A stretch of 64,000 bases of DNA, taken from NCBI GenBank assembly GCA_000004985.1, contig GG738867.1. One strand, written 5' to 3'. Origin of the DNA: Naegleria gruberi. Taxonomy: Eukaryota. This document shows positions 1 through 64,000 of the stretch, one piece after another. The translations under genes were made by a program, and so were the position numbers. The notes under the pieces were generated by a model that saw only the letters and a program-made list of their open reading frames with translations, was not told where the DNA came from and searched no databases. How positions within the stretch are numbered: the first letter of the stretch is position 1; each line of letters begins with the position of its first letter.

Positions 1-704
1 ACACGTTAAGAGATTTTTAAAAAAATTTTAATCGACTCATCCAGAACCTTCACGTGTCATCACAAAGCTCCATTTTCTTGGTGATACACAATTTGCGTCC
101 TGACGACGTCAACGTTCCTATTGTCTTGAACTTATTAATAAACCAACAATAAGAATACAACAACCACAAACACCATGGTTAATATATTCAGTAAGTGTGT
201 GCTGCTTGATTTCAGTCCGTTTAACTTTTTATTCGAATATTACTTCATATCTACATTTTATCATCATCAAACTCTAAATTAATTATCTAATTCATCACCA
301 CTCTCTTCATCATTCTAACAACACGTTATCACTCTCTATCCAATAACGATCTATTCTGTATTTTCATATCTATTTTTGTGGATTACACTTTGACTAACCA
401 ACAACATTTTGATAACATAACTTTACCACAACATATTCAACAATAACAAAATCTTACCATTATCACTACGATAACCACTCACAACAATTCACTTCTAATA
501 ATCATCATACCGTCTACTTCATATCATGTTCCATGTTCTCCACCAATTATAACCGTTTCATTCAACTTTCATCAACTTGTCAACGCTGCGAACAACTCCT
601 TCATCATTTAATACCATTCTTCTAATCCTGTTGAATAATAATAATAATAATATTACTGCATAACCAACAACAAATCTAATTTATTTTCAATTGAAATATA
701 ATAG

Positions 705-2659
705 AGAAGAAAAAGGTGTTTGGCTTACCACTCGAACAAGCTATTAAACAATCACCCATTCTCAATGGTTTACCATTTCCATTGACTAGATGTGTTGATG
801 CTGTGGAAAGATATGCACTCCATGAAGAGGGTATTTATAGAAGAGCAGGTGCCAAGAATTCCATTGAAGCCTTAGTTAAAGCCTACGATACTGGAAAAGA
901 TCCAGATCTACAAGCTCAAGACCCTTACACTGTTTGTTGTGTATTGAAGGAGTACTTGAAGAAATTACCAGAACCACTCACATCCTATGAATTATATAAT
1001 GATTTTATGGAGATTGGAAGAACTAGAAAGAACAAACCAAGAGAAGCTAGTGCAGATGAAATGAGACGATTGATAGAGAAATTACCAGAAAGTTGTCGAT
1101 ATGTCTTGTATTTTGTTATTAGACATTTACAAGCTGTTGCTCAACATCATGATGAGAACAAAATGAGTATTACTAACTTGTCAATTGTTTTTGGTCCTAA
1201 TTTGTTCCGTTCTCTAAATGACAGTCCAACTGCAATGCTTGGTGATGTTTCTCATCAAGGATATTGTGTCGATTTATTAATTAGAGAATCTGATACCGTG
1301 TTTGGATCAATTGCTGTTGATAATAAGAAGATTGCTGTTATGGATGATCCTCTTTCACAATTCACAGCTGCTCACTCTCCAGCTGCAGAAAAACCAAAAG
1401 CTGGTGATACTGATAATTCTCCTGGAAATAGATCTTCAAGAAGATTTGGTGGAGGACAAGATAAGAGAAAGGGTCTCTCACTCATTGAATTAAAATTGAA
1501 TGAAGACTCTCCTGCATCTGCTGGTAGAGGATTGTTTAGACCAGAGAGTACAAGAATTATTTTTAATGATGACAACAAATCAAAGCAAGTTACCTATTCT
1601 ACCGATGACATTACTCAATTAGTGAAAAATATTGTTAATGAAACTTTGGACGAATCTGCTCACAAGGCATTTAAGAGAACTTTGAATGATGGTTATTCCA
1701 TGTTGAGACCTCCTAAGAAGGCCTCATGGAAATCAGAAGAACCTGAGGATACATCAATTTATGCCACTAACAATAGTCAACGTAGATCATCTGCTGTTGA
1801 AGAATATACCAAAGACTTGGATCACGCTTCGGATGTAACCTCCCCTGCTGAAGATGATTCTTCCACACATGACACTAATTCGAATTCACACAAAGATATT
1901 GAGCCACTAACAGAAGAAACAATCAAAAAACTTGAATCACATCCAATAGATATTAACTCTCCAATTGAATCAATCAATGCAAGATTAACCATCAAAAGAG
2001 GTTACTACTCTCAAACAGTTTTCAAAGGTCTAGATACTACAAGGGTAGATGAGAAATGGAATGTAAACCAATTGTATCTAGAAAAAACAATTATCAGAGA
2101 GGAAATATATAATTTTGAAGAGGCCTACAAGAAAGCCAAACATTCTCAACCAACAAAAGAAGTTAAAGAGCACTTGAGGCCAATTTACCAACGATATTAC
2201 CAAGCTAGAGACCTTTATGAATTATTCGAATCTAAAAACAGATCATTCCTCTCACAAATGAGTATGGAATCACCTTTACATCAAGTTGCTGTTTTTAAAC
2301 GAAACAGTTATTCCCATAAGAATGGAAATAGATTAAGTAACAATCCGTATATGGACGGAAGAAGATCTATTTCATTCTCACTTAGAGGAAAATCATCACA
2401 AATTCAATCACCAGAATTTAAACAAATACTCCTTAAAAACCCAGATTATGCAGAGATGAGAAACAAAAAGCAACAACTGAAGAAATCCCTTTTAACATTT
2501 GAAAAACAATTCAAAGACACTCACAAACGAAAGATGAAATACAAGAGTGACTGGGGAGAAAACTCTCAACTCTTTGATGAGTATAAACTCATCCGAAGAA
2601 AAATGGTAGAGTTTGCCCTGAAACATTCAAGATCAAGAAATCACAATCATGATGAATAG
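705..2659 (+). CDS. RhoGAP-domain protein. The main exon has an acceptor at 703-704. The ORF-track 'M' at 716 is really GTG(Val) of the conserved VFGLPLE motif. A putative 5' mini-exon lies at 175-190 (ATGGTTAATATATTCA|GTAAGT).
   Basis: Read from translation: RhoGAP signature VFG.PLE...GIYR.AG......L....D.......D...V...LK.YL..LPEPL...LY..F...IVFGPNLFR; arginine finger present (GIYRRAG). Frame is open upstream of 716 to 695 with no ATG; phase-compatible donor/acceptor pair found. Confidence 0.75.
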
Positions 2660-2896
2660 TGACTACACTGATCATCATGATTGAGAGATCTTCATGCATG
2701 TTTTAAATCTTTCGTTGGATTAGTCTTGTAATCCAACATAATAATGGATCGTTAACAAATATTTGTTTCATTCAGTACTATGTATAACAATTTCAATAAA
2801 TGATAAACACCTCTGTCTTAATAAATGAATATCAATAGAATAAAGAGCAGAAGAATAAACCCAGATAGATTATTGAACTATTTCACATTTAAAATT

Positions 2897-3853
2897 CTAC
2901 TTGTCACTCTTAGGTGTTTTAATTTCATTTCTGGATGATTCTTTGGTGGGGTTTGGACTAGCCCTAACCGATGTAAGAGGAGTAGTTGAAATCCAATGTG
3001 GAGGACGCATTCCACCAGCAATGCTTGTAATTGGCATTGGAATTGAAGTTGGCATCGGAGGGATAGGAGTAAAGGCAATGCAATCTCCTTGTATCATGTG
3101 CATTTCAAATGATTCCATATCATGAACCATATAAACATTCTTGTTACAAACATTACAAAATCTGACATTAGAAATGGATGGTAACTGATTGAATTGCAAT
3201 GGACATTTGTAAATAAATTCGCAATTCTCAATGTATACTTGTTGCTCTACTGTTTTTGCAAATTCAGGAGTGTCAATAATAAAGTTTTTCCCGTGCAATT
3301 TGATATGTTTCATTCTACGTCTCAGTACATGCATCCAATTTTTAACATTTAGATTCTTTCCAAATTTAGGGAAACAATATTGAACCAGAGGTGCCCAAAT
3401 CAATTGTTGAACTCTTTCAAACTCCATTACTTCATCCTTATCATAATCCATTTGTCCAATGCCATTTTCTTCCAATGAATTTCCTCCAAAATTCTTTTCC
3501 AAATTAAATAATAATTTCAAAGAATGTGAATCCACTTGTGAAAATTCATTCAAATCTCGCAATGGCAAATACCGTGCTATATGTATAGTAATTTCATCAA
3601 TAAATATATCCTTAATTGTTGTTATTGTTGGCAATTTCTTAGCAGTTTGTTTACTATTTTCAGTTTGTTGTTTCATGTTCTTGCTGTCTGTTGTTGAACA
3701 TGAGGAATTGTTTTCTAATTGGGCGAGATCATCCACTACTTGTGATGAATTGTTTGTAGATGATTGTTTCAACCAGCCAATAAAATTGGACATTTTTTTA
3801 GAGATGTTTGGAGGGGACAAGTGAGTGACAGATGTGAGATTTGTTGTTATCAT
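2897..3853 (-). CDS. Hypothetical protein with an F-box-like N-terminal motif and a Cys-rich C-terminal region
   Basis: True ATG at 3853. Motif IKDIFIDEITIHIARYLPLRDLNEF is F-box-like. CxxC pairs (CNVCNK, QGDC) suggest Zn binding. No confident family assignment. Confidence 0.4.
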   Translation of the reverse strand: MITTNLTSVTHLSPPNISKKMSNFIGWLKQSSTNNSSQVVDDLAQLENNSSCSTTDSKNMKQQTENSKQTAKKLPTITTIKDIFIDEITIHIARYLPLRDLNEFSQVDSHSLKLLFNLEKNFGGNSLEENGIGQMDYDKDEVMEFERVQQLIWAPLVQYCFPKFGKNLNVKNWMHVLRRRMKHIKLHGKNFIIDTPEFAKTVEQQVYIENCEFIYKCPLQFNQLPSISNVRFCNVCNKNVYMVHDMESFEMHMIQGDCIAFTPIPPMPTSIPMPITSIAGGMRPPHWISTTPLTSVRASPNPTKESSRNEIKTPKSDK

Positions 3854-4243
3854 TCATATCTTTTAGCATGATGGTAATTATCTTTGGAATGATTAGCCAT
3901 TTTTTAGTATCCTTCATGAGTGAAATATGGATAGCAGGAATTGATATTCAGAAAACCAAATCAAAGTATATATACACAATTTCTAAACATTAAAAAGGAG
4001 AGACATGGTTGATAAATAATATCAATAAGAAAACAAATTCCAAAGTCTCACTCACTCCAATATTGAGGAAGGAAATTGAATTTAGCAACATTTAAGAATC
4101 TCATTATTCCTCAATACATTAAAAATTAGCGCTACAGATTCTTGCTTTTCTCCATTTTTGGACATATTTAGGGCAGATCTTCTCGGTCAACTTGGTAATT
4201 GTAATCTCTAGTTTTTTATATTAGCAGCAAGAAGGTTAAAAAA

Positions 4244-5227
4244 ATGAATCTAAAGCAACTTGCCAGAATCCTTTCCAAGTATTCTTCAAATACAACAGTT
4301 TGTGCTCAATTTTTGAACATTAATGTCAAGTCAACAAGTAGTAGTAGATTCTTCTCTCAGAAATGTCAAGTTTCTAAAGAATCCGATCGTCATAATGACA
4401 TAAAATGTATGTATTCAATGGCGTCTAGTATGAAAGCAGTGAAAAGCTATCAAGAGGCTCTTGAATTCTATCAAAAAATTATTCAGGTTTCCAAAACAAG
4501 TCATCATCATGAACACATTGGAAATTCTCAACAGGGACACATAGTGGGGATGTCTTGGTTAGAATCTGGAAATTGCTTGAATTCTCTGAATAGATATGAA
4601 GAAGCTTTGAATTGTTTCTCAACCATCTTAAATTTCCATCCAAACACTTTTTATCAAATATTGGGACATTATGGAAGAGCTACCTGTTATTTCAATATGG
4701 GAAAGTATAGAGAAGCATCTCATGACTATTCTCAAACTATTCTGCTATTTGCATCTAAAAAATCAACTCAGCAACATGTCATTGATTCAAGTTTGTGTTA
4801 TTATCATAGAGCTCTGTGTCATCTCAACTTGAATGAGTATCAACAAGCTATTAGTGATTTCTCTGTACTACTCCGTGACAGTTCAGAAGAGGAAATTATT
4901 GAACTAGAGTCTAATTTAGCATTGGAAAATGAGGATAAGAAATTAGTAGTCTTCTTTTCAAGGGCAAATGCTTTCATTCATGCCAACAAGCTGAAGCGAG
5001 CACTTGATGACATAAATCGTGGTATTGTACTTCACGAAAAACAAATCCGACATCATAATGTCCAACCACATGAATTGTATAGAATCAAAGCAGAGATACT
5101 GTATAGCATGAAAGAGTTTAACAAGTCTCGTGACAATTTATTGAAAGCCATTCAATTGAATCCAACAGACGAGAAAGCTCAATTATCCTTGTCTTTACTG
5201 AATAGTAGTTTGAAAATGGATAACTGA
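4244..5227 (+). CDS. TPR-repeat protein
   Basis: True ATG at 4244. Repeated 34-aa units with the A/G/Y/F pattern (EEALNCFSTILNFHPNTFYQILGHYGRATCYFNMGKYREASHDY...). Confidence 0.55.
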   Translation: MNLKQLARILSKYSSNTTVCAQFLNINVKSTSSSRFFSQKCQVSKESDRHNDIKCMYSMASSMKAVKSYQEALEFYQKIIQVSKTSHHHEHIGNSQQGHIVGMSWLESGNCLNSLNRYEEALNCFSTILNFHPNTFYQILGHYGRATCYFNMGKYREASHDYSQTILLFASKKSTQQHVIDSSLCYYHRALCHLNLNEYQQAISDFSVLLRDSSEEEIIELESNLALENEDKKLVVFFSRANAFIHANKLKRALDDINRGIVLHEKQIRHHNVQPHELYRIKAEILYSMKEFNKSRDNLLKAIQLNPTDEKAQLSLSLLNSSLKMDN

Positions 5228-5294
5228 GAATGTAAAATAAATTAAAATGCAATGTTTTTTTCAAAATAACCAAACCCACAGCGCAGTAAAAGAT

Positions 5295-5368
5295 TGCCTC
5301 CCTTGGGAATCGAACCCAAGACCTCTGTCTTACTAGGACAGCGCTACTGCCAACTGAGCTAGGAAGGC
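5295..5368 (-). tRNA. tRNA-Thr (anticodon AGU)
   Basis: Reverse complement folds as a cloverleaf: acceptor GCCTTCC/GGGAGGC, anticodon arm CTGTC-CTAGTAA-GACAG (U33, AGT at 34-36, A37), T-arm TTGGG-TTCGATT-CCCAA, discriminator A. Length 74 nt. Confidence 0.8.
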
Positions 5369-5488
5369 TTACATTCATGATGAAAATCTGTTTTATAGAT
5401 TTTTGGAGTATGAGTAAAAATAGGATTAAATTCAAATAGCACGACTTATTGTCCTCAAACTTTTGTGTTTACGTTTAATAAAACAAAA

Positions 5489-7325
5489 ATGAACATTAAG
5501 GAAAGCGAAAAGAATGCTGATCAAAATTCTGTAAGGTTCACCTCTGTAGCACTATCAAACACTTTTAGAATACAAAAATTGAAGATCGGAACAAGAAATA
5601 CTAAAAACAACTCATCAGGGACCCTTATTGATTCCAATCCTAATCAAGATCAAGAGGAGGAAATAATTATGATTCCAAAAAGCAAAAACTCGTCAAAACA
5701 GCATCAAATTCCATCTTCTCCAAAAGTTACAAATTACGTTTCAAATCATGTAAATAGAATGGTTGCATTTCCTCAAAATCTTCATCAACAACAGAAGAAA
5801 AACCGATCAAAATATGCTCTCCTATTGCAATCATTAGATTCCGATTCAATTTGGAATATTTTGGATTTCTATGGTGGAGAATGCAACAAATCACTTTCAA
5901 CACCCAATGGAAAGATAATGATTAAGGAATTTATTAGGAGATATTATGGAAGATTTAAGGATAGATTGGTGAGATTCATGTTCAGATTTATAAGAATCGA
6001 TTTCAGACATGTTAATTCACCTTCTGAAATAATTAGTCTAATTTCAATACCATTACTTTCTCTTGATGAATTTAAATTCAATAAGAATAATTCCGCCACA
6101 AAGTATATTTTTAATTTATTCGAAATATCAAAGATGGAAATGCAGAAGAAGGATTGGGTGAATTCCTATAGAATGATTATTGAGAGGAGATTCTTGAGAT
6201 TTACAGATTTGATTGAGAATCAATTAGGAAAAATAGTGGAATTGGATGTTACTGGAACCTATTTATATAAATGCCCTAAATTACTGGAATTTATCATTTC
6301 GAAATGTTCAAATCTTAAAACTTTTAAAGGGGAAGATGATCTAACGGATAATGTTCGGTTTTACAATATTGAAGAATATTATGAAAAGTTTCCAAAAGAG
6401 TTTTTCAAAGCATTTGAGAGTAATGGTCACTCGTTAAAGCACCTCTCATGGAATGGGTCACCTATGCAATTTGAGATGAGTTGGTGGACAAGAGGTTTGG
6501 AGTTTTTGGACCTTAGTAAGTATTTTCACAACTATTTACATTTTGACATTGAAAGGAGGGTATTATTCATTTGCATTGATTCAATCTCTCTTTGTAAATT
6601 GGACCAATTTGAAAGTGTTGAAAATTAAGAGATTAAGAAAGTTTGGAGGAAGTTTTGCAAAAAATGATGAGAACGAAGAGGCAGAATGTTTATCTGAAAT
6701 GATTAATTTTGTTAGGAATATGCACTTGTTGCGACATTTAGAATTTGGAGATGATATTTCACCACAAGATTTTGAACAATTAGCCGGAAAAACTTCTATC
6801 GAATCATTTTCACTTCAGTTATATAGTAGAAACATGTATTGTGATTCATACTTTCAAGTCATTTCCTCCTTTAGAAATTTGAAACAATTATCAATTGCTT
6901 TGACTTGTAAATTAAGCAAATCTGTGTTGAAAGTAATTGGATCAATGAAACTGGAACAATTTAAAATACTAGAAACTGAATTTTATGAAGAACCAGAAGA
7001 GTTGGAAGATACAGATATTGAGAGTCAATCAGAGGAATCAAGAACAGATCCAATCGAACATTTTGAATTGGTTGACATTTTGGATATGATTTCAAACCTT
7101 TCCAATCTTCAACTATTTTCGATCAATATTTCGAAACATTTAGAAAGAGATGTGTTGAATTATTTTCAAGATTATGAAAGTTACAAGACCATCAAAGCAT
7201 TCAATGGGAGATATACTAACTCGTCAGAAGGTTATACATTGGATGTTTATGGAGTTGTCAATATGTGTGATGTTATTCATTCCGATAGTAAGTTGTTTAA
7301 AATGAAATCCTTGTCTCAAGTTTAA
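5489..7325 (+). CDS. Leucine-rich-repeat (RNI-like) protein, two exons. The intron donor is at 6516 (GTAAGT). The acceptor is at either 6555 (40-nt intron) or 6615 (100-nt intron).
   Basis: The ORF-track start at 5465 is GTG; the first ATG is at 5489. Two ORFs in different frames are joined phase-correctly by GTAAGT...AG. The downstream part carries LxxLxxLxL repeats (NWTNLKVLKIKRL, NLKQLSIALT, NLSNLQLFSINIS). Confidence 0.5.
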
Positions 7326-7590
7326 TAGTTTATGCAACTTTTGAATTGGAACGATTGAGAGAAGGAGCAGTGCACAATAAGCTCTACCTCAATCAATCCT
7401 CTCACCGACAAGTATATTCTTTGTAAATATTTCACTTTAGTTGTACAACTCCTATGAAAATCTTATTTCGTGGAGATTGCTGGATAAATTGCGAAACAAA
7501 TAATAAAGCCGCAATGGAATGCCAACTCCGTCTCCTATGAATGGTTCAAAATTTACAATTCCTTTATTAATAAGGTAAATAAAGGATCAA

Positions 7591-9326
7591 TTAAATACAA
7601 TTTGTACAGGAGGAAATAAAACCCTTATCTGGTTGGTATCTACAAAGTGTACATCTAGCTCTTCTGTTAATATCCAAAGTGCCAACATCCATGACATTAT
7701 GTACAACAAGAAACTGCAAATCGTCAATGATTTGTCTGGTCTTTTTGATCATGGTATGGTCTTTTGAAATCATGTAAGAGAACAAGTCTTTTGGGAGTGG
7801 ATACTCCGGGTGCTCCCTTTTAGATTTTTCCACAGCCTTTTTTAGAGACATGTATTGCAAAAATCCAATGTCTGAACTGGAGCCACTCGATGCCTTGATA
7901 TTCTTAACTATTGGCACCATTTCCTTGAATAATCTTTCAATGTCCAAAAGTCTAGAAATTGGAACGCTTGGGTATGTTTGCTGATTTTCAGAATTAATGA
8001 GACAAGTAGCAAATCCACAATATGGTGATGGTCGAATATTGTAATTTCCCTTTCCAAGAACTGATAGGAATGGTTCCAAAATCATTCCCACACTGGCAGG
8101 GAAAAAGTCATCCAATTTAATTTGTCCCTTAGTATCTTCCTCAATTAATTTTAGCAACTCCAAAGGATCCACATTGAAAGACTCGTCAACTTCATTAAAA
8201 GGTACAGCACATCTAATAAACATGAGTAAATCAGATGATTATCAAAACTTACTTTTTAAATTGTTTCATGATTTGGTTTGGTGTTCTCTCAGCCTCGATA
8301 ATAATAAATCTACAAAATCCCTTCATTGGAAAACGAAGTAAATTCAAAATTGAATCCAACTTTGGGAATGGTCGACTGACAACAATTCTGACAATTATTG
8401 TCAAATTGGTAATTTGTTTCAATATCAAAAACGCATTGTTCAACTCTAAAGCAGTTTGCTTTTCAATTCCTTTTTGAAGGAATATTTGTACAGATGGGTG
8501 AATACGAGGATTCAACAAGCAGGTATCGTCCAGCTTTGAAAGTTGAACAACTCTATCAAATGATAACTCTAAAACTATTGGATTATCCTTTGGTACATTG
8601 GCAAGAATCAAATTCACCTTCCTATTCAAAGTGACCATATCTTCCACTAATTTTCCATTCACTCTAATTATTACCTGTAATTTTAATTTATCAATTAATG
8701 AACATTTAATTATAAATATATTATTAATAATTAATAATCATAATTAAACATACATTCTTATCTTTTGGTATTAATTTCATAGTTTCCTTGATGGAATGCA
8801 AAATATGTTGGTCAGGAATAAATTGTTCCTCCGAATAAACATCCAAATCAACCATGAGTGGTGTGTTCTCTATTATTGTTCCATCATTATGAATCTGTTT
8901 TTCCAACTCTTCAATATCTGGATTGAAATTAGGTTTTGATTCTAGAATATCGGGAGAGTAATCCAACGTCTTCATGAAGAAATCAAAACTAGAACTAATT
9001 TTAATTTCCTGATTGCCATGTTCTTGACACTTAATTACTAGCCAAATATCATCCTTCCTCTTTACTATGTGACCTTCTTTCCAATGTTCCTTTTCCAATC
9101 CCTTTCCATCTTCAACAAACGAACAAATTGGGCAAATTGTTTGAGTTAGAAATAATATATTAATATCGGCCTCTGTTGATGATGATGATGGAGGTACCAA
9201 GAGGAGTGATGGTGAATTCACCAACCCACTATTACCACTCGATGATGAGGTGGCAGGAGAGGAGGGTGCCGATTGAGACCCTTTCGATGACTTGGAAGAT
9301 TTTTTGAAAGGGCTCCAAGAGAACAT
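7591..9326 (-). CDS. Three-exon gene for a hypothetical Cys-containing protein. Exons are 9326..8754, 8674..8253 and 8212..7591; the introns are 79 and 40 nt.
   Basis: True ATG at 9326. Junctions AAT|GTATGT...TTACAG|GTA (phase 0) and AA|GTAAGT...TTATTAG|A (phase 2) restore a continuous reading frame across three track ORFs. CxxC motifs at the N-terminus (CPIC) and C-terminus (CTLCRY..CTNC). No family recognised. Confidence 0.55.
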
Positions 9327-10173
9327 TTTTTCAATTTGTGTTTTCTTGCTATGATGATAATCAACGTGATGAGGCGTAGCAAGAAGATATCGTTTTTATT
9401 AATCGGGTTGAAATTTTGGATGAGATTGAAGTAATATTAATGATGATCTATACAATGAAACATTCAGAATTGAATTGTTGTTTTGTATTGTTATGAAGTA
9501 GTAGTTTGGAGATTTTGCAACTCCTCAATATTCTCCAAAGATCTAAATGAGACCCACGCTTCTCTCCTTATAATATCTTGGCAACAATACTGTAATAATC
9601 AATCTCTCTCGCACTGAGAGTGATTTATTACAGTAGTTAAAAAGGATTTATTTGTTATTGCAAATCTTTTCAAAGATTTAAGGTATTTTAATCGAATGCA
9701 ACTCAAAAATCTTTGTATTAATCTTTCGATATTTCTCATTCCATCACCTTCCTAGTTGACTGATAAGATCTTATTAATAGTGATGGAAGGGAGGATTTGA
9801 ATTTCTCTCGGTTATTGGTGTGTTTCTCGAAAAAGGTTCCTTCCAAAAAACCCTGGCCGGAGTTTCATCCCCGGACGCTTTGCTTTTCTTCACAAAACGG
9901 TGAACAGAGAATTTGCCTCCAAAAGCATAGGAGAAAAAATACACGCAACACCACAACCCCTCTCTGTTCTTCTCGTTCAACAACCGCTCCTCTCTTTTTC
10001 CTCTGAGAACATACGTTGTGGCTGAAAGCCGTTCAAAAACATTAACAATCCATACAAAACATCAAATCTTTTAACAAGAGCGTTACGAGGTAGCAACCAT
10101 CTTCATCAAACGTGAAAAACTTCCCAACAACAAGAACAATAGTTTTTTTTATTTATTACTTCATCATATAAAA

Positions 10174-11322
10174 ATGTCTTCAATCCACCTTACAAGATTG
10201 AATCCACCACCATCCACAGCTTCAGATATTCTATTCTTGGGCTTTAATCAAGACAATAGCTGCATGGCAGCAGGTGTATCCAACGGTTTTCGTATATATA
10301 ATTGCGATCCATACAAGGAAACCTTCAAGAGAGAATTTTCTGGTTCTATCGGTATGGTAGAAATGCTTTTCCGTTGCAATATTCTTGCCATTGTAGGTGG
10401 AGGCACTGAACCAGCTTTTAATAAGAACAAGGTTATTCTCTGGGATGATAATCAATCTGCTCCTATTGGAGAATTAACATTTAAATCAGAAGTGAAAGCA
10501 GTCAAATTACGAAGAGACAAGATTGTTGTCGTCCTCGATAAGTATGTCTACGTATACAACTTTGATAAGTTGGAGAGAATTAGAAAGTTTGAAACTTACA
10601 AGAATCCAAAAGGTCTTGTGGCCTTGAGTCCTTCTGATGATTGTGTGTTAGCCTTCCCAAATACTACCAAGGGTACTGTTCGTGTTGAATTACTCGATCA
10701 AGATAACTCTATCATTATCCCAGCCCACGATGGTGTCATTAACTGTATAGCATTAAATTCCGATGGTACGAGACTTGCTACTGCCTCAGAAAAGGGTACA
10801 TTGATCCGTATCTTTGACACTAAGAAGGGAACCAAATTACAAGAAGTGAGACGTGGTGCTGATAAGGCTGATATTTATTCTATTTCATTCTCTCCAGACT
10901 CTCTATTCTTCTGTGCTTCCAGTGACAAGGGAACTATTCACATTTTTGCCAATAATACTGGAACAGGTGCCAACTACCAAGTCAATCCATCTAACATTAA
11001 CAATAATAACCAACCAACACAACAAAATTCTATCCAACAACAACCTACCACCAGTACACCAACAGGCTCATCCCCAGACCAAATTACAAATCGTAAATCG
11101 AAAATGTCATTCTTTGGAGGATATTTTGGGTCCGAATGGTCTCATTCTTGGTACAAAGGTCCTGAGTGTCCTTCTATAGTTTGTTTTGGCCTTGATAGCC
11201 GTTCTATCATTGTTTTCACTGCTGAAGGTTCATATATCAAGTTAGTTTTTGATCCAAAGAAGGGAGGAGAATGTCAAAGAAAATCTTTTGCTCGGTATGC
11301 CAAGCCAAACAAGAATCACTAA
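10174..11322 (+). CDS. WD40 beta-propeller PROPPIN (Atg18/WIPI-like phosphoinositide-binding protein)
   Basis: True ATG at 10174. WD-like blades and the diagnostic L-x-E-[FV]-RRG motif (LQEVRRGADKADIYSISFSPD) typical of Atg18/Atg21/Hsv2/WIPI. Confidence 0.7.
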   Translation: MSSIHLTRLNPPPSTASDILFLGFNQDNSCMAAGVSNGFRIYNCDPYKETFKREFSGSIGMVEMLFRCNILAIVGGGTEPAFNKNKVILWDDNQSAPIGELTFKSEVKAVKLRRDKIVVVLDKYVYVYNFDKLERIRKFETYKNPKGLVALSPSDDCVLAFPNTTKGTVRVELLDQDNSIIIPAHDGVINCIALNSDGTRLATASEKGTLIRIFDTKKGTKLQEVRRGADKADIYSISFSPDSLFFCASSDKGTIHIFANNTGTGANYQVNPSNINNNNQPTQQNSIQQQPTTSTPTGSSPDQITNRKSKMSFFGGYFGSEWSHSWYKGPECPSIVCFGLDSRSIIVFTAEGSYIKLVFDPKKGGECQRKSFARYAKPNKNH

Positions 11323-11468
11323 GTTACTGCTGGGGGGTTCCCCACTCGATCGAATAAACCACTTTCGATTCTTTTGTACAAATTAATTTATGTATTGAAC
11401 AAGTTTTAAGTAAGCCAATAACAACTTTTCCCAATTCCAATAACCTTGTGAAATATTTCAATAATATA

Positions 11469-14400
11469 TTACTTGAAATATTTAAGAGATAGCAACTGGG
11501 ATGCTGATGGCCTTTGATTTGCATCTTTTTCTAACATTTTCAAAACTATCTCTATCAATTCCTCAGAATATTCACTCTGACTAGATTCCTTCATTTGATT
11601 GGTCAATATTTTTGTTGCATTCTCTGATTGATTTCCCATTAGCATGTTACTAATCGAAGTTGCTTGATCATTGGTCATGATTTGATATATTGAAACACCC
11701 AAAGAGAAAATATCTGTATTGAATGAATACGAACTACCAAGTGCAACTTCAGGACTCATAACTATTAATCGGTTAAATTTGTGAATAAAAACAACTACTT
11801 ACAAAGTGGAGTTCCAACATAGGATTGACCAGTCATTTCTTGATACTTTTTAGCCAATCCAAAGTCTGCTAATACAATGTCAATATTCTCACTTGATAAT
11901 TTCTTGATAAAAATGTTAGTTGGCTTAATATCTCTGTGGATAATGTGCATTTCTTCGTGAACGAATCTCAAAGCTGTCAGCATTTGCTTCAAAATTTGTT
12001 TGATAATCTTTTCACTGCAAATTTCTTGTTTCAATTTTGTTAAATCTCCTGATTCATAATAATCTGTGTCAATAATCAATAAATTATCATTGGTAATGAA
12101 ATAGTCATTAACTTTGATAATATTTGGATGATTAATATTACTCAATTGAGATGCCTCTTTCATAATTGTATTCAAATCTGTAAGGTTTTCAAATTTAACA
12201 ATCTTGATCGCCTTCAACTTGTTTGTCTTTGAATCTGTCACTTTGTAAACACTTCCAAACGCTCCTTGTCCAATTCTTATAATATTTGAATATCTGGAAA
12301 ATGGATTTGCAATATTTGATCCAACAGAAGAGTTAGCAGATGAGGAAATAATCATTGAGCTCATAGAAAGGAAATTTGTATCAGAAAGTTCAACATTTCT
12401 TGCTTCTAATTGAGCTATTTCAACATCTTTCTTCTTTTTCTTTGAGAAACACATAATAATTACAATGACCACTATGAAAATAGCAATTAAAATCAGCAAG
12501 ACTGCAACTATAGGTATCACAATAGCTACTGCCAATACTGTAGAATCAATTGATTGTTGACTTTTCTGAATTTCACAAAATTGTCCTTCAAATCCATTAT
12601 TACATTGACAAGTGTCAAAATCAGAACATTGTCCATTTCCATTGCAAACATTTTCACTAGTTGCCACTGTTCCATTGCAACTCAATTTGGCATCACATGT
12701 ATTATTCCAAGAATTATAAGTAAAATTCTCTCCACAATAGGGAATAACCTTGCGAATATAAGCTCTACCATCAATAAGAAAGATTTCACCTGTACTTTCA
12801 TCATATTCGACTTGTTTTGAGAAGAGTGTAAACATTGAATAAATTCCAAATCCATCTCCATTAAATTTTGCTGATTCAGCTCTGGAACCAGCAATATCCA
12901 CCAACAAACCACTTTGTTTCTGATACATTCGAACAAGATACGTACTAGAACCATCCAAAATAATGATATCCCCATTCCTTTTCACATAGATAGCAGATGG
13001 TTTATCAATAGATGATGACAATGCAGGTAATCTATCCCCTGAATATCCAGTAACAAAGTTTCCAACCAAAGTTCTCAAATAATAAGTGCCTTCTGATAAT
13101 TTTTCAATTCTTCTAATGGCATTATCTGTTAAAATATAAATAAATCCATTATTATGGTGAATATTGCCAATTGCACCAGGATTTGTTTGATTGCTAATTA
13201 TTCCATCATTGATGGAAATATCCAACATGTTAGAGAATGCAAATTCGAGTGAAATAATTTGAGTTTTCATGTTGTATCTATAAATGGAGAAGAATAAGGA
13301 AATGAGCAGATCGCCATTTGTATCATCTATTGTCATTCCAGAGATTATTAATGGACAAGGAGAATCTATACCCTTAACACCAGTCTTGAATTGAGCACCA
13401 AAAGAATTTCCAATAATTCTTTCAAAATTCATAGTTTCTGGATCTATTCGAACAATTCTACATTCGTCCTTAATGTATATCTTTCTATCAAACTTTGAGA
13501 ATGTAGCATATGCCCTTACCATATTCGGCACTATATTCAATGTTAAATAGGGTGTATCCACTGGAGTAGATGTGGATAAATACATGGACGTACTGAGAGA
13601 GGAGGACTTTCCAGTTGTTTCATCATATTTCTTCAATGTCCTAGTATCAATATAGTAGCATACCTTCTTCACAGGATCTCTCATTAGAATGAGTGGATTT
13701 ATTGTTCTAGAGACTGGGTTTAGTCCAGCAATTGTGGAAATTCGCCCACTAGAAATTTCACTAAGGTGAAACATATTTTTCACAAGAATACTTGAATTGT
13801 ATCTGGTAGCAATTGGGGTATTCCTATTAAGGGGTTGAAATTAGTAGTCAATTGACCAATATTGAGAATGGTATTATTACTTACAGAGCTGAGTTTTCGA
13901 ATGGAATATTCTCACCATTATATCCAAGAACATGTTGTGGTGAAAATAATCCAATCCACCAATTTTCTGCAAAGTAAGTGTTTCCAATTGAAAATTATAA
14001 AGTTGACCAACTGTCCAAAAAAATAAATTTCTGTCATTTCTTGAAAATCCTTCAAAGGTCAAAATACTTGGCATTTTCCAATTAAAAACTTTCATTGAAA
14101 CAGTTTCATTCTGAAAGTCAACATATTCATACAGCATATTCTCTACATCTGAATATAAAAATAGAGAATTTGAATTGGGATATCTTAAATTGGGAATAAC
14201 ATTAAATTGTCCAACCGCTCCTGGCACCAAATTAATTTGTAATTTTTTCACAATTCCACCTTTTTGTAAAACTAGAATTGAATTTTGAAAATCTCTGAAG
14301 TAAATTGTAGAATTTTCAAAGGAATCACCAACTGCAGCCAATCCCTGACTTATTGGATAATTCTTAGAGTTTAGAATGAATGTCAAATTTTGAGTTTCCA

Positions 14401-15249
14401 AATTGAAATTGTAAAGTGAAAAATCTTGACCAAAATTGTAAAGTAAAACATCACCATTTCCAATATAAAACAAATTGGTAATTTCAAAGAAAGTTCGTTG
14501 TGGAATGTTGGCACTGTACTTGGGTGCAGTTTCTTGTTGACAGCCCAATACTGTTTTCAACTTTCCATTCGAAACCTTTCGTAAGTAATATTGACTTTCA
14601 ACAAAGTACAACTCATTCTTATAGTAGAATGGGAAAGTAAGAGATGCTGCTGAATACATTTGGAGAGGAGAAATATTTTCACCTTTTGAGTGAATAATTA
14701 TGCCACCTGATAATGTGGAAACCATTTTGGTTTGCAGATCAATCTTTCGAATACATCTATTCGATTTATCTGCCACTATTATTGTATTTTGGGTGACAAT
14801 TAAAGAAGATGGTTCATAAAATTTGATATTGGGAGAATCGTATAATTGATTATCACCACCATATCCTTCTGACCCTCCAATAAGTATTTTGGTTTCGTCT
14901 GAATTCAGCAATTTCATTGTACGAAATTATTACTTTGAGATGAAGTGTAAATTTCACCTCCACTAGAAACATAGACACCATATCTTTCGAATAGTTATCA
15001 ATTGAATCAATCAATTATTCACTTACAAATTAGATTGAGCCACTCCTCCATCCACAATTCTATACTTTCCATTTTCGTCAATTGACTTGACTCTTTCTGC
15101 ATCTGTGAAATAGACAATATCCTTATTACATATCCAGCATAAACTTCCACCACCGACAAGTTGTTAAAAATCCTAAACACCAAATGTCTTTCAGCATTTG
15201 CAACAAAGACATCTCCATCCAACCAACACATTCCAGTCGGGGACAACAT
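11469..15249 (-). CDS. Multi-exon receptor-like Ser/Thr protein kinase with an NHL-type beta-propeller ectodomain, an EGF-like Cys cluster, one TM helix and a cytoplasmic kinase domain
   Basis: Exon 1 is 15249..15130 (true ATG; donor GTAATA). Large exons cover about 14917..13877 and 13783..11803 (NHL-like repeats; CNGNGQCSDFDTCQCNNGFEGQFCE; TM VLAVAIVIPIVAVLLILIAIFIVVIVIIM; kinase motifs GQGAFGSVYKV, HRDIKPTN, DFGLAK). Last exon is 11761..11469 after a 41-nt intron (GTAAGT at 11802..11797, AG at 11763..11762). Some middle junctions were not resolved. Confidence 0.6.
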
Positions 15250-15405
15250 GTACGCATACTTTGCCTCAACTAGTTCAAAATTAGTGTTGAAGCACTTTCC
15301 TGACCAATCCTTTGAACAAATGTATTGTAAATTTTTTAATTCAATATATATATGGATATATTAACATGGTGGGAAAAGTAGTTTTCTGGAATTTATTTCA
15401 ATAAT

Positions 15406-16413
15406 TTAAAAATCTTCATCAGTTGAAGGAGACAAATACAAATTTTGTAATTCTTCTAATTCCCTTTCGTTGATAGACAATTTATATGAAGAAGGTGAAT
15501 TTGAATTTGTTTGAAATGTGATTCTTGGATTCTGTTGAAGAAATAAAGAAGTTGGAATTGTAGAGATAAAGGAAGAGAACTTGATAACATGTAGCATTGT
15601 ACTGACCATTTCCAATTTGAAAGTTTGAGGGAGAACATTGAAAGATAAGTAAATACTATTTGAACAACTCAATTGACTAATCAAATTGAAGAATTGTTGC
15701 TGAGTCATTTTGGAATCAAGTTTTAAAAACAAACATCTGATGAGTTTTTCTGCCTGCTCGTTAGTTGTGTACTTTTCACTCAATGAAGAATCGATCAAGG
15801 AAATTATTCTTTCTGGATTTGTGGCAGTTGTTTGATTTTCAATGAATTTTGAAAGCCATAATTGATGCAGAGGAATTGCCCTTTCTTGATCAGTGATTAG
15901 CTTATCTATACAAATCAAAACTAATTGGGCAATGTAATTATCCATGTGGTTTTCTGGATTTTTCTCCCCGAACTTTCTTAATGTGTGAATTGCAACTGGA
16001 AATGAATTCTGACATTGTAAAGTCCACAATTGTTTCAAATGTTCAAAGTGAGATTTCATTCCAAGCTTGGAATACATATCGTACATTGATGAAAATTCAT
16101 CGGTTTCAATTGTAATGGAGGTGTAAATGGATTTGATAGCTTTTTCACAATGCATGGCTTCAAATTCGGTTGAGCAAATTAGTTTTAGGATGTGTTGATT
16201 ATCTTGTTGTTCAAAAAGACCTCTCAGAACTTCACTTGAATTTGCAATGAAACATCTGTGAGCTTTGATTTCCATAAAACATTCATTCTTGGTATTGATT
16301 AGCTTGTTTACAATAATCTTGATTTGCAAATCGGGAAATGAATTTGGATTATCATACATACAACCTCCTTTGATAGGAAGAGTGAAGAATACTGTATTGT
16401 TATTCTTTTTCAT
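15406..16413 (-). CDS. BTB/POZ-domain protein
   Basis: True ATG at 16413. N-terminal DLQIKIIVNKLINTKNECFMEIKAHRCFIANSSEVLRGLFE...ILKL resembles a BTB fold. Confidence 0.55.
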   Translation of the reverse strand: MKKNNNTVFFTLPIKGGCMYDNPNSFPDLQIKIIVNKLINTKNECFMEIKAHRCFIANSSEVLRGLFEQQDNQHILKLICSTEFEAMHCEKAIKSIYTSITIETDEFSSMYDMYSKLGMKSHFEHLKQLWTLQCQNSFPVAIHTLRKFGEKNPENHMDNYIAQLVLICIDKLITDQERAIPLHQLWLSKFIENQTTATNPERIISLIDSSLSEKYTTNEQAEKLIRCLFLKLDSKMTQQQFFNLISQLSCSNSIYLSFNVLPQTFKLEMVSTMLHVIKFSSFISTIPTSLFLQQNPRITFQTNSNSPSSYKLSINERELEELQNLYLSPSTDEDF

Positions 16414-16662
16414 GATTAGTGGGTTGAATCTGTTGATACTTTAGTGTTCTAATTAAAGAGAGGTTTGGAAATTCTTTTATGTGGAATTCAGTTTCCCGCC
16501 AAATTTTTCCTTGTTTCAAATTGTTCACTGAAAAGTAATTTAAATATTTATAAACTTTCCCTTCTGAAGGGTATACAAATTCGAAAATCCCCTTTCGAAT
16601 AATAAGGTTACAGGCATATTATCTGTACTGGCCATGTTATATATTAGTTAGTTAATAAGAAG

Positions 16663-19600
16663 TTATTGTTGTGGACATTGTGGTCCTTTGTTCTGATTCA
16701 TTAAGGCAGCGTTCATCATGAGCATTCTTTGTAGTTCTTCTTGATCTGGATGGAATTCATCAGAGTCATAATCGTCAAAGTCATCATCATCATCATCATA
16801 ATAATCACCACCTCTATAATCATCCTCATCATCCTCCTCATCATCATCATCATCGTCATGTACTGTTGTAGGTAATTGTTGAGAATAGATAGAACGTTGT
16901 TGATATGTTCCCTCACGTCTGGCAGGTTGGTGTCGAATGCTTCTAACAAAACTTTCATCGTCACCAACAACTTCCTCTTCCTTATCACTTTCTTCCTCTC
17001 CAAATAGGACAGCTTGGTGGTCCACTTGTGCGATTTGTTTGATTCTTGGAATAACTCTATTATTATCTTTAAATCTCTCCATTTGTGAACCAAATTTTCT
17101 AGTATTCTTAACTTTGTCTTTTGTAACAACATACATATTCCTAAAGTCAATAACTCTTCCTTCCTTATCATCAGGTAATGGAAATTCTGCATCTTTAGTA
17201 TCTCTTGTCTTTAAGAAAGCACGATATTTCTTTTCAAATAGTTTTGACATCTCTTTTGAATAAGTGGTTTGTCCTTCTCTCCAAATATACGTATTCTTTG
17301 ATTTTTTAAGTCTGGTTCCAGAAATGTATGCATCTTGGAAGAAATTTCTAGTGTGAGGGAAAAAGCTTCCTACGTTTTGAGTACCAGGACTGGCTGTAAT
17401 AAATTTCAGTTTGTTAGATTGTTGTTTGACCTTTTTCTTATTTCCAGATGATTTTGAATCTGGATCCACTATGACCTTAATATCGTTAAGGGCTGTTTTT
17501 ATAAAAGGAGGGTTACTACTATAGTGTCTTATGCCATATAACTTGTTTGAAATCTTTCTACAGACATCTCTCGGAGTACTATAGTCAGCTAATCCGGCTG
17601 TGAAATCCACATAAGGGGCAGAAGGACGAATAAGTTTTCTTTGGGTTTGTTCTAAAGTATTACCTCCTCCAACAGACCACCACATTGAATTCTTTCTAGT
17701 ACAATTTTTAATTCCATTTCTAATTAGTAATATTCTTGCTAGACCAGTGACTTGCTGAATATTCAATTTCTTTTTTCTACCAGTAACGCCCCACCAATCA
17801 CTGTTTTGTTTCAATGAATCAGAATCTGTCAAAAGTTTGTTACATATTTTCTTTTCTGAAAAACCAGGAACACCAATTCTAAAGCCTCTCAATCTTTAAG
17901 AAAATTAATCCTCATTCTAATAAATAAATACTTACGCATATTTTACAAGTCTAGTCTCGAATCTAATTAAGGTATTGATTAGATATCATGAAAAACAAAC
18001 TTACGTTGTAGATTGACGATCTGGATCAACAATATTACACCTTGTAGAGAATGCTTTAATGGCCCTTGGTAAAGCATAAACTTGATGTCCATCATATGCA
18101 ACACAACAACTTGCAACATCAAATCCCATTAGTATTTCTGACATACTCTTGTAAATTCTTAAAATAATTTGTACTTTTCTAAAATTAGGATGGAAAGTAA
18201 AAGTGATTGCATTATCTGTTCTTATGATTGCAATGTCATTTAGCTCAGTCTTTCTGTTGTATGTTTTTTTCAAAAAACTAGAATCTGGAATACTGCTGAC
18301 TTGTTTTTTTAAGTGTTCATAAATGTAAATTATCTTATCTATTGCCCTTTTTTCGTCAATATCATAAAGGAAGATGTCAATATCACTCTTAACAAAATTT
18401 TTCTTGTAGTAAGAATATAAATTTTTTTCTGGACTATCTTCTTCCTTCTTCCTGGACTCCTTAAATGCTACGAGTTTGGAAAATTCTTCGTCTCCAGAAG
18501 ATGTAAAGTAATCACTATTTTCAAGAGTTTCTACTTCATCATTGGATTCATCATCTTCAGTCCAATATGGCTTATCATTTGGATCACTGTATGTATTTTC
18601 CTCAATTTCAAAGTTTTTCTTCTCGGCTTGAGGTTTCTCTTGTTGATCAGCAAGTAATAAGCAGTTTAACACTGAACCTCCAGCGCATGCAATATTTGAC
18701 CAATCGAGGTCTTTCAATAAAAAACATGAAAAAGCATCGAATTGATTTTGGAAAGTTTCTTTTGAATTGCAAATAACTGGGATTGGTGGTTTTTTGATTT
18801 GTTCACGTTTACACAATTCTGCAGCCTCTTTTTCATTTTCAAAGTCGAAAAGAGGGTAAATAGAGGATGGTAGCTCTGTTTTCTTGCACAAATCGGAAGA
18901 TTCATCATTAAATAATTCTATCAAGTGTAGTTTTGGATCTTGTAAAATTGGATTATTTCTTTCTAATAAAGAGTTATACATATCTCTCAAAAAGTCTTCA
19001 TTTTTCTTAATGTTGAGATTAGTTTCACCTAGCAATTCGAAAGGAAACCTAAGTGGATCGAGATGTTCAAGCAAAAATTTAACATTCAATTCTTTTGCCA
19101 AGTTATAAAGTTGCTTTCTTGGTGCTACTTCTTTTGGAATATTAGCTGTAAAGTCATCAGAATTATAACACTCAACTAGTACTCTAAAGGTAGATGGGTC
19201 TCTATCAATGAATATCTCCTCATCGTTTCTTTTTTCTTTACAAAGAGTGGTTAATAAACTGTCACGATTAATAAGTTTTTCAAAACCAATTTCAAATAGT
19301 ACCCCTCTTACATTGAATTTTTTGAGTGGTTTTTCAACTTTCTCATCTAATTCCTTCAATTTATCTCTTAATTTGACTAGCTCAGTGTCTTTATCAGCAA
19401 CATATTTATCAAAAAGCTCCTTCTCTTCTTGTGTCAAATAGACAATATCTCTTGTTAGCAATTTAGATTCTTCTTCATCATGTTTTCTATTCTCATCTGA
19501 TTCATTCTTCTCTTGATTGGAATTTGATAATATTTTTCTATCCTTCTTGATTTTGAGTGCAATAATATTACTCAACTTTTGAGTTCCAAAAAAGTCCGAT

Positions 19601-20271
19601 TCTTCTAAAAGGTTTCGTAATTCTATCAAACTTTCTTCAGATGGGTATTCTTCAGGAATGCCGATATATTTTGTTGATCCTGATGAGAGAGTTAAATAAG
19701 GGTTCATAACAATTAACTTACCTGTTCTAATATGTTCTAAAATTATTGGGAAATAATGTGGGTTTCTATCAGCAATTACAATACATCCATTCTCATCTTT
19801 ATCAATTGGGAATTCAGAGTTGATCATAACTTTCAACATGTTTTCTCTTTGGTTCAGTGTTTTCTTGGTTGTTGTGTAAATACCTCCACCAATATTCAAC
19901 TTGATAATATTCTCAGCAGATGTATCATTCGTTGCACGTAATTCACTCAAAGTTGCAGTATCCGATTTGCTATACAAAGGAATACCAACAATACCTTCCT
20001 TGTTGAATTTATCTACCAAGCCTAAAATTTTAATTCGTTGCTCAAGTGAAGCCTTCTCCTTCTTCATACACATCAGAGGAGTGAAGGAAACTTGTTCAGT
20101 TCTTGGCTGATCACTCTTCAGAAGTGGAGTTGTTGGCGATTCTGTTGCCGATGATGAAGAACTCTCACTTGCCGGTGCTGAATTGGATGGCTTTGTGGAG
20201 GTTCGTTTGGCCAAATAAATCTTTCGTTGTGGGGGCATTTTTTTTATTACTGTCGGTTTTGCAGCCTTCAT
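16663..20271 (-). CDS. Two-exon gene for a protein with two BTB/T1 (KCTD-type tetramerisation) domains, a large C-terminal region of unknown function and an acidic poly-D/E tail. Exons are 20271..18005 and 17893..16663; the intron is 111 nt.
   Basis: The ORF-track starts at 20349 and 17892 are TTG. The first ATG is at 20271. Donor AC|GTAAGT overlaps the apparent stop of the upstream ORF. Acceptor CTTAAAG|A joins in phase (2+1) to the downstream ORF. T1/BTB motifs: IIKLNIGGGIYTTTKKTL...HYFPIILEHIRTGKL and VRGVLFEIGFEKLINRDSLLTTL...FIDRDPSTFRVLVECYN. Confidence 0.55.
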
Positions 20272-20365
20272 TCCAATCAAGGCTCGAACAAAAAAACCAA
20301 GCCTTTGATTCACACTACAAATAATTACAAATAATGAATACAACAACAAGAATATTGGTTTTTAA

Positions 20366-22912
20366 TTAAGCAATGGTACATTTCTTTTTCTTTCTGACAA
20401 TTCTTTCTTTTGGAGGATACATTTGTCGAAAATTACTCAATGAAGAAATGATTTTTGCACCACCCAACACATCAAAAGATCCACCTGATAATCCCTTCTT
20501 TACATCCCATACTACATGTTGAACTGTACAATGAATATTTTCTTGATAGGTGAAAGAGGCATGTGGGAATTTTGTTGTAAGAATTTCAATGATTGTTGGT
20601 TTCATATTTTCTAAATGAGCTAATTCTCCCACAATTATAAAATTGCTAGAGACTTCCACCTTCTTATTCCTCTCACGAATAATAGTTTCGTATTGTGAAA
20701 TTGAATTGAGTAGTGTGCTCAATATATTTGAACCTATATGAATTCTCTTCTGTTTTCCTACATATTTAGGTGTCCAAGTTTGTGAAATATTTACTGGTTC
20801 AATGTTTAACTCTGATTCATTGGTATCAATAGTTGGAGGAATATATGCACTCTTAAGAACATCCAAACTCTTTTCATTGCATTTAGATTCTTCATAAACA
20901 ATGTATTCTCTAACAGTTTCGTGTTCAATCACAGGAATTAAATAAACTCCACTTCTGTTGACTTTCAAAACAGTACAGGTTGGTTTTTGATAGTAAATGG
21001 TTCTAAGTTTTTCCTCATCCACATAAATTACATCAATTTCCAACTCGTCCTAATTAATGATATGTTATTTGTTGATAAATAGTGACAGAAAATACTTACG
21101 AGAATGTTGCTTACTTTTGAAATAATGGAATCTGTCCAAGATAGTGGAACTGCTAACAGCAACGGTGTGAAAAAGCTCTTTTTCAAATCGTCTTGATAAA
21201 GTTGAATAATTAGTTCTTTAAAATAGTCATAATCCAAGATATTCGAATTGCAATCAAGAATAAGATTTTCTTTGGAACAATCACGCTGGAAGACTTGATA
21301 TCTATCACCACACACGAGACTTTTAAATCCATAGGCCAGAACATTAAAGTGGGAACCAACTTTTTCTGCACACAAAGCTGGAGAAGAATAAAATAAAGCC
21401 AAAGATGAAAGTCCAAATCTGTAAAATCCATCAATAAAGTCCAATAAGATGACATCTGAGAATCTATTCTGATATGATCTCGATATAAAAGCATGATACC
21501 AATCGCCTATTGTCTGTTGATATTGATAAGTTGCTTGATTTTCAATTGAAGTAATAACTCCTTCCTCTATTTCTTCTTCGAAGTCTAGATTTTTAATTCC
21601 AATTTCTCGACCAAGTGGAACTATAGGATTGATTGGCCATTTTTGAGAGTATCTTTCTTTCCAAATGTATGAGTGTCTTGTAATGGCATTCAGTTCTCTA
21701 TTAAGCTTGAGAAATGTTTGAGAAATTTCTTCTGCTTTCATAAATGAAAATATGGCATAGAAAGCATCTTCTGAAATTGCATAAATTGTAATTGGTGAAT
21801 CTTCTTTACGAGCCGATTGTTCAATTCGAATGCTTTTTGATTCGTTTGTGTGTAAATCCTGAGCTTGAATAAATTTTTCAGTTGCTAATTTAACATTTCC
21901 TTCCTTCTCTAATTGTTCACTTTCTTCCAATAATTGTAAAACTTTTTGGTATTGACTATTTTCAATGTAATTTTGCTTGTAGACACTCTCAGAATCTATT
22001 CTCTTAAAAATCATTTCAGTTCTCACAACATATTTGAAACCTTCCTTTACATAATCTCCTGAGTGGTAAATATCATGATTAAATATTGCTATGGACCCAG
22101 CTTTTGGTTGAACTGTTAAGAGTTTCTTGAATTTCATTTTTGAAAGGTCTTCATTTGTTTCGTCTGGAATCTTTTTCCAAAAGGTAGTTCCGTAAGGAGA
22201 ATCATCTAAATAAATAAGAATGGTGAATATACTTCTCTCATTGTCATTTCTGACAAAGTGAGAATCCATGTGAGGTTTAAAGAAATTTCCTTCCTTATAT
22301 CTGTTAAATCTCAAACATTCGGATAATTCTATTGGAACCCATTTTCCATTGTTATCAAATCCATATGGCTTCACATTTGTAATATCTTCCTTCTTCATCA
22401 TTGGTCTATTTTCAAAATAATAACATTCAAAAACCACGAGACTGTAAAACCTACACTATCCTATTCCATAATATTTCAGCAACTTTCTTACTAGTTACCA
22501 CTACTCTCTCACTATTTCTATACTCTTTTGAATATTCTCTATCAATCGAATGATACCCCAATTCATCAGTCACATCGATCAAATCTTGACATTCCTCCGG
22601 AGAAAGAACTTGTTCCAACACGAACAAACAATCAAGACAAGTAAATTCTTGTTTCTCATTGCCATGATCATTTGATTGCTGATTATCAAATATTTCATCA
22701 TTATTTAATAAATCAATTTCATAAATATTCGGATCTATGTGAATTTTCTTGTGTGGAATTAAATAGTCAACCCGAGTTGGGGAAGTTTGATCTTTTTGAT
22801 GGGAAACAATGATTGGAACTCTGCGTTGTTGTTGATTTGAAGTAGTTGATAATTCTTCAGTTTCGTCCCAAATATTTGCTTGTAGATGTATGTGTGGTGG
22901 AACTCGATTCAT
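20366..22912 (-). CDS. Fusion protein: an N-terminal prolyl-4-hydroxylase-like 2OG-Fe(II) oxygenase domain, a central F-box-like motif and a C-terminal actin-related (Arp-like) ATPase domain. There is a 50-nt intron (21099..21050) and an apparent 1-nt frameshift near 22440-22452.
   Basis: First ATG at 22912. P4H motifs: LSPEECQDLI, HMDSH (HxD), IFNHDIYHSGDYV (distal His). F-box-like: PITIYAISEDAFYAIFSFMKAEEISQTFLKLNRELNAITRHSYIW. Actin-like: ILLDFIDGFYRFG, PLLLAVPLSW, GGSFDVLGGAKIISSLSNFRQMY (compare actin SVWIGGSILASLSTFQQMW). Intron CTC|GTAAGT...TTAATTAG|GAC is phase 0. The two N-terminal ORFs abut with a +1 shift and no room for an intron. Confidence 0.55.
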
Positions 22913-23547
22913 TTTTTTAATGCAATTGTCTTTAAAAAAATACAACAACTGTTTGAGGGAAACAGTTAGCGTCTTTGGCTAGAGGCCAGGTGCTAGCAGC
23001 ACAGAGGTTGATCAACTACCAAAACTTGAGCATCGGGTTTAGAAGTCAGAGCAAATCGCGTACTCATATTAGCATGGAGGGTAATATAGTACAACTACCT
23101 TACGGTTCAAAGGTTTAAAGTAGATTTGGGTTGATCAACATGGGCAAAAATAAAATAGCTAAGGTAATAGGAGAAGTGGAGAGTAATGATTTAATTATGA
23201 AAAGAATTTGAATGTATTGTAAAACGAAAACACATTGGTTCGTTGATATTGGTGAAGAATTAATTATTAGCATAAGACAGAATGTTCCATCCATTCCGCT
23301 CGGTGTCGTTGAGCAGGCACATAGAAGACTTCCTGGTTAACTCTTATAACATCTTTATTAAGTGTATTCCTATTTATGGATAATCAAAAGGTTTAGTTTC
23401 GTTCCAAATCAAGCTTGAAGGCTAGGCGATAACTCCAATGTCTCTACAAAAGTCCCCTTCATTTTAAATAATGATGTATCTGTGAAAGAAGCGCTGCTTC
23501 CTGCGAACTGTTTACAATTGGAGATCATTGACTTCACGTCTTTGAAG

Positions 23548-23592
23548 CAGGAATCTGAATAGATTCGTATTGTAAACGTAATAAAACATTAC
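23548..23592 (+). repeat. Solo 3'-terminal fragment of the same non-LTR retrotransposon family as the element at 37072..41386
   Basis: aatctgaatagattcgtattgtaaacgtaataaaaca matches the LINE 3' end at 41351-41386 (aatctgaatagattcgttattgtcgtaataaaaga) with a few indels. Confidence 0.4.
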
Positions 23593-23981
23593 CAGATTTT
23601 TTTAATGCAATTACAGAGATTGTAAATCCAAATTCGATGAATTGTTATTGCATGTTTTAATTATCTCAAATAATCTGAAAGGAAGAGTGTTTGATTTGGA
23701 AATTTAATACATTCGATTCTACGTCGACTCTAAATCCATTTGGTTGATATTTGAATAAAAAGAACAAAAATTTGTTTTCGGAAAGAGAAGTTGAAGTGTC
23801 TTGTGTATCTATTCCATCTTGTTCAGGCAGTCTTTTCACTTCCAAACTCAACCTTTACAGCCCAAATGAAAGTGTTCTTTTTTCATTTACTTGACGAAAA
23901 GGTGATGGCTCTGACATGTAGTGAACAACTGTCTACTTCAAGTGTCGCCTCGTTTAACAAACTTCAAAAACAAATCATTCA

Positions 23982-25115
23982 ATGTCTGTCTATGGAGACT
24001 TTCAAGCTCTCGTTGTTGACAACGGTTCTGGTATATGCAAAGCTGGTTTTGCTGGCGATGATGCTCCAAGAGCTGTCTTTCCTTCAATTGTAGGTAGACT
24101 AAAGCGACAGTCAATCATGATTGGAATGGGTGAAAAGGATGCCTATGTTGGTGATGAAGCTCAATCCAAGAGAGGCATCTTGACCTTAAGGTATCCAATT
24201 GAACACGGTATTGTTACTAATTGGGATGATATGGAAAAGATTTGGCATCACACTTTCTACAATGAATTGAGTGTTGCTCCTGAGGAACATCCAGTCTTGT
24301 TGACTGAAGCTCCTTTGAATACAAAGGCAAATAGAGAAAAGATGACTCAAATCATGTTTGAAACCTTCTCAGTTCCAGCCATGTATATTTCCATTCAAGC
24401 TGTCTTGTCTTTGTATGCTTCTGGTAGAACTACTGGTATAGTTTTAGAATCTGGTGATGGTGTTTCACACACTGTTCCAATTTTTGAAGGTTATTCGTTG
24501 CCACACACCATTTTGAGATTGGATTTGGCTGGTCGTGACTTGACTGATTGCTTGATGAAGATTTTGATGGAAAGAGGTTACTCATTCAACACTACTGCTG
24601 AAAGAGAAATTGTAAGAGATATTAAGGAAAAGCTCTGTTACGTTGCTTTGGATTTCAAAGAAGAAATGAAAGTTGCTGCTGAATCGTCTTCTGTTGAAAA
24701 GTTATATGAATTGCCAGATGGCACTGTTATAACAATTGGTAACGAACGATTCAGATGTACAGAAGTTTTATTCCAACCTAATTTCGTTGGTATGGAAGAT
24801 GCTGGTGTTCATGAAATAGCCTTCAACTCAATTGGTAAATGCGACATTGACATTAGAAAAGAATTGTTTGGAAATGTTGTCTTGTCTGGAGGTACTACCC
24901 TGTTCGAAGGTATTGCTGAAAGGATGACCAAGGAATTGACTGCTTTGGCACCAGCCTCAATGAAGATAAAGGTTGTAGCCCCACCTGAAAGAAAGTACTC
25001 AGTCTGGATTGGAGGCAGTGTCCTCGCGAGCCTTGCAACCTTTCAGCAGATGTGGATATCGAAAGAAGAATATGAGGAGGTTGGTCCTGGTTTTGTTCAT
25101 AGAAAGTGCTTCTAA
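23982..25115 (+). CDS. Actin, single exon, with a divergent N-terminus
   Basis: True ATG at 23982. Roughly 80% identity to conventional actin over 377 aa ([30 protein letters not shown] ... [40 protein letters not shown]). Confidence 0.9.
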
Positions 25116-25206
25116 ATTGGCTCTGTAAATCAGTACTTCCAATGAGTTTAAAACAAGTTGAATTTTCTGGTGGTGTATTTGAATAATGTTAAGATAATTG
25201 AAAAAA

Positions 25207-25324
25207 GACTACAGCACCACAGGTTCCCAAGTTGTCTCCAACCTCAGTACTGATGTGGCTCGACGATGCTTAACTTCTCAAATCGGACGGGATGAGGTGT
25301 ATTCATCGTGATATGGCCGTAGCC
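25207..25324 (-). rRNA. 5S rRNA gene (copy 1)
   Basis: Reverse complement is GGCTACGGCCATATCACGATGAATACACCTCATCCCGTCCGATTTGAGAAGTTAAGCATCGTCGAGCC...GGTGCTGTAGTC followed by a T6 Pol III terminator. Helix I pairs the 5' and 3' ends. Conserved loop-C/loop-E motifs CCCGTCCGAT and AGTTAAGC are present. Confidence 0.85.
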
Positions 25325-25775
25325 ATTCATCTTTTCAAAATCTTAATATTGAAATATTGAGAGAACATCAAGAGTCATTATCCCAAAATTCTATTGAAAA
25401 TTTGAAACTTGTTGACTTTAATGATTTTGACTTTTTTAAATTTTCTATTATTATTTTGTAAATTCTCAATTTCAGTAAGGAGGAGATGAAACAATTTAGA
25501 ATATATAACATTTAAATGAAAGCCATGAACAAACTACTGTTGAATATTAAGGTAAACTACCAAATTCAATTCATGTTTGAAAATGAAGTTGATTTCGCCA
25601 ACAATTGGAACGGAATTGCGGAGTAGATGAGGACAATTTATAAATAATACCATCCACTCTGGCATCCAACTCATTTTCCAAATGCCACACAAAACAACAA
25701 GTGGTAACCTTCTTAAAAATCATAAAACGTTGCAAATTCATGTTTCTTGTAATCAACTTGAAAGTAGTAAAAAAA

Positions 25776-28700
25776 ATGAGCAGCAACGAAGAAGCACCAA
25801 CTTTAATCAAAAATTCATCTCATAATCAAGATGATGAATTGGAGGATCTTCTCGATGCTCGGAATGAAAATGTTGTGGATGTGTTTAAGGAGGAGATTGA
25901 TGGGTCGTCTTCAGAGCCATTAGAGAATGGAGCTTCTTGGATATCACTCGTGTTCTTTTCATTTGCTGGAAGTTTGATGAGTCTTGGGTTTAGAAAGGCT
26001 GGTGAGAATTATTTGATAAAATTGATCAAACAAATGTTGAATCGAATTGGGATATTTGGTCAGTTTCAGATTAGAAAGGAGGAGGGAATGAATCATGGAG
26101 ATATTCCCAAGTTGGATGAAAGGTTCAAGGCAAACAGGCATTGTGAATTATTCGAAAGACAGTACAGAGAATTATATCATGAGAGAGGTTATTATAGTGA
26201 GGATGGAGGATTTAGGAAGAATTTTGGAACTTTATTGTTGCGAGTGATTGAGAGAGCTTATAGAAATAGAGGATTATATTCAATATCCTTGTGGAAGATT
26301 GCTGAAATGGCATGTTTGTACATGTCACCACTCATTCTCTATATTTTACTCGAGTCAATCAAGGTGGATGATTATGTGAAAAGTGCAATACCAGCAGCAA
26401 CTCAATTTTTAATACCAATTTCTTCCTACGGATTGTTGAATAATGACACTGTCATTACCTCCAATTACACAATGAACAACGAAACAAATTGGTTTCAAGA
26501 GAACTTGCCACTCTCAAATATTTTCTTCCAGTTGACTTTGGTAATTTTATTATTTACTTTCAACTCAATGGCTTCATTGTGCATCCATCAGTATTACTAT
26601 GCTACTTCAAAAATTTGGATTCCACTCATTGGAGCACTTCAAGGTTCAATCTTGCAAAAGCTGAATAGAATCAAGAGTGAGGAAAGAAGAAAATTCAAAA
26701 GTGGTGAATTGAACAATTTATTTGCCACAGATGCCAAAAGATTAGCCATGGATGGTATTGATATTCACGAGGCTTGGCTATTGCCATTGACATTAATTGT
26801 TGGTGTTGTATTGGTTTTCCTATTTTTTGGTTATAGCTCACTTGTTGGTATTCTTGCAATGGTAGTTTGTGGACCTATTCTTCCATTGTTGGGTAAATAT
26901 CAAACTAGTTTTGCTGCCAAAGCTGCCGAATTCAGAGATGAAAGAGTCAAGCACATTAGTGAGGTATTGAATGGTATTAGAATTGTCAAGTTTTATGTTT
27001 TTGAAGACAAGATGAAAGAAAAGGTGAATCAAGCAAGAGGGAAGGAATATTCACTCCTCAAAAAGTATATTACTGTATTGAGTGGATATTGCTTTACTTC
27101 TTCTTTGATTGCTGTTGTTGGAAGTGGAGCCACTTTTGTTACTTTCTATTATGTAGGTGGAAATTTGACCTTACCTAAAATGTTCACTGGTCTAGTGTTG
27201 TTTAGCACCTTTAGATTACCATTATTGTATTTGCCTTGGGTCTTTTCAAACTTGGTTTTGGCCTATGTGAGTGCTAAACGTATTGGTAGATTCTTGTTTT
27301 GTGAAGATACTTTGAATTTACCTCATGATCATGAAAATAAGGCGAATTTGTGGGATTTTGATTCAGAACATACTGAATTGTCATCAATTATGGATAATAA
27401 TTCAGCTATTGAATGTAAAGATGCATCTATTGGATGGTCAGAAGAGGATGCTCCTATTCTCACTGATTTAAATCTGAAAATTGAGAAAGGAAAGCTCTAT
27501 TGTGTAATTGGTAATACTGGTAGTGGAAAATCAACTCTGATCTCCTCAATTTATGGTGAATCTATTGTAAAGAGTGGAAAAGTTCAAGTTAACCCATCAT
27601 GTAATATTTCACTCAGTGATGAAACTCCATGGTTGATCAATGCATCTGTCATGGAAAATATAATTTTTGATAAGAATTTAACTTTTGACAGGGAAAGATA
27701 CAATAGAGTATTGGATGTGTGTCAATTAAGAGACGACCTCAGTCAATTCCCAAATCATGATCAAACCGAAATTGGTTTTTCTGGAATTAACCTTTCAGGA
27801 GGTCAAAAACATAGAATTAGTTTAGCCAGAGCATGTTATAGTAATTCTGAAATTATCTTAATGGATTCCACTCTCAACTCAATTGATGCCAAATTGTGTA
27901 GAAAGATTTTTAATGAATGTATTAGTGGATATTTGAAGGACAGAACTAGAATTCTCGTAACGCACTCGCTGCAGTTGTTGGAAATGGCTGATGAAGTCAT
28001 TGTTTTAGAGAATGGAAAATTGATTGCCAAAGGCCCTCTGAAGGATATTAAGGATTCCTATGACTTTTCCAAACTAATCTCTGAACAGGAAGAAGAACTT
28101 GAAACTGTAGAGAAAGAAGCAATTGAGAAGGAAAAGAAACAAGATGAAAAGAAGGGCCAACTTGTAGCTGTGGAAGATAAGAGCCACGGTGAAGTTAGTT
28201 GGGCTGTCTTTATGGCCTATATCCGTCAGTGTGGAATTTTCTTGACACTTCTCAGTCTCTTTATGAATCTATTATCTATTGGAGCAAAAACAGCAAGTCA
28301 AGTCTGGATATCTGTTATGAATAGTGACCTGCTTGGATTACCTCTGGGTACCTATGTTTGGGTCTTCTTCTCTTTTGGATTAATGGATTGTTTCATCATC
28401 TTCTTTAAGGAGTTAACTTTAGGTTTTGCTACTCTAAGAGGTTCGACCAATTTGCATAGAGGTATGCTGAATAACATTCTAAGAGCTCCAATACAATTCT
28501 TTGATCAGAATCCAGTCGGAAGAGTATTGAATAGATTTACTCAAGATTTAGAAACTTTGGATAATATGGTAATGCCTGCCTCTGATTTTATTGGAAATGT
28601 GTTGAATATTTTCTTTACCCTAACTCTGATATCTATAATCAATCCAATGTTTTTAATTGTGGTTATTCCAATCGGTTTAGCATTTTACTTTATTCAAGAA

Positions 28701-30036
28701 TATTATAGAACTACCTCAAGAGAACTTAGAAGATTGGAATCAATCTCAAAGAGTCCAGTCATGTCACATTTCAATTCATGCCTCGAAGGTGTCAATACTG
28801 TTAAGGCATCGCTTGTACATTCGAATATTTATGCAGATAGTTTTTCAAAGATTGACTTTGCCAACAAACATACCTTTAACAGATTTATGATAAACAGATG
28901 GTTGGGAGTAAGAATTCATCTCAGTAAGTATCTATTCACATTAATAATGTTTCTCATATATTTCACAGTTTCTCAATCAGTTTTGTTCTTCACAGCAATT
29001 TTTGCCATCATTGCCAAAAATACACAAGATATTAGTCCAGCTTTCCTTGCCTTGACTATTTCAAACTCTCTCCAGTTGAGTGATTGTTTCCAAGGTCTGG
29101 TTCGTTCTTTTGTTGAAGTTGAAAGTAATATGACTTGTGTGGAGAGAATTGTTTATTATGCCCAGAGTATCTCACAAGAAGCTGCCTATGACAAAGAAGG
29201 AGATCCAACCACAACCGAATGGCCAACTAAGGGACATATTCAATTAGATAAATTCTCAGTAAGATACAGAGATGATTTAGATCCAGTTTTGAAGAATCTT
29301 GATTTGGATATCAAAGCAGGAACCAAAGTTGGTGTTGTAGGAAGGTAAGTTGTTTAATATTTCTTAACATTTCTAATAATCATAATAGAACTGGAAGTGG
29401 AAAGAGTACTTTATTGATTTCACTGTTCAGATTCCTCGAAGCTAACGAAGGTAAAATCTCCATTGATGGTCAGATATTTCGAGTATTGGTTTGAGAGCTT
29501 TACGTAAAGCTTTATTAATCATTCCCCAACAACCTGTTCTATTCTCTGGATCTATTCGATACAATTTGGATCCTTTTGATGAATTTGAGGATTATGAAAT
29601 TTGGAATGCCCTCGAACGAGTTCACATGAAAGAGAAGATTCAACCACTCCAGCTCTCATTCACCGTTACTGAGAATGGTAGCAATTTTTCAATTGGTGAA
29701 AGACAATTGCTTTCCTTGAGTAGGTGCATTTTGAGGAAGGCAAAGATTATCATCTTTGATGAATCGACTGCATTTGTGGACCATAATAGTGATGCATTGG
29801 TTCAGAAGGTTATCAGAGAGGAATTTAAAGATAGTACCATCATAACTGTTGCTCACAGATTGGACACCATCATTGATTCCGATAGTATTGTCTTTATGAA
29901 GGAGGGTGAGATTATTGAGACTGGAAGTCCTAAGGATTTACTCTTGGATGAAAGATCGAATTTCTCCTCTCTTGTGAGAGAAACTGGTAAACAGTACTCC
30001 GATCATTTGAAGAAGCAAGCTTTTAAACTTCCTTAA
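25776..30036 (+). CDS. ABC transporter, ABCC/MRP subfamily (TMD-NBD-TMD-NBD). Exons are 25776..29344 and 29389..30036; the intron is 44 nt. There is an apparent 1-nt deletion frameshift at about 29471-29473 inside NBD2.
   Basis: The ORF-track start at 25701 is GTG; the ATG is at 25776. NBD1 has Walker [10 protein letters not shown], signature [14 protein letters not shown] and Walker B IILMDS. Splice GGAAG|GTAAGT...CATAATAG|AACTGG restores the NBD2 Walker A ([14 protein letters not shown]). NBD2 has signature [13 protein letters not shown], Walker [10 protein letters not shown] and H-loop TVAHRL. Expected GKISIDG[12 protein letters not shown] is split across two frames. Confidence 0.8.
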
Positions 30037-30160
30037 TAATTTTTTATTAAAATACAATTTGAAGATTTAACGAAACTTTCTTTAATGGCTCACACTTTAA
30101 AATCAATACAAACCTACATGTAAGGGAGAAGTTTTCTTTTGAAGGCTGATAAAAGGCTAT

Positions 30161-33100
30161 TTATTTATATGGATTATCGCCATAATTTGAATCGACAATT
30201 ACGACACCAATTACTTTGTGCTTGGTATTGTAGGCAAAAAGATACCAATAATTATCTACCAAAACTGAATAGTACAAAACTTGAGTAATCTTTTCCTTAT
30301 ACATTTCTCTCTTGACTGCAATATTCTGCATTGAAAAAACAAAGTTAGTCAACTGGTGGGCGTGATGTGAAATTTGCTCCTCAATAAATCTGAGCATACT
30401 CTTTTCAGATTTCTTGCTTGCCTTGATTTTCTCGTACATTTGTAACATTGAGTCATCCAAGTTGCATTCATTGAAAATGAACAAGAGCAGGGAAATAAAG
30501 TGGGCACTGTCCAATGATGGAGGAGTATTCATCAATACTGTATTATTGTCTAAAATATCCTTGTGTTTTCTATCCTTCTCGTTAAAGATAAAATAGGTAA
30601 TGTCTTCATTCTTGAAGTGATGTTTGAATTCTGCCAAGCATCTCCATGAAAGTTTGCACTCTCTTGTTTGCATAATATTTTGCAATTTGTGGAATGGATT
30701 GAAAGCCACAGTTTCAACTGTTTTAATCCTTGTAAAAATGTCCATCCATAACTTTTCATTATCAATAACATTGATACCGTAGAAGTTTTTAGAAACTTGG
30801 CACCAGGTAGCAATTTCTTTCACTTCCAAAAATTCGAATATCTTTCTCCACATGTCATGAGTAACTGAATCAATGTTTTGAGGTTTGATTTCTTTAGCTC
30901 CAACAAATGTCAAATAGTCATCAATTTCCTCCTTAATCATACCACTATATAAAATACGAGACAATGTCAGAGGTGAAATACCATCTTGATTTACGCAATT
31001 CACATCGACCAAGCATTCCTCTATGAGATATTGAATTACTGCAATGTCAGGAACTCTGATAGCATCAAATAGAACAGTCTCATTCTTATCGAAGGTTCTA
31101 ACTCTGGCAACAGAACCAACATCATGATGAATGGAAAAGTCTTCAAAGAGGCATATTGGATTTTCAGAGACAGCATCCCTAAGTAACACTTCAGTTACAA
31201 TAAATCCGAAATGTTTTGCAAAATCCAATTGTGGATTGTATTCTTTGAAAAATGGATTTTTGCCTCCCATCATTTTACTAATGAGAATAGCACGTCTATC
31301 ATAGTTGGTAATCTTGTCATCCTCATAGGCATTTTGCTTTTTCAAATTCTCAATAGAGAAGGGATGTTGATCCATTGGTTTTAAAAGCAATGCAAGTTTT
31401 GTTGTATCACTTTTCTTATAACAAGATCTTATGAGTAAACAGAAAAGAACCATATGATAGTAAGGGTAGTAAGCTAATGTTGGGAAAATGCATAGAATCC
31501 AGTCTACAAAGAATTGATCATCCAATTTTGGATCATCGCAGGTTTCAAAGAAATATTTAGTCATCGCATGAAGGCATGATATTAACATAATAGTTGAACA
31601 TTCATCCAACATGATATCGTAATCGTGAAGGGAATCAGATGTTACATTGAAAGAAAAGTCCTTTCCAAGTTGTTTACCAAGTTTTTCTGCTACATCATCA
31701 AACATGAATTCAACTGGATCATAGTAAGTAACACTTTGAAGTCTTTCTACAATAGAGTTAAGATCACAGGAAGTGTCACTTAGAATAAATCCAGAAAGTG
31801 ACAGATTGACAGTTTTTTCCGAAATGCTAACCTCAATATTCACACCAAAAATATTGTTTGAGCAGAGATATCGTTGTACTGCTTTTTGGATTTCTCTAAG
31901 GATTGGATCCTTCTTGACTTTAGGTGTCTTGACTTTCTTTGTTGCCTCTGTATTTGAAGGACTTGGAGTTGAATCAACAACAGGTGTAGATGATTTCTTT
32001 GGAGTAGAGACCTCTTCCTCAATTTGTTTGGTAGGTGTTGATGATGTATTGGAAACAATATCAATGTTTTTAACCATCTTTTCAATTGTCTTTTTTCGTT
32101 CAGAAGTTGAGATGTTAACTCTCCTTTCCAGAGTTTGACGTCTTCTTGCCATTCTTTCTTTTTCATCGTTAGATTCTTGATCTTCCATGAGAGTTGCCAA
32201 TCGCTCCATAAGTTGTGAATCGTTTTCAATTGCTGGAATTGGTGGTGTCTGTATTATTGATTTAGGTTTAGCAAATCTGACAGAAACTTTTCTTGGAGCT
32301 TGCTCCACAGCTTCATCATCTGGTAATGTACCATTTCCAAATATATATTCTGTATATTCAATAAGTGTTTTTGTCAAGTGATTAATCCATTTGGCATGTC
32401 TCATCAAATCCATTACATCCAATTCACCTCTATCCCTCAAAATGTTTGGAGCAAAAACAATTGCAAGATTATCTGCCGTCATTTTGTTTTTAGAGGAATT
32501 AAGACTGACCAAACGTAAAAAGTCACATAACATTTTCAAAGTATTGAAATAGTGTTTTGGTAAAAATTGAATAACTTTCTTGATGGTTTCCAATCTTGCC
32601 CTCTCTTCTGGAATTCTCTCTGCAGCAATAAACATTCCATAACAATCAAATGATAATAAAGGATCACTCAATTCTCTAAAGTAAATCTTGATCAAGGCTG
32701 CAGGTAAATGTACATCATGCTTTGAAAAATCAATATCCATATTTACATCATTCTCCAGTTGAGAAATTACAGAATCCAAACTATCCTTCATAGTCGATAC
32801 TCTAAATAATCCCTCCTCATCTAAACCATTCTGAGTCAGATAAATAATTGCACTACAAACAAACTTGGGAATTAAATTCATATCCTCTGGAAGTGGATGT
32901 CCAAACACCACTGAATTTGGATAATTTTCACTGGTCGATAGTTCGGTGCTACATATTGACGAAGATGATGATGCCGATGGAAAGTGTTTGCTTTTTCCTC
33001 CCTTTGGTGTTGTTGGAGTGGTTGGTGTATTCTCGCCACTGCTTGATGTTCCCTTCCTAAAGCTTTTTTGTTTTAATTTAAAAAACGATGCAATTTTCAT
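30161..33100 (-). CDS. RhoGAP-domain protein with a C-terminal F-box-like motif
   Basis: True ATG at 33100. RhoGAP motifs: VFGHPL...EGLFRVS...DVHLPAALIKIYFRELSDPLL...NKMTADNLAIVFAPNILR. F-box-like near the C-terminus: WRKIFEFLEVKEIATWCQVSKNFYGINVIDNEKLWMDIF. Confidence 0.7.
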   Translation of the reverse strand: MKIASFFKLKQKSFRKGTSSSGENTPTTPTTPKGGKSKHFPSASSSSSICSTELSTSENYPNSVVFGHPLPEDMNLIPKFVCSAIIYLTQNGLDEEGLFRVSTMKDSLDSVISQLENDVNMDIDFSKHDVHLPAALIKIYFRELSDPLLSFDCYGMFIAAERIPEERARLETIKKVIQFLPKHYFNTLKMLCDFLRLVSLNSSKNKMTADNLAIVFAPNILRDRGELDVMDLMRHAKWINHLTKTLIEYTEYIFGNGTLPDDEAVEQAPRKVSVRFAKPKSIIQTPPIPAIENDSQLMERLATLMEDQESNDEKERMARRRQTLERRVNISTSERKKTIEKMVKNIDIVSNTSSTPTKQIEEEVSTPKKSSTPVVDSTPSPSNTEATKKVKTPKVKKDPILREIQKAVQRYLCSNNIFGVNIEVSISEKTVNLSLSGFILSDTSCDLNSIVERLQSVTYYDPVEFMFDDVAEKLGKQLGKDFSFNVTSDSLHDYDIMLDECSTIMLISCLHAMTKYFFETCDDPKLDDQFFVDWILCIFPTLAYYPYYHMVLFCLLIRSCYKKSDTTKLALLLKPMDQHPFSIENLKKQNAYEDDKITNYDRRAILISKMMGGKNPFFKEYNPQLDFAKHFGFIVTEVLLRDAVSENPICLFEDFSIHHDVGSVARVRTFDKNETVLFDAIRVPDIAVIQYLIEECLVDVNCVNQDGISPLTLSRILYSGMIKEEIDDYLTFVGAKEIKPQNIDSVTHDMWRKIFEFLEVKEIATWCQVSKNFYGINVIDNEKLWMDIFTRIKTVETVAFNPFHKLQNIMQTRECKLSWRCLAEFKHHFKNEDITYFIFNEKDRKHKDILDNNTVLMNTPPSLDSAHFISLLLFIFNECNLDDSMLQMYEKIKASKKSEKSMLRFIEEQISHHAHQLTNFVFSMQNIAVKREMYKEKITQVLYYSVLVDNYWYLFAYNTKHKVIGVVIVDSNYGDNPYK

Positions 33101-33453
33101 TGTGTAAATTTTGGCGCCAATTTATGTCAGTTTTGTAGAATGTTCTAGTTGGTGGTGAAATAGTGATATGATGATTGGTAATTGTTTTTTGAAAATGATG
33201 AGGGTTCTATCAGTAGCTGATCAGAGAGAAGTACTGTGTGGCTACACAACCTGTCAGCATACGAGAACTTTGGGAGTTTTTTTTGTCGCTTGTCAAGTGT
33301 TTTGACATGTTGAATAGAGAAGAAATAAAGAGGCCTTTTTGGCTTGATCTGGTCTATCAGGCTATTAATGTTTGAGAGAAAATTAATAATTTATGAATAA
33401 TTCTAAAATCATACAGTAAATGCAATGTAAAATCCCATGTTATTAACTTTGCA

Positions 33454-34473
33454 TTACCACCATTTCTTTGAAAAGAGACTTGTCCATGTGTTTTGAACAA
33501 AATCGAATGGTCTTTTGAAAATACTTTTCAGTAAAATCCCAAAAACATTCTTGAGCATAAAGACACTTGGGTCAACTTTTGGTTTTGGTAATGTGACAAG
33601 GGTGGCACTTGGCAGGTAATAAATGGTGAGTGGAATAATTTTGATCTTTTGTTCACATTCACGTGAAATTTGCAAATCTTGTTCAAATTCTTCCTTTGAA
33701 AAGCATTCTAGTAATGTATTGTGTAAATAATTTCTATCGAAAATTTTCTTTCCAATTCCTGGATAAGCAATAAGGAATGGTTTCTTGAATTGTGTATCAA
33801 ATTTGGAAAAGTTCAATAACACAGCTTCGTAGAGCTTTTCGACTGTATCCTTAGTAGATAATACTAATTTTTGAACAGCACCATTCACATATCTAATATT
33901 GATTTGGACATGTTCAGCTTCAGTAACAACTTTAGAAGCTTCACTCTTTGATAAACTATCAGAAATGCATTTTTGATTATTCTTCAACATTTCCTTAATT
34001 GTCGATATTAATTGATTTTCCTCATCCAATCCAGAACAAATATCCAACCCACCAACAAGTTCCTTATTCACATAAACTTGAGGGAATGTTGGGAAATTTC
34101 CATACTTTTTAAATCCCAAATAAATTTTCTTTTGAGCCTCATCATTTTGATCCAGAGATTTAACATCAAATGAAGAAAATTGAATACCCCTACTAATCAA
34201 CAGGGAAACAATTCTCTTTGAAAATTTACAGAAAGGTCTATCGGCATCTCCTTTTATCAGTAAAACAATTGGAGTTTTTCCCAGAATTTCCTCAACTTTT
34301 TTCCTTGTTTCTTCATCTAGTGGTGTATCATCAATAGTTTGTTTATTCTTCAATTCCGATGATGGTTGTTCATCATCTTTAACTTTTAATATGGGTTCTA
34401 TTGTGTTGTTATTGTTGCTGGACATTTTTTTCAAGTTGTTAAATATTAACAATGAATTCGGAGAAAACGACAT
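33454..34473 (-). CDS. Glutaredoxin-domain protein with a C-terminal UBX-like domain
   Basis: True ATG at 34473. Monothiol Grx-like PIVLLIKGDADRPFCKFSKRIVSLL...FPTFPQVYVNKELVGGLD. UBX/ubiquitin-like beta-grasp pattern INIRYVNGAVQKLVLSTKDTVEKLYEAVL. Confidence 0.55.
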   Translation of the reverse strand: MSFSPNSLLIFNNLKKMSSNNNNTIEPILKVKDDEQPSSELKNKQTIDDTPLDEETRKKVEEILGKTPIVLLIKGDADRPFCKFSKRIVSLLISRGIQFSSFDVKSLDQNDEAQKKIYLGFKKYGNFPTFPQVYVNKELVGGLDICSGLDEENQLISTIKEMLKNNQKCISDSLSKSEASKVVTEAEHVQINIRYVNGAVQKLVLSTKDTVEKLYEAVLLNFSKFDTQFKKPFLIAYPGIGKKIFDRNYLHNTLLECFSKEEFEQDLQISRECEQKIKIIPLTIYYLPSATLVTLPKPKVDPSVFMLKNVFGILLKSIFKRPFDFVQNTWTSLFSKKWW

Positions 34474-34893
34474 TTTCGGAATGTGTCGAGTTGTAAGCTT
34501 TGTTATTGAATATTAATATTGTTTAATATTAAATATCCAAATGGGAAAACACCACATATTTTCTTCTCTACCAACACATTTGATTTTTTCCTGTATATTC
34601 TAATAAAACAATGTACATTGATTCAAATAACAACATCATTATCCATTGAATTAAATTATGCTACTATTTCCATCATCCTATATTGTTGTATTTTGCTTCA
34701 TCTCTCCTTAATCATTGTAGTGGAAATTTTTCCTATTCGCTCTCTTGACGTGGCTGAACATATTTCAACGTTCATATTTTTACTCCATCAAGCAAACAAC
34801 AATTCAGCGCTAAGCATAGAAGCAGAGGATTGAAGCGGACAATGAAAAGTTTTTAATAAAAAATAATTCTTTAAATCTTTATTATCTATCACC

Positions 34894-35710
34894 ATGTTCC
34901 TCTTCGATTGGTTTTGGTCCATCTTGAGTGCTCTCGGCTTGTATCAAAAGTCTGGTAAGATTTTGTTTTTGGGATTGGACAATGCTGGTAAGACTACTCT
35001 CTTGCACATGTTGAAGAGCGAAAAACTTGGTACTTACTCACCAACTCAACATCCAAGTAAGTATTAATACAATGTAGTGGAGTGAGGAGAATTCTTTTGT
35101 CATCATATGATCATCAATTATTGATAATATTTTAAAAATCTTTTGTATTATTGTAAAATTATTATAATATTAATAATATTGATAATAATATTAATAATAA
35201 TAGACGTTGAGGAACTCACTATGGGAAATATGAATTTTAAAACAATAGATCTTGGTGGACACGTCTTAGGTAAATATTAATATGTGATGATTTGTTGATT
35301 AAAATTATTTAGCTAGAAGATTGTGGAAGGATTACTTTACATCAGACGTTAGTGCTGTTGTCTTCTTAGTCGACTCTGCTGATAATGGTCGTTTCGAAGA
35401 AGCTTCAAAGGAATTGCACGGTCTTCTCGGATATGAAGATTTGCAAAAGGTTCCATTCTTAATTTTAGGTAACAAGATCGACAAGCCACAAGCTATTGGT
35501 GAACAACAATTGGCTTACTATTTGAAGGTTGATGGTTTGCTCACAGGCAAGCAACACGGAATTGACAAGGATGGAGGTCGTCGTCCAGTTGAAATTTTCA
35601 TGTGCAGCATAGTGAATCAAATGGGTTATGGAGAAGGTTTCCAAGTAAGTATTTTGATTTTCAAACTGTTTTATTAACTATTTCAAAAGTGGCTTTCATC
35701 CAAGTTCTAA
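34894..35710 (+). CDS. SAR1: SAR1 small GTPase (COPII). Four exons: 34894..35056, 35204..35269, 35311..35644 and 35690..35710.
   Basis: [41 protein letters not shown] ... [12 protein letters not shown] ... ARRLWKDYF ... [11 protein letters not shown] ... [21 protein letters not shown]|WLSSKF. All three introns (147, 41 and 45 nt) have GTAAGT/GTAAAT donors and AG acceptors in correct phase. Confidence 0.85.
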
Positions 35711-35762
35711 ATTCTTTTGTAAATTTCAATAAATTCAACATATGTAATTTAAATCTGCTTTC

Positions 35763-37057
35763 TTAAGCTATTTTATGAGAGAGTGAATGTCTTTTGCCTA
35801 TAACTTTGATTTCGTGAGATGAAATATCAAGTCCGAAAACTGAATCAAACGACTTGTCAATGGAGAGCTTGTCCAACAAAGATTTTCTGTCAATTCCTAC
35901 CTGTTGCAAAGTTGATTCAGAATTATCTTGAAATTGATTATTTTTGTAATCTGTGCAAATCCAAATATCTAAATTACAGTTAGATTTTTCGAATACATGC
36001 ATTGGAATCAACTCGGTAGTACCTTCCAACATGCTTTCATCCAAAGAGGGGAAGTATTGACAAAACTCAACTCCTGGCTTCATATCAATAATAACACCTT
36101 TGAGCTAATAATGATTTCAATGAATGTTAATTCTCAGCAAATTGTGCAGCTTACCTGTTTACAGAGGAGGAAATTGGAATCAAAAGATGGATGAGAGGTA
36201 TCACTAAAGAAAATATTCCACGTTGTGTTCGGCACTTTGTAACTCTTTACAAATCCAAGACAATCCACCAATTTGGTCTTATAACTTTCAATAATTTTGA
36301 AAGTATTCTCAGTAGAGGGTTCTCTCATTAACATGGGTCTCAATTCAGGGAACTCCTGAGCAATTTCATTCTTTGTGTAGAGTTCATCTCCCTTGATGAG
36401 AGCAAGAGTTTGACCCAATTGAAAGGCAAAACTCTTAATCATATCCTTATTATTGACAAGTTCATAAAAACTAGAATCTGAAATGTCAATTATATCCTTC
36501 AATGTTTTTATATAATGTCCAAAATCATTTGATCTCAAAGTTTCCTTAATTTGAGCTCTGTACTTTTTATATTTGGTGAAATAGGTGAGAATAGCTCTAC
36601 ATGCTCTAACAACTTTCAAAATGGTAACTCTTTCAACAGTGTTTTTGATTGGATGTTCAAATTCTTGCTTTGTTAAATGATTAGCATAGGTTTTCAACAA
36701 TCCATTATTGGCTTCATCTTCATTTCCTATTTTAATCAAATTCCAAAATAATTATCATCAAATAATTCATAATTTACCTTTGTAAATCTTTACAATTATT
36801 CCATCCTGTATCAGTGCAACATTTCTATTCTCCTCAATTTCCTTTCCATTTTCAATAATTTTCACACTCCGACAAAATACAGAACAATCCTGAAATGATG
36901 GAAATGGATTCGGATCCACAATGAAATAGAGAATATCCTTATCGGTTGAATTTTCTGAACCGTGAATAACATATCCATCACATTTAATTTTATGTGCCAC
37001 CATAGATTCAGTCCCCATGTGAGAGTCAGCAATTAGTTCTGGTTTATTGTCTTGCAT
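35763..37057 (-). CDS. Three-exon hypothetical protein (about 398 aa), possibly with a longin/roadblock-like N-terminus. Exons are 37057..36778, 36726..36155 and 36104..35763.
   Basis: True ATG at 37057. Introns of 51 nt (G|GTAAAT...AAAATAG) and 50 nt (CAG|GTAAGC...CATTATTAG) join three track ORFs in phase. No family recognised. Confidence 0.45.
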
Positions 37058-37071
37058 TTTTTTTTGATATT
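37057..37071. repeat. Target-site duplication (5' copy) of the LINE insertion: TTTTTTTTTGATATT
   Basis: Exact 15-nt direct repeat with 41387..41401. Sequences outside the repeats differ (ttgca vs aaaga upstream; cgtcc vs gtaaa downstream). Confidence 0.65.
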
Positions 37072-37756
37072 CGTCCTTCTAAAAAAATGCCTCAACATGA
37101 CCACCCTCCGGATACGGAAGGGAGTACTCTGCTCGCTAACAGAATCTTTGTGTTAGAGAGAGCATTAGAAACCTCCCAAAAGGAAAACACATGTCTCCGG
37201 GAATCTATTCAAAATTTTGTAAATATTATAAGCGACCACATACTAAATAATAATAATAACGGTCCAATCACACTTGTAAATAATCTAATGGATGAGGCAA
37301 ATAAGTTTACATCTATTACACAAAAAAGTGGAAATCCATCAAATGATGGAAATCTATCAAATAATAGAAATCTATCAAATTGTGGAAAAACTACTGAATC
37401 GGAAATTATTCCAGATGACAGTGGTAAAACTAAAAATAGACCTGCTACATATTCAGAAATAACAAGGTCAACTCCTATTAAAAGTCAACCAAATATCAGA
37501 TGCAACTAATCACTCTGGTACTTCAAAATATAAATTAGTTAAATTATCACACACAGATAAGGATGAAATGGATGAATTCTGTAAGAAAAATATTTCTCTT
37601 ATTGATAAGCACAAAAACCATTTCAATTTCTATTTCAAACCTTCTATTGAGATTTTAGATCTTAAAATAGAACAGAAAAATAGATTATTTCCTTATTTAC
37701 CTACTATTAATTCTACTAATAATATTGCAACAACTAAATCAGTTGCTAAAACAACA

Positions 37757-37796
<40 letters not shown>

Positions 37797-37840
37797 TTAA
37801 TAATAATAATATTAATAATAATAATAATAATGAAAATAAT
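37757..37840. repeat. (AAT)n microsatellite encoding a poly-Asn tract inside LINE ORF1
   Basis: Visible tandem aat units with occasional att interruptions. Confidence 0.8.
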
Positions 37841-40734
37841 CTGTTAATATTACTCACCAAAGCTTTTTCAAGCCTTGTTGTAGGATTGGCAAATAATAAT
37901 GTAATTCCATTAGATAATAACTTAATGGAAATTGTCAATATTACTAATAATATAAATAATGTAAATAATACTAACTCTGTAATGATAGATGATGATTTGA
38001 TTTCAACATCATCTAATGAATCTACTCAACCTTGAGTGGAACTACCACTAGTTTAAGACTTGCATGCTACAATGTTAACGGTCTATACAAGCATGCAGTC
38101 CATAAATCTGTAACTCAAGAATTGAAATCTATGTGTTTAACACATGGAGTTCATATGATGAGTATTACAGAAACACACGTTAACACTACTGAATTAGAAA
38201 TTAAAGTTAGAAATTCTGGTTCAGGTTATTTATTATTTAACTCCCTTATGGGTCGATCTAAAGGCTGTAAAGGAACAGCAGTTATGCACTTTTTAAATAA
38301 TCATAGAAAGCGTAACATTACCAATAATAATTTAGTACCTGGAATCTTACAATGGACAAGATTTGAAAGCAGGGGAATTCCAATTAATTTATTTACTATT
38401 TATTTAAGTGGCAGATCAGATGATTATGAAAATGATCAAGAAGCCATTAACAGTTTTATCAATGCTGTTTTAACATGTAAAGATGAACATATTATTTTAA
38501 GTGGGGATCTTAATATTGATACTCAAAACCCCACTACTACAAGAGAAAAGGATTGGATTTGGATTCTTGAAATGTTAAAATTGACAGAATTCAAAACACC
38601 AAATTATACATGGATTAGACGAAGTCAGGGAACTTTAATTAGATCTAGACCTGACCATATCTTTGTCTCAAAGAATATTAGAGTGGTAAAGGAAGTAATT
38701 ATGACACCTTTGACCACTAATGATCATGTCCCTTTTTATTTAGATTTAGAATTTAAATCTAATCTTACTTGGAGAACTTACTTTAGTAAGAATAAGAGGA
38801 AAAGAATGTACGAAGCAATTAATAAGTGTAAAATTGACAATTTTCAAGAGCTGAATCAAGCAATTGAGGCTCAAATAATTAAATATGGATCCAAAGTAGA
38901 TAGATTAGGAGTTGGAAGAATTTCTACAGCATTTAAAGAAGAAATTCAAGATTTAGAGGATGAAATATTATCTAAAATTAATAACCCTAATATTCCTCAA
39001 TCAGAAATACAAGAACTACAAACACTCCTAAAAGAAACACATATTAATAATGCAAAAGAGATTAAGGAAAAACTTATAGATGAATTTAATGATAACTCTT
39101 CATCTAGAATGTATCAATTTGATAAAATGATACACTCTAACCAAATTATGTGGAAAGACCTTAACTTTGAAGAAGAAGAAATAGTGGATTACTTTACAAA
39201 CAAATTTACCTCCACTAATCAACAACCAACATTCACACCAAGTAATTCAACTATCAAAGAAGGTCCAGATTGGAGCAATTCGATTCATATTAAAGAGCTA
39301 CAAGATGCTCTCAAACGAATGAAATCAAACACTTCTGGGCCTGATCTAATCTCACTTGATATAATTAAACATCTTACAGAAGCTAATCAAGGAATCCTCT
39401 TAGAAGAATATAATAGATGTTTAAGAGATGGTGATATTCCACAAAATTGGAAACAAGGATGGGTAAAACTCATTCCTAAAAGAGAAATTAATACCTTAAG
39501 TGATATTCGCCCAATTACTATTTTACCAATATTTTACAGAATATTATTTAATATTATAGCATTTAGATTGAGATCTTGGGCATCAACTCATATTAATGTT
39601 AGACAACAAGCATTTATTACAGACAGAAATACTTTGAATCATGGTGTATTACTCTCTGCCTTAGCAATGAAAACAAGGAAAAGGACTTTTATTTTAGTGA
39701 ATTTAGATATAGAAGGGGCGTATGATGCAGTCGAATTACCTGTCATCAAAATGGCCCTAGACCACTGCAAATACCCTTCAGAACTTACTCAATTCATTTT
39801 AAATGCTTATGCTAACCATGAACTTCAATTAGAAATTGATAATCATCTCTCTGATAAATTTAAGAAAACAAGAGGAATACCACAAGGCTGTCCACTGGCC
39901 CCTCTTATTTACGATTGTATTACCCAATTAATAATTGACAAAGCAATTGATAAGTGGAAGATACCAATCAAACCAGGCAAACTATGTGCAAATGATATTG
40001 CACTCTGCTGTTTTGCTGATGATATGAATGTTGTATGTGACAGATATGCCAAATATAATGAGAGACTAGACAATATTCATGATTGGTTACATCAATTATT
40101 ATTTAAATTGAATGCTAAGAAATCAGTAGCAACTCTATTACCTAAAAAGAGCACAGTCTCACCTAAAATCAAAGGTACTCCAGTACCTAAACAGAAAAAC
40201 CTTAGAGTACTTGGCCATTACCCTTGGGATGATACTTTGGTAACACAAGACATCCAATCCAAGATAGACAAATTCACAAAATCATTAAGATTTTTACCAT
40301 TATTCAAATTACAGCCAACAAACCTTAAAATAATTATGCATGCTAAAGCAATCAGCCTATTCACTCACCTCTCAAAAATCAATATAATCCCTTTAAAGAA
40401 AGCTCAGGAAATAGATCGTGCAATTAGAGGTGCAATCAGACGTAAATTATTAATGGACAGAGCAACTCCAACAAGTTTCTTTCACCTGCCATTAGAAGAA
40501 GGTGGATTAGGATTACCATCAATTGAGGAATTCTCTGAAAGAATGAATTTAAGAACTATGAATTTAATCGCCAATAATAAGAATAAGTTAATAAGAAAAG
40601 CTTTCAAACATGGTATCAAACATTGTGAGGAAACTAAAGATAATATGTATGCTAAATGGTTATCTGTACTTTAAGAATATAATCTCACATTTGTGCAGAA
40701 TGATACGAACTTTAGAATAGCCGGNNNNNNNNNN

Positions 40735-40774
40735 NNNNNNNNNNNNNNNNNNNNNNNNNNNNNNNNNNNNNNNN
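40735..40774. other. Assembly gap (run of 40 N)
   Basis: Literal n characters in the sequence. Confidence 0.99.
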
Positions 40775-41386
40775 ACTCAGAATCACACCTCCTTGTTAAG
40801 GATGGTGTTGTCATCTTCAATCATAAGAAGATGACCATAACAAGACATTTAAGTGTAAGACATAATAAGATGAATGAAAACCCTAACTTTATTCTAAACC
40901 AAAGTTGGGATTCTCTTAATGTGCAATACCTTAAAACTCGTCTTACTCCTAAAACTAAATACTTTATATGGAGAAATTCCATCAATGCCCATATCAATTT
41001 TGGTAAGGGTAAAAGTTTCTGTTACGATTGTGGTACAGAATCTGATTTATTCCATTACATTCATGAGTGCCCTGGCTTGGATAGTGCCAGGTATTTTTGT
41101 CAGTCAAAGATATCTGATATTCTTGAAGGGAGAGAGTGCTTACTTTCTCATTTTCAATTCAAACCAGAAAAGCATCACCATGCATTACATTTCCATCATA
41201 ACGGAATCACCTCTTTCGAAGATGGATACATGCAATTCCATAAAGACATCGCTAAGAAGTGGCCAGAGATCCAAGGTGCCATTTCTAACTTTGTCGGCCG
41301 TTCCTATTCTAACTATTATATTGACTCCAAATAATTTATATAACCTATGAGAATCTGAATAGATTCGTTATTGTCGTAATAAAAGA

Positions 41387-41401
41387 TTTTTTTTTGATAT
41401 T
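41387..41401. repeat. Target-site duplication (3' copy) of the LINE insertion: TTTTTTTTTGATATT
   Basis: Exact match to 37057..37071. Confidence 0.65.
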
Positions 41402-41537
41402 GTAAAGTGCAATTTCGTTTTGGAACTTTCTAAGCAAGGAATTTATGCAATTAGCTCTATGCAAAGAGTTGGATTTAACAACTTGGGAACTCGAGCTGCA
41501 TAATTATTTAACTCACAAATTAGTCAACTAGAGATAT

Positions 41538-42887
41538 TTAACAACAACAAAGGAATGAACTTCCAGAAGAGAATTCAATGTCCAATCCAATTAATTCGGC
41601 CAACTCCTTAACAAATAGAATGTCATCTCCACATAGACTGAGAGCACCACTTTGTTTCTCAGTGACAATCATCTTCTTATTGATTGAATCATTCATAGCA
41701 AGGAATAAAATTGTTTGATTATTGATAAAGGCAAAGTATTTTCTGAATAGATATTCCTGTTCTGTGCGTGACATGTGTTGAATTCTTGAAAGCAGATCGT
41801 CTAACATTTTAGTTTTTTCCACATCACTTGATGATTTCTTGAGAATTTTTGCCAATTCCTTATCATGAATAATAATTTCCTTCTCCTTGATCAAGATATC
41901 AAAGCATTCCTTCTTGGTTTCCAGAATTTCATCGCATGTACAGGCCAAATAGTGATCCTGTTTGGCAATTTGTTGATAATCATTGAGGGAGACATAGTAT
42001 CCAAACACAATATCATTTCCAAAATGTTTTTCAATATATTGCATATTCTGTTGAGGAGCAAAATAAGTAAGAAAGTGAATGGCATGGACTTTTGAACAGC
42101 CATTCAAACCGATTGGTACGTTGGTAGAGATGAGTACTCTCTTCTTCAATAAGAGTGCCTTCCACAATGTGAAAATATTCTCCCTATAAGAATAGAATAG
42201 AGAAACCAACGATCCAAAATGAAGATGGTTATCAATCTCTATTTTGGTAATTTCCGATAATCTGACCTTCTTAGAGCCATTGAAAGAATCATTTGCTGTA
42301 AAGTAATTGTTCAATTTTTGAATGCAATCAGAGAGGGTTTTCTTTCCCTCTAGACTTTCGTCACATCTATTCAACTTGGCCAATAACTTTTTCAAGAAGG
42401 AGGCATGAGCCATCATTCCTCTATATTCATTACAAATAACTCCCATAGCTCGTATTCTAGAACCACGATCCAACTCCTCCGATCTGAAAATATCTACACA
42501 AGCCATTCCAAAGAATTCTTGTGTATTATGCACGTGTCTAAACATGACAATATCTGTATCAAGTTTATGTGTTCCACTTGGTAAACATTTAAATTCAATA
42601 CCTCCCAAATCGATCGGATATGATTCATTTTGAAATTGATATTCAATTCTATATCCAATCTTTAAATCAAATTTAACAACGAACAAACAAACAATATTCG
42701 TTTCAATCATTGGGTTTACAATTGATACTTGATTAATTTTCTCCACCATTTCCGAATCATTCTTTTTCATTTCAAATTTCCCAGAATCATGTCGTTGTGC
42801 AGCTAACCTCTGACTCTTCAGCAATGAGACAGTTTCATCAACTTCATCTTCAGAATTCGGAGAGGGAGCAACTCTATTTTGTGGCAT
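41538..42887 (-). CDS. DENN/AVL9-like (uDENN-DENN-dDENN type) protein, with a C-terminal CCC tail
   Basis: True ATG at 42887. N-terminal uDENN-like IVCLFVVKFDLKIGYRIEYQF; overall resemblance to the AVL9/DENND6 family from memory. Assignment is tentative. Confidence 0.4.
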   Translation of the reverse strand: MPQNRVAPSPNSEDEVDETVSLLKSQRLAAQRHDSGKFEMKKNDSEMVEKINQVSIVNPMIETNIVCLFVVKFDLKIGYRIEYQFQNESYPIDLGGIEFKCLPSGTHKLDTDIVMFRHVHNTQEFFGMACVDIFRSEELDRGSRIRAMGVICNEYRGMMAHASFLKKLLAKLNRCDESLEGKKTLSDCIQKLNNYFTANDSFNGSKKVRLSEITKIEIDNHLHFGSLVSLFYSYRENIFTLWKALLLKKRVLISTNVPIGLNGCSKVHAIHFLTYFAPQQNMQYIEKHFGNDIVFGYYVSLNDYQQIAKQDHYLACTCDEILETKKECFDILIKEKEIIIHDKELAKILKKSSSDVEKTKMLDDLLSRIQHMSRTEQEYLFRKYFAFINNQTILFLAMNDSINKKMIVTEKQSGALSLCGDDILFVKELAELIGLDIEFSSGSSFLCCC

Positions 42888-43336
42888 TTTTTTTTGAATT
42901 AGATTTTTCCCATATAATAATCAACATCAATTATTTTACCATCATCACAAATATTTTCATAAATCTCTAATTTATTATTATTAATATTATTCTCTAATAA
43001 GATAGATAAGGGAACTGCTTATTAAATCTCTTTTGAATTTTTTTAAAATTGTGATGATGAAAATTCTTGATGATGAAATTTTGTGTTATTTTTCATATCG
43101 GAACAACAAAAATTGATTCCAAACGAATGAAGTGTTGCAAGTATGCTGTAAAAGAACCTTCTGCCAAAAAAAACTCTTCCCTTGTGTTGTTCAAGATTCA
43201 TTATGAAATAGCTTGATGTGGTGCGTGGTCCAATACGAATGAGCGGTTGACGAGCCGTTGTAAATTCTGACGCGTGGTTGTACAAAGACTTGCGTTGGAA
43301 AAACTCGTTTCAAAAAAATACCTCAATAATAACAAC

Positions 43337-43909
43337 ATGTCTGACGAAGATACTACATTCGAACAAGCTGGTTCTGGTGCTTCCCACACTTTCCCAATGC
43401 AAGCGTATGTATTCTAATATTATGATCATGAGAAAAATAACAATATTCAAATATAATATTATATTCACAATATAAATCATTTTAACATGTAAAATCACAG
43501 TGGTAACTTGAAGAAGGGCGGTCACGTCGTCATCAAGGAAAGACCTTGCAAGATTACTGAAGTCACCACCTCAAAGACTGGTAAGCACGGTCACGCTAAG
43601 GCCAATATTACTGGTATTGATATTTTCACTGGTAGAAAGTATGAAGATGTCTGTCCAACTTCCCACAACATGCCAGTTCCAAACGTCGCAAGAAACGAAT
43701 ATCAAGTCCTCGCTATTGATGGTGATTTCATCCATCTTATGCTTGAAGATGGTTCTTCTCGTGAAGACATTAAGTTGCCAACTGAAACTGATGAAGATAA
43801 GCTTTTGACTGAAAAGATTAGAGCTGCTTATGACAATGGTGATGAATTCAACGTCATCCTCGTTGCTGCTATGGGCATTGAAAAGGTCATGGAAATCAAG
43901 ATGCAATAA
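43337..43909 (+). CDS. EIF5A: Translation initiation factor eIF5A. Exons are 43337..43404 and 43501..43909; the intron is 96 nt.
   Basis: MSDEDTTFEQAGSGASHTFPMQA|GNLKKGGHVVIKERPCKITEVTTSKTGKHGHAKANITGIDIFTG... contains the hypusine-site motif (S/T)KTGKHGHAK. Donor is GC|GTATGT and acceptor is CACAG|T, phase 2. Confidence 0.9.
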
Positions 43910-44056
43910 ATTTTCTCCCAATTTCTTTCTTATTCCGTTAATGTCATTACTTATCAATGATTTACTCTTTTCACATTATTACTTCTTTGTGGATGGATAA
44001 GATTAACAATTAGTCCATTCTAAATTGTTCCAATACAAATCAATTTAAATAAAAAA

Positions 44057-45453
44057 ATGAAATTCGTAATTGACAAGAGTGCACTTACCCATAATGCCTC
44101 GATACCTCTTGTTGGAGGATTGTTAACATTGAATGTACAACATAGCAATCCACAGGCAGGATCATCTTCACCATTATCCATTTCTGAAGATAATAGTAGT
44201 AATACATCATCATCAGTTAATAATAACACTCCGATCAATGTTGCCAATAATAACAATCAAAATTGTAGTCATGGTTGCCAGCATCATGATCATCACCATC
44301 AACATCAACATCGCCATCACAACAAGGACACTCAACCTCTCCTTCACAATCATCCTCACCTCGAGGAAGATAATTCAAAGAGAAGAAAAAAGGATGATTG
44401 TTGTTCATCATTTGTCAAATGTTGTCAATCTTCTCTGTTACCTGGAGTTGTTGCATCACTCTCTGTTGGTGCCTATCTTGTTGGTGCTTTTGTCATTGTT
44501 CCATTCGCCTTTCCTCTCTTCAATCCTGTAAAATCAACCAACATTATGATAATTGTTCATATTTTGAATCAAATCTTTGGATTGTTTGAATTGAGTATGC
44601 TGTTACTCAGTTATTTCAGATGTATGAAAACAAATCCCGGAATAGTTTCAAATAATTGGCAAGAAACATTCTCTGATGAAGAATTAAAAGTTCTTCTCAG
44701 TTTGGAACCACAAAAGAATGGAGAACCAAGATATTGTTCAAAAACTGGAATGATAATACCTCCTAGAGCTCACTTTTCATCAGTTCAAAAGAAGGTTGTT
44801 TTGAGAATGGATCACTATTGTGTTTGGGTTAATAATTGTGTTGGATTGTACAACCACAAATATTTCTATTTATTTTTAACTTATTTAGGTAAGGAGTTTG
44901 ATGAAAGTTATATTAATTGTTTCAAGTTATTGCAATTACTCACTTTTTTGGAATTACAATTTTTGTTGTCATTGAGTTTATTAAGGATTCACAAAATATT
45001 GATGTTGCAGTTTTTCTATTAACACTTGTATTTAACGTCTTTTTGGTACCAATGTCATGCATGATTTATTTATTCTGGGGCTGGAATACTTATTTAATCT
45101 TGTTGAATCAAACATCTATTGAGAATTATCAATTATCTGAAAAGAGAAATAGAGCTCGTATGAAGAAACTCAACACTGAACATTTGAAATATCTCAATTT
45201 TTACAATATTTCATTCATGGAAAATGCCAAACAGGTGATGGGAAGAACAGTTTGGAAATGGCCTTTCCCAATACCTGACAATCTTGGAACTGATGGTTTC
45301 AGATATCCAACAGTATTACCATACGATACTATTATTGAAATGCAAAAGGAAACATTCACTCACGTACTCCCAGACCAATCTCACAGACCACCAAATGATA
45401 GACGAAGAAGTTATGACAGTGACTATAGTGACAGTGATGATGAAATGGTATAA
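44057..45453 (+). CDS. DHHC-type palmitoyltransferase with a His-rich N-terminal tract. Exons are 44057..44888 and 44927..45453; the intron is 38 nt.
   Basis: True ATG at 44057. DHHC-CRD: CSKTG...RAHFSSVQKKVVLRMDHYCVWVNNCVGLYNHKYFYLFLTY. TM helices on both sides. Splice TTAG|GTAAGG...TTTCAAG|TT, phase 1. His-rich tract HGCQHHDHHHQHQHRHH. Confidence 0.8.
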
Positions 45454-45601
45454 ATTTATTATTGATTTATTTGAACATTCAAATATATAATACATATTGG
45501 ATTGGATTAATTTATTTACATTATTTAATACAGATAAATAGTAGTACTCTCTTAGATCACATACAGAAGTGAAATTGAATCAATTAATTGAGGAATGCGG
45601 A

Positions 45602-45805
45602 CTATTTTTCATTCGAAGATGATGTTGATGATACATTCTCTTTTCTATACTTTTGTTCGAATTGTTTTAATTGTTGCCACATTCCACCTTCACCACTCTG
45701 ACTATCTTTTACAAACTTTGGCTTGACATCTTCAAAAATTCTCTCGACATCATAATTCTTGTAAACGTACATGCCTGAGGCAAATCCTGCAAGAAAGACG
45801 AACAT
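45602..45805 (-). CDS. Small hypothetical membrane protein (about 67 aa)
   Basis: The ORF-track start at 45949 is TTG; the first ATG gives MFVFLAGFASGMYVYKNYDVERIF... with one TM helix. Weak support. Confidence 0.25.
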   Translation of the reverse strand: MFVFLAGFASGMYVYKNYDVERIFEDVKPKFVKDSQSGEGGMWQQLKQFEQKYRKENVSSTSSSNEK

Positions 45806-46280
45806 TTTGTAGTTGATATATTTGTTGTTGTTTTGTTTTGTTTTGTTTTGTTGATTTTCTCCAATGTTCTCTCTCAATCTCTTCAATTTATCTGAGTTTA
45901 AAATTAGATAAAATTGATTGAGCTGTGTGTTAAAATACGTGTTTTTCAAATCATGATACGACTGCTATCAATTTGAATTGGAAGATTTGATGGACTTTAG
46001 CGGACATAAAGTAATGGCAATACAATCAATTTTATTATCCAACATTGTTGTAAAGAGGTTTGATTTCAGGGATTTGATTGAATGGGCATGTATTAAGCGC
46101 ACTGCTAAATGTCCAACATTTCATATTGATTAAGGATTCTATACATTATTATTCAATACCATTCCATTCACAGCAGTAAAGAACACACTGTGTTCAGAGT
46201 TTCATTATTTCGCCTGGTGTAACCCTCTGCACGTGGTTTGGCTTTGTTTAGTTTCAATTACATGTCAACTTTAAAAAAAA

Positions 46281-47519
46281 ATGAATTTTCAAAGTGTTGC
46301 TTTTCCTGATGATATTTGTTTTGAAGTGTTCAAGTATTCAGAGCAGAAACACATGCTTGCCAACTTTCTTGTTTGCCAGCAATGGTTTCGTATTGGAATG
46401 ACAAGATATTCGTTTTCTATTAAACTAAATCAAACATCACAGCAATTAAACAAGTGGTGGAAGAGATTAGTTTCGGATAAAATTGATCACAAGTGGGGTT
46501 TTACAGGATCATCAATTAAAAAATTAAAATTCTCACATTTGACAATCAAATCAACAGATTTTATGAAAATTTATTCGAATATGAAAAATTTAAAATCACT
46601 TTCCATGAAAAAGTGCAGAATTGAAAAGAAAGATTTTGTTTATTTAATGAAAATTAAACAATTGGAAAGTTTGAATATTATCCCACATTTCTCAAATATC
46701 ACAAATGAAGAGATTTGCAAAATTTGTACGAATTTAACAAATTTGAAAGATTTTGGAATTAGTGGAATGTCATTACAATATAAAACTCTTCAATATATTA
46801 CAAATATGAAAAGTTTAACATCATTGGATATTTCAAATACTGAATTATATGAAGAATATTTGCAAGAAATTGGTAAAATGACTCATTTGACCTCTCTTAA
46901 TATTGGAGATAATGGGACGATTCCACTACAATATATTAAATCATTAGCAGGATTGAAATCATTAAATATTAACGGAAGATTTATCAATAATGGATTTTAT
47001 GAGCTGAGAGAATTGAAGGATTTACACTCATTGACAGAGTTGAGTGTTTCACACAATACAATTAAAACGAAAGGACTAAAGTACTTGATTGACACATTTC
47101 CAGATTTGACAAGTCTTGATATTTCTTACAATGGATTGGGAAGTATCAAGAAAATTAGAAAATTGAAACATCTTACAAAACTGGACATTTCTAATAATTC
47201 TATTAGCGATCAAGATCTCATATATATAACTTGTCTTCCTCAACTGACAAAACTCAACATTTCAAGTAATCAGATTACAGATAATGGAGCACTACTATTT
47301 GCTTCCATGGAAAGTTTGAGAAATATTGATGTCCGTTTCAATGACATCACAAATGACAAGGTATTTCAAGGAATGATAAATTTGGAAAAGCTAAAATTCA
47401 AATCATTCTCTCTTGAACCTTCTTCAAGAAAAAACAAGGATGGTCAAGCATGTTTATCAATTCTATTTACTCTGTTCATTTCCTTAATTACAATGTATTT
47501 CATGTATTTTAAAAGGTAA
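46281..47519 (+). CDS. F-box/LRR protein with a C-terminal transmembrane anchor
   Basis: True ATG at 46281. F-box-like FPDDICFEVFKYSEQKHMLANFLVCQQWFRI. At least 10 LRRs (LTSLDISNTEL, LTSLNIGDNG, LKSLNINGRF, LTELSVSHNTI, LTSLDISYNGL, LTKLDISNNSI, LTKLNISSNQI). C-terminal hydrophobic ACLSILFTLFISLITMYFMYF. Confidence 0.6.
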   Translation: MNFQSVAFPDDICFEVFKYSEQKHMLANFLVCQQWFRIGMTRYSFSIKLNQTSQQLNKWWKRLVSDKIDHKWGFTGSSIKKLKFSHLTIKSTDFMKIYSNMKNLKSLSMKKCRIEKKDFVYLMKIKQLESLNIIPHFSNITNEEICKICTNLTNLKDFGISGMSLQYKTLQYITNMKSLTSLDISNTELYEEYLQEIGKMTHLTSLNIGDNGTIPLQYIKSLAGLKSLNINGRFINNGFYELRELKDLHSLTELSVSHNTIKTKGLKYLIDTFPDLTSLDISYNGLGSIKKIRKLKHLTKLDISNNSISDQDLIYITCLPQLTKLNISSNQITDNGALLFASMESLRNIDVRFNDITNDKVFQGMINLEKLKFKSFSLEPSSRKNKDGQACLSILFTLFISLITMYFMYFKR

Positions 47520-47849
47520 TTACTACTATTCGAAATATTAAGAGAACATCAAGAGTCATTGGTAACACTTTCTTTCGGAATGATTTCTTTAATGATGACT
47601 GAAATTTGTAAACAACTAAATAGATTAGCTATTTATTATGATCTTAAAGTATTTTCTTAATAAACTGTAGTTATCTGTAAACAGCTTAACAACTTTTCTT
47701 CCTGAAATTTAATAATTAATCGAAGACGAACCTGCTTGTTGTGGTGTGCAAGACAGCTCAGAAACAACTGTTGATGGAGGGGACAGCCTATTCTTTGAGA
47801 ACATGGTCGTAAAACAACAAATCTACACACCTTTGGCAACCACCATGAG

Positions 47850-48506
47850 ATGGAAAAATCATTTCTCGAGCACTATCCCTCTTATTATGAGAAAGCCATG
47901 GCCAAGCAGTGGGTAGTCTCTTTTGCATTTACACACATTCGAATCAAAGGTCAAAACATGTTTCAACAGGAACAGCCTTGTATTTCACCAAGACATTTGG
48001 TAACTGCCCAACATGTTGTGAAACCAACAAGGAATTTAGATGGAAATGCATTTAATTTAACATCCATTCTAATTGATTTCTCTCCCGAAGCAAGTACTAA
48101 TCACTTCTCTCCAAACAACCCGTGGTTGAAACTCTTACGGCCTGTAGTAAAAGAAAGTGTTGGAATGGATGAGTGTGCACAGATGGGGGGAGCCGAATGT
48201 TGGAAGTCAGTTAATGATTTTGCATTCCTTTCATTTGAAGATTGCAACTACAAACATGATTACTTTTTATTGCCCACATCTATTAAGGTTATACAACAGT
48301 TGAGTTCAATGCTAGTTGTTGGATTCCCGAATAAAATTGAAAAGAAAGCATTCCAAGAAGAGTACACCAGAGACAAACAAGAACAAAACAAGAAGGATGA
48401 GTTTTACGAGAGAATGAGAGAATTAATGTCAGGTTTTGAACGAAAAACATTAAGTTTTGGATCTGGTATGGTGAAAGATATGGTGAAGAACAAACTAAAA
48501 TCTTGA
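47850..48506 (+). CDS. Hypothetical protein
   Basis: True ATG at 47850. 218-aa ORF with no recognisable family; the LVTAQHVV segment is only faintly protease-like. Confidence 0.3.
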   Translation: MEKSFLEHYPSYYEKAMAKQWVVSFAFTHIRIKGQNMFQQEQPCISPRHLVTAQHVVKPTRNLDGNAFNLTSILIDFSPEASTNHFSPNNPWLKLLRPVVKESVGMDECAQMGGAECWKSVNDFAFLSFEDCNYKHDYFLLPTSIKVIQQLSSMLVVGFPNKIEKKAFQEEYTRDKQEQNKKDEFYERMRELMSGFERKTLSFGSGMVKDMVKNKLKS

Positions 48507-48574
48507 TTAAGAAAAATTCCTTACAATCCTAGGTGTTGTAAAAGATTTAGTACTCAGAAATTAACATAATGAAT

Positions 48575-48692
48575 GGCTACGGCCATATCACGATGAATGC
48601 ACCTCATCCCGTCCGATTTGAGAAGTTAAGCATCGTCGAGCCACATCAGTACTGAGGTTGGAGACAACTTGGGAACCTGTGGTGCTGTAGTC
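48575..48692 (+). rRNA. 5S rRNA gene (copy 2)
   Basis: GGCTACGGCCATATCACGATGAATGCACCTCATCCCGTCCGATTTGAGAAGTTAAGCATCGTCGAGCCACATCAGTACTGAGGTTGGAGACAACTTGGGAACCTGTGGTGCTGTAGTC followed by TTTTTT. Differs from copy 1 at a single base. Confidence 0.85.
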
Positions 48693-49083
48693 TTTTTTCT
48701 CTATAAAACCAGATCTATTCTAACAAAAGCGCACTATTATTGGGATTCTCCTTCAATTGTTGTTTTAACACCACCACATTGCAATCCTTTGAATATTGTA
48801 GACATACAATAGATTCTTTGAATAACCCTTTCACCATCACCAAATGATGTACTTCATCCTGAAATCTTGGACACCTAGGAAATATTTGGCTGTTGTGGTA
48901 AATTAGGTACCAGCTTAAAAACAAAGCAAAATGAGAAACACGTTTCATCATTTGGCGAAATCACAATGCAAAACCATACAATCTATTTAATGACTTAAAG
49001 TCTTTTCGAAATATTTAGAGAATTTTATCAAAATTTTTATTAGTTTTACGCAAATAAATTAGTTAGTTTTCAATATAATACAA

Positions 49084-49758
49084 TTATTGCTTGTTAGCAA
49101 AGATACATCCACCAGTTCCAGTTTGACCACTGACAGGACACTTATCACACTTTTCAACAATTCCATGTCTTGAATTATCATCAACATAATATTTGGCAAA
49201 CAAATCATTTTGAATCCACAACAACTTGTTGAAAGCCAACAATGTCTTGACTCTTTGTTCTTCACTCAAATCCTTACAAGTAGCAATAGTTCCCAACAAG
49301 ACATCAGAAACATAACCAAATAAGGCATTGATGTGAATATAATCAATAATAATATCCTTATTACCAGCCTTGGCAGTGTGAATCTTACCAACCCAATCCA
49401 AATAATTAACAAAAGCCTTTGATGTATAATCAGCAGTGACAAGCTTGACAAGATACTTGCTCAACATGTCCTTTCTGAATCTGATTTGTTCACTAGCCTT
49501 ATCATCTAATTCATCCAAATTTTCTTCCATCTTTCCTTCAAATTGATCATTTCTAACAAGGAAAGTTCTTTTAGTAACATCAAAACTGAATAACTTTTTG
49601 TAAACCAAATCAACAACAGTTGGAACCAAAGGAGCCAAAACTGTAGCAGATTCATGAATATACTTGATATCTTCTTCACCAAAACCAATAAATTTGGTAA
49701 CATAGCTGAATCTATATTGCAAGTCAGTGAAAAGTTGCTTTTCTTCGATAGTTTGCAT
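49084..49758 (-). CDS. Globin-fold protein, protoglobin/globin-sensor-like
   Basis: True ATG at 49758. Helical pattern LAPLVPTVVDLVYKKLFSFDVTKRTF...YLDWVGKIHT...IHINALFGYV resembles protoglobin-type globins from memory. Tentative. Confidence 0.4.
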   Translation of the reverse strand: MQTIEEKQLFTDLQYRFSYVTKFIGFGEEDIKYIHESATVLAPLVPTVVDLVYKKLFSFDVTKRTFLVRNDQFEGKMEENLDELDDKASEQIRFRKDMLSKYLVKLVTADYTSKAFVNYLDWVGKIHTAKAGNKDIIIDYIHINALFGYVSDVLLGTIATCKDLSEEQRVKTLLAFNKLLWIQNDLFAKYYVDDNSRHGIVEKCDKCPVSGQTGTGGCIFANKQ

Positions 49759-50328
49759 TTTGTATTGTTGTTGTTGTTGTTTTTTGTTTGTTGAATTTGT
49801 GTGTTAGAGAATTAAAAAGCAAGTGGGTTTTATAGTCCAATTGCATGCGTGGAAATGGTTCAATGAACGATGCAGTTATGCTTTTTGGAGAATTTACAAC
49901 CAAGTTGAATATTCTAATGTGAAATACCATTTGTGCGTTTTTTTGTAATGAGACAAATATGGGCATAAAAATGACCACTAGGAGAATAACGAACAAAAAA
50001 GGTGATAAGAAAGAGTATCAAAAAAAGGCGCGATAAAGATTCAATCCATGGAAATGATCTTGAAGACAAAACAGATTGATTCCATACTCAATTGTATGTT
50101 GAGATCATTTTGTTATCTATTATCTCCCGGCTGTAATGTATACAATTATACAAAAACAAGCCTTTGATGAGGATTCACCCAACCTGGTGAACCTGTATTA
50201 CTTACGGAATTGATTGGCAAATCAAGGAATCCATGGAATCATTCTGATTAAGAATATATTATTTTTAATTAAATAATAAAATAATTTAATTTTCGGAATG
50301 TGATGAGAGTAAGGATGTGTTGAGATAA

Positions 50329-50949
50329 TTATTGTTTTACAAATTTGGAAGTGAATTGTTTCTTTGTAAAGGCTAATAAATATCTTGCATAGAGAAAATG
50401 TAAATTCAATATAATTTTATCAACTACTGGTGGTAATTTGGCATGTGGTGAATCACTCATCATGGAACTTCCAAAGTTTAGTTGAACTTTCTTATTCGAT
50501 TCATTGGCTAATTTCAACCACAATAAATAACCATCACTTGATCTGAACATGATTTCATTCTGATTCTTTTCAATGACTTTAAATTCAGATACCTTATCAC
50601 CAATATCAAATTTACATTCGTCCACTTGTTGTTCACTTGTTACTTGACTATCTAATATTCTAGTTTGTGTTCTAAACAATGGATTGGAAAAGAATGAATT
50701 TGCCAATTGATCAATAGTAAAACTTCCATCTTTTGGTAATTCAATAAATGTTCTATAATGATCAATTCCACACAATGAAGGTTCACTTGGATTTCTCTGT
50801 GAAAAAGTTCCTAACAAGTCATGTTCAGCATTTTCATAACAATAATTGACATTGTAATATTTCTTGACGAGAAGATAATCAGCAGAGACGGCACCAAGTG
50901 TTAATCCTGTTGTGAAAGTAAGAAGCTTTCGAATAGACATTTTTTTCAT
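50329..50949 (-). CDS. Hypothetical protein with an N-terminal signal/anchor
   Basis: True ATG at 50949. Hydrophobic N-terminus LLTFTTGLTLGAVSA. No family recognised. Confidence 0.35.
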   Translation of the reverse strand: MKKMSIRKLLTFTTGLTLGAVSADYLLVKKYYNVNYCYENAEHDLLGTFSQRNPSEPSLCGIDHYRTFIELPKDGSFTIDQLANSFFSNPLFRTQTRILDSQVTSEQQVDECKFDIGDKVSEFKVIEKNQNEIMFRSSDGYLLWLKLANESNKKVQLNFGSSMMSDSPHAKLPPVVDKIILNLHFLYARYLLAFTKKQFTSKFVKQ

Positions 50950-51130
50950 TTCGTTTTATGTATTCAAAGAGTTTCTTCAAATTTCAAATGTTTTTCATGA
51001 TTATTATGATGTTACATGTAAGGGTAAGTCCAAAGTAAATGGTGGTCAATGGGTATGTTGGAGGTTTCGGCTGAGTTTGGATCTGCCAACATCAGATGAT
51101 TCCTTCAGCAACCAAAGGGAATTCAGTACA

Positions 51131-51200
51131 ATCAATGGCTGAGCGGGCCACCAATGGTTGGGCGGGCCACCAACAACATTTCGCCGCACCAACAACATTT
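51131..51200. repeat. GC-rich inverted-repeat arm 1. Its partner lies at 52021..52100. Possible terminal inverted repeats of a non-autonomous DNA transposon.
   Basis: gcgggccaccaatggttgggcgggccaccaacaacatttcgccgc aligns with the reverse complement of 52025-52095 (gccacgccaatggtttcccgccacgccaaaacctatttg). There is also an internal direct repeat caccaacaacattt[cg][ga]ccgc. Confidence 0.3.
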
Positions 51201-52020
51201 GACCGCCTCAACTGCTACAGGCGCAAAGGTAGCAGGAGGCCTCTACCGGTCAACATTAAAAACATGGAAGACTGATTTTGTCATCATTCAATATGGAGTC
51301 TGTATTCAGCTTGATACAGTGCGAATTGTTTCTTCATTGATTTGGGATGGAATTTCAGACAGAAATTGAGTTGTTGCTCTCCGTTATTGTTCACTTAATC
51401 AAAGTCCCAAGCCTACGAAAACTAATCGAATGCACTTCATCCACACTCTCATCCTCCAACTCATCATTGGTTCATCAACACTCTCCTAGACCAAATCTCA
51501 ACCAAAGAAGCCGAACATTGTTGTATCTGTTGGAAGAGAACTTCTTAAAGAATTTCAAACCACTCTTCATCGTTTCTTAATGTCAAAGTTGATCAATTAC
51601 TGGCAAACATGTTGTCCTCACCTATTATCAGAAATGTAACATCATGATAAGGATTTTGTTTGCAACTAAAATCATCAATAATGGTCAAGATGACAGAAGA
51701 AGAATTAGAAGAAGAACTTGAGCGTACTTTTACCCTTTCAGATTTGCAATAATTAAAGCCAGCCAAGATATTATACTGCCCAAACCAAAATCAAATCCTC
51801 AATCAATATCAGAACTTCCGCTGAGATCAGCCAAGACCTAAAACGGAAACTCCACCAACAAGAAGAAAAGTCATAGAACCCAACAACATACCACATACCA
51901 CCAAGCACAGAAGAAGATATTACTCATTTAATGATGCAGATGTGGTGTATAAGGTAACAAGAGAAGTAGAAATGCTACTAAGCATATTGGCATGACTAGC
52001 ATTAGCTTTGTTTTGTTGGA

Positions 52021-52100
52021 GCGGCCAATTAATGTTGGCCCGGGCAAATAGGTTTTGGCGTGGCGGGAAACCATTGGCGTGGCTGGCTTTTATTTACTCC
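52021..52100. repeat. GC-rich inverted-repeat arm 2. Its partner lies at 51131..51200.
   Basis: See arm 1. Also contains the local near-palindrome ggccaattaatgttggcc. Confidence 0.3.
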
Positions 52101-52398
52101 CCCAGCAACAATTGGCTACCTCAACAACCAAAAAAAGTACCAGAAATCATCTACCGCCACCAGTACACACGATTTTGGAGTTACCCTCTTTGGAAAGGAT
52201 GGAGTGTCAAGTAACGAAGGCGCTTCAATTCAATCAACTAACCAATCAATATCTGAAAATGGCTAAAGAGTCGCAGATTTTTTGATTGACCAGGAGAATC
52301 CTTTGCTAGGTCAAAAATATATGAAATTCAAAAAAAGTCTTATTAACATCTTCTAAAAAAAAAAGAATAATCACCTTAATTTGGCAATAATTGGTAAA

Positions 52399-52487
52399 AG
52401 GCGACTGAGGGAATTGAACCCTCGACCCTCAGTTATCTCGACATTTCTGCCTACAAGACTGATGCACTGCCACTGTGCTAAGCCGCC
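52399..52487 (-). tRNA. Intron-containing tRNA, anticodon most likely UGU (Thr), with a 17-nt intron after position 37
   Basis: Reverse complement: GGCGGCT-TA-GCAC-AGTGGCA-GTGC-A-TCAGT-CTTGTA[GGCAGAAATGTCGAGAT]A-ACTGA-GGGTC-GAGGG-TTCAATT-CCCTC-AGTCGCC-T. Acceptor, D, anticodon and T stems all pair. U33 and A37 are in place. Followed by a T4 terminator. Confidence 0.6.
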
Positions 52488-52707
52488 TTACAATCGATGA
52501 ATTCACTCAAAAATAAATGCAAAACAATTGCTAAAATAAAAGTGTTTATCTTAAATTCCTCATTCTAACTCTCTATTCCAATCTTTACTCATTCACATAT
52601 TCACAAACACAAATCAAAAGAACTTTAATTGCCAATTATCTAAGTTTGTGAGCTCATGTCATTCGTGCCAACACTAAATTATATATCAAACTTGAATTGT
52701 CATCAGA

Positions 52708-54456
52708 TCATTCGAATGGTTCATAGGATGAAGTATTATTCTCTTCCGATGTTTGTTGATTCAGAGATGTGGTGAGTGTTGACGTCTCACAGGAATTTGT
52801 TGACTTTTCCTTATTGAAACATTTGTAAAGTGTTAAAAATTCTTCCTTATCAAATTCCATAAAGGCCACCCCAATTCCAAGCAAAGTACTACTCAAATAG
52901 GTTGATAATGAGATGAAAGTCAAAATACCAGGTCCAATAAAAGTTGGTTGGGACAATGCCAACACAGCATAGGACAAGGAAATGGCAAATAGAATTACTG
53001 ATGAGAAAATGATAAATCTAACATGCTACATGTATCATTTAAATCCATATTCCAAAATATTAGCTTACTTACATTTGTTTGCACTAGGTTAATATCTGAT
53101 AATTGTTTCATTACTCGATGAGTATAAAGTGAGGCACAAATAAATACTTGATTTTTCATGTTAATTTTTCAAATTGGCTTGGAACTTACCACACAAGGCC
53201 GCAAATGAAAAAACTGACAAGTAAATGTAATAGAACATTTGAAATTGTCCCATGTCATTTGGAAATGCAACAGAGGCAACTATTGGTGAAATTATTCCAA
53301 CTGTAAAAAAGAGTAAACCTAGGAAAATGTAGCAAACTCTTACTGAAATAGTTATTTTACGAGCTCTCGCTAACTCAACAATTCTATACAAGCCGAAAAT
53401 CCAAGCAAATAAACCGAATATAGAAATAATATTAGAAAGAGCTGCAAAAATCAAGGTAGTCTTAGAATAAGAATCTGATGCCAGAATCTGCACACTTGCT
53501 ATTATCTGAAATAGAAATCCAATCACAACACAAGAGGTTGGAATCAAATTAGCAAACCTTTTAGTTTTGACAACTTTTCCTAATTTTGGAATAAAACCTG
53601 CAAAAAAGATAATTACAGAGAGAATGAAATGTGTAAATGTCACACCAATTCTCGTTATTAAATTTGCAATCATATCATTCATTCCAAATGTGCATTTGGG
53701 TCCAAACGATTTGCTCTCCACACACGAGCATATATAGGAATAGGTTCCCAATAAAGAACTCTTCACAATTTGACTATTATTAACCAAAATGGGAAATCCA
53801 AAGATTGTATATCCACAATAGAGTATTGATCTTGGAAATCCAAGAATCATTTCTCTAGCAATTGAATCTCTCGGCTGGCATGTACCTTCCAAGATTCTCC
53901 TCTTGTAATTCCTCGATTCCTCTCCACAATATTGACATGCATTAATCCAATCAGTTAACATGGTCTCTCCATTCGTTGAATTGTAAATAAAATCATTCAA
54001 AGAACCAATTCCATTATTCAACATCATCTGCGACCGATCACACAACAATTCAGTGCACGAACTATTCATAATTCTCTCCCAACGTTTCACACTTTGGCAA
54101 ATATCAAAACTCTCTTTCGGAAGCAGTGCAATATCATTAATAAATTCATAGAACTTTACATGAATATTCATTTCATAATATTTAGCTAGTTTTACATTTT
54201 CACATGAAAAGAAGGGTGAAATTTCTTCTGAATTTAATGCATGTTTTCTTAATTCTGCACCATTGGTCATCAATTCGGAGGCATTCCTACAATTTTCAAA
54301 GGAATTTAATTGTGTATAATTTTCATTCCACTCAGTCGTTGATGATTTGTTAATCATCATGAATAATAGAACAATTATTTCCGCAAACACAACAATAATA
54401 TTCTTCCTATTTGTGATCAATGCTGGGCTGGGTGTGATCTTCCCTTGTCTCGTCAT
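52708..54456 (-). CDS. 7TM receptor-like protein with a Cys-rich N-terminal ectodomain (paralog A). Exons are 54456..53190 and 52997..52708; the intron is 192 nt.
   Basis: True ATG at 54456 with a signal-anchor. About 12 Cys in the ectodomain, including DWINACQYCGEE. Five TM helices in exon 1 and two in the last exon. Splice G|GTAAGT...TCATCAG|TA, phase 1. Confidence 0.55.
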
Positions 54457-54482
54457 TTTTTTAGGCTTTTTATAGATCTATT

Positions 54483-56196
54483 TCAGTTCTGTGGTGAAAT
54501 GTCGTCTGATGTGGTGGTGAGAGGAAGTGATTCTTCTTTGGTGGGAATATTATCTATATAATTATCACTATTAACATTTGACTGTCTCTTGAATTTACAG
54601 GGAAGGTACATTTCTTTGAATTCAACTGAATCAAATTCTACAATGATTAAACCTAATGAAACGATGGAGAATAGAGCAGAAACTAGAGAGTAGATACCTG
54701 AGGACCACCTATCGTCAATGATTGAATTAATGCAGAGAATGTGGAGCAAATATCCAAGACAAACCAGAACAAATGCAACAATTACAAAAATGGAAAATTT
54801 CAAAAACTTATACAGTTAATAAAAGAAAAATAGAGAAACATACTGGTGATTGCATCAAATTGATATCAGAAATCTTTCTCATCTCAACATAAATCCAAAC
54901 AGATGAGACAATAATTGCTTGTAAAAGTTAATAGAATCAATTCATCCATGAAACATACCAATCACACTAACAATAGAAGCTCCTAATAAATAAGATTCCA
55001 AAGCATTTACAAAATAAATTGCATAAACATTTTGAGTATAGATTGAGGCAACTATAAAAGGAAGAATAACTCCAAATGAGATTGAGGCAAACAATGGAAT
55101 TACATAGAGGAAAATTGTAGCTCTCAATGATAAAGGACTATGTCTAACTAATCTAATCCAATTGGACAACCATGAAAATATGGCCAATTGTAAAAAGTTG
55201 AAAGACAATTGATAAGCAATTAAGAAAATAAAAATAATGAGCGAATTTGAAAATAACACAACTCCAAAGCAAATACTCCAAGATCCTACAAATATTCCAT
55301 TGTAAATACTTGGTATAATATTCAGATACTTTCTATCTCTGAGCATTCTCTTTGTTTTTGGAATGATACTTATAAAAGTATTGAGAATAAAGAGAACTAA
55401 TGAAGAAGCAAAGAAAAAGTAAATTGATGCCATGTCAAAGTTTGAATCTTCACCTAAGTAACATTTGGATACCTGAAAAGCAACTGCACAGATACAGGAA
55501 ATCATTCGTATATTTTCCAAACAAACTATTCGATTGTACTAGAAATGGAATTCCAAATGATTGAGTTCCACAAAAATAAATTGATGTTGGAAATTCACTA
55601 ATCATTCTATTGGAGAGTTGATCTCGCGATTGGCAACTCCCAGCAGAAACTCTTTTCTTAAAATGTTCACTTCTTCCAAGACAATACTGACATCCATTAA
55701 TCCAATCTGTTAAATTATTCGTTCCATTAGTATTTAACATTAAATATTCCTGTAAATTCTCAATTTTCCCATCATAATCACACAACAAATCAATACACGT
55801 CCTATTAAGTCTCGATTCCCAATAATTCAACTGCATACAAGCATCCACATCCCCAAAATACGAATCAACCCTAAATTCACCACTTTTTCCCTGTATTTGT
55901 TGAATAGTTTGAATTGTATAAATCATCATTGAATTACACTCAAAAGAGAGTGGTATCTTTGGTTCTCGGAATGTTCCCTTCCCAAACTCAACAGGATTAA
56001 ACATGTACGGTGATGAATGATTACAACCGGAAAAGATTGGAAAATATTCTTCTTGACCATTCACGGCATATAATTGATCATGATAATAAATGAATAGGAA
56101 GAGGAGGAGGATCGAGAGGATTATTCGGAATCTATTGTTGTTTGGATAGAAAATGCTTTTCATCGATTCCAATTCATTTCTGTTTTGGAGTTTCAA
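54483..56196 (-). CDS. 7TM receptor-like protein (paralog B). Three coding segments: 56196..~55478, ~55477..54942 and 54803..54483. An apparent 1-nt insertion in a TTTT run near 55477-55480 shifts the frame, so this is a possible pseudogene or a sequence error.
   Basis: Same architecture as A and C: DWINGCQYCLGRSEHFKKRV, CSC...SKC, KTKR after TM1, multi-TM body and a TM-containing last exon. The two overlapping track ORFs read the same nucleotides in adjacent frames. Confidence 0.45.
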
Positions 56197-56382
56197 TAGC
56201 TATTGAAATAGGTTACTTGATTGTGTTATGCATTGATTGGTTAACCTGGATTCTGTCTATTTTTGAATAACAAGGAATGCATTCCAAGTTATTTTGTTTC
56301 CCGCCACTTTAGTAAAGAGTTCATCAGATAACATCTTGTATCTGAACAATGTCAGTTTCTTTCAAAATCCATAATTAAAAAA

Positions 56383-58729
56383 ATGAAAGTGTCACCAGAG
56401 GTTAATACTGTACTGAGCTCCCAAGAAATTGACGTTTCTGACAAGCAACTGCTTCTCCAAGAAAAGAGAAGAAAATTCTATCAAGGAGTAGTTCCCTTAA
56501 ATTTATTCATTGTTTGCACCATTTCCTTATTGATTTTGAGTGGTTGCATATTCGTTTGGGTTTCGTCTTTTATCGTTACTAGCAATTCAATAGAAAATTT
56601 GAATGCCATGTTTATTGAAGAATCTGGTCAAAAGATCATTAAGAGTTTGACTGGTTATCTGGACCCAGCTGCAAAACTTACGAAAATGTTGGCCAAAGAT
56701 TGGAATTCTGGCTCGGTTAATCTTACTCAATTGAGAGAGTACTTATTTCCAAAATTCCAACAATTTGAAACGAGTGGTTGTGGTTTCTTTTTCAATGATA
56801 CCTATTCTTATAGATACACTTATACAGTGAGTGGTACTGCAAGTAATCCAGTTGTAGGTAAGTTGTTTCTTTTTTGAATATGGAAGGAATTTGAAACTTT
56901 TCAGTTTATAGTCAACAACCTTATGGTTTCATAGGTTCCATTCGTGACATGATTAATATCACAACAGGAGATGTTATTAAATATAAATACCAAGTAATTT
57001 ACACTCCAATTATCATGGTTGACCAAGACTATTGGATTTATCTTTCTAAATATACTAAACAGACTGGGCAAGAAGGTGTTCTGGGAGATCCTTATCTTGC
57101 ACCAGGTGCTAGTATGACAATCTATTATGCACAATGGGTATACGATCAAATATTGTGGAAAACTCAAAAGCAAAAGAGAATTATTGGGCTTGCAAAGATT
57201 AATCTTTCTCTTGATTCCATTGTCAATTATCTATCCAAGATTAAACTCTTAGGTGACGGTTATGTAGTAGTCACATTAAACTCTGGACTGGTAATTGGTG
57301 GTTCCATAAACACAACCGTCAATGATGGTCTGACATCTGCTCATATTTTTGATATTGAAACCAGAGGTGCTGGAAAGTTGATTAAGAAATTCTATGAGAA
57401 TAATGGAAATACTTTCCTAACCTTCCCAGAGAATATGAAGTTAAGCAGTGATGGAGTTGGATATATTATCACTCCAATCAAGTTTAAATATGAGAATTTA
57501 GAGTGGAATATTTTCTTTGTCTTGTATGAATCTGATGTGAACGAGGCATTAGTGATTAGCTCTTCCGTGAGTGTTGGTGTCACAGTGGTGATTGTCATAT
57601 TTGGTATTACTGCAAGTTTGTGCACTGGTTGGATTGTTTCTCGACCAATGAAATTCTTAGAAAATCAATTTGAATCAATTAGAATATTAGATTTGGAAGC
57701 AGTTAATTTGAGTAAGATATCCATGTTCAGAGAAGTTGATTCAATCTTTAACAATCTATATGATACAGTTTCATGGCTCAAGGAAATCAAATCTTTCATT
57801 CCAGATTATGTGTTTGAGCAAATCAAACAAAACCAGGAAGTTGAATTGCATAAAGGACAGGAAGTTAAAGAAAAGAATGATCACCTTTCTGAATCATCCT
57901 CCAGAAAATCAGTTTCATCCTCCAGAAGTGCAATGACGGCCAAACATTCTTCAGATAAGAGTTCATTCAAGAATCAACATCAATCGCTTTTCAAAATGGG
58001 TTACAGCAAGAAAGGGGTAGTATTCATTCATGCTAAATTGGAGAATTTAGTTGAGCAAGAGGTGGATTACATTTCAAACTTTTTCAAGGGATTCATTTCT
58101 GCAATATCAACAGTTGTAAAGGTTAATCAAGCAACTTTACATGTCATTTCATGTGAAGAGATTCAGATTTCACTAACTTCCAACTCTTTAGATGAGAAAA
58201 CCTATGAGAAAGGAGTTGACATTGCTTTAAAGATTGTTAAATCTTGCGACTCAAAAGTCATACCAAGAATTATTCAGAATTTGCCTCCAAGTATGATGTT
58301 AAAATAGTAACAGATTCAGAAAATATGCCACTTGATAAGTATATTAATCGTCCACTTGATATTATTGAAATGAAACAGCAGAGAGTGAGGATACATGAAT
58401 TAATTGATAAGAAGAATACTGATAATGATGAATGGTTGTACGAATTAGAAAACTCTAAAAAGAATAATAAGTATGCAGAATATTCCAAAATATTTGAAAT
58501 ATTCCATAATGATTATTGGAATGGAAAGGATGTTGCTGTGGAAGTGGAAGATTTGTTATTGGTTTTGGATCGTTTTAGAAATGTAGAGTTTTCTGGAAGG
58601 AATGACTTGTCGTGTGATGAATTATCAAACTTTTTAACAGATCTACTGCAAGTTACTGATCCACGAGAAGCAAATTCTAGATCCAGTACCTATGCTAAAA
58701 AATTGGTCCTAGACCTGAAGGTAATATAA
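56383..58729 (+). CDS. Receptor-type membrane protein: TM1, an extracellular sensor-like domain, TM2, then a cytoplasmic region with degenerate class-III nucleotidyl-cyclase-like features. Exon 1 is 56383..56857. There is a 77-nt intron. Exon 2 runs 56935..58729, with an apparent 1-nt frameshift near 58285-58295.
   Basis: True ATG at 56383. TM helices LFIVCTISLLILSGCIFVWVSSFIV and VSVGVTVVIVIFGITASLCTGWIVS. Splice G|GTAAGT...TTTCATAG|GT, phase 1. The cytoplasmic part has GVVFIHAKLENL ... KYDV(K)IVTD motifs reminiscent of cyclase homology domains; the functional call is weak. Confidence 0.4.
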
Positions 58730-58773
58730 TCCCTTCAATAAGTACTATGATGAGTGAAAGCATTACTAAATAA

Positions 58774-60500
58774 CTACTTTGAAGTAGCACTGCTCTGACT
58801 GGTATAGTAGGTAATAGAATCCTTATTTGCAGTTTCCATTGATTCATCCTTCATTGATGAATATCCAGCGTTTTGATTAGTTAAAGATTCTGAAAGAGAG
58901 ACATCGAACTCCAAATCAGTGCTACCTCTTTTACAATAATAGAATGATCTAAATTCGTCGTTATTATATTCTGAATAAAACAATGCAATAGCAATTGAAA
59001 ACTCAAACACAACAAGCATGGTTCCAAAAAAAAGATACCAAACACCAATTACGTTTTCTAATGCTACAATTGAAATGAAAAATGATGCCATCAGTAACAG
59101 TAAAACTGAGACAAACACTACAAATTTGGAGTACTAATTCAAATTAAGTTAATGTTACAAATATCACTACTTACAAAAGTGTTATGTGTAATTTCAACAT
59201 CAGTCAATTTTTTCAAACTAATATTTGCCCAAATTGATGAAATAATAAATGCTAAATGATATTAATAATGAAAATTCTCAAAGCACTTACCAAGTGTTGA
59301 TAATAAAGACAGCACTGCCATAATAATATTATAAGCATTTCTAAAAATATTAACTACAGTGAAGAAAAATACAATTGGAATGACAAATCCAAAACCAATA
59401 GCAATTAAGAATAACACAGAGTGCACAATAATTGACTTAATGAGAATGCCTCTTATTTTTTGTATAGTCCACACTATTCTTATCCAGTAATGAACCCATG
59501 AAAATAATGCCATAATCAAAAAGCTTGGACTTGCTGTATTCAGAGTTCCAAATAGTCCTCTGGCTATTGCATAGTCAGATGGTAAAAAGGAAGCGACCCA
59601 AAAGCTAATATTAAATACGAGTAAATAAAATAGGCAATATAAACTAGTAGAAATAGGAAGGTACCTCTTGGTCTTGAAGCACTGTTTCATCTTTGGTAAG
59701 AAGACGAAAAATACAAAGCAAACCATTAAAATTGTCTCAAAAATAATGATAGCAAAATTAATTAAAGTCAAAAATTGATTCAATGCTAATTCTGTATCAC
59801 AATTGAATGCAAAAAATAAAAGTTCTGGGCATGTACAATAGTATGAGAAAGTTTCTGAACTGGAATATCCAGACAACACACTATTATTGATTACTAATGG
59901 AAACCCAAAATTATTTCTTCCACAATAAGTAATTGTTGAAGGAAATTGATTAATCATTAGATTAGCAACTGAATCTCTTGGATTACATTGTTGTAATAAG
60001 GTCCTTGTCTTAAATTCCTTTGCATGCTTACAGTATTGACACGAATTAATCCAATCATGTAATTGCAATCCTCCGTAAGAGGTTACTAAGCTCAAATCCT
60101 CCAAACCACTATCACACAATAAATCCACACATGTAATATTCAATATATTTTCCATATATTCCACTACCTGGCATGTGTCATACATTGGTGAAGACTGAAT
60201 CAACAGACGATTCCACATCGAATATGAAAACGGTGATGAAGCATCATACGTCTGTGCAACATAGGTAGAATTACAATAAAAATCAAGTGGAAATCGTTCA
60301 TTAGTTATCATGTTAGTATGATTAAAATATATCATTTCAATAGATGGATTCCTACAATTCTGAAAATATGCATATTGATATATTCCCGGAGCAGTAATTG
60401 TCGTCATATTGGATGCCGCCTCCACTTGTAAATTCATCATCATCATTAAAAGTAGTAAAATTGTGGAGGAGAAAATATGTTGTAGATAATTATCTTGCAT
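58774..60500 (-). CDS. 7TM receptor-like protein with a Cys-rich ectodomain (paralog C). Exons are 60500..59291 and 59117..58774; the intron is 173 nt.
   Basis: True ATG at 60500 with a cleavable-looking signal (ILLLLMMMMNLQVEAAS). HDWINSCQYCKHAKEFKTRT. Seven TM helices: five in exon 1 and two in the last exon. Splice G|GTAAGT...AAATTTGTAG|TG, phase 1. Confidence 0.55.
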
Positions 60501-60644
60501 TTTTTTTTAAATATTTTTAAAGAGGAGAGCGCAAACGTGTGATTTGAAAGATCTTTTGTAATTTTTAAATATTGTTATTCATATTAAGAATCAAATGATT
60601 ACAATGACATCTATTTTTAAAATCATCAAAAAAACAACTCGAAA

Positions 60645-61644
60645 ATGTTACAAGCCATTTATCGTATGTAAACACTTTTTCCGAATAATTGATGATTAAT
60701 ACTAATAATATTAATAATAATACTATTTAACATTATAAAGATGAACAACAAGAGGCTAGATTATGTGCCATGCACGCATTAAACAATCTCCTTCAGGGAT
60801 CTTACTTTTCCGAGGTTGATTTGATGGAATTGGCCAGACAACTCGATCAGAAGGAACGTTCTTTATTGGAGGGCAATGATTCAAAAAGTAGTCAGAATGT
60901 TAGTGATGAAGGTGATTTTAGTATTGGAGTAATTCAGGCTGCATTGGAAGTGTGGGGATTAACAACCATTCCAATAGGACATCCATCAATTACTTTATAT
61001 ACGAGGTTTGTTTTTTTAGTATTAATATACTATAATAATATATATTTAATATTTAAAAATACAATCATGTATTAATTGTATCGGAATTGATGAAAAATTA
61101 ATTTTGGAATTGATGATCAATTTTTATTTATTAATATTCGGAATTAAATAGAGAAAATCCGTGGAGTGAAAATGCATACATTTGTAATCATAGAGAACAT
61201 TGGTTTGTGTTTAGAAAATTCGGAAATCACTGGTTTAATTTAAATTCTACATTGGATGAGCCTGAATATCTCTCACAGACCTACATTTCACTTTTCATTG
61301 AACAATTGAAACAGGAAGGATATTCAATCTTTGCAGTGAGAGGTGAATTACCTCAATCTGAGGCTGAACTCTTATCAGCAACTTTTGATCCTAGCTCTAT
61401 TAAGAAGAAACCACCTAAAAAGAAGGAAAATTCGAATCCTATCGATTGGATTACTCGAATGCAGGAACAAATTTTGGGATCTCAACAAGAATCACAACAC
61501 GAAGGAATGGATGATGAAATGATGCAACAAGTATTGGCTCTCTCACGTCAAGATTTTCAACATGATTCTTCCACCACCACTAATCAAATGAATGATGACG
61601 ATGATTTGGAAGAAGCCATTCGAAAGAGTCTTCAAGAGCAATAA
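60645..61644 (+). CDS. Josephin-domain deubiquitinase (ataxin-3-like) with C-terminal UIMs. Exons are 60645..60663, 60740..61005 and 61152..61644.
   Basis: MLQAIY|HEQQEARLCAMHALNNLLQGSYFS... (compare ataxin-3 MESIFHEKQEGSLCAQHCLNNLLQGEYFS). ...ENAYICNHREHWFVFRKFGNHWFNLNSTL (compare ERSFICNYKEHWFTVRKLGKQWFNLNSLL). UIM-like MMQQVLALSRQD and LEEAIRKSLQEQ. Introns of 76 and 146 nt are in phase. Confidence 0.8.
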
Positions 61645-61939
61645 CACACTGTAAATAAACTCTGTAAATAACATGTTCACTCTCTTTATTCCACAGTTCA
61701 TTTCGAATACTCTTTCGTCCACATAAAATACTCCATTTTTGGCAACTACACTTTCACAAAATTTCAAAGCCTTCCTCCTCCAACAAGCCTTCATGTTAAA
61801 AAAGCCTATTCCTTACAAAAACTCACTAAAATACAACTCTCCAAACCTATAAATTGCGCCTCTCCACCAACACCTTGATTTTCCAACTCAAAACAAATAA
61901 CTCAAAATCAAATCTAAAACAAATCAAAAACTTCTAACA

Positions 61940-62998
61940 ATGTCTTCCATTGAACAACAAAATCCAACTCCACAAGAAGAACAAGTTGAACACTGCCTTG
62001 TTACTACCACTCATGATAATACTCATAATGATGCTGAATTGAATTCTTCCGAGATTAAAGGCTCATCCTCTACCACCCTTGATAGTGAGCAAGCTACTAC
62101 TGACGTTGAGGCTCAGGTTGTTGCTCCAACTCAATCAAGCCTTGATGAGGTTACTTCTAACAATTCTATGGAAACTTTGGCTGCTGAAACTTCATCCATG
62201 TTGACTAATGTTCCTACTAGCAGTGCTTCAGAGTCATTGGCTGAGATTAGTTGCACAACTTCTATGGAGGAAGAGGAGGCTGTGTCAGATGCTAGTATGG
62301 TTGCTGAAGTTGTTCCTACTCCAACTGGTAAGGGATATGCTTCTCTATTCGAAACTTGTGAGACACCAAAGGAATCTCCAAACAAGAGAGTCAGAGAAGT
62401 GGATCAAGATGATTCTGAAGAAACTAATGATAATACTCAAGAAGTTGCTGCTGAGGAATTTTCCACTCAATTAGAAGAACCTCAAGCAAAGAAAGTCAAA
62501 TCCAATGAAATTGAATCTTCCATGATTAGTGACACTGCCACTGATGGATCTGCAAACACAAGCTCTGTTACCATTTGTTGTGAAGAAGATGATGAAATTG
62601 AAGTTACTCTCGTTTATGAAGATAAGGAAAGAGCTCTCTCATTCTACAAGACTGTCTTTGAAGTTGAAGTCGTTAATCAACCAGAAGAAACTGAAACTAA
62701 ACCTGCCGAAGAAGGAAACTCTGTTGAGAATGGTCAATCCACAACATTTGTTGAACAAGAACCTGATGATGTCAAGATTAAGGGTTTCAAGCTCAATGCC
62801 AAACTTTCACCAAAGAAGAAAGTTCAACAATCAAGTTTGCCAAAAACTCCAAGAATTTTCATTCCATCTGAAAAGTTGCAATCAACATTGGAAAGAGTTA
62901 AGGGATTTGAAGGTGCCTGTGTCGAAGAATGTTTGGATTTCACTTGTATAACTTGTCCAGAAGGTAACAAGTTGACACTTGTCAAAATTGATGTCTAA
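61940..62998 (+). CDS. Acidic Ser/Thr/Glu-rich hypothetical protein with a Cys-containing C-terminus
   Basis: True ATG at 61940. Low-complexity acidic N-terminal two-thirds. C-terminal CVEECLDFTCITCPEG. Confidence 0.4.
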   Translation: MSSIEQQNPTPQEEQVEHCLVTTTHDNTHNDAELNSSEIKGSSSTTLDSEQATTDVEAQVVAPTQSSLDEVTSNNSMETLAAETSSMLTNVPTSSASESLAEISCTTSMEEEEAVSDASMVAEVVPTPTGKGYASLFETCETPKESPNKRVREVDQDDSEETNDNTQEVAAEEFSTQLEEPQAKKVKSNEIESSMISDTATDGSANTSSVTICCEEDDEIEVTLVYEDKERALSFYKTVFEVEVVNQPEETETKPAEEGNSVENGQSTTFVEQEPDDVKIKGFKLNAKLSPKKKVQQSSLPKTPRIFIPSEKLQSTLERVKGFEGACVEECLDFTCITCPEGNKLTLVKIDV

Positions 62999-63097
62999 AA
63001 CAATTATTACCTTAGATTTGTATATTATTAATATCTGTATTTCTGTAAATAAACATTAAATCTATTATTTATTTAATTTCAAACAAATTAGTTTCGT

Positions 63098-64000
63098 TTA
63101 TTTGGAACGAAGAATCTTTTTGAATTTGCCCTTCAAAATTCTTCTAAATGTTTTTCCACTAAATAGCTCTGCAAATATTACCAAACATAGAATTACCAAA
63201 AGATAAACACTCAATCCAATAAACCACTCAGAAGTTGCATAAATTCCGTGCACTCCAAAGTATAAATTCAAAATTCCAGCCAAAACAATAATTCTTCCTC
63301 CCCAAATATGGAAAAATGTTGAAATTTGTTTTGAAATCTTTTTAAAATTACTTGATTTTCTGAGGAATGATTCTTGTTCTGTTGATTTTCCATTTCCTGA
63401 CACCTGTTGACTATCTTTCTTTTTAAAGAATAAATGAAATACTGCTGTCAATGGTCCTGTCAACATTAATTGATATAATATCAATGCTAAAAATACAAAT
63501 AATCCAATCCACTTGTGAATACTATCAAAATGTCTATTCGTTGTCAGTGAACAAGCAACCAGTGATAAAATAAATGCAATGACAATGCAAACAACTCCAA
63601 CAATTGAGAGAACAATGTGAGTGGCAACTCCTTTGATTTTTGCAGAGAAACGAGCCGAATGTCTCACAGCCAACATGGATGCCACTAAAATTAATGAAAA
63701 TCCAATAATCATCAAGATTCCATGTGTAATTCTCAATCCCTGTAGTGTTACAGTTACAGGATAATAGTAAATACTTTGAAATTCAAACCAACCATATCCC
63801 ATATTCGAAAAAACAATATTCGAAAGTACATTCTCACCACTTGAAGTCCAAGTTGCAAAATTCAAAAACATAATTCCTCTCTCATTCTTTTTCGATGGTA
63901 AGAAAACATCATGTTCAACATCTGTCGTATTTTTCAATCTACTAAATTCAATAACTTTTACAATACATTTATCCTTTCCCACACAAGTCAACTCTTGATT
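63098..64000 (-). CDS. Multi-pass membrane protein, cytochrome b561/DOMON-like (ferric-reductase-type haem-binding TM core). It is 5'-partial: the ORF is open to the window edge.
   Basis: The ORF-track 'M' at 63991 is TTG and the frame continues off the window. Conserved His in consecutive TM helices (ITHGILMIIGF, AVRHSARF, ATHIVLSIVG, DSIHKWIGLF), as in b561-type di-haem proteins. Tentative. Confidence 0.4.
   Translation of the reverse strand, partial: NQELTCVGKDKCIVKVIEFSRLKNTTDVEHDVFLPSKKNERGIMFLNFATWTSSGENVLSNIVFSNMGYGWFEFQSIYYYPVTVTLQGLRITHGILMIIGFSLILVASMLAVRHSARFSAKIKGVATHIVLSIVGVVCIVIAFILSLVACSLTTNRHFDSIHKWIGLFVFLALILYQLMLTGPLTAVFHLFFKKKDSQQVSGNGKSTEQESFLRKSSNFKKISKQISTFFHIWGGRIIVLAGILNLYFGVHGIYATSEWFIGLSVYLLVILCLVIFAELFSGKTFRRILKGKFKKILRSK

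What the first reader, a model, noticed from the sequence alone, without database searches (positions are those of the whole stretch)
20366..22948. Unusual fusion gene: prolyl-4-hydroxylase-like 2OG oxygenase, F-box and actin-related ATPase domain
One reading frame, bridged by a verified 50-nt phase-0 intron, encodes three parts in order: a P4H-type 2OG-Fe(II) oxygenase with HxD...H, then an F-box-like motif, then a clearly actin-like domain (P-loop-like LLDFIDGFYRFG and the C-terminal GGS...SLS.F.QMW signature). F-box domains bind Skp1. Cytoplasmic P4H enzymes of protists are known to hydroxylate Skp1 itself (the PhyA pathway in Dictyostelium and Toxoplasma). A P4H covalently fused to an F-box would therefore be tethered to its likely substrate, and an Arp-like module adds a third, unexplained function. 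I am not aware of this three-domain combination being described. The N-terminal P4H segment also carries an apparent +1 frameshift at about 22440-22452.
Basis: partly seen in the sequence, partly recalled or inferred. Interest (0 to 1): 0.7.

Follow-up and report, generated by a model that had tools for sequence, protein, structure and literature searches.

The report
Hydroxylase, F-box and actin-like fusion protein
This is an intact Naegleria-type gene for one 815-residue protein joining a collagen-type prolyl-hydroxylase-like oxygenase, an F-box and a degenerate actin-fold domain; the same uncharacterised architecture is conserved in slime moulds, other amoebae and chytrid fungi, which suggests an oxygen-dependent enzyme built into a ubiquitin-ligase adaptor that uses an actin look-alike as its targeting module.

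Summary
On the minus strand, 22912-20366 encodes one 815-aa protein in three exons. The reported "+1 frameshift" is a second intron (49 nt, GT..AG, phase 2). Both introns sit at the same positions and phases as introns in an annotated N. lovaniensis paralogue.

All three domains are real:
- The oxygenase passes Pfam PF13640, keeps an invariant H-x-D...H...K, and its family profile matches solved collagen-type P4Hs (6e-12).
- The F-box family profile hits FBXL5 and Cdc4 F-boxes.

The window copy's own F-box and actin parts are too diverged for Pfam. Models built from paralogues alone still recognise them.

The architecture is not a Naegleria oddity. It recurs in dictyostelids (including D. discoideum), Physarum, Acanthamoeba, other Amoebozoa, chytrids and a centrohelid. 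Every named copy is "hypothetical" or auto-named, and I found no paper describing it.

The oxygenase is collagen-P4H class, not PHD/PhyA class, and it uses Lys rather than Arg.

Best reading: a Skp1-docking F-box protein with an active hydroxylase and a pseudo-actin receptor or localisation module. This orthologue pair probably also carries a CaaX membrane anchor. It is a new variant of dioxygenase-bearing F-box proteins (JcdI/Fbxo13, KDM2).

The parts
20366..22912 (-). Whole gene: 3 exons, 2 introns, 815-aa product (ATG 22912, TAA 20368-20366)
   Evidence: spliced CDS of 2448 nt with no internal stop; 58% identity to N. gruberi P0001 and 33-40% identity to the full-length Naegleria and Willaertia paralogues.
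22455..22912 (-). Exon 1 (aa 1-152 plus 2 nt): low-complexity N-terminus and the N-terminal helices and first strands of the oxygenase domain
   Evidence: the paralogues' N-terminal parts align to it (for example P0004 aa 1-167 to 22921-22442).
22406..22454 (-).
   Evidence: The junction RIV|PMM matches the paralogues. N. lovaniensis P0004 has an intron at the same position and phase, with the same GTAGGT start.
21100..22405 (-). Exon 2 (aa 153-588): oxygenase core, helical linker, F-box, and the first part of the actin-like domain
21050..21099 (-). Intron 2, 50 nt, GTAAGT..TTAG, phase 0
   Evidence: P0004 has an intron at the same position and phase.
20366..21049 (-). Exon 3 (aa 589-815 plus stop): remainder of the actin-like domain and the CaaX tail
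21991..22654 (-). P4H-type 2OG-Fe(II) oxygenase domain (aa 87-291, interrupted by intron 1). Fe ligands are H198 (22272-22270), D200 (22266-22264) and H267 (22065-22063); the 2OG-binding residue is K277 (22035-22033)
   Evidence: Pfam PF13640, 33.9 bits, E 6e-8. H, D, H and K are invariant across 28-62 diverse members. The domain profile matches solved P4Hs at 6e-12. The core is 93% identical to the N. gruberi orthologue.
21796..21990 (-). Conserved helical linker (aa 292-356; family consensus ...Y..VK.LVDES.ELEK.G....ST.KY..A..L...)
   Evidence: Alignments. Predicted as two long helices in both models. No family match.
21628..21795 (-). F-box (aa 357-412: ...ISEDAFYAIFSFMKAEEISQTFLKLNRELNAITRHSYIWKERYSQKW). 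The canonical Leu-Pro is Ile-Ser in this copy
   Evidence: The family profile hits the F-boxes of FBXL5 (3e-5), Cdc4 (5e-5) and KDM2B (0.035). Pfam F-box-like hits 6 of 9 and 43 of 62 relatives. A paralogue-only HMM scores the window copy at 56 bits.
20390..21519 (-). Actin-fold (Arp-like) domain with degenerate nucleotide-binding motifs (aa 449-808, interrupted by intron 2)
20369..20398 (-). Polybasic stretch plus CaaX box (VRKKKK-CTIA), a predicted farnesylation and membrane-targeting signal
   Evidence: Read directly from the sequence. It is conserved in the N. gruberi orthologue (KKKEKR-CTIA) and absent from the paralogues. Prenylation itself is inferred.

Best explanation
The gene encodes a member of a conserved, uncharacterised eukaryotic family of F-box proteins with three working parts. 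(1) An N-terminal collagen-type P4H-like Fe(II)/2-oxoglutarate oxygenase that is very probably catalytically active. (2) A central F-box that docks the protein onto Skp1, giving an SCF ubiquitin ligase or a non-SCF Skp1 complex. (3) C-terminal to the F-box, where F-box proteins normally carry their substrate-recognition domain, a complete actin fold that has lost the catalytic ATPase residues. This module most likely serves as a binding or targeting module (an actin mimic that engages actin, Arps or actin-binding proteins), not as a polymerising ATPase. The proposed mechanism is that oxygen- and 2OG-dependent hydroxylation and Skp1-dependent ubiquitination, or Skp1-dependent control of the enzyme's own level, are brought together on targets selected by the pseudo-actin module. 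In this orthologue pair, a polybasic-CaaX tail would place this at a membrane. Shown here: the gene model, the three folds, intact Fe/2OG ligands, degenerate ATP motifs, wide conservation, and much stronger constraint on the oxygenase than on the actin-like part. Inferred: Skp1 binding, catalytic activity, the receptor role of the actin-like module, the substrates, and prenylation.
Against: No experiment supports any step. There is no expression, Skp1-binding, activity or substrate evidence for any member. The window copy's F-box has Ile-Ser where the family and canonical F-boxes have Leu-Pro, so Skp1 binding may be weakened in this copy. Pfam does not detect the F-box or Actin in the window protein itself. 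The oxygenase part of both structure models is low-confidence, so substrate-binding features could not be examined. The substrate residue (proline or other) is unknown. In JcdI the F-box was dispensable for the O2-sensitising phenotype and may mainly control protein level (PMC9485057), so the 'substrate receptor' role of the C-terminal module is only an analogy. About half of the long relatives show no Pfam-detectable actin domain. The barbed-end-cleft positions are not conserved across the family.
Confidence: 0.5

Rival explanations
1. One reading: the P4H domain is a PhyA-like Skp1 prolyl hydroxylase that the F-box tethers to its own substrate, Skp1.
For: The F-box is real and F-boxes bind Skp1. 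The oxygenase belongs to the broad prolyl-hydroxylase structural family. Cytoplasmic Skp1 hydroxylation exists in protists (PMC9485057, PMC7864055).
Against: The oxygenase profile matches collagen-type P4Hs and finds no PHD or PhyA chain at E<=10. It has an invariant Lys where DdPhyA has Arg276 (PMC7864055). Dictyostelids possess PhyA and still keep this family. Skp1 Pro143 lies in the C-terminal segment that is disordered in free Skp1 (PMC7864055), and from general knowledge of SCF structures that segment contributes to the F-box-binding surface, so F-box docking should mask it rather than present it (inference). I found no evidence for a Skp1 modification pathway in Naegleria.
Confidence: 0.1
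2. The F-box is mainly a regulatory handle. The protein is itself an SCF substrate or Skp1-stabilised client, as proposed for JcdI. The real work is done by the oxygenase together with the actin-like domain on the actin cytoskeleton or cortex, for example hydroxylating actin or actin-binding proteins, with no role as a ubiquitin-ligase receptor.
For: In JcdI the F-box was dispensable for O2 sensitisation and appears to control abundance (PMC9485057). Fbxo-type proteins may be substrates themselves (PMC9485057). Actin prolyl hydroxylation by PHD3 has been reported (PMC4161513). The oxygenase is far more constrained than the rest of the protein. The CaaX and polybasic tail suggests a cortical location.
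Against: The PHD3-actin report is among the non-HIF substrates that were not reproduced with recombinant enzymes (PMC6739866). The position of the actin fold directly C-terminal to the F-box, behind a conserved helical connector, is the classical receptor layout. The F-box is retained in most members across more than a billion years of divergence.
Confidence: 0.3
3. Artefact or pseudogene: either two or three neighbouring genes read through as one, or a decaying copy with a frameshift.
For: The frame changes at 22454-22406. Pfam fails to see the F-box and Actin in the window copy. The F-box Leu-Pro is replaced by Ile-Ser.
Against: There are no internal stops in 815 codons where about 66 are expected. 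Both frame changes are GT..AG introns at positions conserved in an annotated paralogue. The same three-domain order recurs in dozens of species across several supergroups. All catalytic residues are intact and the oxygenase is 93% identical to the orthologue.
Confidence: 0.02

Closest known systems
JcdI/Fbxo13 of Dictyostelium (F-box + JmjC dioxygenase; PMC9485057)
   Same: It is an F-box protein that carries an O2-dependent Fe(II)/2OG dioxygenase domain, is conserved across protists, binds Skp1 through its F-box, and occurs in the same organisms (dictyostelids).
   Different: Its oxygenase is of the JmjC class and lies C-terminal to the F-box. Here the oxygenase is a collagen-type P4H-like DSBH (PF13640) N-terminal to the F-box, followed by an actin-fold domain. 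The oxygenase domains are not homologous at family level.
KDM2A/KDM2B (FBXL11/FBXL10): JmjC + F-box + LRR
   Same: A 2OG oxygenase and an F-box sit in one chain, with a recognition domain C-terminal to the F-box. The KDM2B F-box is among the PDB hits of this family's F-box profile.
   Different: These are JmjC demethylases with LRRs and chromatin-reader domains and act in the nucleus (own knowledge). They contain no actin fold.
Collagen-type prolyl 4-hydroxylases (B. anthracis P4H, Chlamydomonas P4H-1, PBCV-1 P4H, human P4H-TM)
   Same: They are the best sequence-profile matches (6e-12 to 3e-6), share the His-x-Asp...His...Lys motif with the Lys aligned, and belong to the same Pfam family, PF13640.
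   Different: They are stand-alone, secreted, ER-resident or viral enzymes that act on proline-rich repeats. None is fused to an F-box or to actin. The substrate of the present family is unknown.
PhyA (Skp1 prolyl 4-hydroxylase) / HIF-PHDs
   Same: They belong to the same broad structural family of prolyl hydroxylases, are cytoplasmic, and have a functional link to Skp1/SCF.
   Different: There is no detectable sequence-profile match. PhyA uses Arg rather than Lys to bind 2OG (PMC7864055). PhyA has no F-box or actin domain, and both PhyA and this family coexist in dictyostelids.
Divergent nuclear and axonemal actin-related proteins (Arp4, Arp7, Arp9, kinetoplastid actin-like proteins)
   Same: They are top structural and profile matches. 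They are non-polymerising actin folds that act as structural or recognition modules in larger complexes, and some have impaired ATPase sites (own knowledge).
   Different: They are stand-alone proteins, not fused to an F-box or an enzyme. This family is not orthologous to any numbered Arp, and the Acanthamoeba member's domain is closest to conventional actin (Pfam Actin 1e-60).
[quoted passage not shown]
   Same: It is another case of an actin domain at the C-terminus of a larger multi-domain protein in amoebae.
   Different: Filactin's actin domain is highly similar to conventional actin, and its N-terminal part is unrelated to oxygenases or F-boxes.

Membership tests
Fe(II)/2OG oxygenase, P4H class (Pfam PF13640 / P4Hc) | His-x-Asp...His iron-binding triad | tested here: met
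   H198, D200 and H267 are present in the window protein. The corresponding columns are invariant in alignments of 9, 28, 29 and 62 members.
Fe(II)/2OG oxygenase, P4H class (Pfam PF13640 / P4Hc) | Basic residue binding the 2OG C5 carboxylate (Lys in collagen-type P4Hs), 10 residues after the distal His | tested here: met
   K277 is invariant and aligns with the Lys of B. anthracis P4H in the HMMER alignment.
Fe(II)/2OG oxygenase, P4H class (Pfam PF13640 / P4Hc) | Significant profile match to the family model and to solved members | tested here: met
   PF13640 scores 33.9 bits against a cut-off of 27 for the window protein. The domain profile matches BaP4H at 6e-12, CrP4H-1 at 9e-9, PBCV-1 P4H at 9e-7 and P4H-TM at 3e-6.
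Fe(II)/2OG oxygenase, P4H class (Pfam PF13640 / P4Hc) | Peptidyl-prolyl 4-hydroxylase activity | not testable with these tools
   This needs a recombinant enzyme assay. The oxygenase part of both structure models was too poor (pLDDT mostly below 60) to inspect the substrate groove.
PhyA / HIF-PHD class (Skp1 or HIF prolyl hydroxylases) | Sequence relationship to PHD2 or PhyA catalytic domains | tested here: not met
   No PHD2, PhyA or OGFOD1 chain appears among PDB hits at E<=10 with either oxygenase profile.
PhyA / HIF-PHD class (Skp1 or HIF prolyl hydroxylases) | Arg binding the 2OG C5 carboxylate (Arg276 in DdPhyA) | tested here: not met
   This family has an invariant Lys at that position. 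The DdPhyA residue is taken from PMC7864055.
PhyA / HIF-PHD class (Skp1 or HIF prolyl hydroxylases) | Hydroxylates Skp1 Pro143 | not testable with these tools
   This needs biochemistry or mass spectrometry.
F-box proteins | F-box motif of about 45 residues recognisable by F-box models | tested here: met
   Pfam F-box-like or F-box hits 6 of 9 close relatives and 43 of 62 long relatives. The family profile matches the FBXL5 F-box at 3e-5 and the Cdc4 F-box at 5e-5. The window copy gets no Pfam hit of its own, but a paralogue-only HMM scores it at 56 bits. Its Leu-Pro is Ile-Ser.
F-box proteins | Binds Skp1 | not testable with these tools
   This needs co-IP or co-expression. No multimer prediction was available.
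Actin / actin-related protein superfamily | Complete actin fold closer to eukaryotic actins and Arps than to MreB, ParM or Hsp70 | tested here: met
Actin / actin-related protein superfamily | Match to Pfam Actin (PF00022) | tested here: inconclusive
   The window copy has no hit at E<=10. Relatives do hit: 2e-17 in Naegleria, 1e-60 in Acanthamoeba, and 29 of 62 long representatives. The link to the window copy is transitive, through the paralogue HMM at 192 bits.
Actin / actin-related protein superfamily | Intact nucleotide-binding and hydrolysis motifs (D11-x-G13-S14-G15, Q137, D154-x-G156-D157-G158, H161, G301-G302-T303) | tested here: not met
   The window protein reads D-F-I-D-G in the phosphate-1 loop and Q137E. 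In the phosphate-2 loop D154, G156 and D157 are replaced by Val, Arg and Ser by the alignment; the alignment is shifted by one column there. The G301-G302-T303 motif reads G-E with T303 lost. Across the family only D11, G13, G156 and the GG pair are mostly kept.
CaaX-prenylated proteins | C-terminal Cys-aliphatic-aliphatic-X, here preceded by a polybasic stretch | tested here: met
   ...VRKKKKCTIA* in the window protein and ...KKKEKRCTIA in the N. gruberi orthologue. Actual farnesylation was not testable.

The most novel reading that the evidence does not exclude
The family is an ancient module of amoeboid cells in which an actin mimic serves as the substrate receptor of an SCF ubiquitin ligase, and a built-in prolyl hydroxylase makes target capture or turnover depend on O2 and 2-oxoglutarate. 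That would directly couple oxygen and metabolic state to the actin cytoskeleton. Its apparent distribution (Amoebozoa, Heterolobosea, chytrids, a centrohelid; no animal, plant or yeast among about 35 named hits) would then track crawling, pseudopod-based cell behaviour.
Probability: 0.15. Interest if true: 0.85.

Novelty: new variant of a known kind. Interest (0 to 1): 0.6.

Why it matters
F-box proteins that carry their own dioxygenase (KDM2A/B, JcdI/Fbxo13) are rare, and they are informative because they join oxygen or metabolite sensing to protein turnover. This family adds a different oxygenase class, collagen-type P4H. It also puts an actin fold in the position of the substrate-recognition domain, which I have not seen described. 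The family is conserved from Naegleria to Dictyostelium, Physarum, Acanthamoeba and chytrid fungi, yet every copy I could name is 'hypothetical' or carries only an automatic domain name. D. discoideum has orthologues, so Skp1 binding, activity, localisation, substrates and phenotype can all be tested in a tractable model. The result also corrects the record for this locus: there is no frameshift, and the public N. gruberi orthologue model appears to lack its first exon.

Tried and rejected
- Pfam and PDB phmmer on the window protein alone gave only PF13640 and no PDB hit. The F-box and actin calls had to come from family profiles.
- The oxygenase domain alone, and a 7-sequence profile of it, gave only marginal P4H hits (E 0.36 and 0.002). 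A 29-sequence profile was needed.
- The spliced window protein cannot be submitted to the representative search or to structure prediction. I therefore modelled the paralogue P0004 and the orthologue P0001 instead. The oxygenase part of both models is low-confidence and was not used.
- Exact look-ups of the window's actin and of P0001 found no contig. I could not identify the source organism, check synteny with N. gruberi, or compute dN/dS. The organism is inferred to be a Naegleria-type heterolobosean from best-hit identities only.
- The profile-based homologous-protein search returned only 18 proteins because of its 8000-candidate limit.
- Literature searches for the architecture found nothing on this family, in either the Dictyostelium F-box paper or the actinome paper. 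For the F-box paper only the main text and the one supplementary file held as text could be searched, and subscription journals are not covered.
- A search for a Skp1 modification pathway in Naegleria found nothing.
- I considered and rejected a pseudogene or merged-gene explanation and a PhyA-type enzyme (see rival explanations).
- I did not test whether the adjacency to a true actin gene is conserved.
Full report
**1. What is in the sequence**

The window is AT-rich (33% GC) and clearly eukaryotic. On the minus strand, an ATG at 22912 opens a frame that runs to 22455. A second frame runs 22405-21100 and a third runs 21049-20366. Removing two short GT..AG segments gives one 2448-nt CDS for an 815-aa protein:
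- 22454-22406 (49 nt, GTAGG..ATAG, phase 2)
- 21099-21050 (50 nt, GTAAGT..TTAG, phase 0)

The CDS has no internal stop. The other two frames carry 50 and 77 stops, and about 66 would be expected by chance (P of none about 8e-31).

It is an intron, on two grounds:
- The spliced junction reads WNRIV|PMMKKED, and six full-length paralogues read WxRI(V/Q/K)P(F/Y/H)(L/M/I) continuously across that point.
- The NCBI gene model of the N. lovaniensis paralogue P0004 has introns at exactly the same two positions and phases. These are RI|V in phase 2, beginning GTAGGT in both species, and ...L| in phase 0 before the ...IP.V.FVD strand. P0004 also has a third intron that the window lacks.

The gene is therefore intact. 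No resequencing is needed and there is no pseudogene issue.

**2. Whose gene it is**

The best database hit is an N. gruberi "predicted protein" (P0001, 58% identity). Next come paralogues from N. lovaniensis, N. gruberi, N. fowleri and Willaertia magna at 33-40% identity. The window therefore comes from a Naegleria-type heterolobosean that is not in the exact-match index. P0001 begins at MKKED..., the first Met after my intron 1, so the public N. gruberi model probably lacks exon 1.

**3. The three domains**

(a) Oxygenase
- The window protein passes Pfam PF13640 (2OG-FeII_Oxy_3; 33.9 bits, cut-off 27).
- H198, D200, H267 and K277 are invariant in alignments of 9, 28, 29 and 62 family members.
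- A 29-sequence profile of the domain matches solved collagen-type P4H catalytic domains: B. anthracis P4H 6e-12, Chlamydomonas P4H-1 9e-9, PBCV-1 P4H 9e-7 and human P4H-TM 3e-6. The family Lys aligns to the enzyme's Lys.
- No HIF-PHD, PhyA or OGFOD1 chain appears even at E<=10 (shallower profiles).
- DdPhyA binds 2OG through Arg276 (PMC7864055), whereas this family uses Lys.
- The domain is therefore a P4H-class enzyme of the collagen/algal/viral type and not a PhyA-type enzyme.

(b) F-box
- Pfam does not see it in the window copy.
- Pfam does see it in 6 of 9 close relatives and 43 of 62 long relatives.
- A profile of the 58-residue segment hits the F-boxes of FBXL5 (3e-5), Cdc4 (5e-5), several FBXWs and KDM2B.
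- An HMM built only from paralogues scores the window segment (aa 364-410) at 56 bits.
- In the window copy the canonical Leu-Pro is Ile-Ser. The N. gruberi orthologue keeps Leu-Pro.

(c) Actin-like domain
- The family profile matches Arp9 and many actins at about 1e-12 over actin residues 5-367.
- Pfam Actin hits 7 of 9 close relatives (2e-17), 29 of 62 long relatives (best 9e-36), and the Acanthamoeba member at 1e-60.
- The AlphaFold model of paralogue P0004 has pLDDT 80-93 in this part. It superposes on actin with Foldseek E 4e-20, TM 0.79 and about 390 aligned columns.
- A paralogue-only HMM covers the window's aa 451-799 end to end at 192 bits.
- The nucleotide site is degenerate. The phosphate-1 loop reads D-F-I-D-G instead of D-N-G-S-G, and Q137 is Glu.
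- The phosphate-2 loop also has lost its acidic residues. By the alignment, D154, G156 and D157 are replaced by Val, Arg and Ser, and H161 is Tyr.
- In the third motif, G301-G302-T303 reads G-E with T303 lost.
- Across the family only D11, G13, G156 and the GG pair are mostly retained. ATP hydrolysis is unlikely to be a conserved function.
- The C-terminal helix that lines actin's barbed-end cleft (GG..I..L..F.Q.) is well kept in the Naegleria and Willaertia copies, but it varies in the amoebozoan and chytrid copies.

(d) Other features
- A conserved two-helix linker lies between the oxygenase and the F-box.
- A conserved connector (DWYHAF..R...E) lies between the F-box and the actin fold.
- In the window protein and its N. 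gruberi orthologue only, a polybasic stretch is followed by CTIA, a CaaX box.

**4. Distribution**

An exhaustive profile search of 1.84 billion representatives found 288 proteins at E<=1e-30. Most of the top 150 match the oxygenase-linker-F-box core.
- Of 62 representatives 600-1100 aa long, all have PF13640, 43 have F-box-like, 29 have Pfam Actin, and a few have ankyrin, rhodanese, NADAR, Macro or FYVE domains instead or in addition.
- Dictyostelid members: D. discoideum, D. cf. discoideum (a tandem pair), D. citrinum, D. firmibasis, D. purpureum, Polysphondylium, Heterostelium, Tieghemostelium, Acytostelium and Cavenderia.
- Other amoebozoan members: Physarum, Acanthamoeba, Amoeba proteus, Arcella, Pyxidicula, Stenamoeba, Dracoamoeba and Soliformovum.
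- Members outside Amoebozoa: the chytrids Nowakowskiella and Rhizophlyctis, the centrohelid Pterocystis, and Naegleria and Willaertia.
- All of these are labelled hypothetical or carry only automatic domain names.
- None of the roughly 35 named hits is an animal, plant or yeast. This is a small sample.

**5. How it most likely works**

The layout is that of an F-box substrate receptor, with the F-box, a helical connector, and then a globular domain. An enzyme is added at the N-terminus. The oxygenase is very probably active. Its ligands are invariant, and its core is 93% identical between the window protein and the N. gruberi orthologue, against 49% for the actin-like part and 60% for the F-box.

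I therefore favour a Skp1-docked, O2/2OG-dependent hydroxylase whose pseudo-actin module selects or localises targets such as actin, Arps or actin-binding proteins. In this orthologue pair a farnesyl-polybasic anchor would place it at a membrane.

Shown here: the folds, the catalytic residues, the loss of ATPase residues, the domain order, the conservation, and the unequal constraint. Inferred: Skp1 binding, enzyme activity, the receptor role, the substrates, and prenylation.

The nearest functional precedent is Dictyostelium JcdI/Fbxo13, an F-box protein that binds Skp1 and is an O2-dependent JmjC dioxygenase. That paper calls it the first F-box protein found conserved across protists (PMC9485057). 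KDM2A/B are the animal analogues. In JcdI the F-box seems to control abundance and not the O2 phenotype, so a rival reading applies here too: the F-box may be a regulatory handle while the enzyme works on the cortex or cytoskeleton. It gets substantial weight (0.3).

**6.

Tethering a P4H to its substrate Skp1 is attractive, but four points count against it:
- The enzyme class is wrong (collagen-type, Lys not Arg, PMC7864055).
- The family coexists with PhyA in dictyostelids.
- The PhyA target proline lies in the C-terminal 40 residues of Skp1, which are disordered in free Skp1 (PMC7864055). From general knowledge of SCF structures, that region forms much of the F-box-binding surface, so F-box docking would probably mask it (inference).
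- I found nothing on a Skp1 modification pathway in Naegleria.

I give this hypothesis 0.1. It remains testable.

**7. Novelty and verdict**

The gene is a new member of a protein family that already sits unannotated in public databases. As a kind of system it is a new variant of dioxygenase-bearing F-box proteins, with a different oxygenase class and an actin fold in the receptor position. I found no description of it in the searchable literature, though subscription journals are not covered.

Interest is 0.6. The architecture would surprise specialists in F-box, O2-sensing or actin biology, and the Dictyostelium orthologues make it directly testable. Everything beyond the architecture is still inference.

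Noticed in passing
window 20369-20398 (-): The protein ends in VRKKKK-CTIA, a polybasic stretch followed by a CaaX box that predicts farnesylation and membrane targeting. The N. gruberi orthologue ends in KKKEKR-CTIA. None of the paralogues has this ending.
   Followed up: partly
window 23982-25115 (+): A genuine actin gene (Pfam Actin 1e-143) lies head-to-head with the fusion gene, 1069 bp from its ATG. It is a divergent actin that reads VLESGDG where canonical actin has VLDSGDG. I could not check whether this adjacency is conserved in other Naegleria species.
   Followed up: partly
window 18004-20274 (-) and 15409-16413 (-): The gene directly downstream encodes a protein with two BTB_2 domains (2.6e-17), and another BTB protein lies at 15.4-16.4 kb. 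Three cullin-adaptor-type genes (F-box, BTB, BTB) therefore fall within about 7.5 kb. This may be coincidence in a BTB-rich genome.
   Followed up: no
P0001 (N. gruberi predicted protein, 662 aa) against window 22455-22912: The public N. gruberi orthologue model starts at MKKED..., immediately after the position of intron 1. It therefore probably lacks exon 1, about 150 residues that include the N-terminal part of the oxygenase domain.
   Followed up: partly
P0005 (N. fowleri FDP41_008733), alignment A1 columns about 435-490: The N. fowleri model lacks the linker and the first half of the F-box that all other members have. This looks like a mis-predicted intron in the annotation rather than a real deletion.
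   Followed up: no
L001 5688-5749 (N. lovaniensis P0004 gene): This paralogue has a third intron (62 nt, phase 0) that falls inside the iron-binding His-x-Asp motif, between KPHM and D. The window gene has no intron there. Introns have therefore been gained or lost within the family while the other two positions are conserved.
   Followed up: partly
P0066/P0173 (Dictyostelium cf. discoideum ACTFIZ_002478 and ACTFIZ_002477): Consecutive locus tags on one contig suggest a tandem duplicate pair of the three-domain gene, 90% identical. D. firmibasis also has two copies.
   Followed up: no
Family-wide: All of the roughly 35 named family members come from Amoebozoa, Heterolobosea, chytrid fungi or a centrohelid, lineages with crawling or amoeboid cells. 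None is from animals, plants or yeasts. The sample is small and was not tested statistically.
   Followed up: partly
P0020, P0022, P0028/P0041, P0053 (relatives): The oxygenase plus F-box core also occurs with other partners: NADAR (Pyxidicula), C-terminal ankyrin repeats, N-terminal rhodanese, and a 2127-aa D. purpureum protein. This suggests a modular family with exchangeable accessory domains.
   Followed up: partly
window 25701-29348 (+): A large ORF encodes an ABC transporter (ABC_membrane 3e-51, ABC_tran 4e-19). It is unrelated to the finding.
   Followed up: no

Follow-up and report, generated by a model that had tools for sequence, protein, structure and literature searches.

Within a 64,000-nucleotide stretch of Naegleria gruberi DNA (contig GG738867.1; hereafter the window), reading frames change abruptly at four places inside otherwise well-preserved genes, which raises the question of whether the breaks belong to the genome, to its assembly or to the way in which the genes were read. 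The original prediction described all four as single-nucleotide frameshifts and offered assembly errors or recent pseudogenes as explanations. Three-frame translation recovered every one of these frame changes where it had been placed, in a P4H gene (site 1), in NBD2 of an ABCC-type transporter (site 2), in the second of two tandem 7TM paralogs (site 3) and in a cyclase-like gene (site 4), although the description proved to fit only one of them. The four sites are not one phenomenon. Sites 2, 3 and 4 are genuine frame breaks in the sequence as given, all of them net losses, of 1 nt, 5 nt and ~94 nt, respectively, and for these three the choice between assembly error and recent pseudogene was rightly framed; site 1 falls outside it.

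The surrounding DNA is gene-dense and eukaryotic (GC = 33%; ~28 genes), and its introns are ~40-111 nt long with 5' ends of the GTAAGT type. Besides sites 2-4, no ORF junction in the window requires a frameshift, the remaining junctions being canonical introns, and the cellular genes of the window contain neither in-frame stops nor extra unexplained frame changes. The features discussed below are collected in Table 1.

Table 1. Genes, introns and lesions at the four sites, in coordinates of the window.
Feature	Coordinates	Strand	Structure or basis
P4H (2OG-Fe(II) oxygenase) gene with long C-terminal extension	20366..22912	-	Three exons, intact
Site 1 intron, 49 nt, GTAGGT...AATAG, phase 2	22406..22454	-	Intron scan
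ABCC-type ABC transporter gene	25776..30036	+	Long exon, 44-nt intron, last exon; intact but for site 2
Canonical intron, 44 nt, GTAAGT...ATAG	29345..29388	+	NBD2 Walker A region (GVVGR|TGSGKST); joins frames
Site 2 lesion, net -1 nt	29471..29472	+	CA (two bases) in place of one codon
7TM paralog A, intact tandem copy, outgroup	52708..54456	-	ORFs and introns; colinear with L002 gene 2352-3818
7TM paralog B	54483..56163	-	ORFs and splice sites; intact but for site 3
Site 3 lesion, 5-nt deletion and adjacent A>T	55471..55472	-	Comparison with L002
Cyclase-like membrane protein gene	56383..58729	+	47-nt intron near 56858; broken at site 4
Site 4 deletion junction and frame change	58272..58273	+	Pairwise and three-way alignments with P0007 and P0008

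A conserved intron in the P4H gene

Once positions 22406-22454 and 21050-21099 are spliced out, the P4H coding sequence specifies 815 aa with a terminal stop only; the product matches Pfam 2OG-FeII_Oxy_3 (E=3e-8) and has P0001-P0006 as homologs. The first of these two segments, which constitutes site 1, is of a length within the range of window introns. Its removal creates the junction WNRIVPMMKKEDITNVKPYGF, and the homologs read WSRIVPFLKKSDIDGVKPYGF (P0004) and WERLKNFLEKEDLNGKKP (P0006) there, while the residues VVFECYYFEN correspond to a gap in all aligned homologs. An ortholog contig (L001) carries a GTAAGT...TTAG intron at the identical position and phase. It was concluded that site 1 is an ordinary, evolutionarily conserved spliceosomal intron and involves no frameshift. 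The residues flanking each site had been regarded as conserved, but at this site VVFECYYFEN is the read-through of the 49-nt intron; the original prediction was misled because this intron, by chance, stays free of stops in one frame.

A one-base deficit in the ABCC transporter gene

The ABCC ORF is open over 1234 aa (25644-29345), and its profile matches are to ABC_membrane and ABC_tran. An ortholog-like protein, P0013 (1465 aa), is 52% identical to the ABCC product over the C-terminal 186 aa. At the exact place of the 44-nt intron of the window gene, P0013 has an odd insert of 12 aa that looks like a translated intron.

At site 2, the deficit falls between ...KISIDG and DISSIGL..., in the letters GAT GGT CA GAT ATT, such that the Pfam ABC_tran match covers positions 20-47 in one frame and 51-137 in the next, while P0013 places a single residue between IDG and DIS (IDG-V-DISQMGL). 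Site 2 is a true net single-base break of the reading frame in the given sequence and is the one site to which the term single-nucleotide applies, the others being an intron (site 1), a 5-nt loss (site 3) and a ~94-nt loss (site 4). No homopolymer run is present at GGT-CA-GAT.

Relatives closer than P0013 were sought by several routes. When the C-terminal exon of the ABCC gene was searched against the full library with HMMER, the best match was 52% identical and no close strain appeared, and a JGI metagenome scan with the repaired NBD2 reached a top identity of 41-45%. A look-up of the exact product of the neighbouring actin gene, aimed at independent contigs spanning sites 1 and 2, returned no record, and exact-protein look-up, representative search and metagenome scan yielded no second copy of the strain.

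A five-base deletion in a 7TM paralog

7TM paralog B combines a Cys-rich N-terminal ectodomain with a multi-pass membrane region, shares its two downstream introns with paralog A and is 97% identical to P0009; a Pfam search assigned it to no family. Its frame is shifted after CSCFSG. Here the window could be compared with L002, an independent Illumina-type metagenome contig that is 98.7% identical to the window and colinear with it over 4.3 kb. The stretch given as CAGGTATCCAAATG in the window is CAGGAATCAAATCCAAATG in L002, and the lost bases are one unit of an imperfect AATC/AAATC repeat. The region is likewise intact in P0009 (CSCFSGIKSKCYLGED), and paralog A has a longer in-frame form at this position, CSCVESKSFGPKCTFG. 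Comparison of these sequences showed the in-frame state to be present in a close relative and to be ancestral.

The lesion had been placed in a TTTT run. That run is of equal length in the window and in L002, and the deletion lies 4-5 nt downstream of it, at 55471/55472. Substitutions between the window and L002 number 5 synonymous and 7 non-synonymous in paralog B and 11 and 9 in paralog A, too few to separate the two genes; they give no sign of prolonged decay in paralog B.

A missing core in the cyclase-like gene

The product of the cyclase-like gene is weakly Cache-like in its N-terminal half, has a TM segment and shows degenerate cyclase homology in its C-terminal half. In tblastn, the N. 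gruberi protein P0007 aligned in two pieces, with residues 33-477 at 56934-58271 and, in a different frame, residues 510-646 at 58274-58648. Some 32 codons (~94 nt, 3n+1) are lost between the two, and the domain core that they encode, ...GVSIGDGYVGNIGSSTARYFSMVGSVSEQAKT-like, is kept in both homologs, P0007 and P0008; a search for the missing segment elsewhere in the window returned only noise. Downstream conservation had been thought to begin at KYDV. It begins earlier, at SEFASKYDV. The break lies at 58271/58274, and the downstream frame keeps the DEWLYELENSKKNNK motif.

The gene might nevertheless be alive in a shortened form, having lost a degenerate core so that the protein now ends ...IIQNLPPSMMLK*, with the conserved downstream ORF as a leftover. 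The upstream ORF is indeed long and, at 50% identity to P0007 over 453 aa, well conserved, and the deleted domain resembles a cyclase only weakly in N. gruberi itself, where P0007 residues 454-522 match Guanylate_cyc with E=0.004, under the Pfam cut-off. However, the 162-codon downstream frame is still open in DNA of 33% GC and retains strongly conserved motifs, which would be unexpected had it long been untranslated, and a functional short protein is accordingly judged improbable.

Introns, slippage and editing

The original prediction held that no viable intron fits at any of the sites. This failed at site 1 and stood at sites 2-4, where no frame-restoring GT-AG interval of normal length spares the conserved residues and the only candidates measure 5-29 nt. 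One interval of canonical length, a 42-nt GT..AG at 58236-58277 ending at TTATTCAG, was rejected at site 4, as it keeps frame and removes the conserved VKSCDSKVIPRI.

The breaks could in principle be bypassed in expression by very short introns (13-29 nt), by programmed ribosomal frameshifting or by RNA editing, and frame-restoring GT..AG segments are in fact present at site 3 (19 and 25 nt) and site 4 (17, 23 and 29 nt). Yet by chance alone 25-29% of 45-nt coding windows here contain a miniature GT..AG segment of suitable length class, the segments at sites 2-4 would take out GKISIDG, KCYLG or KYDVKIV (KCYLG at site 3, KYDVKIV at site 4), all of which are conserved, and every verified intron of the window is at least 40 nt long with a GTAAGT-like 5' end. 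Tiny introns of 13, 17, 19, 23, 25 and 29 nt were rejected on these three grounds. Ribosomal slippage of -1 at site 2 was rejected as well, there being neither a slippery heptamer of the form X XXY YYZ nor a homopolymer at 29465-29480. Moreover, relatives use one continuous frame at sites 2 and 3, and at site 4 about 32 codons are simply missing. Any such bypass is considered scarcely credible.

Assembly errors or recent deletions

Apart from its one lesion, each of the three broken genes is intact: the splice sites are good, and neither side of the lesion has a premature stop. The ORFs beyond the lesions are still fully open, over 189 (ABCC), ~200 (7TM paralog B) and 162 (cyclase-like) codons. 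The relatives that lack the disabling lesion are close at site 3 (L002, P0009) and more distant at sites 2 and 4 (P0013; P0007 and P0008).

This state of preservation is what would be seen if all three breaks were assembly or consensus errors, dropped bases or segments in real genes that are intact. There is exactly one lesion per gene, no nonsense codon occurs in the cellular genes, and the downstream ORFs are both open and conserved (the ABCC product to P0013, and the cyclase-like gene at its retained motif). All three lesions are deletions, and of the 11 indels that separate the window from L002, 8 leave the window shorter, a ratio (8:3) that is not significant. The scaffold also contains an N gap. 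Against this explanation, just one lesion is of 1 nt, no lesion falls within a homopolymer of at least 3 bases, L002 has the TTTT run of site 3 at the same length, and losses of 5 nt and ~94 nt in unique coding sequence are atypical of consensus errors. The comparison with L002 over 4.3 kb revealed 57 mismatches and 11 indels (1, 1, 3, 5, 6, 6, 9, 9, 12, 32 and 40 nt), and all coding indels except site 3 are multiples of 3; the only two 1-nt indels lie in non-coding A/T runs. Error throughout is a serious candidate that we regard as less likely than not.

The more specific proposal of an unpolished long-read assembly, with homopolymer indels about every 15 kb, does not agree with these data. 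Homopolymer lengths were inspected and no lesion lies within a run, the sole 1-nt lesion included, and the unequal sizes of the lesions argue against a simple homopolymer-error process. The N gap, which had been taken as a pointer to poor polishing, is located inside a LINE-like retrotransposon; a gap in a repeat carries no information on accuracy at the level of single bases.

The reading that we favor, with a confidence that is evenly balanced, is that the breaks are real and very recent deletions in the lineage, possibly null alleles picked by the consensus of a multi-copy genome. All three affected genes are, or seem to be, members of gene families. In the one independent comparison, many indels of natural appearance, 1-40 nt in size, separate this organism from its nearest relative, and all three lesion sizes would therefore be covered by a single natural process. 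At site 2, a consensus error explains the 1-nt lesion about equally well.

Several observations run counter to real deletions. Three disabled genes among ~28 in 64 kb would be a high load for a compact genome; open downstream ORFs also resemble the product of assembly or consensus errors; and the direction of all three losses, together with the shorter state of the window at most indels relative to L002, could hint at assembly drop-out.

Should three of ~28 neighbouring genes carry real, fresh null lesions, the window might have an unusually high load of disabling indels, a proposition that we advance tentatively, at somewhat less than even confidence. Such a load could arise, for example, if alleles decay in a heterolobosean amoeba that is polyploid or largely clonal or, alternatively, if its receptor and transporter families turn over very fast. 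The divergence from the nearest relative, with 11 indels to 57 substitutions, is rich in indels and fits a high load.

The value of these results is mainly practical. A false alarm, the missed intron of the P4H gene, has been corrected, and three gene-breaking lesions have been sized and placed, which an annotator must repair or mark as pseudogenes. A simple label of unpolished long-read assembly is not borne out by the evidence. Real lesions would provide a small data point on the speed at which family members are lost in Naegleria-like amoebae.

Comparison with known systems

Site 1 resembles the short GT-AG introns (~40-60 nt) of protists with compact genomes in its ends, its length and the conservation of its position and phase in an ortholog, and its removal likewise yields a junction in agreement with homologs. 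Apart from a 5' site that is GTAGGT in place of the more common GTAAGT, nothing about it is unusual.

The three breaks resemble indel errors in draft assemblies (homopolymer errors of long-read or 454 data) in that losses interrupt otherwise perfect genes. They differ in that all three lie outside homopolymer runs, two span more than one base (5 nt and ~94 nt) and the region comparable with L002 has no excess of 1-nt coding indels. The broken genes also resemble young frameshift or deletion pseudogenes or null alleles in multigene families: each has a single disabling deletion and no other damage, site 3 has an intact ortholog in a close relative, and the genes are, or seem to be, members of families (tandem 7TM paralogs, ABCC transporters and cyclase-like receptors). 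In contrast to such pseudogenes, nonsense codons have not piled up here, and no rise in non-synonymous change is clear among the few changes available. The three breaks are ordinary gene decay or assembly damage and involve no new biological mechanism.

Gene content of the region

The window has a GC content of 30-37%, and long ORFs crowd both of its strands. The short introns that separate the exons start with GTAAGT-like sequences and end in AG (see the table); further introns are ~47-64 nt long. Pfam matches are to ordinary eukaryotic genes: two RhoGAPs, a BTB protein, a protoglobin, a DENND11-like protein, an LRR protein, a kinase with an EGF-like segment and an ABC transporter. The sole named homolog recovered was a Naegleria gruberi predicted protein, 41-50% identical to the product of the cyclase-like gene; on this basis the source is most likely a heterolobosean related to Naegleria, itself absent from the protein collections. 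The protoglobin gene (Pfam Protoglobin, E=4.5e-40) is a single exon with a preceding poly-Gln stretch; archaea and bacteria are the better-known hosts of this family.

Coordinates of features in the window
Feature	Coordinates	Strand	Length	Remark
Intron	6516-6555		40 nt	
Intron	8213-8252		40 nt	
Intron	8675-8753		79 nt	
Intron	11762-11802		41 nt	
Intron	17894-18004		111 nt	
P4H (2OG-oxygenase) gene	20366-22912	-		C-terminal extension ~500 aa
Intron	21050-21099		50 nt	P4H gene
Intron	22406-22454	-	49 nt	P4H gene, site 1; phase 2, GT-AG
Actin-like ORF	23982-25115	+		Recognised by eye only; divergent
Intron	29345-29388		44 nt	Walker A region of ABCC NBD2
LINE-like non-LTR retrotransposon	37006-41331	+		Endonuclease and reverse-transcriptase domains
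N gap	40725-40774			Inside LINE-like element; the scaffold's only one
Protoglobin-domain gene	49084-49758	-		
Tandem 7TM paralogs	52708-56163	-		

In the LINE-like element, an ORF at 37006-37506 precedes a 190-aa ORF with many poly-Asn runs (37463-38032), which overlaps ORF2 by 13 nt. ORF2 codes for both enzymatic domains, endonuclease and reverse transcriptase (RVT_1, E=3e-28), and has an in-frame TAA at 40672-40674, followed by a Cys/His-rich tail.

One frame change is an intron

The original prediction was of four frameshifts; three are breaks, caused by heterogeneous deletions, and one is a missed intron. At this site, in the P4H gene (site 1), a frame change is visible, but on the minus strand ATA GT/GTAGGT...AAAATAG/A CCA ATG (slashes, splice sites) delimits an intron that explains it. 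Splicing yields WNRIVPMMKKEDITNVKPYGF. Of six aligned homologs, only P0004 (WSRIVPFLKKSDIDGVKPYGF) and P0006 (WERLKNFLEKEDLNGKKP) span the junction, and all six have a gap opposite VVFECYYFEN of the window. ENA contig L001 carries an ortholog in which a GTAAGT...TTAG intron occupies the identical codon and phase. In the window, removal of this intron and of the one at 21050-21099 leaves a P4H coding sequence of 815 codons with a terminal stop only.

A P4H relative (P0003) has precomputed 2OG-FeII_Oxy_3, F-box-like and Actin domains, and on L001 the P4H ORF is followed by an actin-like ORF. Pfam detected neither F-box nor actin domains in the P4H extension of the window, where the actin-like gene is separate, ~1 kb away on the opposite strand.

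Three genes carry deletions

In ABCC NBD2 (site 2), the exon after the Walker A intron encodes 27 residues in one frame and the following 26 or more in the next, matching positions 20-47 and 51-137, respectively, of Pfam ABC_tran. The ortholog-like protein P0013 (1465 aa) reads IDG-V-DISQMGL, with exactly one residue between IDG and DIS. Because the window has GAT GGT CA GAT, with two bases in place of that residue, one base of the codon is missing at 29471-29472, in agreement with the predicted single-base frame change. An intron was rejected, since the residues on either side adjoin in the profile, and neither a slippery heptamer nor a homopolymer is present. The gene is otherwise intact (upstream ORF, 1234 aa; downstream ORF, 189 aa). 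P0013 also reads GLVGR-IHIHNNLGCNEL-GSGKSS, a 12-residue insert within Walker A exactly at the position of the window intron, apparently an intron that this gene model retained and translated.

Searching with the repaired protein of 7TM paralog B (site 3) recovered P0009, 97% identical and encoded on a metagenomic MEGAHIT contig, L002 (ENA ERZ929261, contig k127_341694), which is colinear with 52447-56726 and covers both 7TM paralogs. At 98.7% identity in aligned bases, with 57 mismatches and 11 indels over 4.3 kb, L002 by its sequence comes from a very close relative. P0009 crosses the site in a single frame (...LYLCSCFSGIKSKCYLGEDSNF...), and the DNA reads CAGGAATCAAATCCAAATG in L002 versus CAGGTATCCAAATG in the window: at 55471/55472 (-) the window lacks 5 nt, amounting to a single unit of an imperfect AATC/AAATC repeat, and has an adjacent A>T change. 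The predicted break is present in the sequence, although it is not a single-nucleotide event and does not involve the TTTT run, which is the same in L002. Paralog A, the intact tandem copy, served as outgroup; its form, CSCVESKSFGPKCTFG, is longer and in frame. The in-frame state is therefore ancestral and the window carries the deletion.

The remaining indels are of 1, 1, 3, 6, 6, 9, 9, 12, 32 and 40 nt; apart from site 3, those in coding sequence are all multiples of three, and both 1-nt indels lie in non-coding A/T runs. The divergence is indel-rich, and the 32- and 40-nt differences sit just upstream of paralog B, one removing an upstream ATG. Paralog B retains both downstream splice sites common to the two paralogs, and synonymous:non-synonymous counts against L002 (5:7 for B, 11:9 for A) give no clear sign of decay in B. 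The paralogs have a Cys-rich N-terminal ectodomain and two intron positions in common, and matched no Pfam family; among 8000 candidates scored from 5.8 billion cluster representatives, only P0009 passed the E-value cut-off. They look like a lineage-restricted, receptor-like family.

In the cyclase-like gene (site 4), tblastn placed residues 33-477 of the N. gruberi homolog P0007 at 56934-58271 and residues 510-646, read in another frame, at 58274-58648. The two matches are only two bases apart, and the ~32 residues of P0007 between them (GVSIGDGYVGNIGSSTARYFSMVGSVSEQAKT) are missing there and are not encoded elsewhere within the window; a more distant homolog, P0008, carries their core too (...YVGNLGSHSFRFYS...). 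A weak likeness to the Guanylate_cyc catalytic domain (residues 454-522, E=0.004, short of the Pfam threshold) falls in this same stretch of P0007. These alignments indicate that ~94 nt (3n+1) have been deleted, so the break is present but is not single-base. Since downstream conservation starts at SEFASKYDV (= SQLASKFNV), the predicted junction, QNLPP/KYDV, was a few codons off.

At sites 3 and 4, GT..AG mini-introns of 13-29 nt would restore the frame but were rejected: 25-29% of 45-nt coding windows in this DNA contain a segment of this length class by chance alone, homolog-conserved residues would be lost, and every verified window intron is far longer. A 42-nt GT..AG interval at site 4, ending at TTATTCAG (58277), leaves the frame unchanged and removes conserved residues. 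Ribosomal frameshifting was likewise rejected, as the slippery site is missing and relatives read straight through at sites 2 and 3.

Origin of the deletions

Sites 2, 3 and 4 share a net loss, which is the sole defect in each gene, and the downstream ORFs are still open, which implies that the lesions are recent. Both real, very young deletions, possibly allelic, and assembly drop-outs predict this pattern; the proposed choice between assembly error and pseudogene stands for these three sites and falls away for site 1. The case that the three lesions are real is evenly balanced, and for site 2 taken singly the chances are about equal. In favor of real deletions, the sizes (1, 5 and ~94 nt) fit the natural-looking indel spectrum against L002, none of the three lies within a homopolymer run, and 1-nt coding indels are not in excess over the sequence compared with L002. 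The same sizes and settings dispose of the single-nucleotide, homopolymer signature of an unpolished long-read assembly. That all three breaks are artefacts is a rather doubtful proposition, favored by the heavy load of three affected genes among ~28, by nonsense codons in none of the cellular genes of the window, and by the window being the shorter side at 8 of the 11 L002 indels, though not significantly so. All four sites fall within well-known categories.

Follow-up and report, generated by a model that had tools for sequence, protein, structure and literature searches.

A recent LINE insertion with a 16-bp target-site duplication that abuts the ATG of a gene in Naegleria gruberi

Introduction

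The insect LINEs of the R1 clade (R1Bm in 28S rDNA, TRAS1 and SART1 in telomeric repeats) are APE-type, sequence-specific elements whose junctions are precise at both ends and whose target duplication has a fixed length, 14 bp in R1. The Naegleria LINE described here shares the APE type and the precise junctions with a fixed duplication, and its family appears to be sequence-specific as well. However, the R1 clade occupies multicopy rDNA or telomeres, whereas the Naegleria 16-mer lies over the ATG of single-copy protein-coding genes, and the ORF2 of the Naegleria family, as seen in relatives' copies, has an RNase H domain, with no poly(A) at the end of the element. In R1Bm, the RNA requires downstream target sequence, and its target-complementary 3' end positions reverse transcription (PMC7265360); we propose the same use for the Naegleria LINE.

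The I, Ingi, Tad1 and LOA LINEs have in common with the Naegleria family two ORFs, an ORF2 with the order APE, RT, RNase H and C-terminal CCHC, and 5'-truncated copies, a likeness in domain content in which the RNase H is seen in relatives' copies. They differ in being mostly not sequence-specific, and the Naegleria ORF1 is without detectable gag-like zinc knuckles or another Pfam domain. Among protists, SLACS, CZAR and CRE of the trypanosomatids are found in spliced-leader RNA genes at one fixed position near the transcription or leader start, where the host promoter adjoins the 5' end of the element. The fixed site by a leader start and the host promoter beside the element's 5' end recall the Naegleria locus, but these elements have a restriction-enzyme-like endonuclease instead of an APE domain and run in the same direction as their host gene, a tandem multicopy target, whereas the Naegleria insertions are head-to-head with different single-copy genes.

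Dictyostelium TRE5 and TRE3 are, like the Naegleria LINE, APE-type and position-specific elements of a compact, AT-rich protist genome that avoid coding sequence; they are placed by their spacing from tRNA genes, which is fixed, rather than by a sequence motif. A tRNA-targeted LINE of this kind was rejected for the present locus because it needs a tRNA gene within about 50-100 bp, and the only tRNA genes in the window (5295-5368 and 52398-52488) are 11-32 kb away. Human L1 uses target-primed reverse transcription, the mechanism proposed for the Naegleria LINE, and resembles the latter in its duplications of about 15 bp, its often 5'-truncated copies and, as a concept, an antisense promoter affecting neighbours. 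However, L1 ends in poly(A), cuts 5'-TTTT/AA-3' and produces duplications that begin with A on the element sense strand, whereas the Naegleria duplication begins with A-T9 and no poly(A) is present.

Results

The window, that is the whole 64-kb stretch of N. gruberi DNA analysed here, contains the insertion and its neighbours in the following order:

35763 to 37057, minus strand: NAEGRDRAFT_67417, three exons, 397 aa, conserved in N. lovaniensis, Willaertia and others
37056 to 37071, no strand: left duplication copy, ATTTTTTTTTGATATT, a single copy in the empty allele
37072 to 41385, plus strand: full-length LINE (non-LTR retrotransposon), 4314 bp as assembled, about 4.65 kb with the gap filled
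41386 to 41401, no strand: right duplication copy, 16 bp
41402 to 41537, minus strand: native upstream region of NAEGRDRAFT_67417, 136 bp, including the DENND11 3' flank
41538 to 42887, minus strand: DENND11-like gene XP_002677419.1, the upstream neighbour in the filled and empty alleles

The LINE is bounded by an exact direct repeat of 16 bp at 37056-37071 and 41386-41401. The first-pass annotation had described an exact duplication of 15 bp, TTTTTTTTTGATATT (37057-37071 and 41387-41401); the insertion and the exactness of its repeat stood, and the length was corrected, as the preceding A agrees at both ends (37056 and 41386). The concern that the 15-mer might be a frequent simple repeat was not borne out: just two exact copies occur in the 64-kb window, and the same two matches are obtained with up to one mismatch, against 0.36 expected. 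The search at the element ends revealed no further long direct or inverted repeats bounding the LINE.

An empty-site allele, which had been suggested as a check, is present in a strain 99% identical to the window. The metagenomic contig L003 is 99.0% identical to the flanks (1606/1622, gapless) once the LINE and one repeat copy are removed; it carries DENND11, the spacer, one AATATTAAAAAAAAATG and then the NAEGRDRAFT_67417 gene, without the LINE, and runs uninterrupted through the junction (...CTTTACAATATTAAAAAAAAATGCAAGAC...). Against the actual, filled window its alignment ends at 41386. In N. lovaniensis, DENND11, the NAEGRDRAFT_67417 orthologue and an Arf-like gene are syntenic, also without the LINE, and the orthologue begins at A7-ATG. 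Because so similar a contig carries the empty site, the scaffold join, the duplication and the insertion at 37056-41401 are all genuine and the insertion is recent; that a young non-LTR retrotransposon inserted here with a true target-site duplication against the ATG of the gene is practically beyond doubt. As a multi-copy element holds the only gap of the window, and three amino-acid differences from another copy (P0004) lie at most 80 nt from the gap edge, an assembly artefact was considered, in which the join across the N gap links the 5' part and the 3' part of different LINE copies. However, the two flanks adjoin each other in L003 and are syntenic in N. lovaniensis, so both junctions belong to one locus; the probability of such an artefact is negligible, and the remaining uncertainty on the assembly is confined to the internal sequence near the gap.

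At the exact insertion point, L003 already had 15 of the 16 target bases. The empty allele has T (AATATT) where both duplication copies of the window have C (AATATC), a mismatch for which one additional SNP must be assumed, a plausible event at a divergence of 1-3%.

The three-exon gene on the minus strand was predicted correctly at the first pass: the model 37057..36778, 36726..36155, 36104..35763 gives a translation identical to the annotated protein XP_002677418.1 (397 aa), in which no Pfam domain was found. Its position against the insertion was likewise confirmed. The start codon (CAT, 37055-37057, minus strand) is overlapped by the left duplication copy, whose first two bases are the complement of the AT of the ATG; this ATG is compatible with the N-termini of orthologues, and the reconstructed empty site has an in-frame stop upstream of it. 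Two further statements had to be revised. The sequence upstream of the gene, taken for the LINE 3' end, is the LINE 5' end in antisense: gene and element lie head-to-head, with 29 bp between the gene ATG and the ORF1 ATG (37087). The native 5' UTR was not replaced entirely, as the last 15-16 nt of the leader (AATATC-A8-ATG, minus strand) survive in the left duplication copy, and the LINE begins directly beyond them. The native upstream region of 136 bp is cut off from the gene by the LINE (about 4.65 kb) and faces the LINE 3' end.

The element itself is composed of the following parts:

37072 to 37086, plus strand: 5' UTR, CGTCCTTCTAAAAAA, 15 nt, compared with L001 and the N. fowleri copy
37087 to 38035, plus strand: ORF1 in two frames, ATG at 37087, TGA at 38033-38035
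38032 to 40724, plus strand: ORF2 up to the gap, APE at about 38068-38736, RT at 39472-40218
40725 to 40774, no strand: assembly gap of 50 N, the sole gap in the window
40777 to 41334, plus strand: C-terminal part of ORF2, 185 aa, CCHC at 41020-41070, stop at 41332-41334
41335 to 41385, plus strand: 3' UTR, box GAGAATCTGAATAGATTCGT at 41349-41368, AATAAA at 41378-41383

As in an APE-type LINE, an RT, an N-terminal endonuclease, a target-site duplication that is single in the empty site and a 5'-truncated copy were all found. The relative L001 has a 5' UTR of matching sequence that is also 15 nt long, and that of the N. fowleri copy (14 nt) is comparable in length only; the LINE 5' end is therefore complete. 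ORF1 runs in one frame at 37087-37509 and continues in the +1 frame, which is open between 37463 and the TGA; the split lies at about 37463-37509, and a poly-Asn tract at about 37755-37840. The Pfam search revealed neither a domain nor gag-like zinc knuckles in ORF1, and similarity to ORF1 of L001 was not detectable.

The domains named at the first pass for ORF2 (APE, RT and CCHC), as well as the poly-Asn tract of ORF1, were all recovered. The RT domain (aa 481-729) matches Pfam RVT_1 with 99.2 bits (cut-off 29.6), and in the PDB sequence search ORF2 RT matched R2 reverse transcriptases (E 7e-18) better than L1 ORF2p (E 3e-9). The APE domain of the window copy reaches 23.5 bits for Exo_endo_phos_2, under the cut-off of 27.4, and the relatives P0001 and P0050 reach 31.3 and 30.1 bits; the PDB sequence search also gave a weak match to ExoIII that covers the catalytic ends. 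The CCHC motif (C-x2-C-x7-H-x4-C) is invariant across five relatives. The gap inside ORF2, noted earlier as 40 N, measures 50 N and conceals about 130 aa. The RNase H region falls within it, and the domain is known from P0001 and P0050 (PF00075, 51 and 61 bits) and from P0004, a second N. gruberi copy with the motif IHTDGS.

The LINE ends in ...GTAATAAAAG, with no poly(A) tail, and the duplication A-T9-GATATT follows directly; the L1 clade was rejected on account of this end, which has neither a poly(A) nor an A-rich tail. An R2/CRE/NeSL type was also rejected, since the APE domain is N-terminal and the C-terminus holds the CCHC motif only. The 3'-UTR box is conserved and could form a 6-bp hairpin (GAATCT/AGATTC), and its conservation suggests stringent template recognition.

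The description of the LINE as a young, largely open copy was accepted for its age only. The protein is 100% identical to P0004 over 575 aligned residues (393+182 aa, the C-terminal part included), which, together with the empty allele, indicates a young insertion; the three amino-acid differences cluster no more than 80 nt from the gap edge. The intactness of the copy is not demonstrable, given the frame change in ORF1, an in-frame TAA in ORF2 (40672-40674, 53 nt from the gap), which may be a read-end error or artefact, and the roughly 130 aa in the gap.

Further family copies are NAEGRDRAFT_71761, 54134 and 54470 in N. gruberi and at least 15 loci in N. fowleri. The nearest non-Naegleria proteins are 19-27% identical (E 1e-16 or weaker), and the family may thus be a separate LINE lineage. 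At the N. fowleri locus L029, a relative with 48-50% ORF2 identity has ATTTTTTTTTGATATT on both sides (3371-3386 and 8980-8995), and its left 16-mer shares bases with the start codon (CAT) of a TELO2 homologue; outside the 16-mer, LINE UTRs and flanks are unrelated to those of the window. The two species thus hold independent insertions at different genes with the identical 16-mer. Contig L001 (57% identity) has ATT at its start, followed at the element boundary by TCGTCTTC..., and ends in ...TAATAA followed by ATTTTTTTT; both ends are compatible with 16-mer flanks. Every exact copy of the 16-mer among the Naegleria DNA examined is a LINE flank. Since it flanks so distant a relative, the 16-mer looks like the specific target of the family and not like the arbitrary site assumed at the first pass; with two complete junction pairs (window and L029) and one partial (L001), it seems rather probable that the family is sequence-specific.

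A non-specific insertion, with an endonuclease that favours A/T runs found by chance before ATGs and a coincidental 16-mer in N. fowleri, would agree with the start context of the window, in which runs of A6-A9 immediately before the ATG are common and A8-ATG starts at 42887, 46281 and 60500 are unoccupied near-targets. However, the additional GATATT hexamer is foreign to this general context, 15 of 16 bases were present beforehand at the insertion point of the empty allele, and an exact 16-mer match, with a per-position probability of about 1e-8 (hand calculation, 33% GC), stands at both ends in N. fowleri. We consider a non-specific insertion very improbable. Against strict specificity, few exact 16-mers would be expected in a 41-Mb genome, so that a sufficient supply of targets is hard to explain, and the 16-mer is not conserved at the orthologous start codon in N. 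lovaniensis.

A short copy elsewhere in the window also bears on the target:

23551 to 23589, plus strand: solo 3'-UTR fragment of a related LINE, extremely 5'-truncated, intergenic, upstream of an actin gene

This fragment, assigned to the family at the first pass and retained there, shares the LINE 3' end with 89% identity over 23551-23586 (about 40 bp overall), an exact 18-nt box and an AATAAAA end. Its 3' flank reads ...CAG followed by ATTTTTTTAAT, so that A+T7 is present and GATATT absent, as a non-specific insertion would allow, and the search of its surroundings found no significant or recognisable duplication. Strict 16-bp specificity may thus not be universal, or the copy may be old or belong to another subfamily.

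Discussion

The whole account, a recent full-length Naegleria-specific LINE in the 5' leader of NAEGRDRAFT_67417 with the 16-mer as target and the mechanism below, is in our judgement likely. In that mechanism we infer the nick positions, the RNA-tail pairing and any expression effect. The target would be the 16-mer 5'-AATATCAAAAAAAAAT-3' on the gene sense strand, i.e., AATATC-A8 and the AT of the ATG. The endonuclease would nick this strand after ...AAAAT, immediately before the G of the ATG, and the nicked 3' end would serve as the primer for copying the LINE RNA (target-primed reverse transcription). A second-strand cut 16 bp away, after GATATT, and fill-in would duplicate the 16-mer. The outcome would be the head-to-head arrangement, in which the gene retains the last 15-16 bases of its leader with antisense LINE 5' sequence further upstream.

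AATAAA, which may act as a polyadenylation signal, is placed right at the 3' limit of the element, so that LINE transcripts probably extend into the downstream copy of the 16-mer. Pairing of such a 16-mer tail of the LINE RNA with the nicked target would then be possible, as in R1Bm, and would explain why the same 16-mer was inherited in both species.

The same transcripts would serve a different course of events, in which the 16-mers are borne by the element: the RNA would include them at one or both ends, by initiation further upstream and by read-through at the 3' end, and annealing to partial matches would convert the flanks without a staggered cut. The 16-mers are perfectly identical despite a divergence of UTRs and proteins to about 50%, AATATC stands in both copies of the window against AATATT in the empty allele, the AATAAA implies transcripts into the flank, and R1Bm, which needs downstream target sequence in its RNA, is a precedent (PMC7265360). 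However, the empty allele has the motif once, correctly placed and with flanks as for a simple duplication, and target-primed reverse transcription with annealing leaves the sequence of the target in the primer strand, so that converting both copies takes added steps. Moreover, the LINE 5' UTR that follows the 16-mer is constant at 14-15 nt, in agreement with transcription from the first base of the element. We therefore hold element-borne 16-mers to be improbable, and duplication of a pre-existing target remains the preferred reading.

More speculatively, the family might home to start sites, always entering AATATC-A8-ATG head-to-head with 16 bp duplicated and exploiting the A-tract core promoter and leader of Naegleria genes, with the host gene expressed, a shared promoter and an RNA-guided choice; we regard this as a rather unlikely extension. 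If it were true, the host gene would retain its leader and remain expressed, and T9GATATT just upstream of the first base of the LINE would act as a shared bidirectional promoter, the LINE 5' UTR being only 15 nt long. Antisense transcription of the LINE would come from the displaced native promoter, and target choice would be partly RNA-guided via the read-through 16-mer tail. The intact TELO2 beside a decayed N. fowleri copy hints that such insertions are long tolerated.

Structure of the LINE locus

The GC content of the window is 33%, and its only run of N comprises 50 positions (40725-40774), not the 40 counted in the first-pass annotation. The 15-mer TTTTTTTTTGATATT is present at 37057-37071 and 41387-41401, exactly as first described. 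It is not a frequent simple repeat, as no third site was found in the window even with one mismatch allowed, against 0.36 expected. The preceding A is common to both copies, and the real repeat is therefore the 16-mer ATTTTTTTTTGATATT (37056-37071 and 41386-41401). The LINE between the two copies is oriented from left to right and consists of the following parts:

15 nt after the left 16-mer, plus strand: leader, between the repeat copies
37087-37509, then the +1 frame from about 37463 to 38035, plus strand: ORF1, with a poly-Asn tract
From 38032, plus strand: ORF2, with an APE domain and RVT_1
After the gap, 185 aa, plus strand: C-terminus of ORF2, with the invariant motif C-x2-C-x7-H-x4-C
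51 nt, plus strand: 3' UTR, ending in GTAATAAAAG, without poly(A)

The poly-Asn tract of ORF1 and the APE, RT and CCHC regions of ORF2 had all been recognised previously. The true length of the element is about 4.65 kb, as the gap stands in for approximately 130 residues, which form the RNase H domain in P0004, the ORF2 protein of a second N. gruberi copy, and in P0001 and P0050, the ORF2 proteins of relatives. P0004 (NAEGRDRAFT_71761, on a different scaffold) is 100% identical to the window protein over 393+182 residues, and the only three amino-acid differences (40645, 40672 and 40708) lie less than 80 nt from the left edge of the gap. One of them is the TAA at 40672, which corresponds to Lys in P0004. 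The position of these differences, the in-frame stop included, suggests low-quality contig-end sequence. The ORFs had been described as largely open, but the integrity of this copy is uncertain, given the frame change in ORF1, the TAA in ORF2 and the RNase H region hidden in the gap. No Pfam domain was found in ORF1, nor any similarity to ORF1 of the third element, carried by the Logan contig L001. The Rfam scan of the LINE region gave no match above the threshold, and a bacterial promoter scan was set aside as irrelevant to a eukaryotic host.

The CAT at 37055-37057 is the start of the minus-strand gene NAEGRDRAFT_67417, as had been proposed, and its three-exon model with GT-AG introns yields the annotated protein XP_002677418.1 (397 aa) without any difference. 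On the other side of the LINE, the DENND11-like ORF (41538..42887, minus strand) encodes a protein identical to XP_002677419.1 of Naegleria gruberi, from a 424-kb scaffold. It is the 5' end of the LINE, and not its 3' end as first reported, that lies upstream of NAEGRDRAFT_67417; the two start codons (37057, minus; 37087, plus) are divergent and 29 bp apart. Likewise, the promoter and 5' UTR were not wholly replaced: the left duplication copy keeps the native AATATC-A8 leader, and the replacement starts beyond it. The 136 bp that originally lay upstream (41402-41537) are now directed at the 3' end of the LINE.

Empty allele and age of the insertion

Two short contigs with the neighbouring genes were found in the ENA metagenome assembly ERZ929261. 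One of them, L003, contains the DENND11 gene and 187 nt beyond its stop codon. After removal of the LINE and one repeat copy, the window aligned with L003 at 99.0% identity (1606/1622) with no gaps, and the junction in L003 is uninterrupted (...GCACTTTACAATATTAAAAAAAAATGCAAGACAATAAACC...), whereas the alignment of the unedited window stops at 41386. A near-identical strain therefore carries the empty site with a single copy of the target, proof of a genuine target-site duplication. As L003 shows both flanks to belong to one locus, the scaffold join over the gap is not chimeric, and the mis-assembly considered at first is very unlikely. The insertion is younger than the 1% split between the strains, and its recent origin is also indicated by the identity of the P0004 protein. 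Moreover, the empty allele holds 15 of the 16 target bases at the insertion point, so the 16-mer was there as a target before the insertion and is more than cargo that the element brought along. The initial observation is thus confirmed and its core interpretation proven, with several details corrected.

In N. lovaniensis, the synteny of DENND11, the gene and an Arf-like gene is retained without a LINE, and the orthologue starts with ...GAAGAAAAAAATG. An additional 393-aa gene without a Pfam domain lies between the DENND11 gene and the 397-aa orthologue in this species (L032, PYSW02000003.1, 2395-3684, minus strand); the 151-bp spacer of N. gruberi lacks it. The 397-aa protein of N. gruberi and its orthologues alike start 12-30 residues ahead of the first conserved block. 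The reconstructed empty site has an in-frame stop 45 nt upstream of the NAEGRDRAFT_67417 ATG, which indicates that the ATG at 37057 is the native start.

Relatives and the shared 16-mer

The ORF2 search returned a handful of relatives (542-1135 bits), all from Naegleria or Naegleria-like organisms, while the next match reached only 75 bits. A profile search with the ORF2 C-terminal alignment gave zero scored matches. In the N. fowleri locus L029 (VFQX01000037.1:186312-201286), a LINE at 3387-8979 lies between copies of exactly the same 16-mer (3371-3386 and 8980-8995), the chance of which, calculated from base composition, is about 1e-8 per position. Its ORF2 is 48-50% identical to that of the window, and the left 16-mer overlaps the start-codon CAT of a minus-strand gene for a 965-aa TELO2 homologue. 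The host flanks beyond the 16-mer show no relationship to the N. gruberi ones, and the 5' and 3' UTRs of the two LINEs have diverged save for the A7-ATG start context of ORF1, which is also found in host genes. The N. fowleri LINE is decayed (ORF2 is spread over three frames and short of about 35 aa), yet both flanking 16-mers are perfect and the TELO2 homologue is intact.

The element in L001 (57% identity) begins with ATT/TCGTCTTCAAAAAAAATG and ends with ...TTAATAA/ATTTTTTTT, as the same flanks would give. The leader is 14-15 nt long in all three elements, which points to precise 5' junctions. Based on two complete and two partial cases, the LINE family probably integrates sequence-specifically; the main weakness of this claim is the small number of junctions examined.

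The annotation of N. fowleri includes 30 gene models (P0039-P0052, cluster of P0005) at at least 15 loci, forming one 90%-identity cluster, and one of them, FDP41_012763, has an intact 1203-aa ORF2. In this species the family is thus multicopy, and it may be active. A second N. gruberi family is 58% identical (NAEGRDRAFT_54134 and 54470). L004 (3261-3335) and L030 (ENA ERZ27315067) represent a relative at a greater distance (about 46% identity). Its 3' UTR is a different one, but the layout is the same as in the window element: a hairpin ATCGGG...CCCGAT, AATAAACAG at the end and a T-rich flank after it. L004, L030 and L031 were uninformative with regard to the 16-mer, their 3' ends being different or the junctions absent.

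The reported solo 3' fragment of the family near 23548-23592 was also recovered, with about 40 bp at 23551-23589 sharing the LINE 3' UTR. It is followed by CAG/ATTTTTTTAAT, which has only the A-T-run part in common with the 16-mer. No duplication was detected around it, the best local match of the two flanks being at shuffle level (427 of 500 shuffles reach its score). An actin gene without introns (23982-25115, plus strand) follows the fragment at a distance of about 400 bp.

Start-codon context of the target

Genes in the window usually carry A6-A9 directly 5' of the ATG, e.g., at 42887 (minus), 46281 (plus), 60500 (minus), 44057 (plus) and 56383 (plus), which suggests that N. gruberi genes in general have very short A-tract leaders; ORF1 of the LINE shares this context. 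On the gene-sense strand, the target reads AATATC-A8-AT(G), written AATATCAAAAAAAAAT(G). The GATATT portion is not general among the start contexts in the window. A target that is a special case of the A-run start context would explain why both insertions adjoin a start codon.

The 3' UTR and the proposed mechanism

The 3' UTR contains a box, GAGAATCTGAATAGATTCGT, identical in L001 at 20 of 20 nt despite a protein identity of just 57%. Within the box a 6-bp hairpin is possible; this conservation makes the case for it, since the folding energy by itself falls short of significance (z about -1.2). At the corresponding place, the N. fowleri element contains a different hairpin. These features are compatible with 'stringent' template recognition. 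The box-plus-tail pattern had 0 matches in the metagenome collection, and nothing was found when viral contigs were scanned for the box. With the 3' UTR 18-mer alone, there were 16 matches in metagenomes and 8 in prokaryote genomes, all by chance and none with LINE coding context.

In the proposed mechanism, the first-strand nick would be made in the gene-sense strand after ...A8AT, target-primed reverse transcription would follow, and the second nick would fall 16 bp away, after GATATT. Because AATAAA lies at the extreme end of the element, transcripts should run on into the downstream 16-mer. The read-through 16-mer in the RNA could pair with the nicked target, and such tail pairing would make the 16-mer self-perpetuating. 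For R1Bm, accurate initiation has been reported to depend on the presence of downstream target sequence (PMC7265360).

Classification and significance

The element belongs to the APE-type LINEs, with the domain order APE-RT-RNase H-CCHC; the RNase H was seen in relatives and falls in the gap of the window copy. This order resembles that of the I/Ingi/Tad1/LOA group; the PDB matches to the Naegleria RT were R2 and L1 only. Unlike L1, a poly(A) element, the Naegleria LINE has no such tail. Targeting of tRNA genes, as in Dictyostelium TRE elements, was rejected, since no tRNA gene is close to the LINE: tRNA-Thr(TGT) (91 nt, probably with an intron) lies at 52398-52488 (minus) and tRNA-Thr(AGT) (74 nt) at 5295-5368 (minus). 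The window also contains two dispersed, inverted 5S rRNA genes (25206-25324, minus; 48575-48693, plus; Rfam RF00001, 106 and 105 bits), which account for its 154-nt, 93% inverted repeat.

No published description of Naegleria LINEs was found in the searchable literature. The sequence comparisons point beyond one chance landing, probably to a sequence-specific Naegleria LINE family with a 16-bp target overlapping start codons. The known targets of sequence-specific LINEs are multicopy (rDNA, telomeres, tRNA, snRNA and spliced-leader genes), and a family with a fixed target that overlaps start codons of ordinary protein genes present in single copy would add a new class of target. The TE content of Naegleria genomes is reported to be about 0.3% (bioRxiv 10.64898/2026.06.24.734286), and the finding raises the question of how a compact genome tolerates start-codon insertions. 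It also raises the questions of where Naegleria core promoters lie and whether base-pairing between the RNA tail and the target contributes to specificity, which is relevant to programmable retrotransposon-based insertion tools. The locus itself, a presence/absence polymorphism between 99%-identical N. gruberi strains, is a handy natural experiment on promoter displacement.

Follow-up and report, generated by a model that had tools for sequence, protein, structure and literature searches.

What do three divergent tandem genes of Naegleria gruberi encode, if their predicted transmembrane (TM) helices point to receptors and their sequences match no known receptor class? The genes lie in a window of 64,000 nucleotides from contig GG738867.1 (assembly GCA_000004985.1), and a fourth gene, on the opposite strand, sits between two of them. 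The original prediction, made from the letters of the DNA, took the three (paralogs A, B, and C) for a tandem array of lineage-specific seven-TM (7TM) receptor-like paralogs with cysteine-rich ectodomains, and the fourth (gene D) for a receptor-type cyclase-like gene. The features are as follows.

52708..54456, minus strand: paralog A, intact, 552 aa; exons 54456-53190, 53146-53073, and 53025-52708 (including the stop codon)
53073-53146, minus strand: middle exon of paralog A, encoding VFICASLYTHRVMKQLSDINLVQTN
54483..56163, minus strand: paralog B, disrupted; exons 56163-54959, 54917-54844, and 54806-54483
54844-54917, minus strand: middle exon of paralog B
56383..58729, plus strand: gene D, a two-TM membrane protein; exon 1 56383-56857, a 47-nt intron, exon 2 from 56905
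58774..60500, minus strand: paralog C, intact, 548 aa; exons 60500-59291, 59251-59175, and 59133-58774
59175-59251, minus strand: middle exon of paralog C

Open reading frames and spliced models place A, B, and C on the minus strand at the coordinates first proposed for them. Their pairwise identity is 28-30%, which together with the tblastn E-values between them (A/C 1e-40, A/B 1e-28, B/C 1e-29) puts their kinship far beyond chance. Both the tandem array and the old age of the duplication are supported. The exon structure has to be revised. Each gene was thought to consist of two exons and in fact has three, the overlooked one being a middle exon of 74-77 nt that is conserved in all three paralogs. 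It codes for the end of TM5 and a loop motif, [MLV]-[KR]-K-[LI]-[ST]-D-[IV], which is kept in all full-length homologs. The introns beside it measure 37-47 nt (43 and 47 nt in A; 39 and 41 nt in C), begin with GTAAGT or GTATGT, and end in AG. Annotated proteins of N. fowleri and N. lovaniensis run uninterrupted across the equivalent exon junctions, and in A and C the reading frames are complete over three exons with canonical splice sites.

The ectodomain follows an N-terminal hydrophobic segment and is about 210-230 aa long in A, B, and C. About 12 conserved cysteines and a DWIN-x-CQYC motif had been claimed for it; in the alignment of the three ectodomains exactly 12 cysteines are invariant, as is D-W-I-N-x-C-Q-Y-C. 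Each ectodomain carries 4-5 NxS/T sequons, and the N-domain holds all 12 conserved cysteines and every sequon but one. Conservation across the family alignment peaks here, with 32 positions at 80% or more versus 0-2 per TM helix. An AlphaFold2 (AF2) model of the paralog A ectodomain (pLDDT 86.5) predicts a mixed alpha/beta fold, and comparison of this model with PDB structures returned no structural match. Confidently modelled and lacking a solved structural relative, the ectodomain may represent a new fold.

[quoted passage not shown] Hydropathy profiles of each paralog show an N-terminal signal or anchor and 6-7 TM peaks. For the N. fowleri homolog P0004, AF2 modelling from a 32-sequence alignment gives seven long helices and a helix 8 (pLDDT 84.9, pTM 0.79); P0004 is 31% identical to A, and the fold evidence thus comes from a homolog, not from A or C. 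The modelled bundle can be superposed on solved GPCR structures, in which the helices are connected in the same way. Three loops of each paralog, those following TM1, TM3, and TM5, are basic, unlike the rest, so a topology with the N-terminus outside and the C-terminus inside fits. The proteins are accordingly predicted to have seven TM helices, an extracellular N-terminus, and a cytoplasmic C-terminus. Adiponectin receptors are among the Foldseek matches in the PDB.

Outside the ectodomain scaffold, the sites conserved across the family comprise PK after TM1, L/W in TM3, S-D in loop 3, and the EF and cysteine of helix 8. The amphipathic helix 8 has the motif EF[DE]xxEF with the conserved cysteine at its end. 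The conserved cytoplasmic positions suggest a shared intracellular partner. All three paralogs have an arginine close to where TM3 reaches the cytoplasm, yet family-wide this residue falls below the 0.75 conservation cut-off. A further motif, KTKR-[FYM] after TM1, had been assigned to all three paralogs. A and C have it; B reads RDRKY at the aligned position and has a KTKRM, out of alignment, 5 residues further upstream. The C-terminal tail of 50-80 aa has no Pfam match.

No named GPCR class accommodates the family, as the original prediction had held. Pfam searches with 32 family members gave no match to 7TM/GPCR families at E<=10, and for A, B, and C themselves nothing among the named classes (7tm_1, 7tm_2, 7tm_3, Frizzled, Dicty_CAR, Git3, and others) appeared at E<=1. 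Scattered single Pfam matches in A, B, C, and 32 relatives were rejected, none reaching its curated threshold. A family profile run against PDB sequences found nothing relevant, with KwaA and VTC5 at E>1. The view that the cysteine pattern fits neither Frizzled nor class C receptors is likewise borne out. The 12 cysteines are arranged differently from those of Frizzled/Smoothened (class F) and class C, and Pfam Fz, ANF_receptor, and NCD3G do not match. The ectodomain does not have the CRD fold of the Frizzled cysteine-rich domain, and at its modest length it shows no Pfam sign of the Venus-flytrap (ANF_receptor) and nine-cysteine linker of class C.

Among class A receptors, close parallels are offered by the GPR3/6/12, cannabinoid, LPA, and S1P cluster, which shares the topology predicted for the family. 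Members of this cluster do without the TM3-ECL2 disulfide, and the extracellular loops of A and C likewise contain no cysteine. The conserved cysteine after helix 8 occupies the position at which class A receptors are palmitoylated, and may serve the same function. Unlike class A, the family has no DRY, CWxP, or NPxxY motif and no detectable sequence similarity to it, and the cluster has no large ectodomain to set beside the disulfide-rich one of A, B, and C.

Similar proteins have been described in the same organisms. Naegleria 7TM-RGS proteins and a cAR-like candidate combine 7TM bundles with elaborate ectodomains, and such proteins have been proposed as surface sensors feeding an expanded Gα repertoire (PMC9283941). 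The present family differs from the former in having neither an RGS domain (its short tail has no Pfam RGS match) nor GPS, EGF, or lectin modules, and from the latter in giving no Dicty_CAR match. No published description of the family was found.

The family has been found in Naegleria genomes and on a few environmental contigs, and nowhere else. Three Naegleria species share it as a conserved family, each sequenced genome having five or more distinct genes. Tandem arrays are also present in N. fowleri and N. lovaniensis, and tandem pairs on two environmental contigs. A neighbor-joining tree is star-like; all it establishes is that the N. fowleri/N. lovaniensis triplet is not orthologous to A, B, and C. 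In the proposed account, the family expands by tandem duplication and contracts by gene loss.

Taken together, the best explanation is that A, B, and C belong to a Naegleria-restricted, fast-evolving family of 7TM glycoproteins and are cell-surface GPCR-fold receptors, possibly coupled to G proteins; this joint reading has, in our judgment, about an even chance of being right. Coupling is the inferred part; many GPCR-fold proteins do not engage G proteins, and the lack of detectable sequence similarity to any GPCR family, and of NPxxY and CWxP motifs, counts against the reading. The N-terminal hydrophobic segment, as signal peptide or anchor, is predicted with good support to place the disulfide-rich ectodomain outside the cell. 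In the proposed mechanism, this domain would bind an extracellular cue, for which prey bacteria or the surroundings are plausible sources, and the 7TM bundle would pass the signal on to a partner in the cytoplasm, in all likelihood one of the many heterotrimeric G proteins of Naegleria. Phosphorylation is proposed at the conserved K-K-x-[ST]-D in intracellular loop 3 and in the acidic Ser/Thr-rich tail, palmitoylation at the cysteine after helix 8, and endocytic sorting through a C-terminal tyrosine motif (YYSxΦ in homologs).

What is known of G-protein signalling in these amoebae leaves room for such receptors. The set of G-protein components in Naegleria is unusually large; N. fowleri has arrestin-like genes, and its Gα subunits show slow nucleotide exchange, presumably needing a receptor as exchange factor; only one GPCR candidate, weak and cAR-like, is recognisable by sequence in that species (PMC9283941). 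With its several genes per genome and its confidently predicted GPCR-like fold, the family provides concrete candidates for the missing receptors. More speculatively, and with the balance tilted against it, the family could be a class of true GPCRs, activated by ligands, that has so far gone unrecognised in Heterolobosea, with a ligand-binding ectodomain of new fold, acting as exchange factor for the slow-exchange Gα subunits. If so, receptor-driven G-protein signalling would extend beyond those groups for which biochemical proof exists, and N. fowleri, whose infection is nearly always fatal, would offer parasite-specific surface drug targets. Sequence comparison detects no similarity between its homologs and animal GPCRs, so they could be selective targets.

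A GPCR fold may also serve purposes other than G-protein signalling. Wntless, GOST proteins, and Chs7 are models for secretory or endosomal cargo receptors and export chaperones, and on this account the cysteine-rich domain of A, B, and C would be luminal and bind cargo. The adiponectin receptors among the structural matches favor such a role, as do the conserved C-terminal tyrosine motif, which resembles a YxxΦ sorting signal, and the UniRef name "Chitin synthase export chaperone" on the homolog P0044. That name is an automatic label, and the lead to fungal Chs7 is unsupported. Chs7 is, like the family, a multi-pass membrane protein, but it is set apart by the large cysteine-rich N-terminal domain of the family, and Pfam Chs7, GOLD, and Lung_7-TM_R are all absent at E<=10 in 32 of 32 members. 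The predicted alpha/beta ectodomain is also not the GOLD beta-sandwich expected at the N-terminus of a GOST protein, and tandem copies as divergent as A, B, and C suit diversifying surface receptors better than housekeeping chaperones. We regard a trafficking role as unlikely.

A, B, and C could alternatively be surface molecules for adhesion or recognition, whose ectodomain contacts prey, substrate, or other cells and whose 7TM portion is mainly an anchor or signals without G proteins. The concentration of conserved positions in the ectodomain is what such molecules would show, tandem arrays under birth-and-death evolution accord with it, and the Naegleria 7TM-RGS proteins with adhesion-type ectodomains supply a precedent (PMC9283941). 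The known adhesion modules EGF, lectin, and GAIN/GPS, however, were not detected by Pfam or by fold comparison of the ectodomain, and the conservation of cytoplasmic motifs in loop 3 and in helix 8 points to a specific partner inside the cell. This role, too, is improbable, and the reading as surface receptors is retained.

Gene D requires separate treatment. Its TM segments at 42-60 and 373-391 enclose a 312-aa extracellular domain, in agreement with the two-TM architecture first described, which is also that of receptor-type class III cyclases. Similarity of the D family to dCache is weak (E 0.08-0.3). The description of D as cyclase-like finds support only at the level of the family. When D and its paralogs are combined in a profile, cyclases in the PDB are matched at E-values from 5e-6 to 3e-4, among them 5oyh (E 5e-6) and soluble adenylyl cyclase in its C2 half (E 5e-5), and Pfam Guanylate_cyc falls below threshold in three of the six paralogs of the D family (20.5 vs 21.9 bits). 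Pfam found no match with D alone. Some 40 residues of the cyclase-homology core, reading ..RvGvsvGxxxvGNiGtxtaRfFsvvG.. in the paralogs and present in all of them, are absent in D, and the D frame itself is broken near 58270, a break that had gone unremarked.

Where the first metal-binding aspartate would stand, the D family reads H/V-K (..IHVKLEGL..), and the counterpart of this position in soluble adenylyl cyclase lies in the C2 half, which is non-catalytic. D thus has neither the metal-binding aspartate nor the catalytic core of an active class III cyclase. D is a member of a two-TM family whose class III cyclase-homology domain is degenerate, and in D itself the core has been lost. An N. 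gruberi "predicted protein", P0048, is D, identical except for 7 residues skipped by way of an annotated 32-nt GT..AG gap; this annotated model conceals the broken frame. The gap was rejected as a true intron, as its donor, GTTAAA, is poor, and the domain core would still be missing if it were real.

Grouping D with its neighbors as a "sensory receptor island" is unsupported, and the placement of D between paralogs has no counterpart at the other family loci compared. A tblastn search of roughly 22 kb at the N. fowleri and N. lovaniensis arrays turned up nothing resembling D, and the tandem pairs on the two environmental contigs have no gene between them.

Paralog B is disrupted as well. The frameshift originally reported is real in this sequence, and consists of a 5-nt deletion at about 55472 relative to the intact copy of a closely related strain on contig L001; the frame shifts within the ectodomain, immediately before TM1. 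A second deletion, of 9 nt at about 55151, keeps the frame. A 19-nt intron in place of the frameshift was considered and rejected. The B exons differ by about 1% in DNA from the L001 copy, whose first exon encodes an intact 429 aa reading ...CSCFSGIKSKCYLGED..., and B may have been newly inactivated in the present strain.

That the whole cluster is decaying DNA without present function, with A and C merely still undisrupted, is most improbable: both B and D are disrupted within 8 kb, and A, B, and C appear to be missing from the public N. gruberi protein set although D is annotated, but A and C retain complete, canonically spliced frames, the related strain keeps B intact, the family persists in three species, and A itself bears a signature of constraint. 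Compared with its related-strain copy on L001, A shows 14 synonymous and 8 nonsynonymous differences where only about 4.7 synonymous ones are expected under neutrality. The resulting dN/dS of about 0.16, no more than indicative with some 20 substitutions per gene, points to purifying selection on A.

The three minus-strand genes of the cluster, paralogs A, B, and C, share the common architecture of the original prediction, a Cys-rich ectodomain followed by seven transmembrane (TM) helices. They are 28–30% identical pairwise, recover one another by tblastn at E 1e-28 to 1e-40, and hold invariant the 12 ectodomain Cys and the motif D-W-I-N-x-C-Q-Y-C. Each ectodomain also carries 4–5 N-glycosylation sequons. 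The gene models, built from the ORF listing and direct reading of the sequence, are as follows.

A, minus strand, exons 54456-53190, 53146-53073, and 53025-52708; product of 552 aa
B, minus strand, exons 56163-54959, 54917-54844, and 54806-54483; product disrupted
C, minus strand, exons 60500-59291, 59251-59175, and 59133-58774; product of 548 aa

The two exons per gene first proposed are wrong: ORFs and sequence reading give three each, with an overlooked middle exon that codes for the end of TM5 and the conserved loop motif [MLV]-[KR]-K-[LI]-[ST]-D-[IV]. The introns are 37–47 nt long with donors GTAAGT or GTATGT, and their positions and phases are identical across the three genes. The splice model is supported because annotated full-length homologs of N. 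fowleri and N. lovaniensis are uninterrupted across both exon junctions. The window as a whole has ~33% G+C and mostly single-exon genes, with a few short GT..AG introns.

At E<=1 none of the three paralogs matches a Pfam family, and at E<=10 no family is consistent among 32 members; under these thresholds 7tm_1/2/3, Frizzled, Dicty_CAR, Git3, Chs7, RGS, and GOLD are all without a match, which upholds the view that the proteins match no named GPCR class. The family profile finds nothing relevant among all PDB sequences. One UniRef homolog is labeled a “chitin synthase export chaperone”, a label for which no Chs7 similarity could be reproduced.

The fold was approached through a structure model of P0004, an N. 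fowleri homolog 31% identical to A, with the 32-sequence family alignment. The model (mean pLDDT 84.9, pTM 0.79) has seven long helices and then a short eighth, and Foldseek gives agreement in kind that is weak (best E 7e-3). Hydropathy of each paralog shows an N-terminal signal or anchor and 6–7 TM peaks. Loops after TM1, TM3, and TM5 contain 3–6 Lys/Arg and the alternate loops 0–1, which fits an N-out, C-in topology. The seven helices originally proposed are thus borne out as a prediction.

Scored across 26 non-redundant family members, conservation peaks at the following sites: in the ectodomain, the 12 Cys and the motifs DWINYCxYC, FP, and GIP; a P-K pair directly behind TM1; Leu and Trp residues of TM3; S-D in loop 3; and, at helix 8, E-F at the start with a Cys ~12 residues on. 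Many full-length members end in a Tyr motif, ..S-x-Y-Y-S-x-hydrophobic, which resembles a YxxΦ sorting signal. Instances in homologs are NSTYYSKMP, NSSYYSQLL, and TSSYYDSVEK; the versions in the window are TSSYEPFE (A, 545-552) and SITYYTSQ (C, 534-548). By analogy with GPCRs in general, loop 3 would be phosphorylated at its S-D motif, the helix-8 Cys would be palmitoylated, and the C-terminal Tyr motif would direct endocytosis.

The best-supported reading is that A, B, and C are Naegleria-specific cell-surface receptors with a predicted GPCR fold and an ectodomain without an assigned fold. Coupling to G proteins is plausible, given that the Gα repertoire of Naegleria is expanded and includes slow-exchange members, that arrestin-like genes are present, and that only one GPCR candidate is recognizable by sequence (PMC9283941; PMC3971589). 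Rival explanations are a role in trafficking or as a chaperone, and one in adhesion or recognition that proceeds without G proteins. The finding should be useful to specialists in Naegleria and GPCR evolution; lineage-specific orphan 7TM families are unsurprising in protists.

An exhaustive HMM search with a first-exon profile returned only 35 family matches from 1.84 billion representative proteins. All named matches are “uncharacterized” or “predicted” proteins of N. fowleri, N. gruberi, and N. lovaniensis, and the remainder come from environmental contigs. The literature searched makes no mention of six locus tags of the family. In a 15-billion-protein collection, no N. gruberi entry is identical or nearly identical to any of the three paralogs; the sole near-identical proteins are gene calls on L001, a contig from a closely related strain, with none for C. 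The public protein set of N. gruberi, in which their neighbor D is annotated as P0048, therefore apparently lacks all three genes.

Head-to-tail arrays recur in N. lovaniensis (triplet C9374_000296 to 000298) and N. fowleri (three genes, one a short model). Pairs on environmental contigs L004 (3232-6193) and L006 (4378-7617) indicate that the family is present in uncultured relatives and that tandem arrangement is typical. The neighbor-joining tree is star-like, with the fowleri/lovaniensis triplet forming a clade that excludes A, B, and C, which makes the arrays old and, for the most part, independent of one another. The old tandem duplication first proposed is supported, and evolution through tandem duplication and loss is the best-supported account of the family.

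Loss is visible in B, whose reported frameshift is real in the window sequence. Contig L001 (ENA assembly, sample ERZ929261; exons at ~1–1.5% DNA divergence) has B and A arranged in tandem as in the window, together with the start of D. Relative to L001, B has a 5-nt deletion at ~55472 (GGTATCCAAATG in the window, GGAATCAAATCCAAATG in L001), and exon 1 on L001 is intact (...CSCFSGIKSKCYLGED...), so the disruption is recent or strain-specific. Sequencing error is an unlikely explanation because the deletion lies outside any homopolymer. The strains differ in A by 14 synonymous and 8 nonsynonymous substitutions (dN/dS ~0.16) and in B by 9 and 10 (dN/dS ~0.29). A is clearly under constraint, though the counts are small, and a purely decaying cluster is unlikely as regards A and C.

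Gene D lies between B and C.

D, plus strand, 56383..58729; two-TM gene of a cyclase-homology receptor family

Its product equals P0048 (“predicted protein [Naegleria gruberi]”) except for 7 residues skipped by the annotators, which identifies the window as N. gruberi. Two TM segments stand either side of a 312-aa extracellular domain, and there is a single 47-nt intron. D alone has no Pfam match. Its N. gruberi paralogs (39–48% identical, BLASTP) have ~40 extra residues, ..RvGvsvGxxxvGNiGtxtaRfFsvvG.., that are missing from the window copy. Against PDB, a profile built from D plus its paralogs finds class III cyclase domains, namely 5oyh (E 5e-6) and soluble adenylyl cyclase in its C2 half (E 5e-5). 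Pfam Guanylate_cyc falls slightly below threshold in three of six members, and the extracellular part has faint dCache similarity only. Unlike class III cyclases, the family has a non-Asp at the position of the first metal-binding Asp. The reading frame of D shifts near 58270, where the P0048 model skips VKSCDSK through a 32-nt GT..AG gap (58236-58270) with an atypical, poor donor, GTTAAA; the gap conceals both the broken frame and the absence of ~40 residues from the core of the cyclase-homology domain. D is therefore a decayed copy within a receptor family whose cyclase-homology domain is itself degenerate. The term “cyclase-like” suits that family and is misleading for the window copy. A “sensory receptor island” is unsupported: no D-like gene occurs in the ~22 kb examined at the arrays of N. 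fowleri and N. lovaniensis, and no gene lies between the paired family members on the two environmental contigs. The original prediction holds in its observation and the core of its reading, and needs correction on gene structure and gene D.

Other features of the window are listed below.

11795-14917, minus strand, receptor-type protein kinase (Pkinase, Pfam 6e-36)
23982-25115, plus strand, divergent actin (Pfam 1e-143)
25701-30036, plus strand, ABCC-type ABC transporter spread over two ORFs
38032-41334, plus strand, ORF of a non-LTR retrotransposon, with domains for endonuclease and reverse transcriptase (Pfam RVT_1 3e-28)
49084-49758, minus strand, Protoglobin-domain ORF of 224 aa (Pfam E 4e-40)
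52398-52488, minus strand, tRNA-Thr, anticodon TGT
60770-61644, plus strand, Josephin-domain (ataxin-3-like) deubiquitinase gene, intron-split, with Pfam Josephin in both halves
63098-63991, minus strand, cytochrome b561-like membrane protein

The kinase, with a large extracellular region that includes an EGF-like module, one TM, and then the Pkinase domain, is a further lineage-specific surface receptor. An assembly gap, visible as a run of X in ORF 40693-41334, follows the retrotransposon and fits a draft scaffold. The tRNA lies directly downstream of A, and its length of 91 nt suggests an intron inside. The Josephin gene, directly upstream of C on the opposite strand, has an acidic C-terminal stretch, DDDLEEAIRKSLQEQ, that is ubiquitin-interacting motif-like.
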